In this document: positions 1 to 64,000 of the stretch, piece after piece
Numbering within the stretch: the stretch's first letter is position 1
How the letters are laid out: each line of letters starts with the position of its first letter
Notes under the pieces: generated by a model
Seen by the model: only the letters and a program-made list of their open reading frames with translations
Databases searched by the model: none
Told to the model about the DNA's origin: nothing
Source: Lachnospiraceae bacterium
Lineage (GTDB): Bacteria; Bacillota; Clostridia; Lachnospirales; Lachnospiraceae
Direction: 5' to 3'
DNA length: 64,000 nucleotides
Assembly: GCA_017444015.1 (NCBI GenBank)
Contig: JAFSXN010000190.1
Span: 2,618 to 66,617 of the forward strand
Position numbers and translations under genes: made by a program

Positions 1-249
1 AGCCTCGTAAAGCTTCAGAATGTAGAGGTGCTGGGAGAGACGCCGGTTCGGGACGGGCTTATTTACATGCAGGACCATGATATGCAGAAGGTCATTCAGA
101 ACTGGACCGGGCAGAATAACCAGAATCCGGTCTATGCTTTTGACATGGACGGTCTGTTCCGCTGTTGGGGCTTTCTGGTTTTGTGGATTATTATTTATGT
201 TGCGGTTGCGGTGATTGCTCTTGAATTTATCGACAGAGACAAGCGATAG
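1..249 (+). CDS. 3' end of a membrane-protein gene (partial; start lies upstream of the window)
   Basis: Frame 1 is open from nt 1 to TAG 247-249. It ends in a hydrophobic helix (GFLVLWIIIYVAVAVIALEF) followed by the charged tail IDRDKR. No family recognised. Confidence 0.35.
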   Translation, partial: SLVKLQNVEVLGETPVRDGLIYMQDHDMQKVIQNWTGQNNQNPVYAFDMDGLFRCWGFLVLWIIIYVAVAVIALEFIDRDKR

Positions 250-370
250 GATATATGCTGAAAAAGAAATCTTCAAGGATAGGATAACGTTTGAAATGTC
301 CGGTTATTGACGGAAACGCAGAGAAAAAGACTTTGGGATTTGTAATAAATATGAAAGGAAGGGCGCAGAC

Positions 371-746
371 TTGAAGAGAAGAATACAAAAGGGAATCAAA
401 CGACTCACGGCGGGTTTTTTAGGCGCGGTGCTGCTCTTGACGTCTGCGCCGCAGGAGGCTTTGGCTGGGCTTTCAGAGCTTTCGGAAGTAATTGCCGTTT
501 TTGATAAAGCAAACGTACTGGAATTGCGTTTGCGAGTCCGGTTGATCGGCAACGAAAATCGTTAATCAGTATAATACTCCGGCTTACTCTACGGATACCT
601 CTCTTACGTGGAGCGCCAGGGGAGATGTGACCGTGAAAAACGGTGTCATAAGCGCCAGGAAAGCAAGTAAGAGAAATGCTGACGGAGGCTATGTTCTGAG
701 TCAGGTAACGGTGAAGTGTAAAAAGGTAAGCAGAGTCATATATGTT
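371..746 (+). pseudogene. Remnant of a secreted Ig-like protein gene, broken by two copies of a ~104-nt repeat
   Basis: TTG 371 is preceded by AGGAAGGG and opens a Sec-type signal peptide, MKRRIQKGIKRLTAGFLGAVLLLTSAPQEALA. That frame runs straight into repeat copy A (489-573). A second frame (573-746) reads TPAYSTDTSLTWSARGDVTVKNGVISARKASKRNADGGYVLSQVTVKCKK, which resembles the C-terminal half of a bacterial Ig-like group 2 domain, and runs into copy B. The identical C-termini of track ORFs 371..565 and 627..842 (IAVFDKANVLELRLRVRLIGNENR) are translated repeat sequence. Confidence 0.35.
489..573 (+). repeat. Structured ~104-nt repeat, copy A (5'-truncated)
   Basis: TAATTGCCGTTTTTGATAAAGCAAACGTACTGGAATTGCGTTTGCGAGTCCGGTTGATCGGCAACGAAAATCGTTAATCAGTATA matches copy B from its position ~20 onward with one mismatch. 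It lacks the 5' arm TTATACTCGCGAACGCAAT. Confidence 0.85.
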
Positions 747-850
747 TTATACTCGCGAACGCAATTAATTGCCGTTTTTGATAAAGCAAACGTACTGGAA
801 TTGCGTTTGCGAGTCCGGTTGATCGGCAACGAAAATCGTTAACCAGTATA
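747..850 (+). repeat. Structured ~104-nt repeat, copy B (full length)
   Basis: TTATACTCGCGAACGCAATTAATTGCCG...CGTTAACCAGTATA. Its reverse complement recurs at 63079-63182 with a single mismatch (AAAGCAAAC versus AAAGTAAAC). There is an internal 16-bp helix, ACTCGCGAACGCAATT / AATTGCGTTTGCGAGT. The termini TATACT / AGTATA are complementary. Confidence 0.85.
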
Positions 851-985
851 GTTTCGGAAAACATAACAGACAGATATTAAACTTGTTTTTTTTCGGGATA
901 TGCATTATGATACTTGCAGACATTTGACGGGAAATACCCAAGAAATGATTAGATAAATCGTCAAATCCTATTTTTTTTATTACTT

Positions 986-2431
986 TTGGAGAATTATCTG
1001 CGAGGAGATACAAATTTGAATATCATCGGCAGGAAGGAAGAACAGGATATATTGCAGGATTGCCTGGAATCGAAGCGCCCCGAGTTTTTGCTGGTATATG
1101 GGAGACGCCGCATTGGTAAGACCTATCTGGTGAAAGAGTTTTTTCGCAATGAGTTTTCGTTCTTTGCAACAGGTGTCCCCGGAGAAAAAACAAGAGATCA
1201 GTTGTCTGCGTTTAATGAATATCTGATTCAGTATGGGGATACAGAGTCACGGATCCCTAAAAACTGGCTGGAGGCATTCAGGAGACTCAGGACGCTGCTT
1301 GAGCAGAGAAATGTGAAACGTGATACATGGAGCGGTAAGAGAGTCATCTTTTTAGATGAAATGCCCTGGATGGCTACAGCAAAATCGGATTTTACTATGG
1401 CACTGGATCTTTTCTGGAACGGGTGGGCATCCACGCAGACTGATCTGCTGCTGATTGTCTGTGGTTCAGCAGCTTCGTGGATCATTGATCATATCCTGAT
1501 GGATACCGGGGGAATGTACAACCGGATAACCAGAAGCATTCATCTTATGCCGCTTAGCCTGAAGGAATGTAAGGAATTGCTTTCTCTGAACGGGAATATC
1601 ATTCCCTCAAAGGGAGTGATCGACTGTTACATGGTCTTCGGCGGAGTCCCATACTACTTGAACATGCTTAATCCAAGGCTGTCACTTGCCCGGAATATTG
1701 ACAGACTTATTTTCCAGGAGAATGGAACTCTGCATCATGAATATGATATGTTGTTCCGGTCATTGTTCCGGAATGCTGATAATCACTTTGCTGTCCTGAA
1801 AAAACTGGGGGAAAGAAAGGATGGGATCCTGCGAGAGGAATTACTTGATGATCCGGACATTCCAGGCGGAGAGACGCTTACCAGAACACTTAAAGAACTG
1901 GAGCAATGCGGATTTGTCAGGAAATACAGGAATTATAGTATGAAAAGCAAGTCGGGAATATTCCAGATCACCGATCCCTTCACCCTTTTTGCGCTGAAGT
2001 TTGTCGTACCCGACAAAGTCTCATCCTGGATGGACTATCTGAAAACTCCTTCCTATAACGCATGGACAGGAAATGCTTTTGAGATTCTTTGCCTGAACCA
2101 TGTGCGTGAGATCAAAAGATGTCTGGGGGTTGAAGGCGTCAGCAGTGAGGAGTATGCATGGCGTAGTAAAAAGGCAGTTCCGGGTGTGCAGATCGACCTT
2201 TTGATCGACCGGAAGGATGATATCATAAACTTATGTGAGATGAAGTATTCCGATGGCGAATACGCAATCGATGCCGCTTATGAGAAAGAGCTTTTATACA
2301 AACAATCTGTATTTTCCGAAGAAAGCAAAACGCGAAAAGCGCTCCATATTACTATGGTGACATCCGGTGGATTAAAGAGGAACCGACATTGGCAGATTGC
2401 AGTAAATGAAGTGTCTGCGGAAAGGCTGTAG
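986..2431 (+). CDS. AAA+ ATPase, Arch_ATPase/DUF234-type ATP-binding protein
   Basis: Walker A GRRRIGKTYL, Walker B VIFLDEMPW and IVCGSAASW. The C-terminal half carries a PD-(D/E)XK-like segment (QIDLLIDRKDDIINLCEMKY). Alignable by eye over its full length with the paralog at 30259..31704. The start is uncertain: TTG 986 from the track, or TTG 1016, which has GAGGAG ~9 nt upstream. Confidence 0.8.
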   Translation: MENYLRGDTNLNIIGRKEEQDILQDCLESKRPEFLLVYGRRRIGKTYLVKEFFRNEFSFFATGVPGEKTRDQLSAFNEYLIQYGDTESRIPKNWLEAFRRLRTLLEQRNVKRDTWSGKRVIFLDEMPWMATAKSDFTMALDLFWNGWASTQTDLLLIVCGSAASWIIDHILMDTGGMYNRITRSIHLMPLSLKECKELLSLNGNIIPSKGVIDCYMVFGGVPYYLNMLNPRLSLARNIDRLIFQENGTLHHEYDMLFRSLFRNADNHFAVLKKLGERKDGILREELLDDPDIPGGETLTRTLKELEQCGFVRKYRNYSMKSKSGIFQITDPFTLFALKFVVPDKVSSWMDYLKTPSYNAWTGNAFEILCLNHVREIKRCLGVEGVSSEEYAWRSKKAVPGVQIDLLIDRKDDIINLCEMKYSDGEYAIDAAYEKELLYKQSVFSEESKTRKALHITMVTSGGLKRNRHWQIAVNEVSAERL

Positions 2432-2459
2432 TGGCCTGCTTCGCGGACTTTTCTTTTTT
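2413..2459 (+). terminator. Candidate intrinsic terminator after the ATPase gene
   Basis: GTCTGCG (2413-2419) pairs with CGCGGAC (2442-2448) with one G-U pair, plus an inner AGGC/GCCT stem. It is followed by TTTTCTTTTTT. Confidence 0.35.
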
Positions 2460-2511
2460 GTCGATATCTGCTATACTCTCTTCTGGGGGGGAGTGCCGGA
2501 AAGGAAAAAAT

Positions 2512-3543
2512 ATGGTTAAGGTAACGCTTGGTTCTACGGGAATTACGGTAAATAAAAACGGTTTCGGGGCGCTTCCGATCCAGAGGCTTTCTATGGAGAA
2601 TGCCGTACAGCTTCTGAAAAAGGCTTACGAAAACGGGATCGATTATTTCGATACCGCGAGGGTCTATTCCGACAGCGAGCAGAAGATCGGGGCCGCGCTC
2701 TCTTCTGTGCGGGAAAAGATTTATATCGCGACAAAAACGCAGGCGCTTACGGGAGAGGCGCTTGAGAGAGATCTCGCAACATCCCTTGAAATGCTTCGGA
2801 CGGACTATATCGACGTCTATCAGATGCACAATCCTCCCTTCTGCCCAGGGCCGGGTGACGATTCCGGGCTCTATGACGCGGCGCTCAGGGCGAAAAAGGA
2901 AGGGAAGATCCGACATATCGGGTTTACCAACCACAGGCTCTTTGTGGCAAAAGAGGCTATCGAAAGCGGTTTATACAAGACCCTGCAGTTTCCGTTTTCC
3001 TATCTTGCGGGAGAGCAGGAGAAGGAACTGGTTGCCCTATGTAAGGAGAAGAATATGGGCTTTGTGGCTATGAAGGCGCTTTCCGGCGGTCTGATCACAG
3101 ATTCCGCGGCAGCATACGCCTATCTGGCGCAATTCGACAATGTTCTTCCGATCTGGGGTGTTCAGAGGGAGAGGGAGCTGAATGAGTTTCTTTCCTATAT
3201 TGAGGATCCGCCGATATTGAATGAGGCGATGGAGGAGACGATCCGAAAGGACAGAGAGGAGCTTTCGGGAGATTTTTGCAGAGGCTGCGGGTACTGTATG
3301 CCATGTCCTGTAGGGATCGAGATCAATAACTGCGCGAGGATCTCTCTGATGCTTCGAAGGGCGCCCTCCAAAGACTGGCTGACAGAAGAGTGGCAGAAAA
3401 AGATGAGCCTGATCGAAAAGTGCCTGCATTGTAATAACTGTAAGAGGAAATGCCCCTACAGCCTGGATACACCGGAGCTTTTGAAGAAAAATCTGGAGGA
3501 TTACAGGAAGGTTGTTGCCGGAGAGGTGAGCGTCGGGGTATAG
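2512..3543 (+). CDS. Aldo/keto reductase with a C-terminal 4Fe-4S (ferredoxin-like) cysteine cluster region
   Basis: ATG 2512 follows GGAAAGGAAAAAA. The N-terminus MVKVTLGSTGITVNKNGFGALPIQRLS...GIDYFDTARVYSDSEQKIG is typical of the AKR family. The C-terminus has CRGCGYCMPCPVGI and CLHCNNCKRKCP motifs. The track start at 2431 is an upstream in-frame extension. Confidence 0.8.
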   Translation: MVKVTLGSTGITVNKNGFGALPIQRLSMENAVQLLKKAYENGIDYFDTARVYSDSEQKIGAALSSVREKIYIATKTQALTGEALERDLATSLEMLRTDYIDVYQMHNPPFCPGPGDDSGLYDAALRAKKEGKIRHIGFTNHRLFVAKEAIESGLYKTLQFPFSYLAGEQEKELVALCKEKNMGFVAMKALSGGLITDSAAAYAYLAQFDNVLPIWGVQRERELNEFLSYIEDPPILNEAMEETIRKDREELSGDFCRGCGYCMPCPVGIEINNCARISLMLRRAPSKDWLTEEWQKKMSLIEKCLHCNNCKRKCPYSLDTPELLKKNLEDYRKVVAGEVSVGV

Positions 3544-3702
3544 ATGGATATGCGATCGTTATCGGAAGGATTTGGTTGACTGTTTCCTTAAACAGTGGCA
3601 GAATAAAAGTCAAATAAAGGGAGAGTATACAGCGTTTGCGCAGGCGAATAAGGGGGAAATGAAGCCGGAAAAAGTATTCGAGTAAGGAAGGAGATTACGA
3701 AA

Positions 3703-4932
3703 ATGCTGAAAAGGGTCTTGAGATTTTTCACCGGAGCTTTGCTTGTAGCGTTGTTGTCGCTTGCTGTATGCCCTTATACGGCTGTTTCTGTTCACGCGGA
3801 GGAAGAGAGCCTGCGCGATCAGAGGGAGCGGCTGGAACGGGAAGAGAGAGAGCAGCGGGAGAGAGAAGAAAGAGAAAAGCGGGAGCGCGAAGAAGCTGAG
3901 AGAGCGGAAAAGGAGCAGAGAGAGCGCGAAGAAAGAGAACGGGAAGAACGCGAAGCGCGGGAACGAGAGGAAAGAGAGCGTAAAGAGCGGGAAAACAGCG
4001 ATGTCGGAAGCTGGCAGAAGGACGGAGTTCTTTCTATCAGGATCGGCTATTCTCATATCGGATTGGAAAAATCCACCGATGTTGAGGTCAGGATCGATCC
4101 GAACGTTTCCGGAAAAAAGAAGGTGATCTGGGAATCCAGCAATACGAACGTCGCAAAGGTCGACGGGGACGACAGTGGAGCCAGAGTTACCGGTATTAAT
4201 TCCGGAAGCGCGACGATTACCGCTACGCTTTATGTAGACGGAAATAAAAGGGACTGGGTAGCGACCGGCGTATCCGTAGGCAGCGATTATTACGGCGGCG
4301 GAAGCAGCAGCGGCAGTAACAGCAGCGGCGGATATGCAGGCGTAAACGGCATTACCGTTAATACGTCTTATCTGACGATATTTAAAGGTCTTGCGGCCAG
4401 AGTTTACGCGGCAGTGACTCCTGGAAATGCCTCCAATCAGGGAATTACGTTTGGCTCAAGCAATTCCTATGTTGCGGCGGTGGATGCCTTCGGAAATGTC
4501 CTTGGGCTGAATCCGGGGAGCGCGATCATCACGGCAAGGAGCAATGAGGGAGGCTATACGGCCATCGTTAATGTCGTGGTTGTGGAGAACGCTTCGACGG
4601 ATGTGACGGCATTAAACAACCAGCTGGCGTTATCTGCCGGAAGAAATCCTACCTTCCTGTACGCGCTCGCTTCTTCGGTACTTACGGCACCCCTCGGCGG
4701 GACCGTACCGCTTACGGCCATTATGCCGATGAGCTTTGATTTGAACGTAGTCAATGCGCTTAGGATGAGACCGGATGTATCGATCCTTGCGACCTTCCCG
4801 TATCAGGGACATATGGTTACCATGGCGGTTCCGGCGGGCTTTGATCTTACGCCGTATCTGGATAACGGATATGCCGACTGGTCGGTATTGATGACTAAGA
4901 AGACGGGACTTCCTGTGATTTATCTGAATTAG
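3703..4932 (+). CDS. Secreted protein: signal peptide, E/R-rich helix, two Big_2 (bacterial Ig-like group 2) domains, G/S linker and an unknown C-terminal domain
   Basis: RBS AAGGAAGGAG lies upstream of ATG 3703. The signal peptide is LLVALLSLAVCPYTAVSVHA. An EREEREQREREEREKREREE... tract follows. Big_2 signatures are VIWESSNTNVAKVDGDDSGARVTGINSGSATITATL and ITFGSSNSYVAAVDAFGNVLGLNPGSAIITARS. Confidence 0.8.
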   Translation: MLKRVLRFFTGALLVALLSLAVCPYTAVSVHAEEESLRDQRERLEREEREQREREEREKREREEAERAEKEQREREEREREEREAREREERERKERENSDVGSWQKDGVLSIRIGYSHIGLEKSTDVEVRIDPNVSGKKKVIWESSNTNVAKVDGDDSGARVTGINSGSATITATLYVDGNKRDWVATGVSVGSDYYGGGSSSGSNSSGGYAGVNGITVNTSYLTIFKGLAARVYAAVTPGNASNQGITFGSSNSYVAAVDAFGNVLGLNPGSAIITARSNEGGYTAIVNVVVVENASTDVTALNNQLALSAGRNPTFLYALASSVLTAPLGGTVPLTAIMPMSFDLNVVNALRMRPDVSILATFPYQGHMVTMAVPAGFDLTPYLDNGYADWSVLMTKKTGLPVIYLN

Positions 4933-4989
4933 AGGGCAGGCGGGCCTGCGATCAGGCAGAAGGAGGTTTTATCTTCTGCGTATCATAAG

Positions 4990-5025
4990 AAAAGGGGTGG
5001 TTCACAATTTGAACCACCCCTTTTT
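4990..5025. terminator. Bidirectional intrinsic terminator between convergent genes
   Basis: GGGGTGGTTC (4994-5003) pairs with GAACCACCCC (5011-5020). It is flanked by an A-run on the left and TTTTT on the right. It overlaps the last codons of maf. Confidence 0.65.
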
Positions 5026-5682
5026 CATTCCCTCTCGAATAAAGCGTCCCAACGGAAAACCCATAACGTTATGAAAGTCGCCTGTGATCCCTTTTACAAG
5101 AAAGCTGCCAAGCCCCTGGATCGCATAGGCTCCGGCCTTATCCATGGGGATCCCGGTTTCGATAAAGGAAAGAGCGGTTTCCCTGTCATAAGGCTCCATT
5201 TCGACCTGCGTTTCCTCAAAAAAGAGGAGAGCAGGCGGCTCTTTGCCGGGGGGCTCCAGAACGCAGACACCGGTAAAGACCTGATGGACCCTGCCGGATA
5301 AGGACAAAAGCATGGAAAGAGCCTCCTCCTTATCCCGGGGCTTTCCAAGGATCTTATTATGCGCAGGCCCGCGTATGGAAGTTTTCCGGCTGAAGCCGGA
5401 CGCGGGCCGCGCGTCGAGTAGGGGGATTTCATCCCCTCTACTCGATTCGAGGACGACAATGGTATCGGCTCCTATGACAAGGGTTCCGGGCTTTGAAAGG
5501 GCAGAGGCTACCGATCCTGCTTTCCTGGCCGCCAGATCCATCACAATCCGGTCGGGCAGGGTTTCTGTAATTTTTTCGTCTTCCGTACTCTGTACGACCT
5601 CAAATGTCAATCCCGCCGCGGACAACAGTTCCCTTCTGCGGGGAGAGCCCGAGGCCAGGACGAGCTTTCTGTACTGCTTCAT
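5002..5682 (-). CDS. maf: Maf-family nucleoside triphosphate pyrophosphatase, carrying an internal ~29-aa insertion
   Basis: LVLASGSPRRRELL, GADTIVV, ILGKPRDKEEA and MDKAGAYAIQG motifs. Its start codon overlaps the stop codon of the upstream gene (ATGA at 5679-5682). Confidence 0.85.
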   Translation of the reverse strand: MKQYRKLVLASGSPRRRELLSAAGLTFEVVQSTEDEKITETLPDRIVMDLAARKAGSVASALSKPGTLVIGADTIVVLESSRGDEIPLLDARPASGFSRKTSIRGPAHNKILGKPRDKEEALSMLLSLSGRVHQVFTGVCVLEPPGKEPPALLFFEETQVEMEPYDRETALSFIETGIPMDKAGAYAIQGLGSFLVKGITGDFHNVMGFPLGRFIREGMKKGWFKL

Positions 5683-6578
5683 CAGAGTCTGCGGATCACG
5701 GTTGGATCCATTCTGGAAAGGTTATAGCAGCCGGTATAGGACATAGCCTTGCCCAGTTCGCCGTTAGCCTTTAAGAGATAATCCCGGACACCCGCCGCTC
5801 CGTTTTCCTTTAACGGCTTCATTAAAGGCCTTCCGATACAGGCTCCCGTCGCGCCCAGAGCCAGGGCTTTGAAAACATCCATTCCGGTCTGGATCTCACA
5901 ATCTACAAAGATCGGGATCTCTCCGTTTACTAACTCTACGATCTCCGGCAGGATCGCAAGGGGCGGGATCGCGTACTCGATCCGGTTATTGTGGTGGGAA
6001 AGGACCAGACCCTTTGCCCCTGCCGCAAGCGCCCGTTCCGCGTCACGAAGACTCAAAACGCCCTTGATTACCACCGGGAGTTTTGTTTTTTTCGTAATAT
6101 CCAGTAACTCAGCCGTCGTAAGCGCTGTCATTTCATACTTATCGTCAATAAAATCAGGGGATCCGTCCTCGCCGAAAGGATGGTCGATATCGATCCCGAT
6201 GGCAAGAAGTCCAAGCCGTTCCGCCTGCTCGATTTTGCGGTACAGGATATCCCGGTCGGTATAGGGCTTGATGATCTCGATCATCCGGGGGTTGATCTTT
6301 GCGAGCCGCTCGATCTCCTCATCCTCTGCCATTCCGTACCAGAGTACGGCATTTGCCTCCTTCGCGCCCGCGGCAAAGCCCTCAGCCGCTCCGTCGCCGA
6401 GCCTGTGGTCCAGATGCGAGAGCGCCGCGGTCATGATCGGAGAAGCAAAGCTCTCACCGTACAGCTCAAAATCATAGGTTGGATTCGTGGAATCCATATA
6501 GCGGGTTTCGATCAGAAGGGAGTCAATATACTCTCTGCTGATCCTGTTGGAATTACCGATTTCTGACATAGAAAACAC
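5682..6578 (-). CDS. FMN-dependent alpha-hydroxy-acid dehydrogenase/oxidase-like protein (short, divergent)
   Basis: TIM-barrel C-terminal signature: LPVVIKGVLSLRDAERALAAGAKGLVLSHHNNR...IPIFVDCEIQTGMDVFKALALGATGACIGRP. At 298 aa it looks shorter than I recall for this family. Confidence 0.55.
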   Translation of the reverse strand: MFSMSEIGNSNRISREYIDSLLIETRYMDSTNPTYDFELYGESFASPIMTAALSHLDHRLGDGAAEGFAAGAKEANAVLWYGMAEDEEIERLAKINPRMIEIIKPYTDRDILYRKIEQAERLGLLAIGIDIDHPFGEDGSPDFIDDKYEMTALTTAELLDITKKTKLPVVIKGVLSLRDAERALAAGAKGLVLSHHNNRIEYAIPPLAILPEIVELVNGEIPIFVDCEIQTGMDVFKALALGATGACIGRPLMKPLKENGAAGVRDYLLKANGELGKAMSYTGCYNLSRMDPTVIRRL

Positions 6579-6626
6579 CTCCTGAAATATGATTCTCTGT
6601 AATTCTTCTGACTAGCTACGCTTCCT

Positions 6627-7184
6627 TTATCCTTCGATTTCGGAAAAGTCGATGGAAAGATCCTCGTAAATTCCGACCGGAACAGTATCCTTAAAAGAGT
6701 AGATCTGAAAATCGAAGTCCTTTTTCGGACCGTTCAGCCGGTAGACCATGACCTCGCTCTTCATCGGATTAACGACCCAATACTCCCGTACCCGATAGTC
6801 CCGGTAGAGGTTCAGCTTTGTGAGATAATCGTAAGCGGTATTCCCGGGAGAAGCGATCTCGATGATCCAGTCGGGAGCGCCGTTTACCCGCTTTTCATTG
6901 ATCTTATTCGGATCACAGACTACAAAGAGATCCGGCTGAACGATGGTCAGGGGCCGCTCCCTCAGCTTGACATCGGTAGGGGCGAAAAATATCCGGCAGT
7001 GCCCCTTTTTTCGTTTCAGATAATCCTTGATCCGGTAATATAATTCACCGGAAATCTCCTGATGCCGGATCGATGCGCCTGCCATATCGTATACGATCCC
7101 GCCGATCACCTCCACCCGCGCATCGCCGGGAAGCTCCTCATATTCTCTGAGCGTCAAAGTTTCCAGTTGTCTTGCTGCAGTCAT
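6627..7184 (-). CDS. Uma2-family (DUF820) putative endonuclease
   Basis: EYEELPGDARVEVIGGIVYDMAGASIRHQEISG..., VQPDLFVVCDPNKI, GAPDWIIEIASPGN and YRVREYWVVNP. The preferred start is the second Met (7184), with a perfect GGAGG 5 nt upstream. The track start is 7199. Confidence 0.8.
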   Translation of the reverse strand: MTAARQLETLTLREYEELPGDARVEVIGGIVYDMAGASIRHQEISGELYYRIKDYLKRKKGHCRIFFAPTDVKLRERPLTIVQPDLFVVCDPNKINEKRVNGAPDWIIEIASPGNTAYDYLTKLNLYRDYRVREYWVVNPMKSEVMVYRLNGPKKDFDFQIYSFKDTVPVGIYEDLSIDFSEIEG

Positions 7185-7450
7185 AAGTTCCTCCGTCATT
7201 ATAAAGCTGTACTGAATGGTTACAGGGAAACGATATTGTTGCTACGCTGCTATTGTAGCATACCCGCGGGCTGTTTTTCTACTCCTATGTCTAAAAGACG
7301 GTGAAAATGCCTACCGCGATGACTTGCGACTGGATCATCGATCCGATGGGGAAGAGGATTTCCGTATACGATGGGGATTTCTTTTCGAGTCCATCAAACT
7401 GCGATCGTAAATTATTCAACTTAATTCGTAAAATAATCAACTTTATTTCT

Positions 7451-7473
7451 GCCCCGTTTCCGGGGCTTTTTTT
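7451..7473 (+). terminator. Hairpin plus T7 tract (orphan terminator or attenuator) upstream of giant gene 1
   Basis: GCCCCG-TTTC-CGGGGC followed by TTTTTTT. No intact + strand gene ends here. A near-twin hairpin lies upstream of giant gene 2 at 33911. Confidence 0.55.
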
Positions 7474-7636
7474 GTCTTATTTATTGTAGGGTATTAATAT
7501 AATTATGCCCGTTGATCCCGTTGGGGAGCGGGATATGAAATAAGGGGTCAATATTGCGGGAATACTGGGAAATAACTGGGATTTCTGCGTCTTTTTATAC
7601 TTAAAAACAGACAGGATTGAAGAAGGAGAGATTGAG

Positions 7637-10600
7637 ATGATGAAGACAAGAGGGTTCAGGTCGTTTGTAGCGATGCTTGCTCTGGTGTCCATGCTGCTTG
7701 AGAATACGGCAACCGTTTCCGTATTCGCGATGGAGGGCGATGCCTCCGGGCAGCAGGCGCAGGAGACTGTAGTCGAAACGGTTTCGGAGTCCATACCTGA
7801 GGGCGACGAAGCGGTAACAGAGCCAGAGGCAGCTCCTATAGAGGAGCAGACGCAGGAGACTGTTTCCGAGCAGGTACAGGAGGAATCCGTTACGGTAGAA
7901 GAACCTCAGGCGGAGGAGACTTCGGACGGTGGAGAAGCTTTTGAGCCGCAGGTCGAGGTGACCGTGGATAATCCGGAGGAATATAATAAGGAAGCTTCTC
8001 CGGAAGAGACCGTGAACGAGGACATACCTGAGACCCTGTCGATCCTGGACGGAAACCGGATCGAGGCAAGCGGTTACCAGGATCTATATATAGCGGTAAA
8101 TACAGATCAGATGAACGACAGGGATTCTTTCCGTATCAGGATCGACGGTCTGAACAGCGAGGCGGTCTATGACGACAAGCTGAACGGATCCCTTTCCAAG
8201 TCCGATGCGAGTATTTATAAGCTGGAGAGGCTGGATAAGGCTTCTCTTACGATTTCCGCGGCAGAGCTTTCGGAAGGAATGACGGTTGAATATCTGCTGC
8301 GTGACGATAACTATCCTCAGATCAATCTGATCTCCGCACCCGAACCCGAAGCGGAAAAGATCCTGAAGGTATCTGAAGATGGGAAATCTCTCGAAGGCTC
8401 CGGATATGATGATCTCTCCGTTACCGTTAATACTACGGAGCTGAAGAGCAATATTCATTTCAGTCTTGTTTTGGGAACAACTGCGGGTGTATCCTGCAAC
8501 GGCGATCCTGTTGACGGCGCGATCGAAGGACTGTCAAAGAACGCCGGTACGATCAATCTCTCTGATTTAGACGCTCAATCCTTTGTTTTATACATCGTTG
8601 GTGAAAATTCCAACACAATAGCTGCTGATTATTCGATCGTTTCCGAGGAAAACGGGGCGGTCCGCGTCAAGGTCTATGATTCCGGGGAGGAGCAGACCGT
8701 AAAGCGGGTTTATGAATATGAGGATGAGGACGTTAAAGTAACGGCGACCATCGAGAAGGCGGAAGCCGTACCGGATGACGCGTATTTCTCTGTGACGAAG
8801 ATCGAACCGGACTCTGAGGAATACAACTTTAATTCTTATATGGATGCGCTGAATGACAATGCGCAGGATGGTACCAGCTATCATTCCGGCAATACGCTTC
8901 TTTATGATATCGCATTTTACACAGATGAGGACAAGACCGAAGAGATCGAGCCGGAGGAGGGTTCGGTCAGCGTTGCTATTCAGTTTAAGAAGGATCAGCT
9001 GAATAGCGAGATCGGTGTTGAAAAAGAAGATGATATCGAGATCACTCACTTAAAAGAAAATGAACAGACAATAGAAGCGGAGACTCTGGAGTCTACGGTT
9101 TCTCCTGAAACGGGAGCGCTGGAGTTTGCAACGGAGAGCTTTTCTGTTGTTGCAGTGACAAATAGCAAAGGGCTTGAATCGTACAAGTTTTCTTATACAG
9201 CTACTGATTGGGCGAATGGAACGCATCCTTATGCTGTCGAAATGACCATCAGTACAAGCGATCTGAATGATAAGCTGAAGGATATGAGCGGGAAGAAAGC
9301 CCCTGATCTTCTCTACAGGGATGCAAAGCTCTATTATGGGGAAGTAAATAACAGTAAAGAGATAGATGGATATATCCAAAAGTTTACGAACTGGCAGAAT
9401 GTTGAAGGATATGCTGAGTTTGTAAAAGCGAACTTCACCGGCCTTCCGTCGATCAATTCAGGAATGAACTGGTATGATTATATTAAGGGTGTATATAGCT
9501 ATGGGCTTTCGTATAACGGCGGAAATGATGGGATTGATATCAGTGAGTGCGAGATCGACACGAAGATCACATTTAATGACGACTATTTATCCTCTACTCT
9601 GGGAATAACCAGTGAAGATGATCTTGCGGTTGTCATTGCTACTCCTAAAACAGGGAAAAAGGCCAAGGATGAGCCTAAAAAAGATAATATCTATGATTAT
9701 GAAAATATTTCTACAGCCCAGGATTTGCAAGTTGATTTGACCTCTGGGGCAAATAGTATTTCATTTCATTCGACAGGTGGATGTGAATTACTCCTGATGA
9801 AGATTGAAGGGGCTGGGGCAGGAACCAATGGAACAGGACCATATGTACCTAAGGTAAATTCGAGATACTATACACACACAGAGATTATGACCGGGATCGG
9901 AAATACTGCGGTCACAGATGGGGACTTAGGGAACGCTGAGGATTATGGTATCGTTGCCAATGAGTTCAGGTTTGGCGACCATATGGATTCCAATGTAGCT
10001 ACTGGAAAGATCATCCTGGATCACATTGCGTTTGATCACGATACGTATACAAATAACACAGGTCAGAGCATTCTCGCGTCAGTTGTGGAAGGGGATTCTG
10101 ACAGGTGGTATTCTGACAAACATCATAATTCTCCGATAACAATATTTACAACGGATGCTGTAAAGAAAAAATATGTTGATGATACGGTGGATACCGATTT
10201 GCGCTCCAGAGTAAACGATGGCAGGATAGTACTTGATACCAGGTATACAGAGAATCAATTGCAGACTTATGTTACCAAAATGGTTAACGGAACATTGTCT
10301 GAAACGTTGTCAGAGATTACACAAAATACGAATCGTTTTATAGATATCACAGGAGGAAAGAGTTCGGCTGGGGGTTATGTTATTGATTTAACAAACTGTG
10401 AGGCTGGAACATATATTATTAATTTTGCTGAAGGTGAATATGAAAAATATTTTATCGCTGAAGGGTCTGATCGAGGAGATCAACCGCTTAAAATCGCGTT
10501 AAAAACTAACCAGAACATAGTGTTCAATATTCCGGATGATAAGGTTGATCTGGTACAGTTGCAGGCCTGTATTCGAGATAAGGAGGAAGATCCGTATCAC

Positions 10601-13600
10601 TATCTTTTGTCTAATGATGGGGAAGGCGATGAAAGGACGACTGCGGTTATCGAGAGGATCATATGGAATTGCTATAATGCTACTGGCGTAGATATATTAA
10701 AGCCTACCTTTGGCACGATCCTGGCACCAAACGCCGAGGTTATCATTGATGATGTTAGCTCGGGCTGGGTTGTGGCTGATAAAGTGCATAACAACGGTCA
10801 CGAATGGCATTTCTTCTCGAACAAGATTGGTAAGAGTCCTATTGTGAATGTAAATAGTGTTTCTTTCCCGTTTGCTGTACATAAGTCCTTTGTTACAGCC
10901 GGGACCTGGCCGGCAGGAGAAACCTTCAGCTTCAAACTCGAAGCGGTAACGAATGGCGCTCCTATGCCGACAGCGGTTACTACGGTAGAGGGAGTTGAGA
11001 ATACGGTTATCCGGGATACAGCCGGTCCGGTTTCTGCCGACAGTCCGAGCGCGGAGTTTTCGGATATTTCCTTCTATCCTACGGCAGACGGTACCGGGCA
11101 GACCTATATCTATAAGATCTCAGAGGAGCCGGGTGGAAACGGGGCAGTAAATTATGATTCCACGGTTTATTATGCGAAGGTTGAAGTAAGTACAACGATC
11201 ACAGAGACAAAGGATGCTTCCGAAAATGTTACCGAGGTCACAAGAACAGCAGGCACTCCGGTTGTTACCTATTATACGGACGAAGCCTGTACCGAGGAGA
11301 CAAAGGCAGCTCCGCAGAGTCTGAACTTTATCAATGATGTATATGATGGTGAGATCGAGTTCAAGGTAACAAAATCTCTGGTTGAGAGTGATAAAACAAC
11401 AGAGGCTGATTGGATCAGGGATTCTTCGTATTCCTTTATATTGGATGGCGAGGGTACTGCGCCTATGCCTGAAAACGATTCGGAAAACGGTGTAGTTGTC
11501 AGTGAATCCGCGGACGAGAGCGGGAATACGAATAAGACGGCGACTGTAACGATTGATCAGAAGGATGCGATAAAATCCTTCGGGAAGATCACGTTCCCGT
11601 TAGTACAGGCGAATTATGTCTATACGATCTCGGAGGGAGAGCTGGACGAAACGCTTGGGAAGATCGTTAAGAAGTCGGAATACAGTTATCGGATCACGGC
11701 AAAGGTCACCCCAACTCCCGGAGAGGGTGAGGCGAACGTTACCTATGAGGTTGAAAAGTTAGACAGTAACGGGACTGTGCTTGAAACAAAAAATGCTCTG
11801 GAGTCTCCTTTTGAGTTTGTCAATGAGAAGCTTCCGTCAGCATCCATAACGTTTAACATTACGAAAACCTTTGACGGCGATGAGTGGTATGACGAAGGCT
11901 TTGCGTTCACGCTGTCAGAGACGGATTCCAACTTCCAGCCGAAGGAAGGCGATCGGTACAATCATCCGGTAGTTATTAAGAATGATGAGAATACGAAGGC
12001 TGATGGACTGTTGACCGCTTCGGATGTGCTGGAGCTGAATTTCACCTCGGAGGATATCGGTGAGCACTACTATATTCTCCGTGAGGTAGGTACTTATACC
12101 AATATTGAAAGGGATCCCAGTGAGTATAAATATAAGGTAAATGTAGCGTTAAATGAGGATGGTACTTTAACGGTTTCCTACTGGGATCTTACGGAGACCG
12201 AGACGCTGTATAATGAGACTCCTTACCCTCCCGAGACGCATTATGATATTGATACCAGCTTTAATAATACCAGGATAGCCAGCCTGATCATCGGGAAAGA
12301 AATATCCTCTACTCTTCACGTTGTTTGTGAAAGAATGGGCGATCAGGTTTCGGTTCCTGAACCCCTTATGGGCTCAGGCCATACTCACAGGAGAGCGTAC
12401 TGCGGAGATCCCAGTCATTGGGTATTCCGTACCGATAAAGATGGAGTTGTTACCCTGTGGGAACTTCACTCCGGAATGACTGGGGGAGAGCTTCAGGCTA
12501 CGCTTTATACCGATGATAAGTACAATGTAAAGATGTCTCAGGATCAGATCAAGGCGATCAAATCCGGTGATATGCTCTATTTTACGACCTATAATGACAA
12601 GTTTCAGCATTTTGGTCATGCTATAGGAATGGATCCAAACAGCGAGATCACTGATAAGGGTCCGTTCAGCTTTGCTGTTAAGGACAGTAACGGGAAATAC
12701 TATGATACAGAGGGCAGACAATATGATGCAGCTCCGGCTCTTTCCATCAATGCCGGGCAGCAGCTGAAGTTTTATAATCTTGAACCGGGAACATATACGG
12801 TGGAAGAGGTTGACGGAAGCAAGAAGTATACGGTCACCGTTAAAGATGAAAACGGACAGGCTGTTGAAGTGACCTCCGGCGAGTCCGTTTCTGTAGAATT
12901 AACAAACGGAGCGACCACGACAAAGGAGCTTACCTTTAACAATGAGGCCAAGTGGTGCGTATTAACGATCGTTAAGGAGCTTGTATCGGACAGCAGTACA
13001 GGACCGTTCTATTTTGTCATTACTTCGGAGAACGGCGAAACGGTTAAAACCGTTGAGATTCCTGATATATCGAAGGATAAGACTGTATTTATCAGTGATC
13101 TTACGCCGGGAGAGTATACGATACAGGAAACGGATGCGGACGGCAATGTTCTGATGCAGGATGTCAGGTATCATATCACGATGACTGCAAGTACCAGTAC
13201 ACAGGCAGGAGCGAAAGAAGACAGTCCGACGACTTATCTTAAGAGTGATTTGAATCGTATTGATGTTTCGTTAGGCGCGGGTACGAAGACTACAGTCACC
13301 GTAAAGAACAAGGCGGCCGGGCTTATCCTCAAAAAGACACTTAACGGAACGGTACCCTCTGATGAAGCCGGACGGACCTTCTACTTTAAGGTCAACAAGG
13401 TCTCAGGCGGCAATATCAGTGATCTGACCGCGGACGAGCTTGGAAATATCAAAGTCGTTTATGAGAAGGATGGAAACAAGGTTTCCGAGGCTGTATCGTC
13501 GATGCCGATTTCTGTTACGGTCGGGGCTGACGGCAAGGGTGAGGTTGAGCTTGCCGGGTTACCCTGGCTGTCAAGCGGGTATTATCGGATAACGGAAACG

Positions 13601-16600
13601 GATCAGAACGGAAAAGAGTTAAGCTTTGGTTATCCGTATACCGTTGCGGTCACAAAATCAGATAAGTATACGGACCTTGATAAAAACGGCGAACTCAAGG
13701 AAGGCACAAGTTCTATTACTTTAACGGACAGATGCTGGATCCAGGAAATCTATCCGGAAAAGACCTTCCAGGTCGAATTTGTCAATACCCCGACCGGGAA
13801 GCTGACGATCAGCAAGAAGCTCGTTCCGGAAACAGCAGGCAGCGGGAAGACGTATTATGCTGTCCTGACCAGGACGCTCAATAACTCAACGTATTACTAT
13901 AATATAAGCAAGAATGACTTCGAGGCGGAGAGACAGGCCTTTTCGATTACTCCGGGTACGGATATTGAGGTAAAAGGTCTGAAAACTGATGCGGTTTATG
14001 CGGTATATGAGTCGGATCAGAACGGTAATGCTCTGGCTCAGGATGAGAAATACCATATCAGCCTTACCGCGGACGGAACAGTAGCTGTAGCGAACGATCT
14101 TACGGCAACGGCGGAATTCAGGAACGGGAATTATATCGGAAGCGTAGAGATAACGAATACGCTTGGTTCGCTTACGCTCAATAAGAAGGTGACGGACAGC
14201 CGGGATGAAAACGCTGGCGGAACCTTTGAATTTACCGTGACCAGGGAGTTTAACGGTACGAAGTATTACTATGCCGCAAACGGAACGGCAAGTACGACCG
14301 AGACGAAGATTTCCGTGACTGCCGGAACACCTGTCACGATTCCGGATCTTCCGTTTGGAACCTATACGGTAACGGAAACCGACAGCAAGATCGCGGATTA
14401 TGTCGTATCGGGAACAGGGACTGTTGAGATAGACGGAAGTACCGCAAAGACGGTCACTGTAGAAAATACAAAGATCTACGGCGAGGTTACCCTTACGAAA
14501 TATGACGGGGAAGAGACGGCAGAAAATCTAAAGGGACTTAGCGGGGTCAAGTTCCAGCTCAAGACCGGAGACGGCGGAACCGGACAGACGACGATCCGGG
14601 TATCCGGAGCAAACGGAAGCTATCAATACGATACTGCCTCTCTGGATGCCACCATGGAAACCGACAGCGATGGAAAGATCGTTGTTTCGGGACTTCCGCT
14701 TGGAACCTACAGCTTTATTGAAACAGGGGCGCTTGACAGCTATGTCCTGGATGATACGGCAAAAACCTTCACGCTTGTCAAGAGCGGGACAAATACTACG
14801 GTATCCTATGCTGTGAAAGTATATAATACGTCCTTTGCAGGCGGCGTGAAATTTAAAAAGATCGACGCTGATAATAAGGAGAACACAGACGCAGGCCTGG
14901 GCGGAGTGAAGTTCGAGCTTTATAAGAAGGTATCGGATGATCCGCTGAAATATGATCCTTATGTAACTGATACGGATATTAAGACAGATGAGACGGCCGG
15001 AACAAACCTTGGCTGGGTATACTACTATGGCCTGCCTAAAGGGGATTATTATCTCAAAGAGGTTGCCGTGAACGGATCAAGTACGAACGGCTATCTGGCG
15101 ACGGATGAGCTGCTGTACTTTACCATAGGAGAAGATGATGATTGTAAGAAGAGCGAAACAGAGAAGTATGTGACTCTGTCCGCTCCTGCTTCGGGAACGA
15201 CCAGCGTGATCACCTTTAAGGATGGTGTCGCGCTTGTTGGCAACAGCAGGATCCCCGGAAGCGTAAATATCGAGAAGCTCGGGCACAGCGAATATGTTTC
15301 GGAGGATGAGCCTCTTCCGGGCGCAGGCTTTGAGCTTTGGGCAAACGTTAAGGAGGACGGCTCAAAGACAAGCAACAGCGGTTATGAAAAGCTGAGAGAG
15401 GGAACAACGGATCCGGATGGAAAGCTGAGCTTTTCGAACCTTCCGTGGGGGAACTATATTCTGAAAGAAACTACGGTTCCGGACGGATATACCGCTATGG
15501 CGGATAAGAGCTTTACCATTGGGATCGGTACAGACGAAAAGCTGACCTGGAGCTATACAGAAGCCGGGGAGGGAGCGATCGTTGATAATAAGATAACGGG
15601 CGATGTTAAATTAGAGAAGAAGGATAAGACGACAAGTGCCGCGATCAATGGCGCGAAGTTTAATCTGTACCGCGGGAAGAAGAGCGATCTGAGTTCCCTG
15701 TCCGCGGATAATCTGGCTAAGCTCAAGAAGGGCGAAGCGATCACGGATACCCGGTTTACGAAGGTGAACGAGTCTGAGCTTGTCGTAACGGAAGGAAAGA
15801 TAGACAGCTCGACCTTAGCCAAGCTCGGGGAGCTGGAATACGGTGATTATTTCTTTGTTGAGTTCGAGGCTCCGAAGGGCTTTACGGTCGAGGAGGATCC
15901 CATCTATGAGGTTGTGATCAACGGTGTAAAGGAGAGCAATAATGTTGACTGCTATCTTACCGTAGAGAATAACGAGAAGAAGGGGCAGATAACGCTTCGC
16001 AAGGTCGATGCGGATAATGATAACGCGGCGATCACGGGTGAGATCTTAGACGGAGCGAAATTCGAGCTTTGGTTCAAACAGAGAGAGTCGCAGAAGACCT
16101 GGCTTGAAAAGCTGGTCGGCGCTATCGCCGGAGCATTCGGAAGCGACGGGTACACCAAAAAGAAGGAGATCGAATACGCTTACGCGAACAACACGCTGAG
16201 TCTGGTCGGCGATGACGCGGATATCATGCTGAATGACGATGGAAGCGTTACGGTCGAGAATCTGGATTGGGGCGATTATTACTTTATCGAAAAGAACGCG
16301 CCGAAGGGTTATATCACTCCGGTTGATGAGGAAGGAAACGATATACGGACCGGGCATTTCCAGATCGGGCTGGACAGTGCAGGGGAGTACGCTGATCCGG
16401 AAGGCTTTGAGATCACAAGGACGATTTCCAATAGAGAAGACACAGGATATGTCCAGTTCTACAAGGTGGATTCGAGAGATCACTCCATAAAGCTTGCGGG
16501 TGCTGAGTTTAACCTGTATTACGCGGAGGATGGGATCAATTATGAACCCTACGATGATACCACGTATACCTCACAGGAGGATCCCAGGATATTGAAGATC

Positions 16601-19600
16601 TTCCGGGCAGATACCACCGGTCTGGTAGAGGTAAAGGATCTTCCCTGGGGATCGTATTACTTCCTTGAGATAACAGCGCCGGACGGCTATGAGCTGGAGG
16701 TCGATGAGGATAATAAGCCGAAAAAGAGGATCGAGTTTACGATCGATGCTCTTCATGCCGGCGCTACGTTACCTTATGTTCTGGATGACGTAGAGAACGA
16801 GAAGGTCTTTGGCGATCTGGAGCTTTATAAGATTGATGGAACAGCGCAGAAAAACGAGAGCGGAGAAACGGTAGTTGCCGCGAAGGGTCTTGAAGGAGCG
16901 AGCTTCTATCTGGCGGAGGTGACCGATCCGATCACGAATACCGAGAAGTACGTAGAGGTCAGCGGCAGCAACGGCAGCTACGAATTCAGCAAGAGTAACG
17001 GAAGCAGGACGGAGATGCAGGCCTCCGGTTCAAGTGACGGAAAATATAAGACTACGGACAATACAGACGTGAATAATAAGCTGACCGTTGCCAACCTTCC
17101 AGCGGGAACCTATCGGCTGTACGAAATGACAGCTCCGAGCGGGTACAAGGTGAACAAGGATCAGTTCGTTCAGTTCACGATCAAGGATAAGGCGACAACG
17201 GAGCGGCTCAAGGAGGGGTATAGCAACCACTATATCTATGAGCGTACATTTGAGAACACGGATGTTCAGGCGAAGGTACGGTTTATAAAGCTCAGCGAGA
17301 ATACGGAGCCCTTAGGCGGAGTGAAGTTCTATCTTTATAAGTATCATTATGCCGCGGATGATGAAGAGGGCGCCGTACTTGAATCCGATCTGGACGCGAA
17401 TCGCAAGATAGTAAAGGAGTTTAAGGGAGAGTACAATTCCGCAACGACAGACAGCGGCTTTGGCGATAAGCGGACCGTAAAGGGAGAGGTTGCCGTCTAT
17501 GGTCTGGGCGAAGGAATGTACTACTTTATCGAAGACGAGACCTCCGCTTCTCAGCTTGGCCACGTAGCCAATCTGACGAAATACAGGTTCAAGGTTACCC
17601 AGAACGATGCCGGAAAATTTGTCGAGCTGGAGAATGCTTCCGCTATTGAGGGGAAGTTTAACGGCCTGAAGGCTGTAAGCAATAATAAGGCGAAGGGTTC
17701 TGTAACGTTTAAAAAGGTAGACGAGAATGGAAACGCTTTAGCCGGTGTTACCTTTAAGCTTTATAAGGTCGGCCAGGATAATGCGATCGGGACCTTTACA
17801 ACCACAAATAATAACAACGTTATTTCAAAGGACGGGCTGGAATGGGGCGACTACTACTTTGAGGAGATCTCGGCACCGGATGAGTATATACTGCTGAAGG
17901 ATCCGATCGAGTTCTCGATCCCTGAAAAATCGACCGGGCTGACGAATGTAAAGCTTGATGTCAATCTTGGAAATATTGCGAATGAGCTTGTGCAGGGCGA
18001 GGCGCAGTTACGTAAGATAGACGGAGAAAACAGCAATAATTCTACGAATAAATTACAGGGCGCGCATTTTGCGCTGTATAATGCCGCGACGGAGCAGATC
18101 GTACAGCACTCGGCGGAGTTCTCCGCAAGCAGCATAGACTATTCGGATCTTGTGACCGACAGCGACGGTTTGATCCGTACGGAGAAGGACCTGGGCTTTG
18201 GCGAGTATTATTTCCTGGAGACGCAGGCACCTGCCGGATATAAGCTGTCTGTGGACGCGAATGGCGATCCGGATAAGCGGATCTACTTTACGATCGATCG
18301 GGATCATACTACGGCAGAACAGGTTGCCGCTACCTTCAGAGATCATAAGCTCGGCGAGGATGATGATGTTCCTGAGACCGGGAATAATATCATTGTAAAT
18401 GAGCGTCAGACGGGCAGATTCAAGCTCTATAAATATGAAATGATCGGCGAAAAAAAGGTTGGTATTCCGAATGTAACCTTTAAATTACAGAAGAGATCGA
18501 CCGGTATCGTCAATAGCTGGCATGATGTGACAGGCGGGGAGAAGCAAACTTCGTATGACGCTGATACGCCTGCAAATAATGGTTATATTGAATTTACTGA
18601 TCTTGCGTGGGGCGATTACCGGATCGTAGAAACCGTACCGGATGGCTATAAGCTGAAGGACGGTGAAGACGGGAAAGTTGAGTTTACGATCGACGCGATG
18701 CATCTGAATACCAGCGAAGCCGCGATGAGCGAAGCTCAGGCTGAGATCGAGAATGAGCGCGAGCATGGAAAGATCAGGTTAATAAAGGTAGAAAAGAACA
18801 GCACCGGAAGAGACGGAGAGCTGGGAGCGACCTTTGAACTCTGGAGATATGTAGACGGCGTAAATGATGTGAAGATCGGCACCTATGAGATTCCCTCGAC
18901 CGGCACCAGAAGAGGTGAGCTTGAGATCGAGGATGAAAGACTTATCTGGGGTGAAAAGTATTACTTCGTTGAGACTGAGAGCCCGGCAGGCTATGCCGGA
19001 CTGGACAGATCTACAAATACCAGTACCTGGGTCGATGATGAAAATACTAAGACGGAGAAGGCAAATCTTGACGGCCGTACGGATCTGATCGAGCTGCAGC
19101 CTGCTTCCGCGAATGATAATACTTATCAGATCGTACGGATCGAGAACCGTAAGCTGACGAAGCAGGACGTGGAGCTTACAAAGAAGGCGGATGAGACCGC
19201 GGGTACCAAACTGAACGGGACCCTGTTAAGCGGCGCTGTCTTTAACCTTTATCGGGTAGAGAAGGACGCGCTGGGACAGGAAACCTCCAGAGAGCTGATC
19301 TATGCGGTACAGAACAGCGATGGGATCTATACCTACGCGGAGCAGCCGACAAACGGAAGCACTGCTTCTCTTGTGGTCGGTCAGTCGGGAAATCAGCTTG
19401 GAAAGCTGATGGTCAAAGATCTGACCGAGGGCAGCTATGTATTTAAGGAAATAACGGCACCTGCAGGTTATAAGATCAAGACCTCGGAGACATGCTTTGA
19501 GATCGCTTATTACGCAGTGAACGAAAAGAATCCGGACACGAAGGATGATGTTATTGTATACAATTCAAAGATCAGCGCCGGCGTGACCTTTACGAAGTAC

Positions 19601-22600
19601 GCCATGGAAAGCGGCGAAGAATTCAAGCTTGGCGGCGTAAAATTTGAGCTGTATAAGGTGGCGGAGACCGGAGCGGATGAACGGATCGATGAGGCGGTTT
19701 ACTCGATAGACCAGGGCGGGACGGATACTTCCGCCGCGATCGGCTCTGTATCCTATGACGGACTCGGAGTAGGCAGATACTACTTTAAGGAGGTCGAAAC
19801 ACCGAATAACGCATATACTCTGGGCGGACCTTACTACTTCCATATCGATCCTGCGGACGATGGAAAGGTTGTAGGGCTTGATTATGACGGAGTGGACTTT
19901 GAGCGGATCCCTGCTACGGATACCGAAAGGTATGACAGGGTGGTGAATACTCCTTCTACGAACGGTCACGTATCCCTGGTAAAATATGAAAGCAATGACG
20001 GAGCTGCGACAGAGATACCAATCCAGGGAGTTGTCTTTGAGCTTTATCGTGTTAAGAGCGGAACGGAAACCGAGGATACTCTTGTAGATACTCTTACGAC
20101 GAACGGGGACGGAAAGATCGAAAAGACGGGACTGGCCTGGGGGAATTATTACTTTAAAGAGAAGTCGGTTCCCGGGGATACCTCTGTGAGCGGATCCTAT
20201 GTGATCTCAACTGCTTCGACCGAGGTGTTTACGATCGGAAAAGCTTCTATGAGTAAGGAGCTTACGGTCTATAATGACAAAAAGTACGGTTCTGTCTCTA
20301 TAAGCAAGACCGATCAGAACGGAACCGCGCTTGATGGCGTAGAGTTTACGATCTACAAGGGCTCTGTAGCAGAAGCGAATTATGTAGGTAAGATGACCAC
20401 GGATGCGCAGGGCAAGGCTTCCTACGGAGATCCGGATGAAAATAAGGATGGTCAGAAGGGACTTGTCTGGGGTGAACATTATGTACTTGTCGAGTCAAAG
20501 CCCCTGACGGGATATCTGCCTGCCCAGAACATAGGATTTGACGTCAAGAAAGAGAGTCTGCATTTTTCCTATGACATTACGAATGAGAAAATCAAGGGTT
20601 ATGTCAAGCTGTTCAAGCGGGACAAGGAGACAAAGCAGGGTATCGCCGGAGTTTCCTTTGAGCTGTACAAGGATGCCGGGACAGGAAACGCGGCAGATGA
20701 TACAAAGATCACCGGACATACCTATACGACCGGCAGTGACGGCTACGTTTATCAGAACGAAGCAGGCGGAACACAGACAAATAAGCTTGGACCTTTGGAG
20801 TACGGTGATTATTACTTCAAGGAGACAAGCACGCCGGAAGGATATAAGCCGTTTACCGGAAAGAAGACCTTCAGTATCAGAACGAACGAGGAGGTCGTTG
20901 ACCTGACAGGGGATAATTCTCTGGATAATGAGCACAAGCTCGGAACGGTCAAAATCCATAAGGTCGGCAGTGACGGCAGTTCCCTGAACGGCGCGAAGTT
21001 TATGCTGTACGGAAAGGACAATCCAAAATCCCTCAGAGAAGCCTGGCAGAAGGTTACTACCGGACATTATAACGAGACGGAAGGGTATTACGAGACCGGG
21101 GATTCGGGCTATCTGGTGATCGAGGATCTTCCGATCGGAAGCTATGATCTGGTAGAAATTGAAGCTCCTCAGGGGTATGAAATTCAAAAGGACGGAAAGA
21201 AGAACAAGGTCTATAGCTTTACGATTATCGAAACGCAGCTGGACACCGTGATCGAGCCTATGGACATCGTAAATGATCAGCTAAAGGGTTCGGTCAGACT
21301 TATCAAGAAGAGTTCCGATCCTGCGGATACCATACCGGATGGAGCGCTCTTTAAGCTGATGTTAAAGACCGCGGGGGACGCGGATGATATCAACGTTTCA
21401 AGCCTTTATAAGGATGTGGCTTCCGCTTCCTATAATGCTTCAAAGGATGCGTTCGGGACTGTAAACGGAAAGATCGAGATCCTTAACGCGCTGGAATGGG
21501 GTACTTACTATTTTGAAGAGATCGCTGCTCCGGAGGGCTATGTATTTAACGGGGCAAAATCAAAGGATCTGGTTATAGGCGCAGGGAATGACAGCGATGG
21601 CGTTATGGCGATCCAGACGGATGAGATCGAGAATGACAAGATCTACGGCTATGTACGCCTTAAGAAATCCTTCTCGCCACTAGCGGATAATTCTAATGCG
21701 ATCACAAAGCTTTCGGGTATTGAGTTTAAGCTGATCGATGAGAGCGATGATTCGGAAGTTGAAATTCAGGACGCGGATGGGAATAATCTGCTTGTGACCG
21801 ATGAAAATGGCGAAATTTCCGCTGAAACGATCGGACCGCTGTCGTATGGAACCTATCATTTTGTTGAGTTTTCTCTCAGTCAGGAAGCGATCGATGCCGG
21901 CTATGCACTGAACAATGAGCCTTCGGAGTCGTTTAAGATCGACAGCGTTAATACGAAAGACACTGCGAAGGAGATCACGTTTGTCAACTATGCGATCTCC
22001 GGAAGCGCGCACGTCGATAAGACGGATGGGACGAATAAGATTTCCGGGATCCTCTTTAACCTGTATCTGAAGGAGGATGAGGATAACGAAAACGCAGAGC
22101 CGTACCGCGTCGCGACTTCGACAGCGGAGGGCGTTGACTTTACGAATATCCCTAAGGGAGAATACTTCTTTGAGGAGGATGCGGCTTCTGCGGCAAGCCT
22201 CGGGTATACGGCGGATACAGCACGCTACTATTTTACGATCGTGTCCCAGGGAGACCATATTACAGAGTTCCGTAAAAAGGAGGCAGATTCTTCAGAATTT
22301 GCTGAGGGGACAGTTTCTGAGATCGTAAACGAAGAGATCCAGGAGGGTCAGATCTCTCTTGTAAAATATATTGAGGCTGAGCCGACGGACGAGATCGCAA
22401 ATAACGCGAAGCCTGCGGACATTTCAAAAGCGGACTTCGTTTTGAGAAACGCTGTGGATCACTCTATTGTGTATACAGCTGAGGAGCTGAAAGCAAATAA
22501 TATCAGCAATGATTCCAGCAGGATCACTGTGAAAGTCGGGAAAGGAAGCTACTATTTTGAAGAGGTGAATCCTGTTCCCGGATATGCGATCGATGGAACC

Positions 22601-25600
22601 GGAAGATCAAATACGGTTTCGATCACTTCGGATAACATCTATGCGTCGCTTACCGAGCCCTTAGAGGGAATGCTGATCAATAAGAAAATAAGGATCTTCT
22701 TCTCTAAAAGAAATCTGCTTGATAACAGCCTTCTTAATAACAAGGGAGGGAGGATAGAGCTTTACCATGCAGGCTATCAGGAGGGAGATACTCCGTTAAA
22801 GACCTGGAGCCTGAACGGAAACGATAATATCGAGCTGAGGATCTCTGATGACGTTAATGATACAGAGGGCTTTGCGGAGGGCTTTACAGCCGGTCAGACC
22901 TATGCGCTGCATGAGGCAGCGGCTCCGGCTGGATTTACAGCGACGAATGACGTTATCTTTACGGTCAAAAAAGACGGAACGGTTACGCTTTCAGACCTGA
23001 ACCAGCTGAACGCCGAGCTGACCGGATCTAATTTGATCATTATGAAGGATACGCCTGTAGAGCTTACGATCTCCAAGAAGGATATGGCAAAGGAGACCCT
23101 GATTCCAAGCGGTATTGCTGGCGGGAAGCTGGCAGTTCTGAGGTATAATAACTCTACAAAGGCTGTTCTGGATCTTAAGAATAACAATAACATCAATCTC
23201 AGCCAGTTTGGAGAGGATGATATCGTAGATGTCTTTGATATTAACGGGAAAGAGCATAAGATAACCGGCAAGCTTTCGACCGGTGAATCAAACGAATACA
23301 TCCTTTGGGAAGTTTCGGCACCTAAGGGCTATTACACGGCGGATCCGATCAGGTTCTATCTGGATGAGAACGGACTGGTACAGGTCAAGGGCGGGACGAC
23401 GACCGATCCTCACATGTCGGGTCTCGGAACAAAAACGTTGAGCATGTTAGATCGGCCGATCGAGTATAAGATCAGCAAGCTGCTTACACGAACCAGCGAG
23501 TATGTCAAGGGAGCAACGCTCAGAATCTATAAGAAAGCATCGAGTCAGCTGAGTGTGTCAGGGACATCCTACTCCTATGTGAATACCGAAGCGGAAGAGA
23601 ATGCAGATATCTATGAGCGGGTCTATGAGTTGACCACCACGGGTGGTGAGAACGTGATCCAGGCGGGTATCCTTGAAGCCGGTGAGAGCTATTTAATCAC
23701 GGAGGCGGAGATTCCTGACGGCTATGTTGCATCAAGCATTAACAACGGCTCTATCAACGGGGAGCCTGTCATCGGGTCGTTTACCGTAGCGCTGTTTGAT
23801 TCAAGCGTCAAGCTGGATGAAAATGGAATTATGCCGCAAGGTACGACGGTATATAACGATCTTCTCAAGATACGCATCTCCAAGCAGTCTTCAGACGAAG
23901 CAGCGCTGCCGAACGCAAAGCTGAAGATCGTTGACGAGAGCGGGGATAATGTTCTGTATGGGCAGGAGTATATCACTACGGGTCTGGATCCTGTATTGCT
24001 GATCGGCGTTGACAAAACTACTCTAAGCCCTGAGACCTTAAAGGTCCTTTCTGAAAATGAAAATGCTCAGATCGTAGGCGCTAAGCTGGATCGTGATCAT
24101 ACCTATACGATCATAGAGACGGAGGCTCCGAGCGGTTACGCAAAGACGGAGAATCTGAGCTTTACGGTAACGAAAGAGGGGACGATTCTCTTTAACGGAG
24201 CAGAAACCGGACAGATCGTTGTTCGGGACGATGAGCTGGAGCTTACCTTTGATAAGAAGGATTCCTCCGAAGCAAGGCTTTCCGGAGCGTCTATGCAGCT
24301 GAAGCTGGGAACGGCTGTAATCGCTGAATGGACCAGCGGAGACAAGCCGGTCATCATTACAGAGGCTCCTGCAAACGAGGATGGCATCATCACCATTAAT
24401 TCGGTTGATTATACCAAGGTTGCGCCCAAGGTCAAGCTGAAGACGGGAAATAAGTATGTCCTTCATGAAGTGAGCGCGCCCGAGGGATACCATACGGCAA
24501 GAGATATAGAGCTGCCGGAGCTTAAGGATACAGATATCCGAAAGAACCTCGGGGATCCGGTGACTATGACCGACTATGAGATCGGGGAGACCTATCTTGA
24601 AGTCAGAAAGAACTGGATTGTACCAGAGGATGAAAACGACTTTGAATATCCGGAGGTTATCTTCATTGACGTTAAGAGAAAGGTGACAGGTGGAGAGAGT
24701 GAGCTTTATAAGACCTTTACCATCGAACGTTCCGAGATTCTTAACAAGGTGGATAATAAGGATGCGGTTCTGCTCAGTTTGACAAAGCTTCCGAAAAATA
24801 ACGAAGAAGGCAAGCCATATATCTATGACGCAGTGGAGAGACTTGCGGATGGAGTGAATACTTTCACTCCTTCTCAGGGAACCGCTTCGACGGACGGAGT
24901 TGTTGAGATCACAAATAAGCTCAACAAGTGGCCGGATACGGAGGTCAGTGTACTGAAGAGATGGGTTCTCTATCGAAACAGCGATGGAGAGCTGAATACG
25001 ACTCCGGTGAAGGATATCACGCTGTTACTCAGGAGAACAACGGGAGTTCGTACGCCTGCCGGCGATCCTGTGATCAGCAGAAAGACGATCACGAAGGAGG
25101 AGTATGACAGCTTCGGTGAATATGGCTTTACCTTTACAGAAGGAACGGAGCAGGGTTATGAAGGGAAGCTTCCGAAATATGATACGGAAAGCGGAAAGAA
25201 GTATGACTACTATGTGACCGAGACAAGCGATGATACTTATGACAGTGTTGTGACAACGCCTGCCGGAAACAGCATCTATGATTACATCGTTACCAATACG
25301 CCGAAAAACGGTAAGATCAATATCAACGGCGTGAAGGCATGGAGCAAGATCCCTGCGGAGGAGAGGTCCAGGCTTCCGAGGATCCGGATCGAGCTTTACA
25401 GAGATGGGCGATTCTTCGATGCTAAAGAGCTGGACGAGAATAACAGATTTATCTTCCCTGATTTGGATCGCTACGGTCTGGGCTATACAGAGGACGGAAA
25501 GATTGATGTGACTCTGTACAAGTACACGCTGAAGGAGATCAATGCCGATACCGAGGAAGAGATCAAGGATGAGGGCAGGTTCACGGTAGACATTCCGGAT

Positions 25601-27799
25601 ATCAGCGGATATACGGAGGATGAGGCGTTAAGCTTTGCTGTTACAATAACAAATACCTGGAATAATGAGTATATTGAGCTTGGAGGAAATAAATTCTGGA
25701 ATACCAGCTTCATTAACGAGGATGGCACAAAGGACACCTTTGTAAGCGATTACAGAGACAGGCCGCTAGTCTATATGGATCTGTATACAGCGGAGACAGA
25801 CGACAGCGGAGTGCCTGTCAGAACGGCGGACGGACAGCTGAAGCTGACGGCAGTGACGGATACTGCCGGGAAAGCGGTGAGCACGACGATCAACTGCTTC
25901 CAGAATTCCTATATTTTCAAGAATCTGCCGAAGTATGATATGTCCTACGATACGCCGAAGCCGATCCTCTATGTGGTTAAGGAGAGAGCCGTAAGCGGCT
26001 ATGTATCATCTCTTCCGGAGGGATACGCGGCGATCTATACGACGGATGGAGTCAGATATCTGCCGACAACCCTGATTGGCTCGTCGGCGGAAGCGGAAGA
26101 CGTTTCTGTTTCGAGCGCTGACTTTACAAATACGCCGAGCCTCTTAAAGATCTCCAAGGTCGACGCAACGGGAGCGGAGGAGCTGCCGGGAGCGATCCTT
26201 GAGCTTGCCAATGAGGACCGTTCATTTGTTGAATCCTGGGAAACGACGGGAACTCCGCATTATGTATCGGCAGTCATACCGGGTGAGACCTATACGCTGA
26301 CAGAGCTTCAGGCTCCAAGAGGATACCGGCTGGCTAAGGAAGCTGTGATCGAAGGTACTGCGTATACAGTTAATCAGGTCACTGCGACCGGAGCTTACCG
26401 GAACAGGGCGTCGGTACAGTTTACTGTTTCGGATATCCAGGTTTCCGCGGATGGGACGGCTACGGTCGTCAAGCCGGTCGTTATGAAGGATGAGGCAATT
26501 ATCGGCAGTCTGAAGGTGACCAAGAAGGATCTGGATACAGGAGATGTCCTTGAGGGGGCTGTCTTTGAAGTGACGACGGCCGGAGGAGTTTCTGTCAAGG
26601 CGATCCGTTATGATACGGATGGGAATAAATATCGGTATTCCGAGGAAGTAAGCGCATCTACGGAGTTTATCACGGACGAAAAGGGTGAGTTCACTCTGGA
26701 GGAGCTTCCTTATGGACAGTATGTGATCCGCGAGAAGACTGCTCCGGCAAGATATGAGCTGACTGCAATGAACCGGGAGGAGCTGACCTTCTCGATCTCC
26801 GACGCGGAAAGCGATGTAACAAAGACCGTTACGGATAGGAAGAAGACCGGAACAGCGATCCTTGTCAAGAAGGCTCAGGATGTAGAAGGAAAGCTTCTGC
26901 CGGGAGCGGAGTTTGAGCTGTGGTCCGACAATCCGACAAGCGCTGTACAGGCTGTCGGCGGAACTCTGGTAAAGGATCCTGCTTATCTTGTCGGAAGATA
27001 TACAACGGATGACAAGGGTGAGATCAAGGTAGAAGGACTGCCTTGGGGTAAATATTGGTTCGTTGAGTCGAAGGCACCGGCCGGATACGGTTATGAGGCG
27101 GATCCTGTGACGATGGAACAGAGTGCTTATGAGTTTAACGTTCCTACTGCGGATGGTTCGTTCGAGATCCCTGTGAACGTTATCGATCCTCCGGCACCTA
27201 AGGTAACGCCTACACCGGGAGTTACAGCAACGCCTACGCCGGGAACGACGGCGACACCTACACCGGGAGTTACAGCAACGCCTACGCCGGGAACGACGGC
27301 GACGCCTACGCCGGGTGTTACAACAACTCCTACACCTACGAGGCGGCCGACACCGACTCCTGGTCCGACAGATGAGCCGACACCGACTCCTACGGATGAG
27401 CCGACACCGACTCCTACGTCCGGTGTAACGCCGATTCCTTCCGAAGTGGTGGTAGTAGTGGTTACGGAAACGCCGACTTCTGCGCCTACTCCGACGACTG
27501 GCGTTACGACAACTCCTGAGCCGACGAGGGTAACAGAGGTGGCCGGAGCTACCACAACTCCTACACCAACGCCGACTGCGGCAGTCCTCGGGGCACGAAG
27601 GACCAAACCAGGAGATGTATTGTCCGGAGTCCTGGGTGTCAGAAGCGCACCGACGGCGGGTGTCCTCGGAGCGAGGGTAGGACCTACGACGGGCGATGCC
27701 GCGAATATCGCTCTGTGGCTGATCATTCTTGCCGCAAGCATCGGAGCAGTGGTTCTGATCCTTGTACAGAGCTCGAAGAGGAAGAAGAGCGGCAGATAA
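7637..27799 (+). CDS. Giant cell-surface adhesin (6720 aa), SpaA/Cna-B/FctA-type multidomain fibrillar protein with a C-terminal sorting signal
   Basis: Uninterrupted 20.16-kb ORF. GGAG lies 8 nt upstream of ATGATGAAG. The signal peptide is [31 protein letters not shown]. About 22 repeats fit the pattern G-x-V-x-L-x-K-x-D...L-x-GA-x-F-x-LY...TD-x-x-G...L-x-x-G-x-Y-x-x-x-E-x-x-AP-x-GY. The C-terminus is VGPTTGD, a hydrophobic helix, then KRKKSGR. Confidence 0.97.
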   Translation: MMKTRGFRSFVAMLALVSMLLENTATVSVFAMEGDASGQQAQETVVETVSESIPEGDEAVTEPEAAPIEEQTQETVSEQVQEESVTVEEPQAEETSDGGEAFEPQVEVTVDNPEEYNKEASPEETVNEDIPETLSILDGNRIEASGYQDLYIAVNTDQMNDRDSFRIRIDGLNSEAVYDDKLNGSLSKSDASIYKLERLDKASLTISAAELSEGMTVEYLLRDDNYPQINLISAPEPEAEKILKVSEDGKSLEGSGYDDLSVTVNTTELKSNIHFSLVLGTTAGVSCNGDPVDGAIEGLSKNAGTINLSDLDAQSFVLYIVGENSNTIAADYSIVSEENGAVRVKVYDSGEEQTVKRVYEYEDEDVKVTATIEKAEAVPDDAYFSVTKIEPDSEEYNFNSYMDALNDNAQDGTSYHSGNTLLYDIAFYTDEDKTEEIEPEEGSVSVAIQFKKDQLNSEIGVEKEDDIEITHLKENEQTIEAETLESTVSPETGALEFATESFSVVAVTNSKGLESYKFSYTATDWANGTHPYAVEMTISTSDLNDKLKDMSGKKAPDLLYRDAKLYYGEVNNSKEIDGYIQKFTNWQNVEGYAEFVKANFTGLPSINSGMNWYDYIKGVYSYGLSYNGGNDGIDISECEIDTKITFNDDYLSSTLGITSEDDLAVVIATPKTGKKAKDEPKKDNIYDYENISTAQDLQVDLTSGANSISFHSTGGCELLLMKIEGAGAGTNGTGPYVPKVNSRYYTHTEIMTGIGNTAVTDGDLGNAEDYGIVANEFRFGDHMDSNVATGKIILDHIAFDHDTYTNNTGQSILASVVEGDSDRWYSDKHHNSPITIFTTDAVKKKYVDDTVDTDLRSRVNDGRIVLDTRYTENQLQTYVTKMVNGTLSETLSEITQNTNRFIDITGGKSSAGGYVIDLTNCEAGTYIINFAEGEYEKYFIAEGSDRGDQPLKIALKTNQNIVFNIPDDKVDLVQLQACIRDKEEDPYHYLLSNDGEGDERTTAVIERIIWNCYNATGVDILKPTFGTILAPNAEVIIDDVSSGWVVADKVHNNGHEWHFFSNKIGKSPIVNVNSVSFPFAVHKSFVTAGTWPAGETFSFKLEAVTNGAPMPTAVTTVEGVENTVIRDTAGPVSADSPSAEFSDISFYPTADGTGQTYIYKISEEPGGNGAVNYDSTVYYAKVEVSTTITETKDASENVTEVTRTAGTPVVTYYTDEACTEETKAAPQSLNFINDVYDGEIEFKVTKSLVESDKTTEADWIRDSSYSFILDGEGTAPMPENDSENGVVVSESADESGNTNKTATVTIDQKDAIKSFGKITFPLVQANYVYTISEGELDETLGKIVKKSEYSYRITAKVTPTPGEGEANVTYEVEKLDSNGTVLETKNALESPFEFVNEKLPSASITFNITKTFDGDEWYDEGFAFTLSETDSNFQPKEGDRYNHPVVIKNDENTKADGLLTASDVLELNFTSEDIGEHYYILREVGTYTNIERDPSEYKYKVNVALNEDGTLTVSYWDLTETETLYNETPYPPETHYDIDTSFNNTRIASLIIGKEISSTLHVVCERMGDQVSVPEPLMGSGHTHRRAYCGDPSHWVFRTDKDGVVTLWELHSGMTGGELQATLYTDDKYNVKMSQDQIKAIKSGDMLYFTTYNDKFQHFGHAIGMDPNSEITDKGPFSFAVKDSNGKYYDTEGRQYDAAPALSINAGQQLKFYNLEPGTYTVEEVDGSKKYTVTVKDENGQAVEVTSGESVSVELTNGATTTKELTFNNEAKWCVLTIVKELVSDSSTGPFYFVITSENGETVKTVEIPDISKDKTVFISDLTPGEYTIQETDADGNVLMQDVRYHITMTASTSTQAGAKEDSPTTYLKSDLNRIDVSLGAGTKTTVTVKNKAAGLILKKTLNGTVPSDEAGRTFYFKVNKVSGGNISDLTADELGNIKVVYEKDGNKVSEAVSSMPISVTVGADGKGEVELAGLPWLSSGYYRITETDQNGKELSFGYPYTVAVTKSDKYTDLDKNGELKEGTSSITLTDRCWIQEIYPEKTFQVEFVNTPTGKLTISKKLVPETAGSGKTYYAVLTRTLNNSTYYYNISKNDFEAERQAFSITPGTDIEVKGLKTDAVYAVYESDQNGNALAQDEKYHISLTADGTVAVANDLTATAEFRNGNYIGSVEITNTLGSLTLNKKVTDSRDENAGGTFEFTVTREFNGTKYYYAANGTASTTETKISVTAGTPVTIPDLPFGTYTVTETDSKIADYVVSGTGTVEIDGSTAKTVTVENTKIYGEVTLTKYDGEETAENLKGLSGVKFQLKTGDGGTGQTTIRVSGANGSYQYDTASLDATMETDSDGKIVVSGLPLGTYSFIETGALDSYVLDDTAKTFTLVKSGTNTTVSYAVKVYNTSFAGGVKFKKIDADNKENTDAGLGGVKFELYKKVSDDPLKYDPYVTDTDIKTDETAGTNLGWVYYYGLPKGDYYLKEVAVNGSSTNGYLATDELLYFTIGEDDDCKKSETEKYVTLSAPASGTTSVITFKDGVALVGNSRIPGSVNIEKLGHSEYVSEDEPLPGAGFELWANVKEDGSKTSNSGYEKLREGTTDPDGKLSFSNLPWGNYILKETTVPDGYTAMADKSFTIGIGTDEKLTWSYTEAGEGAIVDNKITGDVKLEKKDKTTSAAINGAKFNLYRGKKSDLSSLSADNLAKLKKGEAITDTRFTKVNESELVVTEGKIDSSTLAKLGELEYGDYFFVEFEAPKGFTVEEDPIYEVVINGVKESNNVDCYLTVENNEKKGQITLRKVDADNDNAAITGEILDGAKFELWFKQRESQKTWLEKLVGAIAGAFGSDGYTKKKEIEYAYANNTLSLVGDDADIMLNDDGSVTVENLDWGDYYFIEKNAPKGYITPVDEEGNDIRTGHFQIGLDSAGEYADPEGFEITRTISNREDTGYVQFYKVDSRDHSIKLAGAEFNLYYAEDGINYEPYDDTTYTSQEDPRILKIFRADTTGLVEVKDLPWGSYYFLEITAPDGYELEVDEDNKPKKRIEFTIDALHAGATLPYVLDDVENEKVFGDLELYKIDGTAQKNESGETVVAAKGLEGASFYLAEVTDPITNTEKYVEVSGSNGSYEFSKSNGSRTEMQASGSSDGKYKTTDNTDVNNKLTVANLPAGTYRLYEMTAPSGYKVNKDQFVQFTIKDKATTERLKEGYSNHYIYERTFENTDVQAKVRFIKLSENTEPLGGVKFYLYKYHYAADDEEGAVLESDLDANRKIVKEFKGEYNSATTDSGFGDKRTVKGEVAVYGLGEGMYYFIEDETSASQLGHVANLTKYRFKVTQNDAGKFVELENASAIEGKFNGLKAVSNNKAKGSVTFKKVDENGNALAGVTFKLYKVGQDNAIGTFTTTNNNNVISKDGLEWGDYYFEEISAPDEYILLKDPIEFSIPEKSTGLTNVKLDVNLGNIANELVQGEAQLRKIDGENSNNSTNKLQGAHFALYNAATEQIVQHSAEFSASSIDYSDLVTDSDGLIRTEKDLGFGEYYFLETQAPAGYKLSVDANGDPDKRIYFTIDRDHTTAEQVAATFRDHKLGEDDDVPETGNNIIVNERQTGRFKLYKYEMIGEKKVGIPNVTFKLQKRSTGIVNSWHDVTGGEKQTSYDADTPANNGYIEFTDLAWGDYRIVETVPDGYKLKDGEDGKVEFTIDAMHLNTSEAAMSEAQAEIENEREHGKIRLIKVEKNSTGRDGELGATFELWRYVDGVNDVKIGTYEIPSTGTRRGELEIEDERLIWGEKYYFVETESPAGYAGLDRSTNTSTWVDDENTKTEKANLDGRTDLIELQPASANDNTYQIVRIENRKLTKQDVELTKKADETAGTKLNGTLLSGAVFNLYRVEKDALGQETSRELIYAVQNSDGIYTYAEQPTNGSTASLVVGQSGNQLGKLMVKDLTEGSYVFKEITAPAGYKIKTSETCFEIAYYAVNEKNPDTKDDVIVYNSKISAGVTFTKYAMESGEEFKLGGVKFELYKVAETGADERIDEAVYSIDQGGTDTSAAIGSVSYDGLGVGRYYFKEVETPNNAYTLGGPYYFHIDPADDGKVVGLDYDGVDFERIPATDTERYDRVVNTPSTNGHVSLVKYESNDGAATEIPIQGVVFELYRVKSGTETEDTLVDTLTTNGDGKIEKTGLAWGNYYFKEKSVPGDTSVSGSYVISTASTEVFTIGKASMSKELTVYNDKKYGSVSISKTDQNGTALDGVEFTIYKGSVAEANYVGKMTTDAQGKASYGDPDENKDGQKGLVWGEHYVLVESKPLTGYLPAQNIGFDVKKESLHFSYDITNEKIKGYVKLFKRDKETKQGIAGVSFELYKDAGTGNAADDTKITGHTYTTGSDGYVYQNEAGGTQTNKLGPLEYGDYYFKETSTPEGYKPFTGKKTFSIRTNEEVVDLTGDNSLDNEHKLGTVKIHKVGSDGSSLNGAKFMLYGKDNPKSLREAWQKVTTGHYNETEGYYETGDSGYLVIEDLPIGSYDLVEIEAPQGYEIQKDGKKNKVYSFTIIETQLDTVIEPMDIVNDQLKGSVRLIKKSSDPADTIPDGALFKLMLKTAGDADDINVSSLYKDVASASYNASKDAFGTVNGKIEILNALEWGTYYFEEIAAPEGYVFNGAKSKDLVIGAGNDSDGVMAIQTDEIENDKIYGYVRLKKSFSPLADNSNAITKLSGIEFKLIDESDDSEVEIQDADGNNLLVTDENGEISAETIGPLSYGTYHFVEFSLSQEAIDAGYALNNEPSESFKIDSVNTKDTAKEITFVNYAISGSAHVDKTDGTNKISGILFNLYLKEDEDNENAEPYRVATSTAEGVDFTNIPKGEYFFEEDAASAASLGYTADTARYYFTIVSQGDHITEFRKKEADSSEFAEGTVSEIVNEEIQEGQISLVKYIEAEPTDEIANNAKPADISKADFVLRNAVDHSIVYTAEELKANNISNDSSRITVKVGKGSYYFEEVNPVPGYAIDGTGRSNTVSITSDNIYASLTEPLEGMLINKKIRIFFSKRNLLDNSLLNNKGGRIELYHAGYQEGDTPLKTWSLNGNDNIELRISDDVNDTEGFAEGFTAGQTYALHEAAAPAGFTATNDVIFTVKKDGTVTLSDLNQLNAELTGSNLIIMKDTPVELTISKKDMAKETLIPSGIAGGKLAVLRYNNSTKAVLDLKNNNNINLSQFGEDDIVDVFDINGKEHKITGKLSTGESNEYILWEVSAPKGYYTADPIRFYLDENGLVQVKGGTTTDPHMSGLGTKTLSMLDRPIEYKISKLLTRTSEYVKGATLRIYKKASSQLSVSGTSYSYVNTEAEENADIYERVYELTTTGGENVIQAGILEAGESYLITEAEIPDGYVASSINNGSINGEPVIGSFTVALFDSSVKLDENGIMPQGTTVYNDLLKIRISKQSSDEAALPNAKLKIVDESGDNVLYGQEYITTGLDPVLLIGVDKTTLSPETLKVLSENENAQIVGAKLDRDHTYTIIETEAPSGYAKTENLSFTVTKEGTILFNGAETGQIVVRDDELELTFDKKDSSEARLSGASMQLKLGTAVIAEWTSGDKPVIITEAPANEDGIITINSVDYTKVAPKVKLKTGNKYVLHEVSAPEGYHTARDIELPELKDTDIRKNLGDPVTMTDYEIGETYLEVRKNWIVPEDENDFEYPEVIFIDVKRKVTGGESELYKTFTIERSEILNKVDNKDAVLLSLTKLPKNNEEGKPYIYDAVERLADGVNTFTPSQGTASTDGVVEITNKLNKWPDTEVSVLKRWVLYRNSDGELNTTPVKDITLLLRRTTGVRTPAGDPVISRKTITKEEYDSFGEYGFTFTEGTEQGYEGKLPKYDTESGKKYDYYVTETSDDTYDSVVTTPAGNSIYDYIVTNTPKNGKININGVKAWSKIPAEERSRLPRIRIELYRDGRFFDAKELDENNRFIFPDLDRYGLGYTEDGKIDVTLYKYTLKEINADTEEEIKDEGRFTVDIPDISGYTEDEALSFAVTITNTWNNEYIELGGNKFWNTSFINEDGTKDTFVSDYRDRPLVYMDLYTAETDDSGVPVRTADGQLKLTAVTDTAGKAVSTTINCFQNSYIFKNLPKYDMSYDTPKPILYVVKERAVSGYVSSLPEGYAAIYTTDGVRYLPTTLIGSSAEAEDVSVSSADFTNTPSLLKISKVDATGAEELPGAILELANEDRSFVESWETTGTPHYVSAVIPGETYTLTELQAPRGYRLAKEAVIEGTAYTVNQVTATGAYRNRASVQFTVSDIQVSADGTATVVKPVVMKDEAIIGSLKVTKKDLDTGDVLEGAVFEVTTAGGVSVKAIRYDTDGNKYRYSEEVSASTEFITDEKGEFTLEELPYGQYVIREKTAPARYELTAMNREELTFSISDAESDVTKTVTDRKKTGTAILVKKAQDVEGKLLPGAEFELWSDNPTSAVQAVGGTLVKDPAYLVGRYTTDDKGEIKVEGLPWGKYWFVESKAPAGYGYEADPVTMEQSAYEFNVPTADGSFEIPVNVIDPPAPKVTPTPGVTATPTPGTTATPTPGVTATPTPGTTATPTPGVTTTPTPTRRPTPTPGPTDEPTPTPTDEPTPTPTSGVTPIPSEVVVVVVTETPTSAPTPTTGVTTTPEPTRVTEVAGATTTPTPTPTAAVLGARRTKPGDVLSGVLGVRSAPTAGVLGARVGPTTGDAANIALWLIILAASIGAVVLILVQSSKRKKSGR
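9921..10825 (+). other. Choice-of-anchor-A-like segment of giant protein 1
   Basis: LGNAEDYGIVANEFRFGDHMDSNVATG at the start. Near the end: IIWNCYNATG...GTILAPNAEVIIDDVSSGWVVADKVHNNGHEWHFF. From memory this resembles the TIGR04215 signature (GxxLAPxA ... H). Not verified by HMM. Confidence 0.4.
14471..22680 (+). repeat. Array of ~22 tandem SpaA/prealbumin-like (isopeptide-type) domains in giant protein 1
   Basis: Examples: IYGEVTLTKYDGEETAENLKGLSGVKFQLK...LPLGTYSFIETGALDSYVL and AKGSVTFKKVDENGNALAGVTFKLYKV...LEWGDYYFEEISAPDEYIL. The period is about 120-130 aa. The repeats have diverged at the nucleotide level. Confidence 0.75.
24590..26050 (+). other. Four Cna-B-type domains in giant protein 1
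   Basis: TYLEVRKNWIVPEDENDFEYPEVIFIDVKRKV, VSVLKRWVLYRN...ITLLLRR, ININGVKAWSKIPAEERSRLPRIRIELYRDG and IELGGNKFWNT...RPLVYMDLY. These fit the pattern K-x-W-x-D...RP-x-x-[IV]-x-[IVL]-x-L known for Cna protein B-type domains. Confidence 0.6.
27206..27325 (+). repeat. In-frame Pro/Thr tandem repeat (24-nt unit, ~5 copies) within the PT-rich stalk at 27185-27577
   Basis: ACGCCTACACCGGGAGTTACAGCA alternates with ACGCCTACGCCGGGAACGACGGCG, giving TPTPGVTA / TPTPGTTA. Confidence 0.85.
27677..27796 (+). other. C-terminal cell-wall sorting signal of giant protein 1 (non-canonical xPxTG)
   Basis: [40 protein letters not shown]. This is the tripartite layout of sortase substrates. Confidence 0.65.
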
Positions 27800-27831
27800 A
27801 TGATGTAATGAAATAATAGTTGTATACACGG

Positions 27832-27865
27832 AATCCCCCGTACTGCAAGGTACGGGGGATTTTCT
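27832..27865 (+). terminator. Intrinsic terminator of giant gene 1
   Basis: 12-bp stem AATCCCCCGTAC / GTACGGGGGATT with loop TGCAAG, followed by TTTCT. Confidence 0.75.
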
Positions 27866-27871
27866 GATAAA

Positions 27872-27900
27872 TTGATATATTTGCGATTTTAAAGTATACT
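27872..27900 (+). promoter_or_regulatory. Sigma-A-type promoter candidate for 27979..29568
   Basis: TTGATA (27872-27877), a 17-nt spacer, then TATACT (27895-27900). It lies ~79 nt upstream of the ATG, which has GGAG 9 nt before it. Confidence 0.5.
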
Positions 27901-27978
27901 GGAGAAAGGAAGCAGAGGACGGCTTCAGTTTGGAAAACCAGGCGCAAAAAAAGCGCAGATTATTACGGAGACAGAGAA

Positions 27979-29568
27979 ATGAAGGTTTTCAATACAACGA
28001 CGATTTGCATACCATCAAAGCATTATATGGTCGATCTTACGGAACGTGTGGCGGAAATAAAGAAGATGATCGACGCCGGAAAATATTTTACGATCAACCG
28101 CGCCAGACAGTATGGAAAAACGACCACGATCACAGCTATACAAAATGAGTTGAAAGAGGAGTATGAAATCGTGAGCTTGAGCTTTGAAGGGATCGGTGAT
28201 GCCGGCTTTGCGGATGAAACTTCTTTTGTAAAAGCCTTCTGTCGAAAACTGAAACGTGAGTATCGAGCCGGACGAAGTCTTCCGGAGAATGTAAAGGCTC
28301 AATTTGAAGACTTTTTGCGCCGGGATAAAAAAACGGGGATGGATGAGCTCTTTGACGCGTTTCTGGATTGGTGTGAGGAATCGGAAAAGGGAATTGTGCT
28401 GATTATTGATGAGGTTGACAGTGCGTCCAATTATCAGGTGTTTCTGGATTTTCTGGGTGGTCTTCGCGATAGCTATATTAATCGTGACGCAAAAGGAATG
28501 CCTGCATTTTTGTCCGTGATCCTTGTCGGCGTAAACGATATAAAGCATTTGAAGAGCAGGATCAGGCCTGACGTGGGACATCAATACAACAGCCCGTGGA
28601 ATGTTGCTTCTGATTTCAGAATAGATATGAGTCTCTCGGAGCATGGGATCTGCGGTATGCTTACGGAGTATGAGGCAGATCACCATACGGGAATGGATAT
28701 TGCTCTTATGGCGGCTCAGCTCAGGAGCTATACGAACGGGTATCCGTTTCTGGTAAGCCGGCTTTGTCAGCTGATCGATGAGCAGCTGGTACCGGAGACA
28801 TTCGGATCGCTTTGCGGAGCCTGGACGGAAAGAGGGTTGAATGAGGCGGTAAAACTGCTTCTTACGGAGAATAATACGCTGTTTCAGTCCCTGACGAAAA
28901 ATCTGGAAAATAATCCGGAGCTCAAAGCTGGGATACGAAGTATTCTGATGGAGGGTGCGAGGATTCCCTACAACGCCCAGCAGGATGATATTGCCCAGAT
29001 GGAGATGTATGGATTCATAAGGAATGAATATAGTACAGTACGTATAGCAAACAGAATTTTTGAGATGATGCTTTATAATCTGTTTCTTTCTGATGAGGAG
29101 CTGAAGAGTAATGCTTTTTTCCGAAGAGGAGATCTTGCAAGGAATATTTTCGTCCGGGACGGAATCTTAAATATGCGGCTGATCCTGGAACGTTTTACTG
29201 AAACATATATGGAAATATACGGACCGTTAGAAGAGAAATTTAAGGAAAAGGATGGGAGAGAGTTGTTTCTGCTCTACCTGAAGCCGATCATAAACGGGAC
29301 CGGAAACTATTATATAGAGGCTCAGACGAGAGATCAGACGCGAACTGACGTGATCGTAGATTATCCTGGGCAGCAATATATTGTTGAATTAAAAATTTGG
29401 CGAGGGGATCGATACAATGCTGAGGGAGAAAAGCAGATCAGTGAGTATCTGGATTATTTTGGCCTGTCAACGGGATATATGCTGAGCTTTAACTTCAATA
29501 AACATAAGGAGCAGGGAGTCAGGCAGGTATATATCGGAGAAAAACTATTGTACGAAGCTACTGTCTGA
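27979..29568 (+). CDS. AAA-ATPase_like domain protein with a C-terminal PD-(D/E)XK nuclease-like domain
   Basis: The N-terminus KVFNTTTICIPSKHYMVDLTERV...KYFTINRARQYGKTTT matches the PF09820-type predicted ATPase pattern as I recall it, with Walker B LIIDEVDSA. The C-terminus YYIEAQTRDQTRTDVIVDYPGQQYIVELKIWRG fits a D...E-x-K nuclease core (PDDEXK_9-like). Confidence 0.75.
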   Translation: MKVFNTTTICIPSKHYMVDLTERVAEIKKMIDAGKYFTINRARQYGKTTTITAIQNELKEEYEIVSLSFEGIGDAGFADETSFVKAFCRKLKREYRAGRSLPENVKAQFEDFLRRDKKTGMDELFDAFLDWCEESEKGIVLIIDEVDSASNYQVFLDFLGGLRDSYINRDAKGMPAFLSVILVGVNDIKHLKSRIRPDVGHQYNSPWNVASDFRIDMSLSEHGICGMLTEYEADHHTGMDIALMAAQLRSYTNGYPFLVSRLCQLIDEQLVPETFGSLCGAWTERGLNEAVKLLLTENNTLFQSLTKNLENNPELKAGIRSILMEGARIPYNAQQDDIAQMEMYGFIRNEYSTVRIANRIFEMMLYNLFLSDEELKSNAFFRRGDLARNIFVRDGILNMRLILERFTETYMEIYGPLEEKFKEKDGRELFLLYLKPIINGTGNYYIEAQTRDQTRTDVIVDYPGQQYIVELKIWRGDRYNAEGEKQISEYLDYFGLSTGYMLSFNFNKHKEQGVRQVYIGEKLLYEATV

Positions 29569-29575
29569 TGAAAGG

Positions 29576-29791
29576 ATGGGATCAAGCCGGATGAAAAGGC
29601 GGATTTTAATGAGTGTGTTGGTTGTTCTGATTTGCGTCGTCTCCGGTGTTCTTCTGTGCCTGGCAGGCGGTTTTACCCTTTCGGAGATCGGCGCGGTCGT
29701 CGGGATCGGAACGATCATCACCGCCTTTTTTATGGGCCCGCTGATCGACTATTTTAATATCCATCTGGCGCGGAAAATTCTTGGGAGTTGA
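29576..29791 (+). CDS. Small two-helix membrane protein, possibly a fragment of a YczE/YitT-like gene
   Basis: Two hydrophobic helices: ILMSVLVVLICVVSGVLLCLAGG and IGAVVGIGTIITAFFMGPLIDYF. The RBS is weak, the start is ambiguous (29576 or 29591), and it sits among gene fragments. Confidence 0.3.
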   Translation: MGSSRMKRRILMSVLVVLICVVSGVLLCLAGGFTLSEIGAVVGIGTIITAFFMGPLIDYFNIHLARKILGS

Positions 29792-29892
29792 GGTCTTGGA
29801 AATTGATTCCTCTCCAATGGATATCATTATTGTTAAAGGAAAAAATGCGTGATAAGATACGAATGGTGTTTAATTATATTTGAGGTACGACA

Positions 29893-30090
29893 ATGATAGA
29901 ATATTTATATGCAAATAATTATAAGACGCTTGTTAATTTTAAGATAGAATTCGGTAAAACTAATGTACTCATAGGGAAAAGCGGTTCGGGGAAATCGTCG
30001 ATATTATTTCTTTTAGCCTGCATAAGGTCTTTTATGGAGGGTACCGTAAATACTATAGCCTTATTATTCGCCTGGTCATTCGACTCATAG
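29893..30090 (+). pseudogene. N-terminal fragment (65 aa) of an AAA_15/AAA_21-type ATPase
   Basis: MIEYLYANNYKTLVNFKIEFGKTNVLIGKSGSGKSSILFLL is the usual N-terminus plus Walker A of several-hundred-aa ATPases of this type. Here the frame stops after 65 codons, in AT-rich sequence. Confidence 0.5.
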
Positions 30091-30223
30091 GAAGTTCTCC
30101 TGTATTCCTTCAAACTTTTCAACGATAATTATAACGTACGACCAAGGTTTCCGCAAATATAACATATTTTTATATTGTTCCTCTAAAAGTGGTAAAAAAA
30201 TGGAGATTTAGAGGAAAAATAAA

Positions 30224-30252
30224 TTGACACCCGGGCTGTGTTGCAGTATAGT
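30224..30252 (+). promoter_or_regulatory. Near-consensus promoter placed so that the ATPase mRNA would be leaderless
   Basis: TTGACA (30224-30229), a 17-nt spacer, TATAGT (30247-30252), 6 nt, then ATG 30259. There is no Shine-Dalgarno sequence before the ATG. Confidence 0.45.
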
Positions 30253-30258
30253 ACAGGC

Positions 30259-31704
30259 ATGAAAAAACAGCGAATAATCGGAAGAACTAAAGAATGTGAA
30301 CGCCTTGACGAATGCATGAATTCAGACAAGGCACAGTTGATCATTGTCTATGGACGAAGAAGAGTTGGTAAAACTTATCTTATAAATGAGTATTACCATA
30401 AGGATTTCGCGTTTAAACTCACGGGCATGTATGGGAAGGGCAAGGAAATCCAACTAGAGAACTTTGCATCAGAGCTGGGGCGCAAAACCCGAAAAAAACA
30501 AGATATACCGGACAACTGGCGACAGGCTTTTGAGGAATTACGTGACTATCTTGAAGCGCTTCCGGAAGACAAAAAACAGGTAGTGTTCTTTGATGAGATG
30601 CCCTGGCTGGATAATCAAAAGGGGGAATTTCTCTCCAGGTTTGAATGGTTTTGGAATGACTGGGCGTCAACAAGGGATAATCTTGTTTTTATAGTATGTG
30701 GATCTGCAACATCCTGGATGGATGAGAAAATAGCGAATAATAAAGGGGGATTGTTTAATCGGCAGACCTGCAAGCTGTTTTTAAAGCCGTTCAAACTTTA
30801 TGAAGCTGAGGCATTCCTATTAAACAAAAACATCAAATGGTCAAGATATGATATTGTCAGATGCTATATGATTATGGGCGGCATTCCATATTATCTTGAT
30901 CTGTTGAGCAGTAAGCTGTCTTTCTCTCAAAATATTGACAGAATTTTTTTTTCGGAGGACGGAGAGTTATGGGATGAATTTGAGCATCTTTATAAAACTC
31001 TATTTTCAAACAGTGAACACTATGTAAAGGTCGTTGAAGCTCTCAGTACTAAAGCCTCCGGTCTTACGAGGGGCGAAATTGCGGATGAAACAGGCCTGAA
31101 AGGTAATGGAGACCTGAGCAAGATACTGAAAGATCTTGTTCTGTCCGGTTTTGTACGTATATCGGGGTTCTATAAGAAAAAGAAAAAGGATACATTATAT
31201 CAGCTATGTGATTATTATACAGCTTTCTACATGCACTACCTCAAAGATAGAAACGGTAAAGATGAGCATTACTGGACCAATTCCACTGGGGATCGTTCAA
31301 GGAGTATATGGGAGGGTCTTACGTTTGAACAGGTCTGCAAAGATCATATTATGGCTATAAAATATAAGCTGGGAATCCCAGGTGTGCTGACGGAAGAATC
31401 CTCATGGTTCCAACGCGGAGATAAGAAAAAAGGAATTCCCGGCGCCCAGATTGATTTATTAATTGAGCGGAGTGACAAAGTGATCGATATCTGTGAGATA
31501 AAGTTCTCCAGTGCGGAATATACGATCGATGAAAAGATTGATATGAGTCTCAGAAACAAGGCTGAGGTTTTCAGAAATGCCACGGGGTGCAGGGATACCG
31601 TTCAAATAATAATGATTACGACACATGGTGTTAAGGAAAATGAATATAGTAGCGTAATCCAGAATCAGGTTACTATGAATGATCTATTTATAGAATGGCA
31701 ATAG
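30259..31704 (+). CDS. AAA+ ATPase, Arch_ATPase/DUF234-type (paralog of 986..2431)
   Basis: MKKQRIIGRTKECERL, Walker A GRRRVGKTYL, Walker B VVFFDEMPW, IVCGSATSW. The C-terminus is QIDLLIERSDKVIDICEIKF. The track ORF starts at GTG 30238; ATG 30259 is preferred. Confidence 0.8.
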   Translation: MKKQRIIGRTKECERLDECMNSDKAQLIIVYGRRRVGKTYLINEYYHKDFAFKLTGMYGKGKEIQLENFASELGRKTRKKQDIPDNWRQAFEELRDYLEALPEDKKQVVFFDEMPWLDNQKGEFLSRFEWFWNDWASTRDNLVFIVCGSATSWMDEKIANNKGGLFNRQTCKLFLKPFKLYEAEAFLLNKNIKWSRYDIVRCYMIMGGIPYYLDLLSSKLSFSQNIDRIFFSEDGELWDEFEHLYKTLFSNSEHYVKVVEALSTKASGLTRGEIADETGLKGNGDLSKILKDLVLSGFVRISGFYKKKKKDTLYQLCDYYTAFYMHYLKDRNGKDEHYWTNSTGDRSRSIWEGLTFEQVCKDHIMAIKYKLGIPGVLTEESSWFQRGDKKKGIPGAQIDLLIERSDKVIDICEIKFSSAEYTIDEKIDMSLRNKAEVFRNATGCRDTVQIIMITTHGVKENEYSSVIQNQVTMNDLFIEWQ

Positions 31705-31739
31705 GATTGTATGGCTCTTCTTTGTTAAGAGCCGTCTGG

Positions 31740-31928
31740 TCAATATATCAGCTGCGCAAACGCATACAAAGGATAATTGGTCAGCCACTCCTGCTCCCGG
31801 TAGTCTGACATAGAAATCCGTGCTCCTGACGCTTTGTATTTTTGAATAAAGGCTTTCAGGCTCTTTGCCTGCAGGTTCTCTTCCGCCTTGACTTCAATGG
31901 GCAGAACCTCATCCTTATGAATAACGGA
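31740..31928 (-). pseudogene. C-terminal fragment of a DUF4143-type AAA+ ATPase gene
   Basis: The last ~62 codons of track ORF 31740..32480 read VIHKDEVLPIEVKAEENLQAKSLKAFIQKYKASGARISMSDYREQEWLTNYPLYAFAQLIY. This is the typical tail of that family (xPIEVK...KSLxxF...PLYA). The rest of the ORF is antisense to the GGDEF gene. Confidence 0.5.
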
Positions 31929-31934
31929 AAAAAT

Positions 31935-33863
31935 ATGAGCAAACGGCCGCATATCGGACTGATGGTGGGAAATTACCACTCTGACCACCCCAGACGTCTG
32001 GTCCGGGAAATCTGGACCCTGCTCTCCGATAAGGAGGTCGATGTAAAGTTCTATCTCGGCACGGAAAGCTCCAGCTTCCTTACGGATTTTGTCGCCCGGG
32101 GCAACCGGTTTGATTATCAGTATTCCTTCCTTTACGATCTGAGCCATTTTGACGATCTGGATATTCTGATGGTTTCTATCGGAACGCTCTCGATCTATCA
32201 GAGCAGTATTTCGGTGGAGGATTTCCTGAACCGTATGCCGGATATTCCTATTGTACAGCTGGAAAACGATATACAGGTAAAGAACGGGATCTGGCTGATT
32301 ACCGATAATTATGAGGGTATGTCCTCTTGTGTAGAGCATCTGATTACGGAGCATGGGCTGAGGAAGCTGGTGTTTATCGCAGGGCCTTACGGCAACTGCG
32401 ATTCCGAGGAAAGGCTTCAGGGCTATCTGGATACCATGAAAAAACATGGACTTGCCGTGGAGGATAAGATGGTAGAGCACGGCGACTATTCAGAGCATGT
32501 AGACGAGCTGGTAGAGCGGCTTTTAGACAATAATCCCGATGCTGAGGCTGTGGTTTCCGCCAATGATGAGATGGCTGTCGCTATATACCGGGTATGCGAA
32601 AAACGGGGACTGAAGGTCGGAAGAGATATCGCCGTAACAGGCTTTGACGACTCAGAGCTCTCAAGATATATGGATCCGCCTCTTACAACGGTAAAACAGG
32701 ATTATACTCTTTTTGCGAAGAAAGCAGTTGAAAAAACCTTTGAAATGATAGAGACGGGCCAGGCTGTTTCCGAGAGGCTGCCTTCTCCGCTGATCCGCAG
32801 GACTTCCTGCGGGTGTACGAAGAAAGCTGTGGGAGCCCTGGATGACGATGATAAAAATGAACTGATCAAGAATATGTGGAGTTCTGTAGATTTCCAGCAT
32901 CAATCCTGGATCGGGGCGCTGCTTATGCGAGAAATGCTTCTGGAAAGCGGCGATCGCTATGGGTTTTTGAATGGACTCGGAAAGGTGCTTTCTTATCTGA
33001 AGGTGAGCAAATCCTATGTGTACCTGTTCCAGGAGCCAAGAAAGGTCGCTCCGGGGGAATTGCCCCAAAAACCCGCTAAAATGAAGCTTGCCCTGGTTCA
33101 GAACGGGGAGAATCTTACAACATTTGACTGGGAAGAAGCGCCGATCTTAAGCGCCGAAAAAGGAAGCGGAATTCCTGAGCAGATACCAGACGGAAAATAC
33201 ATGTCGTTTATGCTCTTCTTTGAGGAATATCAGTATGGAACGTTAAATCTGGAAATCGAGCCGGAGCGTATTGAGTTCTTTTACATGTTCGCTTTGGAGC
33301 TGGGATCCAGCCTTCGGTATCTGCAGATGTCTATGGAGCAGGCAAGGTACCAGGCAGAACTGCAGGCCCTTGCAAGGCACGACAATCTTACGGGACTTTA
33401 CAACCGGCTGGGACTGATCGGCGCAGTGACAGGCTATGTCAGGAATTATCCGAAAAAGACTCTTGCTGCAATGATGGCGGATCTCGACCACCTCAAGCAG
33501 ATCAACGATACCTTCGGGCATAAGGAGGGAGACTCCGCGATATCAAAGGCGGCGGATATCCTTCGCGAAGCGGCAGGTCCCCGCTCCCCTCTCGGACGAA
33601 CGGGAGGCGACGAATATATGGGAGTATTTGTGGCGGACCCAGAAGAAAGAATCGCTGCTGTAAAACAGCGGGTAAAGGACAGATGCGAGGAATATAATCG
33701 GATTTCCGGCAAACCCTACTATCTTGAAATTTCCCTTGGCTTCCATACTTTTAAGGGGGAAGAGTATACCGAGCTTTCCGCTGTGATGGAAAAAGCGGAC
33801 GAAAGACTTTACGAAGCCAAGAAAAGCAGACGGGCTTCGGTAATAAAAGAGCAGGGCAATTAG
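31935..33863 (+). CDS. Cytoplasmic diguanylate cyclase: LacI-type sugar-binding (periplasmic-binding-protein-fold) sensor without an HTH, fused to GGDEF
   Basis: N-terminal half: IGLMVGN..., VFIAGPYGNCDSEERLQGYLDTMKKHGL, AVVSANDEMAVAIYRVCEKRGLKVGRDIAVTGFDDS (LacI-family ligand domain). C-terminal half: HDNLTGLYNRLGL, DLDHLKQINDTFGHKEGD, RTGGDEYMGVF (GGDEF with F to Y). No TM segment. The track start 31842 is an upstream extension. Confidence 0.85.
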   Translation: MSKRPHIGLMVGNYHSDHPRRLVREIWTLLSDKEVDVKFYLGTESSSFLTDFVARGNRFDYQYSFLYDLSHFDDLDILMVSIGTLSIYQSSISVEDFLNRMPDIPIVQLENDIQVKNGIWLITDNYEGMSSCVEHLITEHGLRKLVFIAGPYGNCDSEERLQGYLDTMKKHGLAVEDKMVEHGDYSEHVDELVERLLDNNPDAEAVVSANDEMAVAIYRVCEKRGLKVGRDIAVTGFDDSELSRYMDPPLTTVKQDYTLFAKKAVEKTFEMIETGQAVSERLPSPLIRRTSCGCTKKAVGALDDDDKNELIKNMWSSVDFQHQSWIGALLMREMLLESGDRYGFLNGLGKVLSYLKVSKSYVYLFQEPRKVAPGELPQKPAKMKLALVQNGENLTTFDWEEAPILSAEKGSGIPEQIPDGKYMSFMLFFEEYQYGTLNLEIEPERIEFFYMFALELGSSLRYLQMSMEQARYQAELQALARHDNLTGLYNRLGLIGAVTGYVRNYPKKTLAAMMADLDHLKQINDTFGHKEGDSAISKAADILREAAGPRSPLGRTGGDEYMGVFVADPEERIAAVKQRVKDRCEEYNRISGKPYYLEISLGFHTFKGEEYTELSAVMEKADERLYEAKKSRRASVIKEQGN

Positions 33864-33910
33864 CCCAAAGCCCGGAAGGATATAGGATCAGATCAAGGTA
33901 TAAAAAAATT

Positions 33911-33933
33911 GGACCGTTTCGGTCCTTTTTTTT
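33911..33933 (+). terminator. Intrinsic terminator of the GGDEF gene, and twin of the hairpin upstream of giant gene 1
   Basis: GGACCG-TTT-CGGTCC followed by TTTTTTTT, preceded by an A-run. Confidence 0.7.
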
Positions 33934-34069
33934 GTCTTTATATATAGAGAATTTCTATATTTGCGCGGCTTTTCGGATCTTAGAACAAATTTGATAAGTC
34001 GTTATGTATACAAAGTTAAATGGAACAAAGAGAATTTTCATAAAAAATGAAAAGGAGCAGAGAGAGATT

Positions 34070-37000
34070 ATGATGAAGAGGAGAGGTTTCAGAACGTTTG
34101 TGGCGGTGCTGGCCCTGGTTTCAATGCTGTTAGAGAATACTTCCATGGTATTCGCTGTTGAGGGCGGCTTTGATACGGAGCAGACCGAGGTCTACGAATC
34201 GACGGATACGATCGAAACGGAAACGTCGATCGAAACGGAAACGGCCGATGTTTCGCAGAATGATTCGGAGGAAACGGAGCTTTCTGAGGAGCAGGAGACC
34301 GTACCGGATGAGGCGGAGACGCCGGAGGAAACGGCTGTGGAGCCTGTCGTAGAAATAACGACAGAAGAAAATACCGAGCCGCAGTCCTCGTCTGAGGAGG
34401 CTGCGATAACGATCAGCTCTGTTGAGGCAGTGGACGGAAGCAGGCTTGAGATATCCGGGAATGAGTATATCCCTCTTTATATCGATACCGATCAGCTGAA
34501 CAGTAAGGATACCTTCCGGCTTTCTCTGGATCTGCCGGACGGCGCTGCCTATGACGGGCTGCTTAACGGGGAGTTGTCGAAGGGAAACGGGAATATCTAC
34601 TATCTGGATAACCTTCAGAATCGTACTGCCCGGGTTTCTGTAAGGGAAGCCTCCGAGGGAGTGACTGTAGAATATACGGTTCGAGGGGATGGCTATCCGC
34701 AGATCTCCCTGACCTCCGCAGAGGAGCCTGAGCCGGAGAAGGAGCTTCGGGTTACGGAGGACGGCAAGGCGATCGAAGGAAACGGCCTTTCGGAGCTGAC
34801 GATAACTTTAGACGGCTCAGCGCTGAACAGCAGGCTTTCCTACAGCCTCTATATCGGAACCGACGCGGCGGTTACTTATGAAGGAACTGCGGTAAACGGG
34901 TCCATCACCGGTTTAACGAAGAATACAAAGACGATTTCTCTCTCTGATCTGGATTATCAGTCCTTTACGATATATGCGGCCGGCGAGAATACGAATACGA
35001 TCGCCGCGGATTACTCCATTGACTCTGTAAACAACAGCGCCGTTCGTATCAAGCTGTACGATTCCGGCGAGGAACAGAAGGTAAAGCGTGACTATACTTA
35101 CGAAGATGAGCTCGTCTATGTCACGGCGACGCTGGAAAGGGCGGATGCTGTGCCGGATGATGCTTATTTTTCCGTGACCAGGGTAGAGCCTGAGTCTCAC
35201 GAGTATGACTATGATTCATATATGGATGCTCTGAATGAGAACTCGGAGGACGGGACAGAGTATAGCGGGGAAAATACAGTTCTCTATGATATTACGTTCT
35301 ATACGGATGAGACAAAGACCGTAGAGATCGAGCCGGAGGAGGGTTCCGTTACGGTTTCGATCCGATTCAAAGAAAATCAGTTGGATACAGGTCTCGGAGC
35401 AGAGGCAGAGGGTACTCTGGAGATCAATCATCTGACGGAGACAGAGGATACCATAGCTGTAGAGAATATAGAGACGGAAACCGTTGTAGAAAACGGAGAG
35501 GTCAGCTTTGTCACGGAGAGCTTCTCGATCTATTCCGCTACCTATAGCAAGGCGACAACAAGTTACGATCTGACGTACAGCGATGACAGCATCGAGGTCA
35601 CTGTAAAGCTCCCGAAGGAGGAGGCGGAAAAGAACAGCGTCCTGTCAAATTATCTCGGAGATAATCTGAGCGGAAACGGGCTGAAGCTCCGTGTGTTTAA
35701 GCGAGACGGAAGCTGGTACAACGATACAAAGGCGGTAGTCAGAGAGCTTATCACAAGTAAGAAAATCTTTGGGAATTCGATTACTACGGATGATGTAAAA
35801 TATTTAAACAGTGATAATTGGGACAGCTATATCTGGGTGTTCCCCTATGAGCTTGTTCTTTGGGGAACCGTCAGGGATCAGTGGAACAGCTGGGAGGATT
35901 ATCTCTGCTCTCTGAAGGACTTTGAAGGCGTAGAGGTGTCCTTTACTTTTAAAAATCCTACTCTTCAAAAGCTGATCAGCGATTGCCAGGGCGCGGATGT
36001 TTCGACGATCCAGGTAGATCTGGCAGACAGCTTTTATTCCGCGAATAACCAATATAACCCCGGTTCCTACGGTATTTCAAACGTTGATCAGAGTAATACG
36101 AAAAGGGTATTGGACGGAGCTTCGTACAGTAACAACGGCGATAATCTGACCTTCGAACTCAACGGGGCTTCCGATATTATTACCGTCGTCCTGAAGAAAT
36201 CGGTTTCGGATCCTGTAGGTTATACCTCCGCTACAGCGAATCAGAAAAAAGTAGTTTTTGATTCAAACGGAGGTTCTTTGGTTGAAACGCAGCTGGTCGA
36301 GGAGGGAAAGACCGCCTCGGAGCCCTCTGCTCCGACAAAGGATGGCTGTGTATTTCAGGGATGGTATAACGGAAATACTGCCTATAGCTTCAGTACCCCG
36401 GTTACTTCCAATATTACATTGAAAGCAAAATGGGACAAAAATACGGTTACCTTTGTCAGCAACGGAAACAGCACAGCGACCCTGGTAGCAAACGGCACCG
36501 CAGTTCAGAGACCGAGTGATCCGATCAAGAGCCATCACACGTTTTCCGGTTGGTATTTTGGGGATACGGAATATAACTTCAGTACTCCGGTAACAGAGGA
36601 TATTGTTTTGACCGCGAAGTTTGAATACGCTTCGCAGGCAAGCGTTTATACTCCGGGAACGAGCTACACCTACAGGGAGATCCTGGGCGATGCTGTATAC
36701 TATGGGGTAACGGCCAATACGGTTTCACCGAACGCGCATATGGATTCCAATATGGCGGCCGGTCTGGTCAACGGAAATTCCGATACGACGCAGGGTGTGT
36801 ATACAGGGAATCACAACCCGGGCAATTCGATCGCCGCGACAGTAAACGGCAGTTGGTTTACCAGAGCGGAGGGAGAAAAAGCTTTTACAATTTTCGTGGG
36901 GGAGGAGTATGTAGACTCTCTGGCGCAGAACCTTCTCTGCCGGGTATCCGATTACAGACTGACGTTTAACGGAGAAACCATATCGATCCATCTGCCGGAT

Positions 37001-40000
37001 GTCAAGAGAAGACAGGAATCGAATGGAAGCTTCTATTACTATATTAACGAGAATGATACAAAGTTTGACGGGGAAGCGGGACAGGCTCTTCTTGCCAGAT
37101 GCTGGAGATATAAAGAGTACAGTGGATCAAAGCATATTACACTGGATTCCGCGAGCCATACCAGCGGTGAATTAAAAGCTGCTGTAAGAGGTATGGTCAC
37201 AGGAACAAAGTCAGAAAGTCTGGCAGGAGAAGCACAGGCGTATAATTTCGCGGATATAGCAGATTACTATGCGCAGGATAAGGACGTTCCCGAAGGAAGC
37301 GGAGAAACGGCAGGGAAGTATACGATCGATCTTCGTAACAGCCCGGCGGGAACCTACTATGTGAATTTTGCCGCGGGAGAGTACGCCAGTAAGGTTGGCG
37401 GATCTGCGGATGGTCTGCATATCCGGCTGAACAGTAATCAGAATATAGTTTTCAACATTCCGGATACAAATGTTTCGCTCAATCAGTTCAGTCTGGATAT
37501 CGGAAACGGAGCCGGCTACCGGACCTCCGGAAAAAATAATGAGGGTGATGATGACTATGCTAAAAGCGTGGTCTGGAATTTATACAATGCTACGACCGCA
37601 TCGAATTCCGGGTCGATCAACGGCATTGTCTTGGCACCTTTAGCAGCGTACAGCATCGGGACGACTTCTACAGGATGGGTTGTTGCTGATTCCGTCAGCA
37701 ACGGCGGAGAGTGGCACTGTGTCTGGCAGGAAATGCCTGCAAATCCCGCTGAACCGGAAGAACCGGGAGTCGATACCCCGGCTACAGTAGAGATCCCTGT
37801 CAGCAAGAGCTTTGCGGAGGGGGCTGCCTGGCCGGAGGGTGATTCCTATACCTTTACCCTGACAGGTCAGACGACAAGAACGGTTGAAACGACGAGCACG
37901 GGGAGCTGTTATACGGCTACTGCCCGGATCCATCAGACTCCGGAGACCGGCAGGGAGGATTATCGGATCCAGGTCGATGCGATCCATGGAGGAGATCACA
38001 CTACCGATCTTCAAACGGTGAAGATCGCCTTTAATCAGCCGGTACAATGGGTTTCCTGCAATGCGCAGGGAGCTGCGTTAGTAAGCGGCAGCGGAACGAA
38101 CCAGCTGACCTTTACTACGACTTATCATCAGAATCCGACGGATCGGATCGGTTTCGGCGATCTGGTTGTTACTTCGGATGGAGGTCTTGCCGTTACGGAC
38201 ATCGAAGTGACGGATGGATACGGAACAACTACGGTTACGGGATCGGAAACGATCACTGCGGAGACGGAGGCGGGATCGGTTACGATTGGGGCCGCTGCCG
38301 GTACAGGCTCGATCGGTCCTCTGACCTTTGAGCCGGCAGATACTGCCGGAACAGTTTCCTATTATTATACCTTGGCCGAAAATGAGCCGGAGTATTCTGA
38401 CGTGATCAGGGACCCGAAGGTCTATGAGATCAGGGTCGACGTCACGACTATGATTTCCGGAAAGAATAGGACGGCAACCGCGAAGATTTATTATAAGAAC
38501 ACGAACGGGGATTATGTCGAGCTTCCCGCGGGACAGAGCTTTACCTTTGAAAACAGGATCTCCGCAGGTCATACTCCCGCGCAGGTCACCTTTAATGTTG
38601 CAAAGAGCTATCAGGGAGATTGGACCGGTAAGAGCTTTACCTTTACTATTTCCGGAAGTGAGGGCGCGCCGATGCCGAAAAAGGATGGCCAGACCGTTAC
38701 TTCTGTTACAACTGCAGCGGACAGCAGTCAGGGAAACAGTCAGACCCTGAGCTTCGGGACGATCGAATTTGCGGCGGGGGACAGCGATACAAGCGCGAAT
38801 AAAGTTCCCTATACCTATACGATTACGGAAACGCCAGGTACGGATCCGGATATCGCGTATGACCCGACGATATATACGATCACATTAAATACCTATACGG
38901 TCAAAGAGGGAAATAACTGGGTCGCCAAGGTCGAAAAGGAAGGGGCGGACAGCACGGAAAGCTATACCGGCGAGACTCTGAGCTTTGAAAACAAGATCGC
39001 TACCGGGAATCTTACGGTACAGAAGAGTGTGACCGGATGGTGGAGAATCACCTGCGAGCGGATGGGGAACGAAGCGTCGGTCGCAGATCCGGTCTTTGGA
39101 CCTAACCATACCCATAGAAAGATCTACTGCGGCGATCCGAGCCACTGGAGGATCGATCTGGATGAAAACGGAGTTCCGACGAAGCTGACGGAGATCGACA
39201 CACCGTATCCGACCTATAATAATGGCGAGCTGCCCTGCGTTATCTATACGGATGATACCTATACTACCGTACGGGATATCAGTACGATCAGGCAGGGCGA
39301 GACCATTTACTGGACTTCGGTGCATGACGGGATCAAGGTGCAGTGGCGTCATTATGGTACCGTAGAAAGCACAGGATCCTTCGATTTTACCGTTTCGAAG
39401 GATGATACCTATTACTATATGGAGAACGGAGTAGTCAAAGAAAGCAGTTCTCCTGTATCGTTTTCGCTGGAGGCCGGAGAAAAGGTTGATTTTACGGGCC
39501 TTCCGGTTGGAGAATATACGGTTACGGAGCTCGGCTCTGAGAATATCTTTACCGTTTCCGTAAAGGATGGGGAAGGCTCTGTACTTCAGACGTCGGCAAA
39601 CGGTACGGATACTTCAGCGACCGTGAATGTCACGGCAGGAGAAACTTCTGCGACCGTCAATTTTGTCAATCAGCTGACAGCCGGGACGCTTCGGATCAAG
39701 AAAAATGTCAATCCAGGCACTGTGGATTATTCCGGGCAGAACTTCTATGTACGGGTAACAGGGCCATATGACTTTGACGAGCTGCTAACCCTGACGATCG
39801 ATGAGGAGGGGAAGGCGTCTGTTGCGCTTACGGATCTTCCGGTTGGTACCTATACGGTACAGGAGACCAATGCGGACGGGATCCCGCTTGCGCAGGATAC
39901 TCCTTACAAGATCCATATGTGGGGATACGGACAGGGCGACAACTGGTCAAATAACGCTTCGATCAATCTGACAGGAGGAAGCGATATCACTGTCCGGATC

Positions 40001-43000
40001 AGCAATACGATAGGAAGCCTGCAGGTCAATAAGACGTTAGTTCCTACGAACAGTACAGCTCTGTCGGATACGTTCTATTTTGCGGTCACGGACGGAACAA
40101 ACTACTACGATACACAAGGAAATGCGTATACAGAGCGGCATGTAGAAGCCCTGAGCTTTGAAAACGTTACGCAGGAAACGACACAATCGCTGCTCTTCAA
40201 GAATCTCCCTCTGGACAGGAAGTATTCTGTCAGGGAGCAGATGGCTGTTTCAGAAAACGGGGCGACCTCCTATGTGGATGCTGACAGCAGCAATGCGGAC
40301 TTTAACTATCAGGTTGCCTATGAAACGGTCAACTGGGCATCTTCCGGATATTATACGGTCCAGGGAGCGGACAATATAGAAGCGATCACCGGAGATAAAG
40401 GAAACAGGCCTCTGGTCAACGTCAATATAACAAATACCGAGAAGCAGTATAGTGAGATCAATATCCATAAAGGCGGATATCATTCTAATCTCGGGGGCGT
40501 CGTCTTTGAACTGACCAGGAATGGGAAGCCTGTCGTTGCGGAGTTAGTCAGTACCGATCCAGAGAACAATACCTATCATTTTGTTTCCGCGGACGGATCT
40601 GCGGAAGCCACAAGGCTTGTTACCGGCAGCCAGGGGCAGGTTGGGATCCACGAGCTGCCCTGGGGCGAATATTACATCAAGGAGGTCGATACCGCAACGG
40701 GCTATGTGGTCAGCGAGGATGCCTGGCTGTATGTCAATATCAAGGATTATCCGAGCGGACACGCACTGAGCGGAGATAATGAGATAAAGGCGGGAAGTGC
40801 TTTTACGGGCTTCTCGGCAACGAGCTTTGGAAAGGGTTCTGTAAGCTGCGGCGGTAATGTCATAAATGACAAGGGCCAGTTTGAGCTTATGGTGACAAAG
40901 ACAGGCGACGGCGCGCCGCTTGCCGGAGCGGAGTTTACGCTTTATAAGGCGGATGGGACGACTGCGTTAGAGACCCAGACGATCACTGCCAGATACGACG
41001 GCACTGAGGAAAATAAGGTTGTTGCCGCAACGGCTAAGTTCAGTACGAAGTTAGACTGGGATGAGACCTATATCTTAAAGGAAACAAAGGTTCCGGAGGG
41101 CTATGTAAAAGCGGCGGATCAGACCATCGCGCTTTCAGCTGACGATTACGCTGCGCTTTCGAATTCGACGTATTCCCTTACGATCGACAACAAGAGGATC
41201 GAGGGTCAGGTTACTCTTACAAAGCATGACAGCGCGGGCACGGGACTTTCCGGTGGTGAATTTGAGATCCATAAGGGTGAGGCGGTGATCGGTGTCCTTC
41301 AGGGGGAAGGCGGTGACGGTCACTATACATACGCAAACGGCGCGGAAGGCGCGGTAACGACGATTAAGACGGATACAGACGGGAACGCTGTCGTTACGGG
41401 GCTTCCTTATGGTAACTATACATTTGTAGAAACTAAAACACCGGATGATTCGAAGTATTCAAAGGACGCAGAGCAGAGCTTTGCCATTGTTGATGACGGC
41501 GATCAGGCAGCGGTTGTCATGGTAAATACGACGAATCCGGCGGCGGTTCAGTTTAAGAAGGTGGATGCCACGACCGGACGGCCGATCAAGGATGTTCCCT
41601 TCTATCTCTATAAGGCGGATAAGACCCTGTACAGGGCAACGCCCTATTTATCAGGCGCGGACGGGATCGTTCGGGCGGAGAATCTGGCAACAGGCTCCTA
41701 CTATTTCGAGGAGCGGTTCTATGACAGCGAAGGGAAGGAGATCGACCCTGATAACGGGTATCAGAAGTTGTCAGAGAGCGATAATCATTTCGCCTTTACG
41801 ATCACGGAGTCGGATGGCGGAAGTACGGTGACGCTGACAGAGAATAACGTTACGACGTTAGAAAACGGGATCGCTGTTGTAAAGAACGAGCAGGGCAAAG
41901 GAACCGTTACGGTTACGAAGCGCAAGGATACGGCGGACGGCGATCTGATTTCCGGGATCACCTTTGAGCTGTACCAGACTGACGCTTCAAAGAGTACCGA
42001 GATCAAGCAGAGCATGAAGCAGTACAAAGGCGTTACATCGGACGGTGTTGTAACATTTACCGGGCTTGACTGGGGCTGGTATTTCCTGCGTGAAGTACAG
42101 AATGACGCTACAAGGCCTTATATTCTTACGAATAACGGGATATCTGATGTCTTCTATGTCGGGCTGGACGTTGAGGGCGGAAGCGCGAATATAGAAAAGA
42201 CAATTATCAATAGTATTAAAAAGGGTTCTGTTCATCTGACCAAGGTGGATGAGGAGACGAAGGCTGCTTTGAGCGGCGCTGTCTTTACTCTTTATAAGGA
42301 TGAGGTAAAGGCCGGAAATGAAATCGGCGGAGAGAACGGTGTCTCGATCACTAATGCCGCGGGTATTACGATCGATAACCTGGAATATGGGAATTACCTC
42401 CTTAAAGAAACCTCTGCTCCGGCCGGCTATCAGCCGCTGCAGAATCCGATCGCCTTTACGATCGACGGAGAAGCGGAAAGGGATTCCTCCTATGACGCGG
42501 TGAAAGAGATTCCGAATCCCCGGAAGACAGGGACGGTGACTCTGACCAAGTATTCCGGATCAGAGAAAATCCAAATAGCAAATGAGGAGGACCGCGGAGA
42601 ATTCACGCTTTATTCGGCGGATGCCGCAAGCTTTGGCAGCAGGATAAAGAGGCTGTTCTCCGGAACGGATTATTACGAATACGGTACCTATACGCTGGGA
42701 GCTGACGGAACGCTGACCGTATCAGACCTTCCATGGGGCAGCTATTACTTTGCGGAGACCAAGGCGCCCAAGGGCTATGTAGCGGATGAAAATAAGGAAT
42801 ATCCGTTCACGATCGGCCTGATCGAGGATAACGGTAATAAGACGGAGAGCTTTGAGGTCTCGTATGATGTTACAAATACCGAGAAACCCGGGAAGATCCG
42901 CCTGGTGAAGCAGGATAACGCTGAGGACAGAGACGCGGACCTGACAGGCGCGGAGTTCAAGCTCTTTAAGATCACGGATACGGAGGCGGAGGATCTGCTT

Positions 43001-46000
43001 TCGGCGGATAACGCGACGCAGTATCCGAACGATTCCGTGACCTATACGATCGGGGAGAATAACCAGCTGATCGTTGACAACGTAGAGTGGGGCACCTATT
43101 ACTTTGAAGAGATAAAGCCTGCGACGGGCTACAGACTTCCTTCAGACAGAGTAAACCGCCTGACTCAAACGATCGTTATAGGCGCGGATAATGCCGTGGA
43201 TTCCATCGGAAGAAACGATACGGCAAATACGATCGTCTTCGGAAACGATAAGGTCGAGGGAACGATCCGGCTTCAGAAGGTAGATGAGAACAATGAAAAC
43301 CTTGCCGGAGCAACCTTCTATATCAATGTTAAGACAGATCGGGGAGAGAGAAATGTCAAGCTTACCGGGTCAAACGGTGTATACAGCTATGACGGGCTCC
43401 ACGATGGCCTGTTTGACAGAAATTCAAAGGATATCGCTGATACAGACGGAGACGGGCTCTTAGTTGTAAATAATCTGCCTTACGGAACCTATGAGGTTTA
43501 CGAGGCTTCCGCTCCCGATGGCTATAATCTGGTAGAAACGCCGAAGGAATTTACGATCTCCGAGGACGGACAGGGGACCGGGGAGGACGCAGAGCCTGAG
43601 CTGTTCGTTAACAGCCCTGTCCAGGCGAAGGTCAGCTTCTATAAGATCGGAGACGGGGAAGACGGCCAGAAGAAGGGACTTGCCGGCGCGATCTTCCATC
43701 TGTATAAGAGCGAGGAGAACGAGGCAGGAACGACAAGCTGGATCAGCATCGGAACAAAGACCTCGGAGAGCGACGGACTCGTAGAGTTCGGCGGTCTTGC
43801 GGTCGGAGATTACTATGTCGTAGAGGATAAGGCTCCCGAAGGATATACGATCACGATGGACGGTGACGAGCCGAAGAAATATACCTTTACGGTCGGAAAT
43901 AACGATGACGGAGCAACGAAGCAGATCTCGCCCGCGGTAGCTTTTGGCGACGGAAAGATCGGTGTCAATAACGCACAGGCAAAAGGTACCGTAAAGCTGT
44001 TCAAGTCAGGCAGCAACGCGCCGCTGACCGGTCTGAACGGAGCGAAATACGCTCTGTATCAGGAGGGAACCGATACGCAGATCTTTGCTGAGCTTGAGAC
44101 CGGATATTCCTATACGAAGGGCGAGACTACAGGGACGGCAGGCGAGGCCGGCTATCTCACGGTTTCGGGGCTTGACTGGGGTACCTATTATTTCATTGAG
44201 ACATCCGCGCCGGAGGGCTATAAAGCGGATACGAAGACAAAATATACCTTTAAGGTCGATTCATCCAATACAGGGACGCGAGTTCTGTATCCCGGAACGG
44301 GAGAGGAGCAGACTGAGGGGAAGATCATTACAACGGATACGGGAGGGAATGATCTGAAGGTCGTCAATGAACAGATCCTCGGACAGGCGAAGCTCACGAA
44401 GAAGAACAGCGTTACGAAGGCTGTGATCGAGGGAGCTACCTTCCGACTTTACTATGATACGGAGGATTCCCAGGCTGCGCCTCAGCTGGTGGCCGGATAT
44501 GAAAATACGTCCTTTGTAACGGACAATAAGGGTGAGATCAAGACTTCAAAGGATCTGCCGGTCGGAAAATACTACTTTGCGGAGACGAGTCCGATGACCG
44601 GTTATATCGCTTCGGTTACAAAGTATGCCTTTGAGGTAAATGAGAGCAACTATATAAACGTTATTCCCGCGTCGGACAAGACCGGAACCGAAGAGGGAGT
44701 TGCCCTGAATCAGCCGATTCTCGGAAAAGTGAAGCTCTTCAAGTATGAGACGGTGGACGGAGAAGAGGTTGCGATCACCGGCAAGGCGAAATTCCGGCTC
44801 TACAAAGAGAGCAGGATCCTCTGGTTTAATTCCAGCCAGAAGTTGGATATCTATGAGACCACGGATGGCTATATCACGGTGGAGGATCTGGAATGGGGCA
44901 CCTATTACTTTGTAGAAGAAGAGGCTCCGAAAGGCTATGTAGAGAACAAGGACGCAAGGTATATCTTTACCATCGACGGCGATCGGACGGATTATACGAC
45001 CGCGTCGACTATGCTGAAGGTAGAGAATGAGCGGCAGAAGGGCTCTTTAAAGCTGAAAAAGACGGATGAAGAGACAGGCAGCGCATTAAAGGGCGCGGAA
45101 TTTAACCTTTATAAAGGCGTCTATGGCAGCGGAACGCCTGTAGCCGGAGCGCAGGGGCTGGTTACGGACAGCAAGGGCGAGATCACAGTCACCGGCCTTG
45201 ACTGGGGTCAGTATTACTTCGTGGAAACGCAGGCGCCGACCGGATATACGCTGAAAAATGACAGCTACGTGGACAGCTATACCACGGAGGAAGCCGGTCA
45301 GACGGTATCGCGCAAGCTGATTATTGACGCGAACAATGTTGAGGCAAGCGCAAAGGCTCCGTTAACTGCTGCTCTTACGAACGGGCAGATCTACGGAAAC
45401 GTAAGGCTGACCAAGTATGATGACAAGACTCCGGCCGGAACGCTTGGCGGGGCTCGCTTTGAACTATATACGACAGCGGATGCGCGGGTATATGTGAGCG
45501 GAGAGAACGGAGCATATCAGTACAGTAAGGACGAGACGAGTGTTGTTCTTGAAACGCCGTCGACTTCGGATAATACGAACGGTATCTTAACGATCACAGG
45601 GCTGCCGTACGGAAACTATTACTTTAAGGAAATCAAGGCTCCGGAGGGTTATACGGCAACCTCCGTCCGTTCCTCCTTCAGTATCGAGGAGAATAAGGAC
45701 GGCTTTGTCGACGTGACCTGTATGAACGGCGAAATCAAGGGCGCGGTTGAATTTACGAAGCTTTCGGATGACGAAACGCCGATTGAGGACGCGAAGTTTA
45801 TCCTTTATAAGAAAGCAACGAAAAACAACGGACTGGCGCCTGCCGTGATCGGAGAGTATCATTCCGATTCTGCAGGAAAGGTTTCGGCAGCGGGTCTTAC
45901 TGTGGGTGAATATTACTTCACAGAGCAGAGCACGCCGCATGATGCATGGGAGCTGAGTACGGAAGCGCTGAGCTTTGAAATAACAGACAGCGATAACGGA

Positions 46001-49000
46001 AAGGTAATCTATCTGGGAAGCGGAGATGATCATCGTGTCGTAAATACACGAAAGCAAGGCTCCGTCAGACTGTTAAAGACCTATCGTGACGACGATGAGA
46101 CCGGGGTTCTCGAGGGAGCCGGCTTCAGGCTGTACCGTATGGCAGGATCGGAGCCTGCCTCCGGAGATGAACTGGTTCTGATCAACAGCCAGGAAAGCGC
46201 CGTTACCGATGAAAAGGGCGAGATCAATGTTACTGGACTGCCTTGGGGCGACTATTACTTCGTAGAGATCTCCGCTCCTGATGGCTATGTATTTGATCCG
46301 GTTGCGGCGGAGACGACGTACTACCGTTTCCGGGTGGATGAGACGACAGCCGCTGCAATGCAGACGGTTTCGGTTGAAAACGAGAGACAGACCGGAAGCC
46401 TTACGATCTCGAAGCTGGATTCTACGGATCACACGAAGGGCCTTGATGGTGTAGCCTTTAACCTCTATAAGATAATAAAGGACAGTGACGGGAAGGAAGA
46501 ACGTACGTTAAAGGCTACGTTAGCTACGTCCTCAGGCGGACAGCTTTCCTACAGCGGACTGCCCTGGGGAGATTACGTTCTGGTAGAGACCGGAACGATA
46601 AACGGCTATGTTCTGGATACGGCATCCGCGGAGCATCCGTTTACGATCGGTAAGAAGAACGACAGGCTCGTTCTGGAATATACCGAAACGATCACCAATC
46701 GTCCGGTTCAGGGCTATGTTGAGCTGGCGAAGGTGGATTCTGAAAACAACAATATCGTCCTTGGCGGCGTTGCTTTCGATCTCTATTCCGGGATCGCGGG
46801 GAGCGGAACGAAGGTCGGCGAATATATGACCGATGCTGCCGGAAAGCTGTTCCAGACTGTTAAAAACGGCGACGGGACAGAGAAGACAGAGACGAAGATC
46901 GGACCTTTGAACAAAGGAAATTACTATTTCCTTGAAAACGCGGACCGTTCTACGCTGAAGGGCTATCAGTTCAGTGATCAGGCGATCTCGTTCGCGATTA
47001 CTGAGGATGGTAAGACGATCTCCTTTACGGGAAATACGAATTCGATCAAGAATACGAAGAAGACCGGCAAGGTACGGATCAGAAAGATCGACAGCGAGAC
47101 GAAGGACGGGCTGGCGGGAGCGGAGTTTACGCTTTACGCAAGGGAGCCGAAGTCCCTGGGTGAGAGGCTGGCATCCTTACTGACGGATGAATTTAAGAGA
47201 CAGACCTATACGACAAAGAGCGATGGTGTGATCGAGATCGAAGGCCTGGATTGGGGAAAATATTTCCTGGCAGAGACCAAGGCGGCTCCGGGGTATGAGC
47301 TGCTTGCGGACAGTGACGGGAAGAGCGTTACCTATGACTTTGAGATCACAGAGGCGAATGCCGGATCGACGATCGTTCTGAATGATATCACGAATACGAA
47401 GCTGAAGGGCTCCGTACAGTTGACAAAGACGGATGAAGAGACGAATGCGCCGGTAGCCGGAGCGAAGTTTAAGCTCTATAAGATGACGGGAAGCGAGCCT
47501 GTTCTTTCCGGAACGAACGCCGATACAGCCGTTTCTGTTGACGGTGATTCCGAGTGGACGACAAACGACAAGGGCGTTATCCTTGTACCCGGACTTGACT
47601 GGGGCAGCTACTATTTCGTTGAGACAGCGCCTGCCAGGGGGTATGAGGAATTTGAAGAAAACAGCGTCGTTTCCGCGGTTATGACGATCGACGCTTCAAA
47701 TTACAACACCGGCTCTAAGGCTATGAATACGCAGACGGTAGCTCTTACGAATAAGAAGGGCTATGGCTATATCTCGCTGCAGAAGATCTTTGTGAACCCG
47801 GATAAGAACGGGTCGACCGGAGTATACTGGAGCGTTGCCTGCGACGTGATGGATAACGCGAAATGGGCAGGTTCGGATGTCGGTGTCTGGGGCGCGGATG
47901 AGATCCGCAATACCGAAAAGAATAAGAACCGTGAAGGCCATCAGAAGATCTACTGCGGGACCGAAGAGAACCAGCTGATCTATATGGATGACAACGGTGT
48001 ACCGACCGGTATGCTTCATGATAAGAGGGGTTCTACCAGTGAGCGTTACGCCTACGGTGATATCAACACCAAGCTGTATACCGATGAAACGTATCAAACG
48101 GAAAGAGATTTCTCTACGTTAAAATCCGGTGAGTATATCTATTGGACGACCTGGAACGGCGGCCAGAAATGGTATCATCACGGAACGATCGAACAGACGC
48201 TTCATCTGACGGATGAACAGGTGGAAAGCCTGTATTATCCTCCCGATGATTCCGGCTGGGATCTGAGCGGAGTGACCTACCGTCTGATCAATGATGATAC
48301 GAGCAAGATCGTCGGTGAATATGTTACCAATTCGGACGGAGTTCTGACAAACGGCGAGGGCGAACCGGTGATCGGACCGCTTGCGTACGGGACCTATCAT
48401 TTTGAAGAGGTTGCTTTGTCCGACAGAGCCAAGGCAGCAGGCTATCAGTTAAGCAGCCAGCTGGCGAGCTTTGTCATCAGTAAGGAGAGTACGTTAGAAC
48501 ACGCCATATCGAATCCGCTTCCGTATGTCAATCACGTCATGGATGTGAAGGGCGGAGCGACCTTCCAGAAGGTTGACGCGGACAATGAAAATACGATCGT
48601 AAAGGGAATTTCCTTCAAGGTCTACCAGGACGGCGCTACGGATCCGACAACGACTGTTGTTTCGGATGAGAACGGTACCGTAAAGGTAGAGAATCTTCCG
48701 ATGGGTACCTATTACTTCGAGGAGGATGGAGATACCGCGAGGAACGCGGGCTATGTACCCGATACGACGAAGTACTACTTCCGGATCACCCAGTATGACA
48801 ACGGCAAGACCCTGTCTGTACATAAGGACAGCGTTTCCGGAGATCTTACGGGTACGGTAACGAATGAAAAGCAGAAGGGAAGTATTTCTCTTGCCAAGCT
48901 TGGGCATGATGATAAGAAGCTTCCTCTGGCAAGGACAGTCTCTGACGGCGGAGCGCAGTTTGAGCTGTGGAGCAGTCTCAGTGACACCGAGCCTTACTAT

Positions 49001-52000
49001 ACCGCCGACAAGCTGATGAGCGGAGGCTCTGATAACAAGGGAACGATAGAAAACAACGGGATGACGATCACCGTTTCGGGTCTGCCGTGGGCGACATATT
49101 ACTTCAGGGAAACCGCAGCGCCGACCGGTTATGTGCTTCCGGCTGCCGGAAACAGAGATACCAACAGCGTTACGATCTATGCAGGAAACGCCTATGCTTC
49201 CGTTTCGGAGCCGTTATCCTGTACAAAGAGTGATTTGGCGCTGAAGGTCAAGCTCTCCAAGCTCGATGAGAATAACAATGAGCTGATCGGCGCGACCTTA
49301 GAGCTGTATAAGGCGGATGCAGACGGCAAGCGGACGGGAGCCGCCATCGACTCCTGGACGAGCGGAGGATCGCCAAGGACCTTTACCGCAGCTGTCGGAA
49401 ATGAAGAGGGACTTGCGGCCGGACAGGGCTACGTACTGCATGAGGCGCAGGCACCCGCAGGCTATACGCTTTCGGATGATATCTGGTTCCGAGTAGCTTC
49501 TGACGGGACAGTGACAGCCAAATATGTATCGACCGGAACACAGGCAGGCATGATCGGTGAGGGAATCGGTACGACGATCACAATGACAGATACGCCGATC
49601 GAGCTTTCGATCTCCAAGAAAGCATGGGAGAGCGGGAACATGCCGCCGTCATCGATGGAGAATCTGTCTGGAGCAATGCTTCAGATCAAAGAAAAAGCGT
49701 CCTCCAGAGTCGTGGAATCCTGGACAAGCAACGGCACGAACCATAAGGTAGCCGCAAGTCTTTCGGTCGGAACGGAGTATGTTCTCGAGGAAACCTCCGC
49801 GCCGACAGGATATATTAAGATTTCGCCGATCACCTTTACGATAGACGGAAAGGGAGATATCAGGGCGCAGGCGGAGAACGGTACCGATCTTTCGCCGGAT
49901 AACAACAATCATATATTATATGCTGTTGACAGACCGATCTTTATTCAGATCGCAAAGACCAGACTGACCGGCTCGGAAACGGATTATGTATCGGGAGCGA
50001 AGCTGGCTGTCTATGAAGTATTAAGTGACGGGACGCTTTCGGCGCAGCCGGTGGTTCCGGAGTTTACGACGAAAGGCGTTTTAGAGACCATCGATTCCTC
50101 GAAGCTGAAGGTGGGCAGCGCTTACCGTCTGGTAGAGCTTTCCGCTCCGGATGAGTATCTGAAGGCGGAGCCGGTGACCTTTGTAGTGAAGGATTACGAT
50201 CCGACAATACAGACTACGGACGGGCGTCAGCCTCAGATCATAAAGATGAAGGATGAGCTGTTAAAGGTTTATGTTCAAAAGCAGGGTCTCGGAGAACAGC
50301 TGGCCGGAGCCTCCCTCCAGCTCTTAGACAGCTCCGGTGAAGTAGTGGCAGAGTGGAAGACTGAGAATAGGCCCGCGGCGATCGTATCCTCTACGGAGGT
50401 CGCAAACGAACAGGAGCTGAACCTTTCGGATTATCAGGTCGTTTCGACGAAGGAAGGAAAGACCTTAAAGGCAGGTGTATCCTACCGGCTCGTTGAACTG
50501 TCTGACAAAACGCATCCTGTACCTGCCGGATACAATGCGGCAAATGCTGTAAACTTTACGTTACAGAACAATACAACGGTTGTTAAGACGGTAACGATGA
50601 CAGACCAGCCGCTTGCTGTTGCCTTTGGAAAGAAGAGTACGAGCGGATATCTTGCCGGCGCGACGATGCAGCTTTTGACAGAGAAGAATAAGGAAGATAC
50701 GGCAATTGCGCAGTGGCGGACCACAGATAAGCCTGTGATCGTTACTCTGGGTACCATTGCCGAGGATTCCAAGTATGAGAAGCTGGAGCTTTCAAAGGGT
50801 GTTCTGGAACTTGGAAAGACCTATTATCTCCATGAGAAGACCGACGGAGTTCCAAGCGGATATTACCACGCGGATGATATTCCGGTTACGATTGACAATA
50901 CGGATATTTTGAGTACGTACGTCCGTGAGGTCGATATGGTCGATGTTGAGCAGGGTAAGACCAGCGTTCCTGTAAGCAAGACCTGGATCATTCCGAGAGA
51001 CGCAAACGGCAACCCGGCAAGTGACTTTACGGCAAGGACCGCGGTAATAGAGCTGTACAGAGATTCGACGACAAAGGGTAAGTCGGAGGATCTGGTCGCA
51101 ACATATAATATGACCTGGCCGGAAACGAACTATACCTTCGCGCAGTATCAGGTGAACAATGAGTGGAGGGATCTGGAGAAGAACAGCCCTGCGGGATATG
51201 AGTACACCTATAAGGTTGTCGAAAAAGAAACCGAAGCGATCAAGGCTGACTTCAATATTATTTATGATTCAACACCGGGCGTGATCATTAACCGGACGCT
51301 GCCGAAGGTGACTGATCTGACGGTTACAAAGACCTGGCAGTGGTATAAGGACAGCGATACGGCACCGCAGGATGTGACCGTATATCTGCTTCAGAACGGC
51401 ACAAGGATGGCCTCTCATACCTTTGCCTTTGACAAAAAGGATATCACTGTTGGAAATACCTTTGTTTCACAGCCGTTTACCTTTGAGAGTCTGCCGAAAT
51501 ACAATACGGATACCGGACTGGAATATGTCTATACGGTTGAGGAAGAGGGGACCGGCTTTACTTCACAGATCAGTTATGACAGGACCGAGAGGACCGCGTC
51601 GATCTTAAATGTGCCGGATGAGACACCGTTCTATATAAGCGGTAAAAAGACCTGGATCGATCCTACGGACAAGGAAGTAACTCATCCGCAGATCGTACTG
51701 GCGCTCTACAGAGACGGCGAGCCGTATCTCTATACGGAGCTCGATGAGAAGGATGAATTTACCTTCGGTCCACTCTATCAGTATAATCTGGGACACGGCG
51801 GCGGAGCCGATAACCTTGAAACCGCTGACGGACATCCGTATACCTATGAAGTTAAGGAGATCGGAGCAGCAGGCTATGATGTTACGATCACCTACGGAGA
51901 AAACAGCGGTAACTATGATCCTGCTCAGATTACGGGCGGAAATCTTGCCGTGAACGTAGAAAACAGGATCAAAAATGAAACGATCAACATTGCCGGAGTG

Positions 52001-54301
52001 AAATACTGGAGAGACAGAGGCGACGCCGGCAGGCGGCCGGACAGCGTTACCTTTGAGCTGTTCCGGGACGATGTGAGGTTAGAGGATCATACCGCGACGA
52101 TACAGACACCGAACATTGAGTTCAGGTTTGACGGGCTTACAAAGTATAAGTATGAAGGCGGCAAGGCGATACCTTATGTCTATACGGTAAAGGAACAGGC
52201 GCTGGATGGCTATGTTACTTATCCGGATGCAGGGATCGTAGTTAACAATGATTATCTGACAGGTCTCAATACCTACTCGGGAGTCAACTTTACGAATACC
52301 CCGACGGCGGTCAATCTGTCCAAGGTAGACCAGTCTGTGATCGTGGATGCCGAGACGGAGAGAAAGGCTGAGCTGACCGGAGCGGTAATGGAGCTCTACG
52401 CGTTGTCAGAGGGCGAAGGAAGCAGCGTAAAGGGTGAGGTACTGCAACGTTGGGTATCCGGCCTGACACCACACTATGTCGAAGGCCTGCCGTATGGCTG
52501 GTATCGTCTGGTCGAAGCGGATTCTCCTGAGAAATACTGGGATTCAGAACCGATCGACTTTGAGATCACCGCGAATGATATCCTGACTGAGAGTAAGGAT
52601 GTTCAGTTAGTTACCATGGAGGATGAACCGATCATCGGAGAGGTCAGCCTCCAGAAGATGGATGAAAATAAAACGGATCGTCTTGGCGGCGCGGAGTTTG
52701 AGCTGTTTACAGAAGCGGGTGCTCCGGTCAATGTGAAGGAAGCGGTTTCCGCAAACGGCGTTTCCAACAGCGGTCAGTACGAGTATTCCGCGCAGAGTAC
52801 CGCGGTAACGACGACAACGCTGAAGACGACGGCTCTGGGAGATCTGAATGTAACCGGCCTGCCGTACGGAACCTATTACTTTAAGGAGTCCAAGGCACCG
52901 AAGGGTTATGAGCTGAATAACAACAATGAGGTCTTCTCGGTTTCCATCGCCACTGCTTCGAGAGCAGCTGTTGATAAGGAAAGCAAGGATTATAAGAAGA
53001 GTTCCGTCACCGTATACGATAAGAAGAAGACCGGCGCGGTAAGGCTCTTAAAGTCCGATGAGGAAGGAAAAGAGCTTGCGGGAGCGACCTTTGAGCTGTA
53101 TTCACCGGTTGCAAGGACCGGAGTCCAGGCGGTTCTCGGATCGGCGTATCAGGATCCCTGGTATCGTTACGGAACGTATACGACCAATGAGCTGGGTGAG
53201 ATCTATGAGGACGGTCTGCCCTGGGGTCAGTACTACTTTATCGAAACAGAAGCGCCGGATGGTTATCTGATCCTTCCGGATATTGATGAGGACCTGAGCG
53301 CGAGAGTATTTACCTTTGAGGTAGACGCGAACTGGGTAGAAGAAACGGCGGCACCGATCGTTAACGACGAGGCACCGATCGTAAATATCAAAGACAGGAC
53401 CGGCGGCGGAACAACGCCGACACCTGGGCCTGGAGGCGAGGGCGGAACAACACCGACACCCGGACCTGGAGGAGAGGGCGGAACAACACCGACACCTGGA
53501 CCTGGAGGCGAGGGCGGAACAACACCGACACCCGGACCTGGAGGAGAAGGCGGAACAACGCCGACACCGGGACCTGGAGGCGAGGGCGGAACGACGCCGA
53601 CACCTGGGCCTGGAGGCGAGGGCGGAACGACACCGACACCTGGGCCTGGAGGAGAAGGCGGAACAACACCGACACCCGGACCCGGAGGAGAGGGTGGAAT
53701 TACACCTACGCCTGCACCTACTTCCGAGCCGGGCGGAGGAATAACGCCTACCCCGACTATAGTGCCTACGACGGTTATAACGGTAACGCCGACACCTACC
53801 ATTTTGCCGGTTATAACAACAACGCCTGCGCCGACACGGGCCAGGGTAACTGAGGGACCTACTCCGACCGTTACGCCGGAGCCTACCGAGGAGCCCACGC
53901 CTGTTCCGGGAGTGACCGATGAGCCGATACCGACGGAGGTTGTAGTAGTTGTAGTTACGGAGACACCGACGTATACGCCGACTCCTACTGCTACACCGAC
54001 AGCTGCCGCTACTCCGACTGTTGCTCCGACGCTTCGGCCTACCGTAACCCCTACGGCTACCGTTACTCCGATTCCTACAGCGGCAGTGCTGGGGGCGAGA
54101 AGAACGCAGCCCGGCGGAGTCGTCGCGGGAGTTCTGGGAGTAAGGAGCGCGCCTACGCAGGGTGTGCTCGGAGCAAGAGTAGGACCTGTGACGGGCGACG
54201 CAGCAAATATCGCTCTCTGGCTGATCATTCTTTCGGCCAGCATCGGAGCGGTGATCCTGATCCTTGTTCAGTCTTCGAAGAAAAAGAAGGCAGGAAAATA
54301 A
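34070..54301 (+). CDS. Giant cell-surface adhesin (6743 aa), paralog of 7637..27799
   Basis: Uninterrupted ORF. ATGATGAAG at 34070 mirrors the start of gene 1, and AGGAG lies upstream. The signal peptide [29 protein letters not shown] is alignable with that of gene 1. It has the same domain order, about 24 SpaA-like repeats, and the C-terminus VGPVTGD, a TM helix, then KKKKAGK. The track ORF begins at an upstream in-frame ATG, 34004. Confidence 0.97.
36245..36630 (+). other. Two Listeria-Bacteroides repeat (Flg_new-type) domains, present only in giant protein 2
   Basis: [61 protein letters not shown] and [59 protein letters not shown]. Both carry the F-x-GW...F-x-TP[IV]...[IL]-x-L-x-AK[WF] signature. 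Confidence 0.65.
36685..37735 (+). other. Choice-of-anchor-A-like segment of giant protein 2
   Basis: [27 protein letters not shown] ... [10 protein letters not shown]...[35 protein letters not shown]. Alignable with 9921-10825. Confidence 0.4.
40441..49235 (+). repeat. Array of ~24 tandem SpaA/prealbumin-like domains in giant protein 2
   Basis: Examples: [28 protein letters not shown]...[15 protein letters not shown] and [29 protein letters not shown]...[19 protein letters not shown]. Confidence 0.75.
50955..52230 (+). other. Cna-B-type domains in giant protein 2
   Basis: [18 protein letters not shown]...[66 protein letters not shown] and [30 protein letters not shown]. Confidence 0.6.
53408..53695 (+). 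repeat. In-frame tandem repeat, 36-nt unit x 8, within the PT/G-rich stalk at 53399-54079
   Basis: GGAACAACGCCGACACCTGGGCCTGGAGGCGAGGGC and near-identical copies that differ only at synonymous positions. They encode [12 protein letters not shown] eight times. Confidence 0.95.
54179..54298 (+). other. C-terminal cell-wall sorting signal of giant protein 2
   Basis: [40 protein letters not shown]. Confidence 0.65.
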
Positions 54302-54531
54302 AAAGAGAAATATAAAGCTTATGATCCTTTGCAAAGAGGCAGAGGACCTTAAGTGAAACAGGAAGGCCGCGGTACAGCCCAGCTTTGTGCAGGAGTCTGT
54401 TGCCGCGGCTTTGCTGTAATAAGAACTGGATATCTACCCGTTTCTTTTTTGGCGCGGATGATATATAATGATATCCGGTAACTGCCCGGGGAGTTCGGGC
54501 GTAAGAATAGTTATACAGAGGAGATTTATGC

Positions 54532-55740
54532 ATGATACCGAATACGAACTATAATAATCTGAAGGATTCCTATTTGTTTTATAATATCGCCCAGAAGATC
54601 AACGCGTATCTGAAGGAGCATGAGGGAACGAAGCTCTATCGGATGGGGATCGGGGATGTTTCGCTTCCGCTCTGCGACGCGGCGATCAGGGCGCTTCACG
54701 AGGGCGTGGACGATCAGTCAAAAAAGGAGACGTTCCACGGCTATATGCCGGAGTGCGGGGCGCCGTTTCTTCGGGAGACGATCTCCGGATATTATCAGAA
54801 GCGCGGGGTTTCCCTTTCCAGTGAGGAGGTCTTTGTTTCCAGCGGCGCTTCGGATGAACTGGGAGATATATTGGACATTTTCGGCAAGGGCAAGATCGTT
54901 CTGATCATGGAGCCGGCCTATCCCGCGTACGTAGACGCAAATGTGATGTCCGGAAATACGATCATCAAGCTGCCGGCGGGAAAGGAGAACGGATTCCTGC
55001 CCAGTCCGTCAGATCTCGAAAAGGGGATCAGCCCCGACGTGATCTATATCTGCTCCCCGAACAATCCTACCGGCGCGGTGTTCTCGAAGGCGGGCCTTAA
55101 GGAATGGGTGGATTTTGCGAATGAGACCGAGGCGCTGATCATTTTTGACGCAGCTTATGAGGCCTTTATTTCCAAGGACGCTGTTTCCGCGGATGGTGTC
55201 GCGCTTCCGCACAGTATCTTTGAGATCGAGGGAGCAAGGACCTGTGCTATCGAGATCTGTTCCCTTTCCAAGACTGCCGGCTTTACCGGGACCAGATGCG
55301 GTTATACGGCGATCGCGAAGGATTTAAAGCGCGGCGGGATGACGATCAACGATATGTGGGTCAGAAACCGGACGACGAAGACGAATGGCGTTTCCTATAT
55401 TCTTCAGAAGGGCGCGGCAGCGATCTTTACGGATGAAGGGCAGAGACAGATTCATGAAAATATAGATATCTATAAGAATAACGCGAAGGTTCTGATGGAA
55501 GCGGTGGATTCGCTCGGAGTCTGGTATACGGGCGGCGAGAACGCACCCTATATCTGGATGGAGTGTCCGGGGGGACTTGGAAGCTGGGAGTTCTTTGACA
55601 GACTTCTGATCGAGCATCAGGTGGTCGGAACGCCGGGAGAGGGCTTTGGAAAGTGCGGAGAAGGGTATTTCCGTTTCTCGTGCTTCGGGTCGCCGGAGGA
55701 TACGGTAGAGGCGGCGAAGCGCCTGAAATCCTTTCATTAA
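54532..55740 (+). CDS. dapL: LL-diaminopimelate aminotransferase (class I/II aminotransferase)
   Basis: RBS GAGGAG. The N-terminus NYNNLKDSYLFYNIAQKINAY...MGIGDVSLPL, then FHGYMPECGAPFLRETIS, PAYPAYVDANVMSG, and the PLP-lysine motif SLSKTAGFTGTRCGY all match the DapL pattern as I recall it. Confidence 0.75.
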   Translation: MIPNTNYNNLKDSYLFYNIAQKINAYLKEHEGTKLYRMGIGDVSLPLCDAAIRALHEGVDDQSKKETFHGYMPECGAPFLRETISGYYQKRGVSLSSEEVFVSSGASDELGDILDIFGKGKIVLIMEPAYPAYVDANVMSGNTIIKLPAGKENGFLPSPSDLEKGISPDVIYICSPNNPTGAVFSKAGLKEWVDFANETEALIIFDAAYEAFISKDAVSADGVALPHSIFEIEGARTCAIEICSLSKTAGFTGTRCGYTAIAKDLKRGGMTINDMWVRNRTTKTNGVSYILQKGAAAIFTDEGQRQIHENIDIYKNNAKVLMEAVDSLGVWYTGGENAPYIWMECPGGLGSWEFFDRLLIEHQVVGTPGEGFGKCGEGYFRFSCFGSPEDTVEAAKRLKSFH

Positions 55741-55834
55741 CGTAAGTTTGGCGTTATAGCGGATTTGAGTCGAATACTTGTGTGATATACTGATTTGAAG
55801 GTCTTTACAGCGGATGATTATTGGGTCAGAAAGA

Positions 55835-58078
55835 ATGGAATATATAAGAATCAATGAGAATGGGATACATATCGTCTTTGGCGTGACGGAGGACAGACGG
55901 TTTAAGCTCCTGCATTTTTCGAGCGCGGAGTTTAAGGAGAGCGATCTGATCACGGTCCGTACGGAAATGAAGGAGGATGAGAAGGCGCGGACCGATATCA
56001 ACGATGAGGTTTTTCAGCTTGTTCAGTTCAAGGCTTCCGGCTTCAATTCGCCCTATGAAAAGCACGGAAACAAGCATATCCTTTCAGCACCGGGCTGTTT
56101 TTTCCGATATGTCGGAATGACGGACGAGCGAAACGGGAGCGGAAGGCTTCTTACGATCACCGAGGAGGATGCGGAGCTTACGGGGATCCGCGTGGTTACG
56201 ACCATGCAGTTTTATGACGGGATTTCCGTTGTAAGGATAAAAAACAACGTTATCAATAACGGTCGAGAGACGGTGACGTTGGAGGATGTGTCCTCTTTCC
56301 TGTATTTCGGGATCGATAAGGAGGGAGAAAAACTTCCTGAGGATAAGATGCATCTCATCGTGCCGCAGAATGGCTGGCAGAAGGAGTATACGATCAAGGA
56401 CTGTGGCTTTACAGAGCTGGGGCTTACCTTTACGCAGCCCGGGCTGTTTCCGAGAAGCTCTCTGGTCTTTGAGGTGACGAATACCGGGCACTGGTCGACA
56501 AAAAAGTATCTGCCGATCGGCTATATCGGAAACCGGGAGGCGGATACCGCCCTCTTTTTCCAGATCGAGCATAACGGCTCGTGGCATTACGAGGTGAGTG
56601 ACCAGAACGGGCATTACTATGTCTATGTTTCCGGACCGAATGAGACACAGTCCCACTGGTTTAAGGAGTTAGCACCGGGTGAGAGCTTTGAAACGGTTCC
56701 GGTGGCGGTCGGGGTATCGGATGATTCCGCAGAGCATATGATCCGGGAGCTAACGAAATATCGACGGAAAATACGGCGGCCGAACCGGGACGATGAGGAG
56801 CTGCCGGTGATCTTTAATGACTATATGAACTGTCTGTTCGGGGATCCGACGACAGAAAAGGAGCTTCCTCTGATCGATGCCGCGGCTCAGACTGGCTGTG
56901 AGTATTTTGTGATCGATGCCGGATGGTACGATAAGGGCTTCTGGTGGGATTCGGTCGGAGAGTGGAAGGAGTCGAGGGAACGCTTTCCAAACGGGATCAG
57001 AGAGGTTACGGACTATATCCGTAAGAAGGGAATGATTCCGGGCTGCTGGCTGGAACTTGAGGTCATGGGAACCGAGTGTGAGAAAGCAAAGAGGGTCCCG
57101 GACGACTGGTTCTTTGTCCGGCACGGGAAGCGGGTCTGTGACAGGAGCCGCTATCAGCTGGATTTTCGAAATCCAGAGGTCATAAAGCACGCGGACGAGG
57201 TGATCGACCGGGTCGTAAAGGAATACGGCGCAGGCTATATCAAGATGGATTATAATATCGAGCCGGGTATTGGGACGGAGCTTTTGGCGGACAGCCCAGG
57301 GGACGGCCTTTTGCAGCATGAAAGGGCCTATCTGTCCTGGCTTTCCGGGGTGTTTGAGCGCTATCCCGATCTTGTGATCGAGAACTGTTCCAGCGGAGGG
57401 CTGCGGATGGATTATGCGATGTTATCCCGCTACAGTATCCAGTCGACCTCGGATCAGGAGGACTATCGGGAGTACGCGACGATCTCGGCAAACGTTCAGC
57501 TTGGGGTCTGTCCGGAGCAGGCGGCGGTCTGGTCCTATCCTGTGAACCGGAAATCGGCGGAGCCTGAGGAGGTCATCTACAATATGGTCAACGCGCTTTT
57601 GCTTCGGATCCATCAGAGCGGGCATCTGGCAGAGCTTCCGAAGGAGTCGGTAGCGCTTGTAAAGGACGGGCTTTCTGTTTATAGGAGTATCCGGGGCGAT
57701 ATTAAAAACGCGACGGTCTTTCTGCCAAACGGCTTTGCGGATAACCGGGATAAGTGGCTTTGTTCAGGATTGCAGCTTGACGACTCGGCGTATCTCTGCG
57801 TCTGGAAGCGGGAGATGAAGGGGAAGCTCGACAACAGGCGGCTTCTTACGAGGGAGGAAAGAGAGGATGAAAACGCCTTTTCGATCCCGCTTTCGTCCCT
57901 GCCCTTTGGAGGGACGGGGAAGACAGTCGAGCAGATATACCCGAGCGAAAAAATGTATGACTTAAACGACGCACTTTATGAAGGACTGAAGGCACCGTAT
58001 ACCTGTAAGGATGATATACTGACGGTGCGGTTTGAACAGCCGGTCATGGCGAGATTATATCGGATACGTGAAAAGTAA
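55835..58078 (+). CDS. Alpha-galactosidase, glycoside hydrolase family 36
   Basis: CEYFVIDAGWYDKGFWWDSVGEWKESRERFPNGIREVTDYIRKKGMIPGCWLELEVMG, GYIKMDYN and ENCSSGGLRMDYAML. The start is ambiguous: ATG 55835 (MEYIRINENG) or the track start 55814. Confidence 0.8.
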   Translation: MEYIRINENGIHIVFGVTEDRRFKLLHFSSAEFKESDLITVRTEMKEDEKARTDINDEVFQLVQFKASGFNSPYEKHGNKHILSAPGCFFRYVGMTDERNGSGRLLTITEEDAELTGIRVVTTMQFYDGISVVRIKNNVINNGRETVTLEDVSSFLYFGIDKEGEKLPEDKMHLIVPQNGWQKEYTIKDCGFTELGLTFTQPGLFPRSSLVFEVTNTGHWSTKKYLPIGYIGNREADTALFFQIEHNGSWHYEVSDQNGHYYVYVSGPNETQSHWFKELAPGESFETVPVAVGVSDDSAEHMIRELTKYRRKIRRPNRDDEELPVIFNDYMNCLFGDPTTEKELPLIDAAAQTGCEYFVIDAGWYDKGFWWDSVGEWKESRERFPNGIREVTDYIRKKGMIPGCWLELEVMGTECEKAKRVPDDWFFVRHGKRVCDRSRYQLDFRNPEVIKHADEVIDRVVKEYGAGYIKMDYNIEPGIGTELLADSPGDGLLQHERAYLSWLSGVFERYPDLVIENCSSGGLRMDYAMLSRYSIQSTSDQEDYREYATISANVQLGVCPEQAAVWSYPVNRKSAEPEEVIYNMVNALLLRIHQSGHLAELPKESVALVKDGLSVYRSIRGDIKNATVFLPNGFADNRDKWLCSGLQLDDSAYLCVWKREMKGKLDNRRLLTREEREDENAFSIPLSSLPFGGTGKTVEQIYPSEKMYDLNDALYEGLKAPYTCKDDILTVRFEQPVMARLYRIREK

Positions 58079-58151
58079 AATTGTGCTTATGATTTAGTCT
58101 CCGGCAGGATGCAATTACGGAGTAAATCAGAAGATTCAGATGAGGTTTTGT

Positions 58152-58835
58152 ATGTCTTACGATAAGGAACTGGTCCAGGGGAAGTTAAAACGCTGGGAAA
58201 ACTATATACTGCATTACAGGCTTCCACTGTGGGAAGAGCTGCCGGATTTCGGACTTTATATGGAGCAGGTCACCTCGTTACTTTCCCAGGTTCTGAATTA
58301 TCTGCCCAACGAGATCGCAAAGGAGGACAAGAGCGAGATGTTTCCCATTACCTCGGCCGCGATCAATAATTACGTACGTACAAAAACCATGCCGGAGCCT
58401 GTGAAAAAGCGATATTACCGGGTCCATATCGCTTATCTCATCATGATCTGTACCATGAAGCAGACGCTGAGCATCAGCCTGATCAAAACCCTGATCCCGG
58501 TAGGGATCTCAGAGGATGAGGTAAAGCGGCTGTATACCAGATTTATTGAATGGTTCCACCTGGAGGTCCAGTATTTCGGGGAGCAGTTAAAGCAACTGGC
58601 GGGACCGCTGTACGCGGAGAAAAAAGAAGGAGCCCCCTCGGGGGAGCAGACGATAACGGCTTCCTCGATCCCGTTTGAGTTTGCGGGACTTGCCGCGGAG
58701 ACTACGGAGGATCTGATCTTTTCCATGGTTCTGATCTCCGTCTTTTCAAGGCTCCTTGCCCAAAAGCTTTTACTTCTTCACGGCAGGACCTTAAATGACA
58801 GCGAAAACATTGAACTTCGCTATCCCGAGGAGTAG
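58152..58835 (+). CDS. DUF1836 domain protein
   Basis: LPLWEELPDFGLYMEQVTSLLSQVLNYL...ITSAAINNYVRTKTMPEPVKKRYYRVHIAYLIMICTMKQTLSI. GAGG lies 6 nt before ATG 58152. The track start is 58140. Confidence 0.6.
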   Translation: MSYDKELVQGKLKRWENYILHYRLPLWEELPDFGLYMEQVTSLLSQVLNYLPNEIAKEDKSEMFPITSAAINNYVRTKTMPEPVKKRYYRVHIAYLIMICTMKQTLSISLIKTLIPVGISEDEVKRLYTRFIEWFHLEVQYFGEQLKQLAGPLYAEKKEGAPSGEQTITASSIPFEFAGLAAETTEDLIFSMVLISVFSRLLAQKLLLLHGRTLNDSENIELRYPEE

Positions 58836-58841
58836 CGTCCG

Positions 58842-59594
58842 GTGAGATACAGAGTCACGTACTATTGCGTCTGCGATATCGGAAAGGTCCGGGAGATCAA
58901 CCAGGACAATTTTATCGTCGGCGGTAGGTATCTTAAAAATCACGAGGACAGGATCCCTGAGCTTCTGTTCGGAGAAAACGAGGGGAAACCGCTGCTGCTT
59001 GGAGTTTTTGACGGCATGGGCGGCGAGGAATGCGGAGAGGTGGCATCCCTTCTTGCGGCACAGACCGCTGCGGAGATCACGCCCGGAAGAAAGCCGGAAA
59101 AGGATCTGCTTGCGCTCTGCTCTACGGCGAATGAGAGGATCTGCTCGTATATGGATACGCACGGACTGAAATCCATGGGAACGACGGCAGCGATGTTAGC
59201 CTTTACGAGAAAGGGGATCATGCTCTGCAACATCGGCGACAGCAGGATCTTTCGCTTCGCAGAGGGAAAGCTGTCACAGATTTCTATGGATCACGTCGTC
59301 CCTCTTCCCAATATCCCAAAGCCTCCTCTGGCTCAGAATCTGGGGATCCGCCGAAGGGACCTTGTGATCGAGCCATATCTGGCGAAAGGGATCTATAAGG
59401 AGGGGGATATCTATCTGATCTGCTCCGACGGGCTGACGGATATGGTCTCCAACGAGTCGATCACAAATGTCCTGACTACTACGGGCTTTGAAGCGGCTGC
59501 CCAGAGGCTTTTGGACCGGGCGCTTCAGAGCGGGGGAAGAGATAACATAACGATCATTCTCTGTCGGATCGAAAAGAAGAAGTTTTTTCGATAG
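58842..59594 (+). CDS. PP2C-family Ser/Thr protein phosphatase
   Basis: GTG start, 9 nt after GAGGAG. Motifs: REINQDNF, GVFDGMGGEECGEVAS, GTTAAML, CNIGDSRIF, ICSDGLTDMV and GGRDNITIIL. Confidence 0.85.
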   Translation: MRYRVTYYCVCDIGKVREINQDNFIVGGRYLKNHEDRIPELLFGENEGKPLLLGVFDGMGGEECGEVASLLAAQTAAEITPGRKPEKDLLALCSTANERICSYMDTHGLKSMGTTAAMLAFTRKGIMLCNIGDSRIFRFAEGKLSQISMDHVVPLPNIPKPPLAQNLGIRRRDLVIEPYLAKGIYKEGDIYLICSDGLTDMVSNESITNVLTTTGFEAAAQRLLDRALQSGGRDNITIILCRIEKKKFFR

Positions 59595-59603
59595 CTTCCC
59601 CGG

Positions 59604-59984
59604 TCAGAGATCCAGACCGCGTCCCGATTCTATGCGTTTGACGTAGATATCGGGGCGCTTTTTCATATCCACCAGGGTATGAAAGGCATTCATGACAAGA
59701 GTTTCTTTGTTGCAGGTCGTTGGGTTCTTGCCGATTTCACGGATCAGATTGTACTTATCCATCTGCCAGACATAGAGATCGGAGAGGGAATAGCCCGCAA
59801 TCTTTACCGCGTCCTTAAAGGTATGATGGGAAAGATAGAAGACAAATTCCTCATAGATCTCTGGATCTAAAAGCAGCTCCGTCCAGAGCTCGTCCCCGAA
59901 TTCCCGGGAAAGCCCCGCATAGTCTACCAGGTCATAGAAGCCTTCACAGACCTTTAATTTGGAAGTAGAAATTATTATGCTCAT
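59604..59984 (-). CDS. Hypothetical protein (126 aa), no family recognised
   Basis: Clean ORF, convergent with the phosphatase gene, with coding-like composition. It has no SD sequence, but a promoter-like TTGACA-16-TATCCT sits 6 nt upstream of the ATG. Confidence 0.5.
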   Translation of the reverse strand: MSIIISTSKLKVCEGFYDLVDYAGLSREFGDELWTELLLDPEIYEEFVFYLSHHTFKDAVKIAGYSLSDLYVWQMDKYNLIREIGKNPTTCNKETLVMNAFHTLVDMKKRPDIYVKRIESGRGLDL

Positions 59985-59990
59985 AGCTTT

Positions 59991-60018
59991 AGGATAAACG
60001 TTTTAAAAATCTTGTCAA
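59991..60018 (-). promoter_or_regulatory. Promoter candidate giving a leaderless transcript for 59604..59984
   Basis: On the minus strand: TTGACA (60018-60013), a 16-nt spacer, TATCCT (59996-59991), 6 nt, then ATG (59984). Confidence 0.35.
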
Positions 60019-60063
60019 GAGTACAAAAAAGGAGTATCCGGTAAATTCTACGGAGGATTGGGC

Positions 60064-60092
60064 TTGTCAGCCGGACCGGATGCCTGTAATAT
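60064..60092 (+). promoter_or_regulatory. Promoter candidate for the 5'-nucleotidase gene
   Basis: TTGTCA (60064-60069), a 17-nt spacer, then TAATAT (60087-60092), with TG immediately upstream. GGAGG RBS lies before ATG 60159. Confidence 0.45.
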
Positions 60093-60158
60093 ATAAGAGA
60101 AACAAGCAGAAACGATACAGGAGTTCTGCATTTACTCAGTCAAAGAAGGAGGAAGAAA

Positions 60159-61955
60159 ATGAAGAAGAGATGGTTAGGGCTTATCGCTCTTGCGATGAGC
60201 GCTGTGGTCGGTCTGTCGGGCTGCAGCCCGGAGATGATCGGTTATTATACCGGACAGTTTGGGACGCCGGACTCCGTAAAGGCGGAAGCGGCAGATGAGT
60301 TTGCCGTTTCGGAGACGGCAGAAGCGCCTGTGGCGGAAGAAGTTTCCGAGGAGCCTGAATTTGAAGGCCCGAGGGATGTTGTAGTCCTGTTTACCAGCGA
60401 TATCCACTGCGGCGTAAATCAGAATTTCAGCCTGGTAGGACTGAAAGCCGTAAGGGACGCGCTTGAAAAGAAGGGCGCGCTTACACTTCTTGTAGACGAC
60501 GGCGACGCGATCCAGGGCGAGGCGCTTGGGACGATCACAACCGGCGAGGCGATCATCGACCTGATGAATGCGATGGATTATGATATCGCGATCCCCGGAA
60601 ACCATGAATTCGACTACGGGATGGATCGGTTCTTTGAGTTAGTGGACAGGGCCAAATTCCCGTATATCAGCTGCAACTTTAATAAAGAGGGAGAGCTGGT
60701 TTTTGATCCGTATATTATTAAAGAAATCGGAGACTATAAGATCGGTTTTGTCGGCGTAACGACACCGGAAACGCTGACAAGCTCGACTCCGAAGTATTTC
60801 CAGGATAAGGACGGAAACTATGTATACGGCTTCTTCCAGGACGAAACCGGACAGGGCGTGTACGACGCGGTACAGAGCGCGGTGGACGCGGCAAGAGCTG
60901 ACGGCGCGGATTACGTCTTCGTAATGGGGCATGTCGGAAATGAGGCGGAATGTGAGCCCTGGACCTATGCGGATATTATCTCGAATACAAACGGAATTGA
61001 CGCTTTTATGGACGGTCACAGCCATGATACCGACCATGTAGTTATGAAGAACAAGGACGGCGAAGATGTTCCCCGTCAGGCCTGCGGCACGAAGCTTAAC
61101 GGCATCGGTTATGTCAGGATTTCCGCGGAAGACGGCGCTGTTACGGCGGGCCTGTATTCCTGGGTCAACAGCGATATTACGGCCCCGGAGCTCTTTGGCT
61201 TTGACAATGAGATCGCGGCTGCCCTTTCGGAGGAGACAGACGTTCTTAACGAGGAACTGGGCAAGGTTGTAGCAAAGACAGCGCAGACCTTAACGATTTA
61301 TGATCCGGAGGCGGTAGATGAGAACGGGCAGCCGATCCGTATTGTCAGAAGAGCTGAAACGAATCTCGGCGATCTCTGCGCGGATGCGATAAGAGATCAG
61401 CTGGGAACCGATATTGCGCTGATGAACGGCGGCGGAGCCCGTGCGAATATTGAAGCAGGCGATATTACGCTGAATGATATGATGAAGGTTCAGCCCTTCG
61501 GAAATATGGAAAGCGCGGTTCTTGCTACCGGACAGCAGATTTTAGACGCTCTGGAGTGGGGCGCAAGAGCTGTACCGGAGGAGCTTGGCGGCTTTATGCA
61601 GGTTTCCGGTCTGACCTACGAGATCCATACTTATATCGAAAGCTCCTGTACCTCCGATGAAAACGGAATGTTTACCGGCGTGGACGGAGAGTACCGGGTA
61701 AAGAACGTAATGGTAGGTGACGAGCCACTGGATCTTGAAAAGACCTATTCGGTAGGCTGTATCGATTATATCTTATTCAATAACGGCGACGGGTATACGA
61801 TGTTTTCCGATTGCGAGGTACTCCTTGACAGCATTAAGATCGATAACCAGGGAACCATCGATTATATTACCGGGACCTTGGGCGGCGTCGTCGGAGAAGA
61901 ATACGCGAACCCTTACGGACAGGGAAGGATCGTCGCGGTAGAGGAAGCTCCGTAA
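60159..61955 (+). CDS. Bifunctional metallophosphatase / 5'-nucleotidase lipoprotein (UshA-like)
   Basis: Lipoprotein signal MKKRWLGLIALAMSAVVGLSGC. Metallophosphoesterase motifs DIHCGV, GDAIQGE, GNHEFDYG and GHSHD. A C-terminal 5'-nucleotidase domain (NGGGARANI). Confidence 0.85.
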   Translation: MKKRWLGLIALAMSAVVGLSGCSPEMIGYYTGQFGTPDSVKAEAADEFAVSETAEAPVAEEVSEEPEFEGPRDVVVLFTSDIHCGVNQNFSLVGLKAVRDALEKKGALTLLVDDGDAIQGEALGTITTGEAIIDLMNAMDYDIAIPGNHEFDYGMDRFFELVDRAKFPYISCNFNKEGELVFDPYIIKEIGDYKIGFVGVTTPETLTSSTPKYFQDKDGNYVYGFFQDETGQGVYDAVQSAVDAARADGADYVFVMGHVGNEAECEPWTYADIISNTNGIDAFMDGHSHDTDHVVMKNKDGEDVPRQACGTKLNGIGYVRISAEDGAVTAGLYSWVNSDITAPELFGFDNEIAAALSEETDVLNEELGKVVAKTAQTLTIYDPEAVDENGQPIRIVRRAETNLGDLCADAIRDQLGTDIALMNGGGARANIEAGDITLNDMMKVQPFGNMESAVLATGQQILDALEWGARAVPEELGGFMQVSGLTYEIHTYIESSCTSDENGMFTGVDGEYRVKNVMVGDEPLDLEKTYSVGCIDYILFNNGDGYTMFSDCEVLLDSIKIDNQGTIDYITGTLGGVVGEEYANPYGQGRIVAVEEAP

Positions 61956-62118
61956 AAAATGGTTTGAAAACAGCTTAAAATAAGCAAAAACCCTTGACGA
62001 ATCCGCGGTCTGCTGTTAATCTAATATTGTAAATTAGATAAGATGTTTCTGCAAATTAGATTTATTTGTTTGACAAACAATATTGGATTGGCGGGAGACC
62101 GCGGAAAGTGGGGTTACT

Positions 62119-63018
62119 ATGGCGGATTATGTTTTGTTTACGGATTCTTCCTGTGATATCGGGATGGATACGTTGGCGGAGTGGGGCGTTAAGACCGAAT
62201 GCCTGACGTTTAAGTTTGACGACAGCGATACCGAGTATATCAGTATGTTTGGGGAGCCGGGGCAGAAGGTTCAGGGCTGCGAGGTTATGCCGGCCAGAGA
62301 ATTTTATGACCGGATGCGCTCCGGCGGTGTAGCCAGAACCTCCGCGGTCAATATGCAGACCTTTTACGATGCCTTTAAGGAGGAACTGGAAAAGGGAAAC
62401 GATATTCTTTTTATCGGAATGTCCACCGGGATCAGCAATACCTCCAACGCGGCCAGTATCGCCGCGGATGAGCTGAAATCGGAATATCCGGATCGAAAGA
62501 TCATCACGATTGATACGCTGACAGCCTCGGTCGGACAGGGACTGCTGCTTTATGAGGCTGTGATGATGAAGCGGGAAGGGAAGGACATCGACGAGGTTGC
62601 CGGGTACGTAATGGCTAATCTCCTTCGGATGAACCTCTGGGTTACCGTAGAGGATCTGAGCTACTTAAAGAGGGGCGGAAGGATCAGCGCGACGGCGGCC
62701 TTCGCGGGCGGAGTACTCCAGCTGAAGCCTGTGATCCATCTGGATAACGAGGGGAAACTGGAGAATATGATGAAGATCCGCGGAAGGAGCCAGTCGATCA
62801 AGGCTCTGGAGAAGCTGTATACGGAGCGGGCGACGGATAAAAAGGGCAGATATATGATCTGCCAGGCGGACTGTCTGGAGGATGCGAAGACCCTGGAAAA
62901 TATGATTTATGAAAAGCATGGCGCAGAGGCTGTTATGATCACGGATATGTCGCCTGTGATCGGGGCGCATACGGGACCGGGCGCTATCGTGCTGGTGTTC
63001 TACGGCGAGGAAAGATAA
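62119..63018 (+). CDS. DegV-family (fatty-acid-binding) protein
   Basis: MADYVLFTDSSCDIG..., ARTSAVNMQTFYDAF, FIGMSTGISNTSNAA and ITIDTLTASVGQGLL. ATG 62119 follows GGAAAGTGGGG. The track start is 62083. Confidence 0.8.
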   Translation: MADYVLFTDSSCDIGMDTLAEWGVKTECLTFKFDDSDTEYISMFGEPGQKVQGCEVMPAREFYDRMRSGGVARTSAVNMQTFYDAFKEELEKGNDILFIGMSTGISNTSNAASIAADELKSEYPDRKIITIDTLTASVGQGLLLYEAVMMKREGKDIDEVAGYVMANLLRMNLWVTVEDLSYLKRGGRISATAAFAGGVLQLKPVIHLDNEGKLENMMKIRGRSQSIKALEKLYTERATDKKGRYMICQADCLEDAKTLENMIYEKHGAEAVMITDMSPVIGAHTGPGAIVLVFYGEER

Positions 63019-63078
63019 AGGGTACTGTCCCGGGGTATCTGGCAGATACGATAAATAAATACAGGAAACGTATTTATT

Positions 63079-63182
63079 TATACTGGTTAACGATTTTCGT
63101 TGCCGATCAACCGGACTCGCAAACGCAATTCCAGTACGTTTACTTTATCAAAAACGGCAATTAATTGCGTTCGCGAGTATAA
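63079..63182 (-). repeat. Structured ~104-nt repeat, copy C (full length, inverted relative to copies A and B)
   Basis: The reverse complement equals 747-850 with one mismatch. It lies in the DegV-patatin intergenic region. Its end plus the flanking T forms TATAAT (63178-63183), 35 nt upstream of the patatin ATG. Confidence 0.85.
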
Positions 63183-63218
63183 TTCATTTACGATAGGTAG
63201 TTTCAGAAGAGAGGTCAT

Positions 63219-64000
63219 ATGAGAGGCTTGGTTTTAGAAGGCGGCGCGATGTTGGGGCTGTTTACCTGCGGCGTGATCGATTTCCTGATGGAAGAGGGCG
63301 TAAAATTCGACGGCCTGATCGGTGTTTCCGCGGGAGCCGCCTTTGGCTGCAATTATAAGTCACACCAGATCGGAAGAGGCCTCCGCTATAATAAAGAGTA
63401 TTGCAGGGATCCCCGTTATTGCAGCATTCGTTCGTTTCTGAAGACCGGCGATATGTATAACGCGAAGTTCTGCTATCATGTTCTGCCGGTGGAGCTGGAT
63501 CCATTTGACGAGGAGACCTTTATCAGAGATCCCATGGATTTCTATCTTGTGGCGACGGATGTACGGACGGGAAGGGCGGTCTACAAGAAGCTGAAGGCGG
63601 TAGATTATACCGGGTTCGAGTGGTTTCGGGCTTCGGGGTCTATGCCTCTTGTTTCCAATATGGTGATCCTCGACGGGATGCGGCTTTTAGACGGTGGTAT
63701 TTCGGATTCGATCCCGTTGAAATTTTTTGAAAAGCAGGGCTATGATCAGACGGTCACGGTTCTGACAAAGCCGAGGGACTATGTGAAATCCAGATATCCG
63801 GCGATGGGTCTGGCCAGAAGGAAATATAAGGATTATCCGAGGTTTTTGGAGGCGCTTGAGAACCGGCATATTATGTACAATAATCAGATGCGCTATGTTC
63901 TCGACAAAGAGCGGCAGGGAAGGACCTTTGTGATCGCGCCGCCGGAAAAGCTGCCCATCGGGCATATCACCCATGATCCCGAGAAGCTCCAGAAGGTGTA
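63219..64000 (+). CDS. Patatin-like phospholipase (partial; continues beyond the window)
   Basis: RBS GAGAGG. MRGLVLEGGAMLGLFTCGVIDFL..., GVSAGA (the GxSxG nucleophile) and LLDGGISDSIP (the catalytic Asp motif). The frame is still open at nt 64000, so the ORF track does not list it. Confidence 0.8.
   Translation, partial: MRGLVLEGGAMLGLFTCGVIDFLMEEGVKFDGLIGVSAGAAFGCNYKSHQIGRGLRYNKEYCRDPRYCSIRSFLKTGDMYNAKFCYHVLPVELDPFDEETFIRDPMDFYLVATDVRTGRAVYKKLKAVDYTGFEWFRASGSMPLVSNMVILDGMRLLDGGISDSIPLKFFEKQGYDQTVTVLTKPRDYVKSRYPAMGLARRKYKDYPRFLEALENRHIMYNNQMRYVLDKERQGRTFVIAPPEKLPIGHITHDPEKLQKV

Follow-up and report, generated by a model that had tools for sequence, protein, structure and literature searches.

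Two giant genes, A and B, lie on the same strand, separated by 6,270 nt, and together occupy 63.1% of the window, by which we mean the whole 64,000-nucleotide stretch analysed (Table 1). These values agree with the preliminary description of two same-strand ORFs of about 20 kb, some 6.2 kb apart and filling 63% of the window. The ORF list gives an alternative start for B at 34004 (34004..54301, + strand), corresponding to a product of 6765 aa. The start at 34070 is preferred because it yields a 23-residue N-terminus matching that of A, with a purine-rich ribosome-binding site that resembles the one of A. From the N-terminus, both products have a signal peptide, followed by three Ig-like domains, the β-helix head, FctA domains, the SpaA/CnaB stalk and four Cna_B domains; a Pro/Thr linker then leads to the sorting signal, which is not of the LPXTG type. 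The Pfam content comprises SpaA, three FctA and Cna_B for A, and SpaA, two Flg_new, FctA and Cna_B for B.

Table 1. Positions of the annotated features in the window
Feature	Position	Strand	Basis
Gene A, giant fibrillar adhesin	7637..27799	+	intact ORF, 6720 aa, ~740 kDa, 20,163 nt
A, three Ig-like beta-sandwich domains, conserved N-terminal block (aa 128-511)	8018..9169	+	AF2 pLDDT 80-93; 57-70% identity to B
A, beta-helix head, ice-binding-protein-like (DUF3494-type) fold (aa ~745-1065)	9869..10831	+	AF2 and Foldseek, BLASTP
A, FctA/Spy0128-type pilin isopeptide domains (aa ~1081-1660)	10877..12616	+	PF12892, 3 stretches, E 1e-16
A, 30 diverged SpaA/CnaB-type stalk domains (aa 1668-5627)	12638..24517	+	custom HMM, PF17802
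A, four Cna_B, then three SpaA-like domains A31-A33 (aa 5628-6506)	24518..27154	+	PF05738, 4 stretches; custom HMM
A, Pro/Thr-rich linker, 24/48-nt tandem repeats at 27205-27418	27155..27583	+	tandem-repeat detection
A, sorting signal: VLGAR, VLGVR, VLGAR, GPTTGD, hydrophobic helix, KRKKSGR, stop	27584..27799	+	sequence
AAA_35 + PD-(D/E)XK ATPase in lower-GC insert	27979-29568	+	Pfam
ATPase_2 gene in lower-GC insert	30238-31704	+	Pfam
LacI-type sugar-binding + GGDEF gene, directly upstream of B	31842..33863	+	Pfam Peripla_BP_3, GGDEF
Gene B, giant fibrillar adhesin	34070..54301	+	intact ORF, 6743 aa, ~740 kDa, 20,232 nt
B, three conserved Ig-like domains (aa ~111-494)	34400..35551	+	alignment to A aa 128-511
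B, two Flg_new (Listeria-Bacteroides repeat) domains, absent from A (aa 727-860)	36248..36649	+	PF09479, 2 stretches, E 6e-26
B, counterpart of A beta-helix head (aa ~865-1222)	36662..37735	+	collinear BLAST, common motifs
B, 31 SpaA-like, four Cna_B, three SpaA-like domains (aa 1760-6421)	39347..53332	+	Pfam, custom HMM
B, Gly/Pro/Thr linker and sorting signal (VLGAR, VLGVR, VLGAR, GPVTGD, helix, KKKKAGK)	53333..54301	+	sequence

The third Ig-like domain of A bears the signature YEYED..VKVTATL..NTLLYDIAF, which is kept in 14 database proteins and at 107 genome loci; Foldseek searches with the Ig-like block of A returned generic pilin or Cna-B-like matches only. The AF2 model of the A head has a pTM of 0.76 from a shallow 10-sequence alignment, and every one of its best 10 Foldseek matches in the PDB is an ice-binding protein of the DUF3494 type (probability 0.90-1.0, with modest TMt values of 0.30-0.51). 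BLASTP gave a weak, local match (E 4e-5) to two PF20597-bearing proteins, P0003 and P0011. The C-terminal motif of the head, VIWN.YNA...G.ILAP.A.V, aligns to PF20597-bearing relatives, and the head follows the D3 module, as it does in P0003 and P0011. The model and these similarities make a divergent choice-of-anchor-A (pAdhesive_15) domain the probable identity of the head, which is also a putative ligand-binding module. Among the families named in the preliminary description, SpaA, FctA and Cna_B were recovered by Pfam and Flg_new in B only, but TIGR04215 found no match; the head matches none of the Pfam or NCBIfam HMMs, PF20597 and DUF3494 included, so the domain is a divergent subfamily at best. 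In B, the counterpart of the head is collinear in BLAST (A 764-1989 versus B 872-2101) and has the motifs YGVTAN/YGIVAN and VVWNLYNAT...GWVVAD..EWH in common with A. The Flg_new region has a PDB match to the internalin B repeat.

An iterated custom HMM detects 33 SpaA-like domains in A and 34 in B, and the earlier estimates of ~22 and ~24 were too low. The Pfam SpaA stretches number 12+17 in A and 12+19 in B, with each protein scanned as two chunks with a 100-aa overlap. The stalk domains show regular '..V.N....G.V.L.K.D ... G.YYF.E..AP.GY' motifs, and K/E/N isopeptide motifs, whose residues were picked by pattern, occur in most stalk domains of A. The FctA region of A also matches TIGR03786 below threshold. 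Domains of the A array are pairwise 28% identical at the median and 40% at most, and the array is interrupted by a gap of ~320 aa at aa 1852-2177; the B stalk contains an insert of ~180 aa (aa 4544-4725) absent from A. Of the shared domain order described earlier, collinear one-to-one matching of stalk domains is seen only at the two stalk ends (the last domains, A33 and B34, are 53% identical); the middle ~20 domains have no clear one-to-one partners.

The Pro/Thr linker of A presumably spans the wall, and the Gly/Pro/Thr linker of B includes a 36-nt repeat in 8.8 copies at 53405-53719. In A, the three VLGxR motifs begin at 27584, 27629 and 27662 and are followed by GPTTGD at 27680-27697; in B they begin at 54086, 54131 and 54164, with GPVTGD at 54182-54199. 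The best NCBIfam model for the A signal is TIGR03063 srtB_target (17.5 bits, cutoff 18.15), and the signal passes the threshold for none of the anchor models tried. The anchor motif, GP[TV]TGD, is not LPXTG, and the LPXTG_anchor model scores 10.6 bits (cutoff 15.9). Related giant adhesins share a terminal VLGxR...GPATGD...KKKK signal. Among related loci, 11 of 15 xPxTG[D/Q] signals come after two or three VLGxR motifs, against 0 of 18 LPxTGG signals. No sortase gene was found in the window, or among the genes seen in the examined parts of the 73-kb ERZ28653709 scaffold beyond it. A class B sortase gene is present just upstream, on the same strand, in 24 of 67 related loci (TIGR03064, E 1e-39 to 1e-47). 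A precedent is the SrtB-anchored C. difficile protein CD2831, which has a PPKTG motif and a CnaB stalk (PMC4591827).

A and B are paralogs of ancient origin, arranged in tandem. Their amino acid identity is ~30% overall, higher in the N-terminal Ig-like block (Table 1) and 85% in the last 75 residues (64/75), which had rightly been called nearly the same. The 80-residue peptides quoted in the preliminary description map to aa 327-406 of A (nt 8615-8854) and aa 310-389 of B (nt 34997-35236) and agree at 59 of 80 positions. The nucleotide sequences align over no more than the final 252 nt (75% identity), and long near-identical repeats are absent. The six Val codons cited as an example of synonymous difference correspond exactly to a VVVVVV run (A aa 6604-6609, B aa 6624-6629), and the same codon is used at 24 of the 58 identical non-Met/Trp residues of the quoted stretch. 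NG86 dS ranges from 1.1 to 3 or cannot be computed, and this applies to all regions, even the conserved ends, where dN is 0.12-0.29. The duplication is old because dS is saturated everywhere, and the low dN at the ends and the two intact 20-kb frames bear out the proposal that it was kept under selection. Comparison with related genomes found a tandem pair, A-like and then B-like, in Lachnospiraceae UBA3814. B is 38.7% identical to gene 2 of that pair over 2948 aa and ~27% identical to A, and the C-terminal half of gene 1 is closer to A, which places the A/B split before the separation of the two lineages. The UBA3814 genes are merely ~190 bp apart. In the window, the two ATPase genes between A and B form an insert (27979..31704) with a GC content of 0.40-0.44, compared to ~0.50 in the flanks, and this insert is probably outside the adhesin system.

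We consider it likely that A and B are monomeric, cell-wall-anchored fibrillar adhesins of a Gram-positive member of the Lachnospiraceae from the gut or rumen, encoded by ancient tandem paralogs. The proteins would be exported via Sec using the N-terminal signal peptide and retained in the membrane by the hydrophobic helix and basic residues at the C-terminus. A class-B-type sortase, with its gene outside the window, would then cleave the xPxTG motif (GPTTG in A, GPVTG in B), coupling both proteins covalently to peptidoglycan, with the Pro/Thr linker traversing the wall. The ~40 CnaB/SpaA/FctA-type beta-sandwich domains could form a stiff stalk roughly 150-200 nm long, in which most domains have Lys, Glu and Asn(Asp) residues as candidates for intramolecular isopeptide bonds. 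The stalk would display the N-terminal head, consisting of the three Ig-like domains and the ice-binding-protein-like beta-helix, to which B adds two Flg_new repeats.

It is scarcely credible that A, B or both are relics in decay or without expression, or that an assembly artefact duplicated one gene. The locus is reproduced in two independent metagenome assemblies: ERZ27256811 has an intact B of identical sequence (called as 6765 aa), and ERZ28653709 an intact A (called as 6719 aa). A relic would be consistent with the TAC-to-TAA nonsense codon at aa 5811 of B in ERZ28653709, a near-identical strain or assembly; this codon may indicate that B is dispensable, or may be an erroneous base call. 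Without selection, however, there is practically no chance of a frame of ~6,700 codons staying open at ~50% GC, and at the conserved ends dN is much lower than dS. With ~30% amino acid identity and no long DNA repeats, misassembly cannot derive one copy from the other; the preliminary description had likewise favoured an old duplication over an assembly artefact. Polymerisation of A and B head-to-tail by sortase, as pilus subunits instead of single-molecule fibres, is highly improbable. The FctA/Spy0128-type pilin domains and the Foldseek matches to RrgB and to GBS and GAS pilins would fit such subunits, and some class-B-family sortases of S. pyogenes polymerise pilins. However, a 6.7-kaa subunit would be about ten times any known pilin, and the window has no class C sortase, minor pilin genes or SipA/LepA-type chaperone gene. 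The canonical pilus loci of relatives (Butyrivibrio L021, L022, L069, L074 and L077) employ a separate LPxTGG protein set with a signal-peptidase-like gene.

A further proposal, compatible with sortase-anchored adhesins and extending that explanation, is that c-di-GMP switches the surface display of A and B and that the three VLGxR(R) motifs are cleavage sites of a release protease. The pair would then correspond, within the Lachnospiraceae, to C. difficile CD2831/CD3246 together with ZmpI (PPEP-1) or, at the level of function, to LapA/LapG; we regard this as rather unlikely. Relatives often have a class B sortase gene and a c-di-GMP enzyme gene directly upstream: GGDEF or GGDEF-EAL genes of four different architectures precede the adhesin on the same strand in 14 of 67 related loci, 11 of which also have srtB, but these are raw counts relative to no genome-wide background and several loci are orthologous. 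In the window, a GGDEF gene precedes B only; its product is diguanylate-cyclase-like and has no membrane helices (cytoplasmic). The association of VLGxR with xPxTG[D/Q] signals recalls C. difficile, where 6-7 ZmpI sites also cluster directly upstream of PPKTG/SPKTG and both adhesin and protease are under c-di-GMP control (PMC4591827). However, the motif of the GGDEF gene is GGDEY, a terminator (33911-33933) separates it from B, and the search for a c-di-GMP riboswitch upstream of A and B found none. The recurrent upstream gene families of related loci include no conserved protease gene, PPEP-1-type Pro-Pro sites are absent except for one PPAP in A, and VLGxR might just as well contribute to recognition by sortase or belong to a segment that interacts with the wall.

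As proposed sortase-anchored adhesins, A and B can be compared to several known systems. S. aureus Cna, Enterococcus Ace and Streptococcus FbaB are fibrillar adhesins with CnaB/SpaA stalks. This class was defined by Monzon and Bateman (PMC8286594, PMC9210967). A and B share with it the signal peptide, N-terminal head and C-terminal sortase-type sorting signal, a tandem prealbumin-like CnaB/SpaA stalk with Lys-Glu-Asn/Asp triads, and a place among the longest proteins of a proteome. They differ in their length, which is about five- to tenfold greater (6.7 kaa, with ~40 stalk domains), and in having strongly diverged stalk domains (at most 45% identity) instead of near-identical repeats. For the head, an ice-binding-protein-like beta-helix with Ig-like domains is predicted, not a Cna-A/DEv-IgG fold, and the motif is GPxTGD after VLGxR repeats, not LPXTG. 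The predicted fold of A aa ~745-1065 resembles DUF3494 proteins, and its C-terminal motif and position resemble choice-of-anchor A (TIGR04215, PF20597), but A and B match the HMMs of neither family. The giant Gram-positive surface proteins S. aureus Ebh (~10 kaa) and SasG/Aap form single-polypeptide fibres >100 nm long with many tandem domains, as A and B may do. Ebh has FIVAR-GA helical repeats and a membrane anchor and SasG has near-identical G5-E repeats, whereas the repeats of A and B are diverged CnaB/SpaA beta-sandwiches. A and B are also about seven times larger than CD2831. Like CD2831 and CD3246, SrtB substrates that are c-di-GMP-regulated and released by ZmpI/PPEP-1 (PMC4591827), they have an xPxTG motif of the clostridial class-B-sortase type, a CnaB stalk, short repeated motifs clustered immediately before the sorting motif, and a genomic or regulatory association with c-di-GMP. 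In contrast to that pair, the link is through adjacent cyclase/phosphodiesterase genes with no riboswitch detected, the repeated motif is VLGxR(R) instead of Pro-Pro sites, and no M34 protease gene adjoins A or B.

A and B are new members of the known fibrillar-adhesin class, possibly with a new sorting and regulatory flavour. The ends for export and anchoring are conserved between them, and the divergence of heads and stalks suggests that the two fibres have different ligands.

Genes A and B, the two giant adhesin paralogs, are borne out as same-strand ORFs (see the table below). The ORF listing begins the second at 34004, and B probably starts at the ATG at 34070, because the resulting N-terminus matches that of A and a purine-rich ribosome-binding site lies just upstream in both genes. 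With this start, the genes are 20,163 nt (A) and 20,232 nt (B) long, lie 6,270 nt apart and together occupy 63.1% of the window, in agreement with the spacing and coverage given in the preliminary description. The two peptides quoted there as an example of similarity were both located (A residues 327-406 and B residues 310-389, with 59 of 80 positions identical), the six valine codons quoted are exactly those of the VVVVVV run near the C-terminus that A and B have in common, and the near-identity described for the tails corresponds to 64 identical residues over the last 75.

Coordinates of the features in the window discussed in the text
Position	Strand	Feature	Details
986-2431		ATPase_2 (PF01637) gene	upstream of A
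3703-4932		secreted protein gene	409 aa; two Big_2 domains
7397-7480		21-nt imperfect direct repeat (TCGTAAAATAATCAACTTAAT, two copies) and the terminator-like hairpin after it	in the 438-nt region upstream of A
7637-27799	+	gene A	6720 aa
27584-27676		VLGxR repeats of A	
27979-31704		lower-GC stretch (0.40-0.44), probable insertion	AAA_35+PD-(D/E)XK ATPase gene and ATPase_2 gene, between A and the GGDEF gene
30238-31704		ATPase_2 (PF01637) gene	upstream of B
31842-33863		GGDEF gene, encoding a LacI-type sugar-binding PBP + GGDEF protein	directly upstream of B; product cytoplasmic, no membrane helices
33911-33945		region of the GGDEF gene's own terminator	between the GGDEF gene and B
34004-54301	+	ORF of B as listed	6765 aa
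34070-54301	+	gene B from its likely start	6743 aa
51502		TAC-to-TAA change in ERZ28653709	B residue 5811
51505		AAT-to-AAA (N-to-K) change in ERZ28653709	B residue 5812
54086-54178		VLGxR repeats of B	

Global alignment gives an overall identity of ~30% between A and B, with 57-70% over A residues 300-500, ~70% over the last ~110 residues and 20-35% in the core. The NG86 estimates of dS are saturated in all regions, the conserved ends included, being 1.1-1.2 at the signal peptide and tail and at least 1.8 or not computable elsewhere, and the conserved ends have dN values of 0.12-0.29. These values bear out the old duplication proposed earlier. In the nucleotide sequences, alignment is confined to the last 252 nt (75% identity); the remaining similarity consists of a recurring ~57-nt stretch encoding G.YYF.E..AP.GY, at 60-70% identity. 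An assembly duplication of one gene is excluded by the saturated dS together with this low DNA similarity, and dS values of at least 1.1 at the conserved ends rule out recent gene conversion there. In Lachnospiraceae UBA3814 two giant adhesin genes lie head-to-tail, ~190 bp apart. The downstream gene is collinear with B (38.7% identity over 2948 aa, well above the identity between A and B), and the C-terminal 3,000 aa of the upstream gene score 946 bits to A versus 452 bits to B. Since one gene of this pair is B-like and the C-terminal part of the other is A-like, sequence comparison places the A/B duplication before speciation. Giant adhesin genes also stand in tandem at the related loci L016 and L015/L019.

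It is unlikely that A and B are pseudogenes or an artefact, and two other assemblies bear on this question. Contig k141_1510975 of ERZ27256811 matches the window at 100% identity across 17 kb, with a 6765-aa gene call for B. Scaffold_1316 of ERZ28653709 (72,976 bp) is 99.985% identical, with 3 mismatches, over the compared 19.5 kb of B and downstream genes. In the latter, A is intact (6719 aa), and a TAC-to-TAA change with an adjoining N-to-K substitution splits B into gene calls of 5832 and 896 aa. The preliminary description had named breakage of the genes in the real genome as grounds for giving up its reading; such breakage is found for B in this one sample, with A intact there and B intact in ERZ27256811. 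The stop may reflect true strain variation, with loss of the anchor, or a base-call error that created an A-run; it leaves the window's own sequence unaffected.

The stalks of A and B are built from the Ig-like adhesin domains that had been anticipated. The Pfam search recovered many SpaA (PF17802) stretches in both proteins (E from 1e-103 to 1e-226), three FctA domains in A and one in B, and four Cna_B domains near the C-terminus of each, in addition to two Flg_new repeats found in B and absent from A. Both proteins thus carry the tandem array of stalk-type domains by which fibrillar adhesins are recognized. An HMM iterated on the two proteins puts the number of SpaA-like domains at 33 for A and 34 for B, so the first estimates of ~22 and ~24 were too low, and the estimated total of ~45 domains per protein was about right. 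In an all-against-all comparison of the numbered SpaA-like domains, one-to-one pairs occur at both ends of the stalk only (A01-B01, A02-B02, A04-B05, A23-B24, A24-B25, A26-B27, A27-B28, A30-B31, A32-B33 and A33-B34), and ~20 central domains have no clear one-to-one match. Identity between domains of the same protein is low (median 28-30%, at most 45%); the stalks did not arise by recent repeat expansion. A boundary pattern, [VI].N....G.V.L.K.D, recurs regularly along both stalks and brings the first-strand Lys of each domain right behind the last-strand Asn of the preceding one; the Glu lies in Y.F.E. Pattern matching finds this K/E/N triad in 27 of the 33 domains of A and 23 of the 34 of B, and the most C-terminal SpaA-like domains have Asp in SpyTag-like strands (IIMKD and VTMTD). 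Intramolecular isopeptide bonds in the stalks are therefore plausible on these motifs.

At the other end, both proteins begin with a signal peptide, as read from the sequence (basic n-region, hydrophobic core and xFA end). An AlphaFold2 model of A residues 121-700 shows three beta-sandwich domains at residues 128-511 (pLDDT 80-93), for which Foldseek returned generic Ig, pilin or Cna-B matches only. The third of these domains bears the signature YEYED..VKVTATL...NTLLYDIAF...EPE.GSV. The family with this signature is sparse, with 14 proteins in a database of 5.8 billion, and 107 loci among GTDB species representatives, the best being 52% identical. The 80 loci kept for comparison belong to rumen and gut Gram-positive lineages, mostly Lachnospiraceae, Butyrivibrio and Blautia, with some Erysipelotrichaceae, Coriobacteriaceae/Atopobiaceae and Anaerovoracaceae. 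At all 18 loci checked, the ORF was still open at the end of the fetched DNA, after 1,044 to >4,000 aa, and at 15 of them it exceeded 3,400 aa.

The model of A residues 700-1075 (AlphaFold2, pTM 0.76) has only DUF3494-type ice-binding proteins among its ten top PDB matches in Foldseek (probability 0.90-1.0, TMt 0.30-0.51). By BLASTP, the C-terminal motif of the A head aligns over 50-62 aa with two related database proteins, P0003 and P0011, which carry the choice-of-anchor A / pAdhesive_15 domain PF20597 (E values of 4e-5 and 5e-5). TIGR04215, one of the models named in the preliminary description, was not recovered in A residues 1-1700 or B residues 1-1770 (E ≤ 0.01 for NCBIfam), nor was PF20597 (E ≤ 1 for Pfam), and no adhesive-domain HMM of either collection matched the N-terminal regions. 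A PDB sequence search with the N-terminal 1700-1770 aa gave no match for A and an internalin B repeat as the sole match for B. The structural model and the BLASTP alignment are suggestive of an ice-binding-protein-like putative binding head in A, probably related to choice-of-anchor A. The head region is weakly conserved between the two proteins (15-38% per 100-column block of the global alignment), which, together with the extra Flg_new repeats in B, is consistent with A and B binding different ligands.

The C-terminal signal is tripartite, with GPTTGD in A and GPVTGD in B, a hydrophobic helix, and KRKKSGR (A) or KKKKAGK (B). The LPXTG pentapeptide is absent from both proteins, the motif there being GP[TV]TG. 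The best-scoring anchor model, TIGR03063 (srtB_target), stays below its cutoff of 18.15 bits, at 16.7-17.5 bits for A and 13.3 bits for B, and TIGR01167 (LPXTG_anchor) reaches 10.6 bits against a cutoff of 15.9. A linker with short tandem DNA repeats, of Pro/Thr type in A and Gly/Pro/Thr type in B, precedes the signal, and the ends read AAVLGARR...GVLGVRS...GVLGARVGP[TV]..., closing in the KRKK type. Across the 80 related loci, the sorting signals fall in two classes, 18 LPxTGG and 15 xPxTG[D/Q/S]; two or three VLGxR(R) motifs stand directly ahead of 11 of the 15 signals in the latter class and of none of the 18 in the former. The VLGxR-xPxTG class includes L002 (UBA3814), L015 and L016, where the signals are the ends of upstream giant genes, as well as L022, L062, L064, L065 and L078. 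We found no literature on the VLGARR or VLGxR motif. A database search with the 73-aa tail returned only two Lachnospiraceae fragments, the query being too short for the E-value scale to gauge how frequent the class is.

The 64-kb window contains no sortase or sortase remnant by Pfam or tblastn (best E 0.4). For the 67 related loci that offer 3 kb or more of sequence upstream, raw counts give a same-strand class B sortase (TIGR03064, E from 1e-39 to 1e-47) upstream at 24, a same-strand GGDEF or GGDEF-EAL gene at 14, and both at 11 (L003, L006, L007, L009, L010, L019, L024, L038, L043, L066 and L068). The usual order is srtB, c-di-GMP gene and giant adhesin, a cassette of which no description was found in the literature searched. 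At least four architectures occur among the c-di-GMP proteins, namely GGDEF-EAL, REC-PAS-EAL-GGDEF, TraX-7TM-GGDEF and, in the window, PBP-GGDEF. The active-site motif of the last reads GGDEY rather than GGDEF or GGEEF, which makes its activity uncertain. Recurrent clusters of upstream ORFs comprise srtB, GGDEF-EAL, pgk-tpi, an amino-acid ABC transporter and, in pilus loci, the S26 signal peptidase; no release-protease candidate was found among them. It is noted that L021, L022, L046, L055, L069, L074 and L077, Butyrivibrio-type loci bearing the YEYED domain, look like classical pilus loci, with LPxTGG proteins and an upstream S26 (SipW-like) signal-peptidase gene.

Several other features surround the two genes. 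The lower-GC stretch downstream of A is probably an insertion, as it is absent in UBA3814, where the A-like and B-like genes are close neighbours. Each adhesin gene has one of the two ATPase_2 genes upstream of it, and these two are paralogs with 37% identity; a segmental duplication including both was considered and set aside as probably coincidence, with unrelated genes separating the first of them from A. Upstream of A, where there is no plus-strand gene, a hairpin resembling a plus-strand terminator and bearing a T-run (CCCCGTTTCCGGGG TTTTTTT) comes after the direct repeat, and the junction from the T-run to GTCTT resembles that after the GGDEF terminator upstream of B. This element may belong to a regulatory leader or be what remains of an upstream gene since lost. 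The secreted Big_2 protein has a highly charged E/R-rich segment (EREEREQREREEREKREREE...) and no recognizable anchor. Just outside the window, ~9 kb upstream of the A start, the ERZ28653709 scaffold carries a Peptidase_M13 (neprilysin-like) metalloprotease gene (L085 19259-20573).

The evidence is best accounted for if A and B are tandem paralogs of ancient origin that encode monomeric fibrillar adhesins, with a class-B-type sortase, encoded at some other place in the genome, anchoring them to peptidoglycan; that they are instead pilus subunits is unlikely. Their closest experimentally characterized analogue is the C. difficile pair CD2831/CD3246, which combines an xPxTG motif, SrtB anchoring to mDAP and a CnaB stalk with ZmpI cleavage sites clustered directly upstream of the motif and with c-di-GMP control (PMC4591827). 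By this analogy, A/B-type adhesins might be subject to a c-di-GMP-governed attach-and-release switch, a possibility that we regard as doubtful. The VLGxR repeats are placed directly before the sorting motif, where the Pro-Pro cleavage sites lie in CD2831-type adhesins, and c-di-GMP genes recur beside related loci. However, those counts are raw, and the leaders of A and B, unlike those of CD2831-type adhesins, have no detectable c-di-GMP riboswitch, with no Rfam match at the gathering threshold in the window and nothing relevant in an E-value scan of both leaders. Likewise, Pfam finds no protease gene in the window, the PPEP-1/ZmpI type included. As for PPEP-1-type Pro-Pro sites, there is no PPxP cluster before the sorting motif, and a single PPAP occurs in A only.

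A broader scheme, which we put forward as a rather improbable one, is that Lachnospiraceae of rumen and gut and neighbouring Gram-positives would possess an undescribed display module made up of a dedicated class B sortase, a c-di-GMP cyclase/phosphodiesterase and giant adhesins whose signal has two or three VLGxR(R) motifs before xPxTGD. The VLGxR motifs would then serve an additional function, as sites for a release protease or as an extended determinant of sortase or wall recognition, c-di-GMP would govern attachment and detachment of the ~0.2-micrometre fibre, and the window would represent a two-paralog version that has lost its linked sortase.

Giant sortase-anchored stalk adhesins are an already known class (PMC8286594, PMC9210967), to which A and B add two new representatives that stand out in size and completeness and come from a little-studied clade. 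Judged from sequence, only the non-LPXTG signal with VLGxR and the srtB/c-di-GMP neighbourhood might make them a new variant. Little is understood of how the dominant fibre-degrading Firmicutes of gut and rumen attach to plant particles, mucus or partner microbes, and short-read MAGs mostly contain the proteins involved as fragments; here, two adhesins of ~740 kDa are complete. With the same export and anchoring ends and diverged heads and stalks, they form a natural pair for following the evolution of giant stalks without repeat homogenization. Orthogonal SpyTag-like ligation parts might also be drawn from the many diverged CnaB domains that carry a Lys-Asn or Lys-Asp triad. If borne out, the VLGxR signal with its srtB/GGDEF/EAL neighbours could extend to a large commensal clade the model of c-di-GMP-controlled sortase substrates known from C. 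difficile.

Follow-up and report, generated by a model that had tools for sequence, protein, structure and literature searches.

Domains of the CnaA and CnaB folds, in which an isopeptide bond links the first and last strands, accept inserted adhesion domains, and a domain nested in this way is shown off from the stalk while the isopeptide bears the load (PMC12617251). The vWFA domain of RrgA and the thioester domain (TED) of Spy0125 and Cpa are of this kind, i.e., separate domains spliced into a loop of an isopeptide-containing, Ig-like stalk domain. The 64,000-nucleotide stretch of DNA from a Lachnospiraceae gut bacterium analysed here (referred to below as the window) encodes two giant surface proteins, G1 and G2, with a module that is likewise spliced into stalk domains, here of the DUF7601 or SpaA type with the Lys, Glu and Asn present. 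However, the insert corresponds neither to vWFA nor to a TED; at ~110 aa it is far shorter, and it is marked by a set of two Cys and two His (Cys2His2) in place of a MIDAS site or Cys-Gln thioester. Thus, while the architectural role of a domain nested in a stalk domain is already known, the inserted domain family is new. Annotation mostly presents the giant Ig-repeat adhesins of gut Firmicutes as stalks devoid of features; their binding parts are the useful handles, and the module is one candidate for such a part.

Three copies of one module in two giant surface proteins

G1 (Table 1) consists of a signal peptide, an FctA head region, a long array of SpaA/CnaB-type domains, a PT-rich linker, a VGPTTGD sorting-type signal, a transmembrane helix and a KRKK tail; it is identical to NCBI entry MBQ7565329.1, labelled "hypothetical protein [Lachnospiraceae bacterium]". 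The overall plan of G2 is similar, with the addition of two Listeria-Bacteroides (Flg_new) repeats. Translation of G2 probably begins at the second pair of Met residues (aa 23), and NCBI lists a near-identical protein, MBQ7565335.1, as "InlB B-repeat-containing protein". Sec signal peptides are present on the module-bearing adhesins, including G1 and G2.

The preliminary description had placed the module once in G1 and twice in G2. Its translation of nucleotides 12314-12657 on the (+) strand was an exact match to ours, and the two further copies were confirmed by pairwise BLASTP (E values from 2e-27 to 1e-8). Copies 1 and 2 were 40% identical over 107 aa (E = 2.4e-27), copies 2 and 3 were 36% identical over 127 aa (E = 1e-22), and copies 1 and 3 were 33% identical over 86 aa (E = 9.5e-9). 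With these modules masked, no further similarity was found within G1 and G2 (best E = 0.6), and a profile of the three copies did not detect a fourth in any of the six frames of the window. The span originally given for copy 3, 47813-48262, does contain the module, but extends about 20 aa into the linker that follows it.

Table 1. Positions in the window of the giant proteins, the module copies and their host segments
Feature	Coordinates (nt)	Strand	Basis
G1 giant surface protein, 6720 aa	7637..27799	+	ORF list, C-terminus, Pfam SpaA and FctA
Copy 1 host strand A, aa 1546-1563, RIASLIIGKEISSTLHVV	12272..12325	+	AlphaFold and DUF7601 match after excision
Module copy 1, G1 aa 1564-1673	12326..12655	+	Translation, AlphaFold, family conservation
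Copy 1 host CnaB-type domain remainder, aa 1674-1773	12656..12955	+	Pfam SpaA, Foldseek
G2 second giant surface protein, 6765 aa	34004..54301	+	ORF list, Pfam
Copy 2 host DUF7601 strand A, G2 aa 1664-1683	38993..39052	+	Profile match after insert excision
Module copy 2, G2 aa 1684-1790	39053..39373	+	Site equivalent to copy 1
Copy 2 host DUF7601 remainder, G2 aa 1791-1894	39374..39685	+	Pfam DUF7601, E 1.2e-6
Lead-in before copy 3, presumed SpaA-type strand A, G2 aa 4586-4612	47759..47839	+	Alignment of copies
Module copy 3, G2 aa 4613-4732, mid-stalk	47840..48199	+	
SpaA-type domain body after copy 3, G2 aa 4754-4829	48263..48490	+	Pfam SpaA, E 5.3e-7 / 3.3e-7

The signature residues are complete in all three copies. 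In copy 1 they are Cys1564 (nt 12326-12328), His1584 (12386-12388), Cys1589-Gly1590 (12401-12406), Glu1609, Tyr1648-Phe1649 and His1658-x-Gly1660 (12608-12616), while two Trp typical of the family are replaced by Leu and Phe. The corresponding Cys and His residues are Cys1684, His1704, Cys1709 and His1783 in copy 2, and Cys4613, His4646, Cys4651 and His4725 in copy 3, where the loop between the first Cys and the first His is longer and the conserved Glu is replaced by His.

Nesting and predicted fold

Host domains were recognized above the curated cut-offs for copy 1 (SpaA, PF17802, 26.2 bits versus 23.1; E = 9e-6, profile positions 23-89), copy 2 (DUF7601, PF24547, 29.6 bits versus 27) and copy 3 (SpaA, 30.2 bits). 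With the inserts left in place, the matches to host-domain profiles in Pfam began only at profile position 19-39. When the insert of copy 2 was deleted in silico, the DUF7601 match extended from 19-115 to 1-115 of 116 positions and its score rose from 29.6 to 36.0 bits, and there was also a match to positions 1-103 of 104 of DUF5979. Deletion of the insert of copy 1 extended the DUF7601 match from 39-114 to 4-114, with an increase from 18.8 to 22.9 bits. Because removal of the insert restored full-length DUF7601/DUF5979 matches, we conclude that copies 1 and 2 are nested in a CnaB-type domain. The N-terminal extension of the host was not recovered when the insert of copy 3 was deleted, and this copy is presumed, from the alignment of the copies, AlphaFold and analogy, to be nested in a SpaA-type domain. 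Its lead-in contains a Lys that is invariant among the aligned copies, and the motif YGYxSLQKxF within it also occurs in the homologues P0002 and P0020.

AlphaFold, run on copy 1 with an alignment of 54 family sequences, predicted the insert with a pLDDT of 82-97 as a fold of seven or eight strands with two short helices. The host's strand A appeared as strands at residues 3-11 and 15-19 of the model, and a tether with a pLDDT of 46 preceded the return to the Ig fold (residues ~1667-1673 of G1 being a low-confidence linker). A model made with the three window copies alone, which had a pLDDT of 60, was set aside. The body of the host matched the CnaB2 domain 8bdw (Foldseek TMt 0.55, prob 0.97) as well as pilins. 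A separate module behind the first SpaA/CnaB-type strand, as initially suggested, is therefore borne out by Pfam and excision for copies 1 and 2 and by AlphaFold for copy 1; all three segments align with one another, and the family alignment yields a confident fold for copy 1, the one that was modelled.

The host of copy 1 contains a putative isopeptide triad, i.e., Lys1554 (strand A), Glu1724 (catalytic) and Asn1769. The Lys was assigned on the basis that the triad of DUF7601 is defined as Lys/Glu/Asn (PMC12617251). Among 15 embedded homologues, the Glu was retained in 12 and the Asn in 10.

An undescribed family with a conserved Cys2His2 signature

The family to which the module belongs is undescribed and has no counterpart in Pfam, NCBIfam, PHROGs or the PDB. 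The preliminary description had not recognized it as any named domain, and this has held: the three copies and 16 homologues gave no significant match to the insert in Pfam, NCBIfam or PHROGs, and in a scan of 54 family members the only recurring families were those of the host domains. No match in a search of PDB sequences with the insert survived inspection. Foldseek comparison of the two-domain model of copy 1 with the PDB and BFVD returned nothing at E≤1e-3, and the matches to pilins and CnaB domains came from the host part only.

Three candidate assignments were rejected. A match to NlpC/P60 hydrolases occurred in 1 of the 54 members (E = 0.013; 15.9 bits versus a cut-off of 23), there was no long helix after the Cys in the AlphaFold model, and no NlpC/P60 protein was among the top 50 Foldseek matches listed. 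Profile matches to Ig V-set structures in the PDB (MOG and nanobody-megabody constructs, E = 0.24-5) were artefacts, since the segment GETIYWTT...WHH aligned with the TEV site and His-tags of the constructs; antibody chains had Foldseek probabilities of 0.02-0.05. Finally, TEDs resemble the module in being Cys-containing domains carried on the isopeptide stalks of sortase-type proteins, sometimes inside CnaB domains. However, the module is about half their size and conserves two Cys and two His; there was no TED match in Pfam, and the invariant Gln was absent, both in 74 and in 248 aligned modules.

Although a word-indexed search with copy 1 alone found no homologue, an exhaustive profile search of 1.84 billion representatives yielded a family of 121 clusters at E≤1e-3. 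Members occur in three settings, i.e., in the stalks of giant adhesins, at the tips of small proteins with sorting signals (some of them encoded on TAG-recoded phage contigs) and, in the majority of cases, as leader-bearing proteins of ~140 aa. Thus the module is not specific to adhesins, most of its members being stand-alone proteins encoded beside a radical-SAM/SPASM enzyme. The profile built from the window copies alone matched these proteins over nearly their full length (E from 1e-23 to 1e-8). In relatives of 380-770 aa, the module and an Ig domain are the sole folded extracellular part and sit on top of a long PT/E-rich linker that ends in an xPxTGD sorting signal. Since the module is also found without any Ig host (P0007, P0008 and P0034), as well as in the ~140-aa proteins, it is an autonomous domain. 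Scanning a genome collection with the three-sequence profile returned only one Catenibacterium MAG and one spurious locus, from which we conclude that the window's own genome is absent from the representatives scanned.

Conservation was assessed in 248 unique modules, 208 stand-alone and 40 embedded. The family signature, within a length of ~105-120 residues, is W-x-V-x-C ... H-x4-C-G ... Y-W-T ... H-x-G. The first and second Cys are conserved in 99.6% and 100% of the modules, the first and second His in 96.4% and 99.2%, the Trp in 97.2%, the Gly of H-x-G in 99.2% and the Gly following the second Cys in 86%; all four Cys and His are retained in 39-40 of the 40 embedded copies. Both Cys, together with two His, are near-invariant across this set, a point beyond the reach of the preliminary description. 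Of the longer skeleton first proposed, C...H-x-[KR]-x-x-CG...Y-[FW]-T...H-x-G applies across the family, whereas D-x-N-GV-x-T and LYTD are features of a subfamily only. The signature of the family is sharp and easily mutated.

Might the module do nothing specific in these adhesins, serving only as a passive spacer in the structure or persisting as a degenerate remnant? Only three among the many Ig-type domains of G1 and G2 bear it, and copy 1 has lost its two family-typical Trp. However, the signature residues are intact in all three copies, and the sites are also kept in orthologous giants that are only 30-40% identical (P0002, residues 1688-1803 and 4652-4761; P0054, 1467-1579). Moreover, Cys is avoided elsewhere in G1 and G2, which have just 15-16 Cys per ~6700 aa, and in the small relatives the module is the sole tip domain. 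We regard this explanation as extremely unlikely.

We tentatively favor, at somewhat less than an even chance, the interpretation that the module is a self-folding binding knob, stapled by a metal at the Cys2His2 site and shielded from force by the isopeptide clamp of its host. Each segment would form one all-β domain between strand A and the rest of the CnaB (DUF7601/SpaA) stalk domain, and an isopeptide between the host Lys in strand A and the Asn in the last strand would close a covalent loop around it. The pulling force on the stalk would therefore by-pass the module, which would project sideways. The invariant residues, two Cys and two His, may converge on a single site, most likely of the Zn-type Cys2His2 class, a convergence for which the DCA couplings described below give weak support. 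Once the protein has been exported by Sec into its anaerobic surroundings, such a site would staple this small domain, while the conserved aromatic surface (W, Y-W, W-H-H) could be the ligand-binding face. The adhesin-borne version, unlike its stand-alone relatives, would mature without a radical-SAM enzyme. To our knowledge, the spacing in the three window copies (C-x19-33-H-x4-C-x68-73-H) fits no known Zn or Cu motif, and no gene near the modules in the window, whether for a ligand, a metal transporter or a thiol-oxidoreductase, points to a function. The Ig domain with its insert makes a compact construct (~230 aa) for work on metal, cross-links and ligands.

A disulfide had been raised in the preliminary description along with a metal site and a ligand pocket, all plausible suggestions. 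The two Cys would then form a structural or redox-switchable bond, with the His and aromatic residues lining a metal-free ligand pocket. Both Cys are indeed invariant, and mean-field DCA (Meff 163) gave weak couplings that place the residues flanking them in contact: the flanks of the first Cys (columns 15 and 16) coupled with the residue after the second (column 44), and also with the Y-W-T-T strand (columns 98 and 103). Couplings at invariant columns were disregarded in this analysis, and few were usable. Disulfide-cross-linked Ig domains have also been reported in a giant Mobiluncus adhesin (PMC10619420). However, a disulfide leaves unexplained the invariance of the His, which is equal to that of the Cys, and synthesis of the stand-alone relatives takes place in the cytoplasm, alongside an oxygen-sensitive radical-SAM enzyme. 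The Lachnospiraceae are obligate anaerobes, so that formation of extracellular disulfides in the source organism is not assured. On balance this alternative seems unlikely.

That the module is instead a small Cys-His(-Glu) enzyme or a warhead for covalent adhesion, comparable to a thioester, papain-like or NlpC/P60 domain carried on a stalk, we consider distinctly unlikely. In addition to the invariant Cys and His there is a Glu that is 91% conserved, the Cys and His each lie near a Gly (C-G and H-x-G), and the NlpC/P60 match fell on the segment GDMLYFTT..QHFGH. Thioester domains inserted in CnaB domains provide a precedent (PMC12617251). Against this, that match was below the cut-off and restricted to a single member, and neither a hydrolase nor a thioester fold was among the Foldseek matches listed. 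The predicted structure lacks the long active-site helix expected after the Cys, the invariant Gln that a thioester needs is missing, and the Glu is His in copy 3. Two invariant Cys and two invariant His also exceed the needs of a catalytic dyad.

Stand-alone relatives and radical-SAM loci

The stand-alone relatives are unannotated proteins from gut Firmicutes (e.g., P0206, "hypothetical protein [Catenibacterium mitsuokai]"), encoded as one to three paralogues per locus. They are true homologues of the window modules, with the common core C...H-x4-C-G...W...H-x-G, but differ from them in their leader, an extra pair of Cys, a C-terminal Ser and their radical-SAM-type gene neighbors. The leader, of ~23 aa, has no hydrophobic core (MKKxWxxPxxxVxxFxANEYVAAC); the two additional Cys are near-invariant and the C-terminal Ser is invariant. 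One of these Cys (column 9) was present in 204 of 208 stand-alone modules but in 0 of 40 embedded ones, and the other (column 76, LPCVIY) is kept, among the window copies, in copy 2 alone. The window copies have neither leader nor C-terminal Ser, their chain running on into the Ig fold. The embedded copies form a subfamily of their own, the nearest neighbor of each being another embedded copy (40/40), and they share on average 25% identity with the stand-alone modules.

Neighboring genes in the stand-alone loci encode a radical-SAM/SPASM enzyme (372-387 aa), PqqD, a ScmC-like protein, NTP_transf_5, an ABC exporter and an S24 peptidase. Of the 25 loci flanked by 3 kb or more on each side, 23 had a radical-SAM gene within 5 kb, usually directly adjoining. 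The tentative assignment of the ScmC-like protein as a kinase draws on its precomputed ScmC label in Pfam and a PEPCK_ATP match that is weak (E = 3.4e-4), and a search of PDB sequences with it gave no kinase match. Literature searches on ScmC, SynChlorMet, NTP_transf_5 and the combination of radical-SAM, PqqD, signal peptidase and HPr kinase found no description of such a cluster or domain.

The stand-alone relatives are probably substrates of the radical-SAM enzymes, in which case they would represent a new class of precursor in human-gut bacteria. As these are the closest relatives of the window modules, the conserved Cys may serve as donors in cross-links and not as ligands of a metal. In quinohemoprotein amine dehydrogenase, a periplasmic enzyme of Proteobacteria, the small subunit QhpC has an N-terminal leader, and its Cys are cross-linked in the cytoplasm by a radical-SAM/SPASM enzyme; the leader is then removed, and a dedicated transporter, not Sec, exports the protein. 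QhpC, likened here by description only, is thus a possible precedent for the stand-alone relatives and has no direct bearing on the Sec-exported adhesin copies.

Could the adhesin-borne modules be cross-linked, as proposed for the stand-alone relatives, by a radical-SAM/SPASM enzyme whose gene lies outside the window, to give hyper-stable knots in the stalk? The core signature common to embedded and stand-alone modules, and the frequency with which a radical-SAM gene accompanies the latter, would be consistent with this. However, no radical-SAM, PqqD, ScmC, S24 or NTP_transf_5 gene was found in the 64-kb window around the two module genes, the part of the genome covered here, and maturase, PqqD, ScmC and S24 genes were also absent from the short contigs that carry three other embedded-module genes. 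The embedded copies lack the Cys specific to the stand-alone proteins and the leader expected to bind a PqqD-type element, and the adhesins are marked for Sec export by signal peptides, in contrast to the stand-alone loci with an ABC exporter of their own. We consider cross-linking in trans very unlikely.

It is also conceivable, but unlikely, that the window modules represent one branch, exported by Sec and displayed by sortase, of an undescribed superfamily whose main branch comprises mini-proteins of a new, ribosomally synthesized class (~115 aa when mature), with the shared Cys2His2 as the functional centre. The main branch would be cross-linked by a novel pair of radical-SAM/SPASM enzyme and PqqD, its invariant C-terminal Ser would be tailored by the kinase-like ScmC protein and the nucleotidyltransferase, and the products would be exported by the ABC transporter and trimmed by the S24 peptidase. 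This invariant centre would serve in metal binding, redox chemistry or as a cofactor site (e.g., copper or a protein-derived cofactor) and not as a structural staple. If so, giant adhesins and phage-encoded surface proteins would expose chemically active centres at the surface of the cell. The family joins three settings that are usually investigated apart, namely sortase-type adhesins, surface proteins from TAG-recoded phage contigs and a RiPP-like radical-SAM system with whole small proteins as its putative substrates.

In lasso peptide clusters, the HPr-kinase-like PadeK and PsmK and the nucleotidyltransferase-like PsmN phosphorylate and then glycosylate a conserved C-terminal Ser (PMC9266682). 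The stand-alone relatives resemble lasso precursors in their invariant terminal Ser and in the presence of a P-loop ScmC-like protein and NTP_transf_5 in their operons, but these operons lack genes for a lasso cyclase or B2 protease. The comparison does not apply to the window copies, in which the chain continues into the Ig fold. A CpsB gene adjoins the stand-alone loci in two synteny types only (8 of the 21 large loci, and Catenibacterium), an association too weak to serve as a functional hint.

A nested domain in the stalks of two giant proteins

G1 and G2, two giant surface-protein ORFs, share a common plan. Each begins with a Sec-type signal peptide and a head region that includes FctA (Spy0128-like) domains. 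SpaA/CnaB-type domains follow in a long array, then comes a linker rich in Pro and Thr, and at the C-terminus a 'VGP[TV]TGD' sorting-type motif precedes a hydrophobic helix that leads into a Lys/Arg tail. Cys is scarce in both (15-16 per ~6700 aa). By exact look-up the window falls in a Lachnospiraceae bacterium MAG. The NCBI record for G1 (MBQ7565329.1) is annotated 'hypothetical protein', and the name of a near-identical entry for G2 reflects InlB B-repeats only.

Coordinates of the features in the window and in related loci
Feature	Location	Strand	Content
G1, 6720-aa ORF	window 7637-27799	+	module copy 1
G2, 6765-aa ORF	window 34004-54301		other two module segments
Refined core, copy 1	G1 aa 1564-1673
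Refined core, copy 2	G2 aa 1684-1790
Refined core, copy 3	G2 aa 4613-4732
Flg_new repeats	window 36200-36650 (G2 aa ~749-880)
Listed G2 ORF start	window 34004-34072
C-termini of G1, G2	window ~27550-27796, ~54050-54298
Long ORFs within giant genes	window 20495-21187, 26222-27829, 27127-27741, 53102-54334, 53263-54243	-
ATPase and GGDEF genes	window 986-2431, 27979-29568, 30238-31704, 31842-33863
P0004; P0012	L096 1991-3154; L097 5171-6601
Fullest operon	L031 6637-13891		in order: NTP_transf_5, precursor, PqqD, divergent precursor with same leader, radical-SAM/SPASM, ScmC-like P-loop protein, ABC exporter, S24 (SipW-like) peptidase
Divergent precursor	L031 9057-9446
CpsB/CapC PHP phosphatase gene	L031 13913-14770; L003 11974-12693

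The preliminary description had proposed three copies of one candidate undescribed module rich in Cys, His and aromatic residues, the first of them nested in a SpaA-like domain. The peptide that it quoted for copy 1 was the exact translation of window 12314-12657, and the three segments were indeed homologous, with pairwise BLASTP E-values of 2.4e-27 for copies 1 and 2 (40% identity), 1e-22 for copies 2 and 3, and 9.5e-9 for copies 1 and 3. With the modules masked, no other segment resembling them was found in G1 or G2, and a profile of the three copies detected no fourth when run over all six reading frames of the window.

When the insert was left in, Pfam matches of the host domains started at profile position 19-39. 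Excising the copy 2 insert in silico gave matches to positions 1-115 of 116 in DUF7601 (36.0 bits) and 1-103 of 104 in DUF5979, and excising that of copy 1 gave a DUF7601 match over positions 4-114. Excision thus restored the start of the host profile for copies 1 and 2, as expected if the insert is nested, and the AlphaFold model agreed. The N-terminal part of the host profile match was not recovered for copy 3, so that its nesting is inferred by analogy with the other two. In the model (54-sequence alignment, mean pLDDT 79.6), the insert comes after two strands and is built of seven to eight strands together with a pair of short helices (pLDDT 82-97); after a tether with a pLDDT of 46 the chain rejoins the Ig fold. 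By Foldseek, the Ig part matched CnaB2 (8bdw, TMt 0.55) and pilins.

Searches of Pfam-A, NCBIfam and PHROGs returned nothing on the insert, for window copies and homologues alike, and the recurring families among the 54 alignment members scanned were host-domain ones only. A weak NlpC/P60 match (E 0.013), present in a single one of these 54, was rejected. PDB sequence and profile searches gave only sub-threshold matches, which were dismissed because the module was aligned to the His-tags and TEV site of crystallised constructs. The module motif 'GE.IYWTT....WHH' draws TEV sites (ENLYFQG) and His-tags in such profile searches (1pko_A, 3csp_A, 8afe_D), a pitfall for automatic annotation of the family. 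Foldseek, queried with the two-domain model, found no match at E<=1e-3 in PDB or BFVD, and a full-text literature search found no description of the domain. The insert is therefore not a named domain, as had been proposed. The domain itself is new; its architectural role is of a known kind, in which an isopeptide stalk domain houses a nested functional domain.

Family, conservation and a candidate binding site

A profile made from the three window copies only, searched against 1.84 billion representative proteins, retrieved 121 clusters at E<=1e-3, 41 of them at E<=1e-10. The preliminary description of an undescribed nested domain is supported, and it now covers a family of considerable size that includes unexpected relatives and occurs in three settings. 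Giant stalk proteins include orthologues of G2 (P0002, 39% identical) and G1 (P0054, ~30-34%), which keep the module at equivalent positions. In proteins of 380-770 aa, the 'strand A - module - rest of Ig' unit follows a signal peptide and is joined by a long PT/E-rich linker to an xPxTGD sorting signal; a small number (P0007, P0008, P0034) carry the module without any Ig host. The majority are stand-alone proteins of ~132-156 aa.

Conservation was assessed over 208 stand-alone modules and 40 embedded in larger proteins, making 248 unique, near-full-length modules in all. Two Cys and two His were conserved in 96.4-100% (Cys1 99.6%, His1 96.4%, Cys2 100%, His2 99.2%), the Gly after Cys2 in 86%, the Trp of Y-W-T in 97.2% and the Gly two residues past His2 in 99.2%. 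The nearest neighbour of an embedded module was always embedded (40/40), and mean identity was 46% within the embedded group versus 25% between embedded and stand-alone modules; the embedded modules are a subfamily of their own.

These results show an autonomous, confidently foldable domain with a near-invariant two-Cys/two-His signature, nested in a CnaB-type stalk domain. Residues flanking Cys1 covaried weakly with those flanking Cys2 and with the Y-W-T-T strand. All four signature residues are equally invariant in embedded and stand-alone modules, and this weak covariation brings the two Cys flanks together; the four may therefore share a single site, for which a Cys2His2 metal staple would be the simplest form. 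A Cys-Cys disulfide beside a His-lined pocket seems unlikely, and a Cys/His enzyme or covalent warhead more doubtful still.

In CnaB domains an isopeptide links the first and last strands (PMC12617251), and the host Lys, Glu and Asn of copy 1 are in place (K1554, E1724 and N1769), so that, with this putative bond formed, the insert would sit inside a covalent loop and tensile load would by-pass it. Since module plus Ig is the sole tip domain of the small relatives, the module may be the binding end, its conserved aromatic residues being a candidate ligand face. That it is a functionless spacer is very improbable.

Two mid-size module proteins, P0004 and P0012, have 5 and 33 in-frame TAG codons at a GC of 0.28-0.31, and no genetic code other than 15 (TAG = Gln) translates them correctly. 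Both combine a signal peptide, the module in its Ig host, a linker and an xPKTGD sorting signal. Neighbours on L097 are an ORF resembling a collagen-repeat tail fibre, an HNH ORF and several large ORFs of structural appearance. L096 and L097 appear to be contigs of TAG-recoded phages, and the surface proteins that they encode bear sorting signals of the sortase type.

Stand-alone relatives and radical-SAM loci

The stand-alone relatives had no hydrophobic signal peptide. They share a conserved leader (MKKxWxxPxxxVxxFxANEYVAAC) and end in an invariant Ser, and two extra Cys are near-invariant. Across the contexts examined (Catenibacterium, L001-L010; L011 and L012; L013; 80 metagenome loci), which represent several unrelated syntenies, their genes directly adjoin one for a radical-SAM/SPASM enzyme of 370-387 aa, for which no NCBIfam maturase model gave a score reaching its cut-off. 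The enzyme gene was present in 63 of the 80 metagenome loci, and in 23 of the 25 that have flanks of 3 kb or more on each side. Loci carried one to three paralogous precursor genes.

The operon is fullest at L031; comparable RiPP-like operons occur at L021, L023, L028, L046, L061 and L091, at L011 and at L001-L010. Their precursors (~130-145 aa) share the leader and the invariant terminal Ser. In the second L031 precursor the leader is unchanged and the core strongly divergent, retaining C...CG...IIW...H and ending ...KS. One leader with differing cores is typical of RiPP clusters. The operon follows the grammar of a RiPP-type pathway, with an entire small protein as the substrate, and is apparently undescribed; the family libraries and literature searched gave no description of the module's kinship with radical-SAM-associated mini-proteins. 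The invariant C-terminal Ser, with kinase-like and nucleotidyltransferase-like genes, may parallel lasso peptides, in which a C-terminal Ser is phosphorylated and glycosylated (PMC9266682).

A CpsB/CapC phosphatase gene lies directly after the S24 peptidase gene, with further capsule genes alongside. CpsB follows the stand-alone cluster in two unrelated syntenies (8/21 large metagenome loci, and Catenibacterium). A link of the mini-protein system to capsule/EPS loci is possible, and the adjacency hints, too faintly to be relied on, at polysaccharide as the module ligand.

No radical-SAM, PqqD, ScmC-like, S24 or NTP_transf_5 gene was found in the 64-kb window, and the short contigs that carry three further embedded genes likewise lacked them. 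Embedded modules have neither leader nor C-terminal Ser, and the column-9 Cys occurs in 0/40 of them versus 204/208 stand-alone modules. Embedded proteins are Sec substrates, whereas stand-alone loci encode their own ABC exporter. From these contrasts we read the leader, extra Cys pair and terminal Ser as maturation-specific, and take the shared Cys...His-x4-Cys-Gly...His-x-Gly core to be inherent in the fold or its function. The window copies probably work without radical-SAM machinery; judged from the 64 kb of genome covered, their cross-linking in trans by such an enzyme is improbable.

Other features of the giant genes and their surroundings

The G2 head region contains two Listeria-Bacteroides (Flg_new) repeats; no Flg_new match was reported in the first 2400 aa of G1. 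The listed G2 start lies 22 codons upstream of a segment parallel to the G1 start (MMKTRGFRSFVAMLALVSML), and translation probably begins at the second Met pair. The last ~70 aa of G1 and G2 span repeated 'VLGAR' motifs and VGP[TV]TGD as well as the TM helix and basic tail. They are 70-77% identical to the corresponding ends of orthologues, against only 30-40% over the rest of those proteins. The sorting motif departs from canonical LPXTG. Long antisense ORFs, mainly over PT-rich repeats, are most likely compositional artefacts rather than genes. Around and between the giant genes are three ATPase_2/AAA_35-type ATPase genes, one with a PD-(D/E)XK domain, and directly upstream of G2 is a GGDEF diguanylate cyclase gene with a periplasmic-binding domain.

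Follow-up and report, generated by a model that had tools for sequence, protein, structure and literature searches.

Giant adhesins built of SpaA repeats, as found in gut Lachnospiraceae, are commonly taken for monotonous stalks. Are all of their repeats alike? The window, that is, the whole stretch of 64,000 nucleotides of Lachnospiraceae DNA analysed here, encodes two such adhesins on the + strand, to which all coordinates below refer. Protein 2 (34004..54301, 6765 aa) is a giant sortase-type surface adhesin, and protein 1 (7637..27799, 6720 aa) is its paralogue. An earlier note on this DNA had described a Cys/His segment that interrupts one SpaA domain of protein 2 and is absent from the equivalent domain of protein 1. 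It was proposed there that the segment is a discrete unit, open to gain or loss, in the first loop of an Ig fold. Is the segment a real domain, how does it sit in its host, and what might it do?

The interrupted stalk domain

Both proteins carry a signal peptide and a sorting signal, which places them at the cell surface, and Lachnospiraceae relatives bear Cna B-type annotations. Protein 2 includes, besides the signal peptide, about 30 SpaA domains, and its C-terminus runs from the sorting signal VGPVTGD through a membrane-spanning segment to a basic tail. Cysteine is scarce in both proteins (15-16 per ~6,700 residues), and 5 of the 16 cysteines of protein 2 fall within its two modules, which together account for 4% of the protein (binomial P = 3e-4).

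Nucleotides 47813-48262 lie in frame 0 of the protein 2 ORF and encode aa 4604-4753; the translation given in the earlier note, up to PPDDSGWD, is exact. The host domain is split after strand A by ~155 residues (aa 4598-4753). Thus, the end of the insert relative to protein 1 had been placed correctly, while its start had been placed ~6 residues too late, the true start being aa ~4598. Strand A of the host (aa 4586-4597, 47759..47794) carries Lys4594 (47783-47785) in the isopeptide-Lys column. The core of the module, the third copy in the window, spans aa 4607-4733 (47822..48202) and is followed by a return linker (aa 4734-4753, 48203..48262) of low model confidence, which is limited to the copy-3 type found in protein 2 and its relatives P0002 and P0021. 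The rest of the host domain (aa 4754-4846, 48263..48541) carries Glu4802 (48407-48409) in the catalytic-Glu column and Asn4843 (48530-48532) in the isopeptide-Asn column. The host is about the 24th of the ~30 repeats, deep in the stalk and not at its tip.

A local profile built from the window's own SpaA domains is split on the host, residues 4588-~4603 matching positions 1-12 and residues 4745-4823 matching positions 12-82. Pfam SpaA (PF17802) covers the host only downstream of the insert (profile positions 13-79, E = 2.6e-6). Lys4594, Glu4802, and Asn4843 fall in columns that are conserved across 11 neighbouring domains, and an isopeptide bond between Lys4594 and Asn4843 may form. In the AlphaFold2 model, the host part has a pLDDT of 78-95, and Foldseek matched it to hydroxyisourate hydrolase, transthyretin, and the B domains of SdrD with a probability of 0.9-0.99, though with E-values of only ~0.01-0.08. 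The host therefore has the profile match, the Lys/Glu/Asn columns, and the prealbumin-like beta-sandwich fold of a SpaA/CnaB domain. The Pfam match, these columns, and the transthyretin-like or SdrD-like folds make the SpaA (PF17802), Cna_B, and DUF7601 families its kin, but unlike an ordinary domain of these families, it is interrupted by ~155 residues after strand A. Strand A itself is not predicted as a strand in the alignment-based model (pLDDT 50-58), and its docking onto the host is thus argued from sequence homology only.

Presence and absence at the same site

In protein 1, the equivalent SpaA domain (aa 4669-4787, 21641..21997) is free of the module and has a 12-residue loop (SPLADNSNAITK) in its place. 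When the host domains were aligned with MAFFT, protein 1 and P0057, a giant relative without the module, ran uninterrupted from strand A (YGYVRLKKSF) through the 12-residue loop to LSGIEFKLID, whereas protein 2, P0002, and P0021 have 130-155 extra residues at that loop. P0002 is an orthologue of protein 2 with 39% identity, and P0021 is a third relative with the module at the same site. Are the two hosts in proteins 1 and 2 truly equivalent? The insert-free host of protein 2 gave its best score among the protein 1 domains, 144, against residues 4671-4765 (second best, 99), and this match lies on the colinear diagonal of the two proteins, ending at residue 4596 of protein 2 and 4679 of protein 1. 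By these alignments, the two domains are equivalent, and the claim that the module may be present or absent at the same host holds. A recent mobile insertion was considered and rejected: judged from the alignment, the insertion at the protein 2 host is ancient because it is common to the 39%-identical orthologue. The identities of copy 3 to other modules are flat, 0.42-0.47 to giant, mid-size, and free-standing members alike, and fit a duplication within the gene as well as a separate acquisition.

The two other copies in the window are nested in a similar manner. Copy 2 (protein 2, aa 1675-1791, 39026..39376) follows strand A (GNLTVQKSV) of a SpaA-like domain downstream of an FctA-like domain, and copy 1 (protein 1, aa 1555-1675, 12299..12661) follows strand A (ASLIIGKEI) at the equivalent position. 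A survey of homologous adhesins found the module elsewhere too. In 52 of 60 nested relatives, a strand-A motif with a terminal Lys or Asn is found at most 16 residues upstream, while the strand-A Lys of the copy-3 type is slightly farther upstream. By sequence, the modules nested in surface proteins thus appear nearly always right behind the Lys-bearing strand A of an isopeptide-type Ig domain, which bears out the placement in the first loop.

A module family with a conserved Cys/His signature

Using copy 3 as a phmmer query, copy 2 was matched at E = 3e-20 and copy 1 at 1e-7. A library-wide profile search found 126 protein clusters (at 50% identity) at E ≤ 1e-3, of which 43 remained at E ≤ 1e-10; E-values in unrelated proteins reached 1e-26, and the iterated profile gave full-length module matches of 60-137 bits. 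The module occurs free-standing (~80 clusters), nested (~45 clusters), and un-nested in linker-rich surface proteins (P0007, P0008, and P0032), as expected of the discrete unit proposed earlier.

Does the family have a name? No significant match to the module was found in Pfam, NCBIfam, or PHROG; at E ≤ 10, Pfam gave nothing for copies 2 and 3 and a weak NLPC_P60 match for copy 1 (E = 0.07). With profiles A2 and A3 as queries, sequence searches of PDB returned tag-like artefacts only. Foldseek searches of PDB and BFVD, made with a two-domain AlphaFold2 model of moderate confidence, gave no match at E ≤ 1e-3, and the weak norovirus P-domain matches had low probability and an RMSD of ~18 Å. A word-indexed homologue search found no relatives with copy 3 alone as the query and only seven small proteins with the nested alignment A5; a GTDB genome scan with a single protein found no relative. 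IMG/VR, the INPHARED phage collection, and the PLSDB plasmids gave no module match. Searches of the literature on ScmC, SynChlorMet, HprK together with radical SAM, and the SpaA giants of Lachnospiraceae turned up no account of the family or its clusters. To judge from these searches, the module family is widespread and is without a database name or annotation.

The signature of the family, Cys...His-x4-Cys-Gly...His-x-Gly, is near-invariant. An alignment of 74 sequences has six invariant columns, and among 185 near-full-length members the residues corresponding to Cys4613 (47840-47842), His4646 (47939-47941), Cys4651 (47954-47956), Gly4652, His4725 (48176-48178), and Gly4727 of copy 3 are conserved in 99%, 96%, 100%, 99%, 98%, and 97%, respectively. 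A further, acidic position is Glu in 94% of the members and otherwise only His, Gln, Ala, or Thr; copy 3 has His4672 (48017-48019) there. AlphaFold2 with the 74-sequence alignment gave a mean pLDDT of 74.9, and the module core, with a pLDDT of 80-95, has six strands and one short helix. A single-sequence run fared poorly (pLDDT 45). In sum, the segment is an autonomous Cys/His domain of ~115-130 residues, predicted to be mostly beta.

Free-standing relatives in radical-SAM clusters

The free-standing form comprises proteins of ~140 aa with a leader and an invariant C-terminal Ser, and in this form the family persists as expressed proteins. In five of six contexts, their genes lie in clusters with a radical-SAM gene (~370 aa, of the SPASM-type group), a PqqD-like gene, and an HprK-like ScmC gene; the radical-SAM gene is immediately downstream of the free-standing homologue in three of five such clusters. 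An NTP_transf_5 protein, an S24 peptidase, and one ABC transporter were found as further neighbours across the examined clusters. The NCBIfam scores of the cluster neighbours are all far under the family cut-offs. An extra Cys pair is specific to the free-standing form and is missing from most nested copies.

RiPPs are ribosomally made, post-translationally modified peptides. The free-standing relatives have the traits of a RiPP-like substrate, namely a leader and adjacent radical-SAM and PqqD genes, while the window copies have neither, and the 64-kb window contains no radical-SAM, ScmC, or PqqD homologue of that type. With their radical-SAM, PqqD-like, HprK-related ScmC, and NTP_transf_5 neighbours, the free-standing clusters resemble the SynChlorMet cassette (ScmC/ScmD/ScmE/ScmF in NCBIfam) and lasso-peptide clusters with an HprK-type kinase and the PsmN nucleotidyltransferase. 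Their invariant C-terminal Ser is found also in paeninodin and pseudomycoidin, in which this residue is phosphorylated and then glycosylated (PMC6993621). However, the presumed free-standing substrate is a folded domain of ~115 residues rather than a short peptide as in the SynChlorMet and lasso systems, and such machinery lies beside the free-standing relatives but not next to the adhesin genes of the window.

A putative side-head and its alternatives

What does the module do in the stalk? The explanation put forward here, whose chances I consider about even, is that a Cys/His domain sits in the loop between strands A and B of a SpaA/CnaB stalk domain of the isopeptide type, as a putative load-shielded binding head. 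The conservation of the four Cys/His residues is compatible with a structural Cys2His2 metal site, which these residues may form together with the acidic/His/Gln position (His4672 here); alternatively, the same residues may provide a disulfide plus a His site. In either arrangement, the first strand of the module would be fastened to its last. My best guess is that the module would project sideways from the stalk as a ligand-binding (adhesive) head. In the host, it lies between the strand-A Lys and the last-strand Asn. Since the host isopeptide bond, if formed, would carry the tensile load, the module would be bypassed; the stalk would stay intact, and the module would not be pulled apart. On the other hand, an invariant Cys and His are equally suited to a catalytic centre, and the radical-SAM genes beside the free-standing relatives raise the possibility that the cysteines are modification sites, not metal ligands.

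The catalytic option would make the module a small Cys-His enzyme on a stalk, a papain-like, CHAP or NlpC/P60-like amidase, peptidase or transglutaminase with Cys4651 as the nucleophile and His4725 as the base. By eye, the hairpin G-(D/E)-x-I-Y-W-T-T...W-H-H-x-G-x-V resembles the catalytic-His hairpin of NlpC/P60 and CHAP (GDlvff...HVgiy), the Cys...His order is the same, and many members have a His or polar residue 9-11 residues past the invariant His. Besides the NLPC_P60 match of copy 1, weak CHAP matches were found in three and an NLPC_P60 match in one of the 74 members (best E = 0.013), but every one of these is far under the gathering thresholds, and no NlpC/P60 or CHAP structure is among the Foldseek PDB matches listed, although PDB is rich in both. 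In the two-domain model of moderate confidence, Cys4651 ends a four-residue helix (model residues 69-72) that is followed by a strand, and does not start a long helix; with no significant profile match and a Cys that is not at a helix N-terminus, the module lacks the marks of these families. Its second invariant Cys and second invariant His, the His-x4-Cys spacing, and the non-canonical Cys helix also set it apart from that clan. An enzyme of this kind is thus unlikely. Still less probable is an enzymatic cross-link between the module cysteines, for instance by thioether bridges from a radical-SAM enzyme whose gene lies elsewhere in the genome, with the adhesin copies matured like the free-standing ones. 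The cluster genes in five of six contexts and the invariant cysteines common to both forms speak for it, but the window encodes no such maturation genes, and neither the leader nor the C-terminal Ser is present in the adhesin copies. Moreover, the likelier enzyme target would be the Cys pair specific to the free-standing form, not the invariant pair, and a leader-guided maturase is unlikely to act on a protein of 6,700 aa that is exported by Sec.

A reactive Cys could also serve covalent adhesion, by analogy with Gram-positive thioester domains. An invariant Cys in proteins that otherwise avoid Cys fits this idea, as does the nesting in a CnaB-type adhesin domain like that of the Spy0125 thioester domain (PMC12617251). 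However, no Gln column is invariant, and the Cys therefore lacks the partner that a Cys-Gln thioester needs; Pfam gave no thioester-domain match even at E ≤ 10, and no thioester-domain structures are among the Foldseek matches listed. Known thioester domains are also about twice as large as the module. A thioester domain was rejected for want of the Cys-Gln pair and the Pfam match, and covalent adhesion in general seems highly improbable. As for the possibility that there is no real domain here but a low-complexity or disordered linker, a chance similarity, an intein, or a bacterial intein-like (BIL) element, it can be practically dismissed. Model confidence is indeed low at the loop of aa ~4620-4640 and in the return linker, and ~150 aa is a size resembling mini-inteins. 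Yet the 126 homologous clusters in unrelated proteins, the modelled core, and the expressed free-standing proteins argue against a linker, which was rejected by the homology and conservation data. The segment has no Cys, Ser, or Thr nucleophile at residue 1 (the first Cys, Cys4613, is residue 10 of the insert as quoted in the earlier note and residue 7 of the HMM-defined core) and no terminal His-Asn; with no Hint or intein match in Pfam and none among the Foldseek matches listed, an intein or BIL element was also rejected.

A broader reading, which I consider doubtful though less so than the enzyme, is that a new fold and family with an invariant Cys-His-Cys-His centre is used in three ways by bacteria and their phages. 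It may be a load-shielded side-head nested in the isopeptide stalk domains of giant gut-bacterial adhesins, a part of sortase-anchored proteins encoded by TAG-recoded phages, and the folded core of protein-sized, leader-guided products that form a class of their own, hitherto unknown. The last would be matured by the radical-SAM enzyme, and by the HprK-like kinase and the nucleotidyltransferase acting on the invariant C-terminal Ser. If this is true, the activity in common (metal-dependent binding or a reactive centre) would be a new mechanism of adhesion or antagonism. The radical-SAM/PqqD/HprK-like link raises the question of whether RiPP-type, leader-guided maturation can act on a whole folded domain, and makes it testable what the module binds or does.

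Comparison with known nested adhesin domains

It is known that the CnaA and CnaB folds tolerate loop insertions of domains (PMC12617251; PMC7835359) and that DUF7601 and SpaA are isopeptide-domain families (PMC12617251). RrgA has a vWFA domain nested in a CnaA-like domain (PMC12617251; PMC7835359), and Spy0125/Cpa (PDB 2XID) has a thioester domain nested in a SpaA-type CnaB domain (PMC12617251). The present case is similar in that an independent domain lies in a loop of an Ig-like host, between the isopeptide residues. It differs in that the inserted module is neither of the known adhesive domains, a vWFA domain with a MIDAS or a thioester domain, and matched no known family. Thus, domain insertion into CnaA/CnaB loops is already known, while the present module family is new. 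The insertion site also differs; it follows strand A here but precedes the last strand in Spy0125, by the listed domain ranges (PMC12617251). In contrast to the tip placement in RrgA and Spy0125, the module lies deep in the stalk.

Single stalk repeats can therefore bear putatively functional side-domains, and paralogues differ in which repeats are armed. Since the family of at least 126 clusters (50% identity) is missing from Pfam, NCBIfam, PHROGs, and PDB, it deserves a family model and a structure. The Cys-His-Cys-His signature, in proteins that avoid Cys, marks clear residues for mutation.

A module present in one of two equivalent SpaA domains

The two paralogous giant adhesins are both encoded on the forward strand, protein 1 at 7637..27799 (6720 aa) and protein 2 at 34004..54301 (6765 aa). 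In each, a signal peptide precedes about 30 Pfam SpaA (PF17802) domains along with FctA and Cna_B domains, and the C-terminus has a sorting signal (VGPTTGD in protein 1, VGPVTGD in protein 2), a hydrophobic segment, and a basic tail, in this order. Near-identical and related proteins of Lachnospiraceae MAGs are publicly named "Cna B-type domain-containing protein" or "hypothetical protein". According to the earlier note, a SpaA domain of protein 2 is interrupted by a Cys/His module (copy 3), while the equivalent domain of protein 1 reads through. The sequence quoted for this insert is exactly the in-frame translation of nt 47813-48262 (protein 2 aa 4604-4753). A SpaA profile made from the window's own repeats was split by the insert, with protein 2 residues 4588-~4603 matching positions 1-12 and residues 4745-4823 matching positions 12-82.

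Are the two host domains really equivalent? The insert-free host domain of protein 2 was scored against all SpaA domains of proteins 1 and 2 and of three giant relatives. The score was 246 for residues 4774-4852 of P0002, a colinear protein 2 orthologue, and 180 for residues 838-912 of P0021, both of which have a module at the site. It was 144 for protein 1 residues 4671-4765 and 116 for P0057 residues 4546-4639, neither of which has one. No other domain of protein 1 scored above 99. The colinear alignment of proteins 1 and 2 stops inside strand A, at protein 2 residue 4596 and protein 1 residue 4679, and that of protein 2 with P0057 skips from protein 2 residue 4633 to 4773, with the P0057 side ungapped. 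In a MAFFT alignment of the five host domains, strand A is followed by a loop of about 12 residues in protein 1 and P0057 and by 130-155 extra residues in protein 2, P0002, and P0021, beyond which all five have the body 'LSGxxFRLIN ... GPLxYGTYxFxE ... AGY'. Thus, the host domains are equivalent, as had been claimed, and the insertion comprises protein 2 residues ~4598-4753.

The module is therefore present or absent at one and the same host domain. Since it is common to protein 2 and P0002, which are only 39% identical, the insertion is old; the pattern fits one gain and one loss equally well. Lys4594, Glu4802, and Asn4843 of the protein 2 host are kept in conserved columns. The N-terminal module copy of P0002 (aa 1692-1802) gave only a weak match (32 bits, profile positions 8-102), which ends short of the final His-x-Gly; this copy has extra residues inserted after 'ELYFITT' and is possibly degenerate.

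An unannotated domain family with an invariant signature

With the insert as a query, phmmer detected copy 2 (protein 2 residues 1680-1809, E = 3e-20) and copy 1 (protein 1 residues 1569-1685, E = 1e-7). A profile of the three copies was searched against 1.84 billion representative proteins, and 126 clusters were found at E <= 1e-3 and 43 at E <= 1e-10, with E-values in unrelated proteins as low as 1e-26. The module is nested or embedded in the surface proteins of about 45 clusters; about 80 clusters consist of free-standing proteins 135-155 aa long. Of 60 nested cases, 52 have, immediately before the module, a strand-A motif that ends in Lys or Asn (for example 'SLIINKxL', 'ITVTKQL', or 'IVLQKTL'), which agrees with the proposed position in the first (A-B) loop; in copy-3-type modules, the Lys of 'SLQK' is a few residues farther upstream. 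Nested modules are followed by what remains of a SpaA- or DUF7601-like domain, with '...VxFxNE' at its end. In the relatives P0007, P0008, and P0032, the module lies between acidic linkers with no host domain. These host-less proteins and the free-standing form show that the module can fold by itself, and together with the homologous clusters they bear out the view that it is a discrete unit rather than a linker.

Conservation was counted over 185 near-full-length members. Cys4651 (protein 2 numbering) is kept in 100% of them, Cys4613 and Gly4652 in 99%, His4725 in 98%, Gly4727 in 97%, His4646 in 96% (the exceptions resemble shifted alignments), and Tyr-Trp-x-Thr 4713-4716 in 91-94%. The column of His4672 has Glu in 94% and otherwise His, Gln, Ala, or Thr. 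A second Cys pair, complete in 117 members, wholly absent in 47, and mismatched in 21, tracks the free-standing form. Of the only 16 Cys residues of protein 2, five fall within its two modules, which account for 4% of its length (P = 3e-4). No match at threshold was found in Pfam, NCBIfam, PHROG, or PDB sequences. The family is thus unannotated and has a striking invariant signature.

Free-standing relatives in radical-SAM gene clusters

Unexpectedly, the module family also occurs in radical-SAM clusters. The free-standing proteins (among them L003 8001-8420, L005 8001-8438, L006 6001-6432, L007 6001-6435, and L009 6001-6420, in coordinates local to each locus) lack a signal peptide; their first residues are 'MKKxWxxPxxxxExFxANEYVAAC', of which 'MKKxWxxPxxxxExFxANEY' is the leader, and they end with an invariant Ser ('...HPNRS' or '...NHS'). 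In five of six genomic contexts examined, the cluster has a closely related radical-SAM enzyme of about 370 aa, whose gene lies directly 3′ of the module gene in three of the five. Among NCBIfam families, the enzyme most resembles those of the SPASM type (AhbD, NirJ2, and ScmE), with every score below the cut-offs. Further cluster genes are variable and encode PqqD-like, ScmC (PF27840, HprK-related), NTP_transf_5, and S24 peptidase proteins, with an ABC transporter in one cluster. The sixth context, L001, has the PqqD-like gene alone of these neighbours.

Two other cluster proteins (L005 2196-2666 and L006 5434-5808, both on the minus strand) have the same leader and a C-terminal Ser ('...NHS' and '...AIS'), with cores unrelated to the module, and each adjoins its own radical-SAM and ScmC pair. 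Since leader and Ser are shared by unrelated cores, the system is suggested to consist of one leader and a variable core. It is known that the C-terminal Ser of lasso-peptide precursors is phosphorylated by HprK-type kinases and that a nucleotidyltransferase of this kind puts a hexose on the Ser phosphate (PMC6993621). By analogy, such a pathway probably takes the free-standing proteins as protein-sized substrates, possibly with phosphorylation and subsequent glycosylation of their C-terminal Ser.

L001 is a 12.7-kb locus of a 132.7-kb contig and has a TonB-dependent-receptor gene. A PqqD/ScmD-like gene (137 aa) comes first and the free-standing module gene second, with an overlap of four bases (7591-8423), and no radical-SAM gene was found in the DNA covered, 8 kb upstream and about 4 kb on the downstream side, where the contig ends.

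Predicted fold and possible working of the nested module

The AlphaFold2 model made from an alignment of 74 sequences has a mean pLDDT of 74.9. For the module core (pLDDT 80-95), it predicts six strands and a single helix of four residues, the last of which is Cys4651; confidence is low in the copy-3-specific loop, in the return linker, and, notably, in host strand A. No Foldseek match in PDB or BFVD reached E <= 1e-3; below this level, the host part gave the expected matches to transthyretin-like folds and SdrD B domains.

A papain-like Cys-His enzyme would account for the hairpin 'GDxIYWTT...WHHxG' and for the weak CHAP and NlpC/P60 matches of 4 of 74 members. However, it is an unlikely reading, given that no profile or fold match is significant and that the predicted structure around the Cys is not canonical. 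Cross-linking of the adhesin copies by a radical-SAM enzyme is unlikely: no such enzyme is encoded in the 64-kb window, and the nested copies have no leader. A thioester domain was rejected (no invariant Gln, no Pfam match), as was an intein or bacterial intein-like element, whose terminal residues and fold do not fit.

The Cys-His-Cys-His set with the Glu/His/Gln position resembles a structural metal site or, alternatively, a disulfide combined with a His-based site. The metal site seems to me the likelier of the two because proteins 1 and 2 otherwise exclude Cys and because, in an isopeptide survey, disulfides co-occur with isopeptide bonds mainly in Actinomycetota and several Gram-negative phyla (PMC12617251).

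How the nested module functions is inferred from its host. In CnaB-type domains, a Lys-Asn isopeptide bond joins the first and last strands, and both the CnaA and the CnaB fold can accommodate adhesion domains in their loops, as in RrgA and Spy0125 (PMC12617251; PMC7835359). The architecture here is of this known kind, in which an isopeptide Ig domain harbours an adhesive or accessory domain. The module would hang in a loop closed by the host Lys-Asn bond, through which the stalk load would bypass it, and may be displayed sideways as a binding head.

Recoded phages and the adhesin neighbourhood

Two small sortase-type proteins with a nested module (L010 8001-9176 and L011 8001-9887) are encoded on contigs of low GC content (31-35%). 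Both genes have in-frame TAG codons, which are Gln in the database proteins, and on L011 the adjacent genes have matches to PHROG families of tail fibres and phage RNA-binding proteins. Thus, these contigs are TAG-recoded phage genomes encoding a cell-wall-anchored host-surface protein with the module. The patterns tried against INPHARED and IMG/VR revealed no counterpart.

The sorting signals of both giant adhesins (27600-27799 and 54100-54301) are non-canonical, not LPXTG, and are preceded by repeated 'GVLGxR' motifs. The protein 2 ORF begins 22 codons before a stretch that aligns with the start of protein 1 (34004-34072), so the true start codon is probably near nt 34070; residues 23-526 of protein 2 are 50% identical to residues 1-521 of protein 1. 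Three AAA/ATPase_2-type ATPase genes (986-2431, 27979-29568, and 30238-31704), one with a C-terminal PD-(D/E)XK nuclease domain, flank both adhesin genes. Directly upstream of protein 2, a gene at 31842-33863 encodes a protein with a periplasmic-binding domain and a GGDEF diguanylate cyclase domain, by which the adhesin may be under c-di-GMP control.
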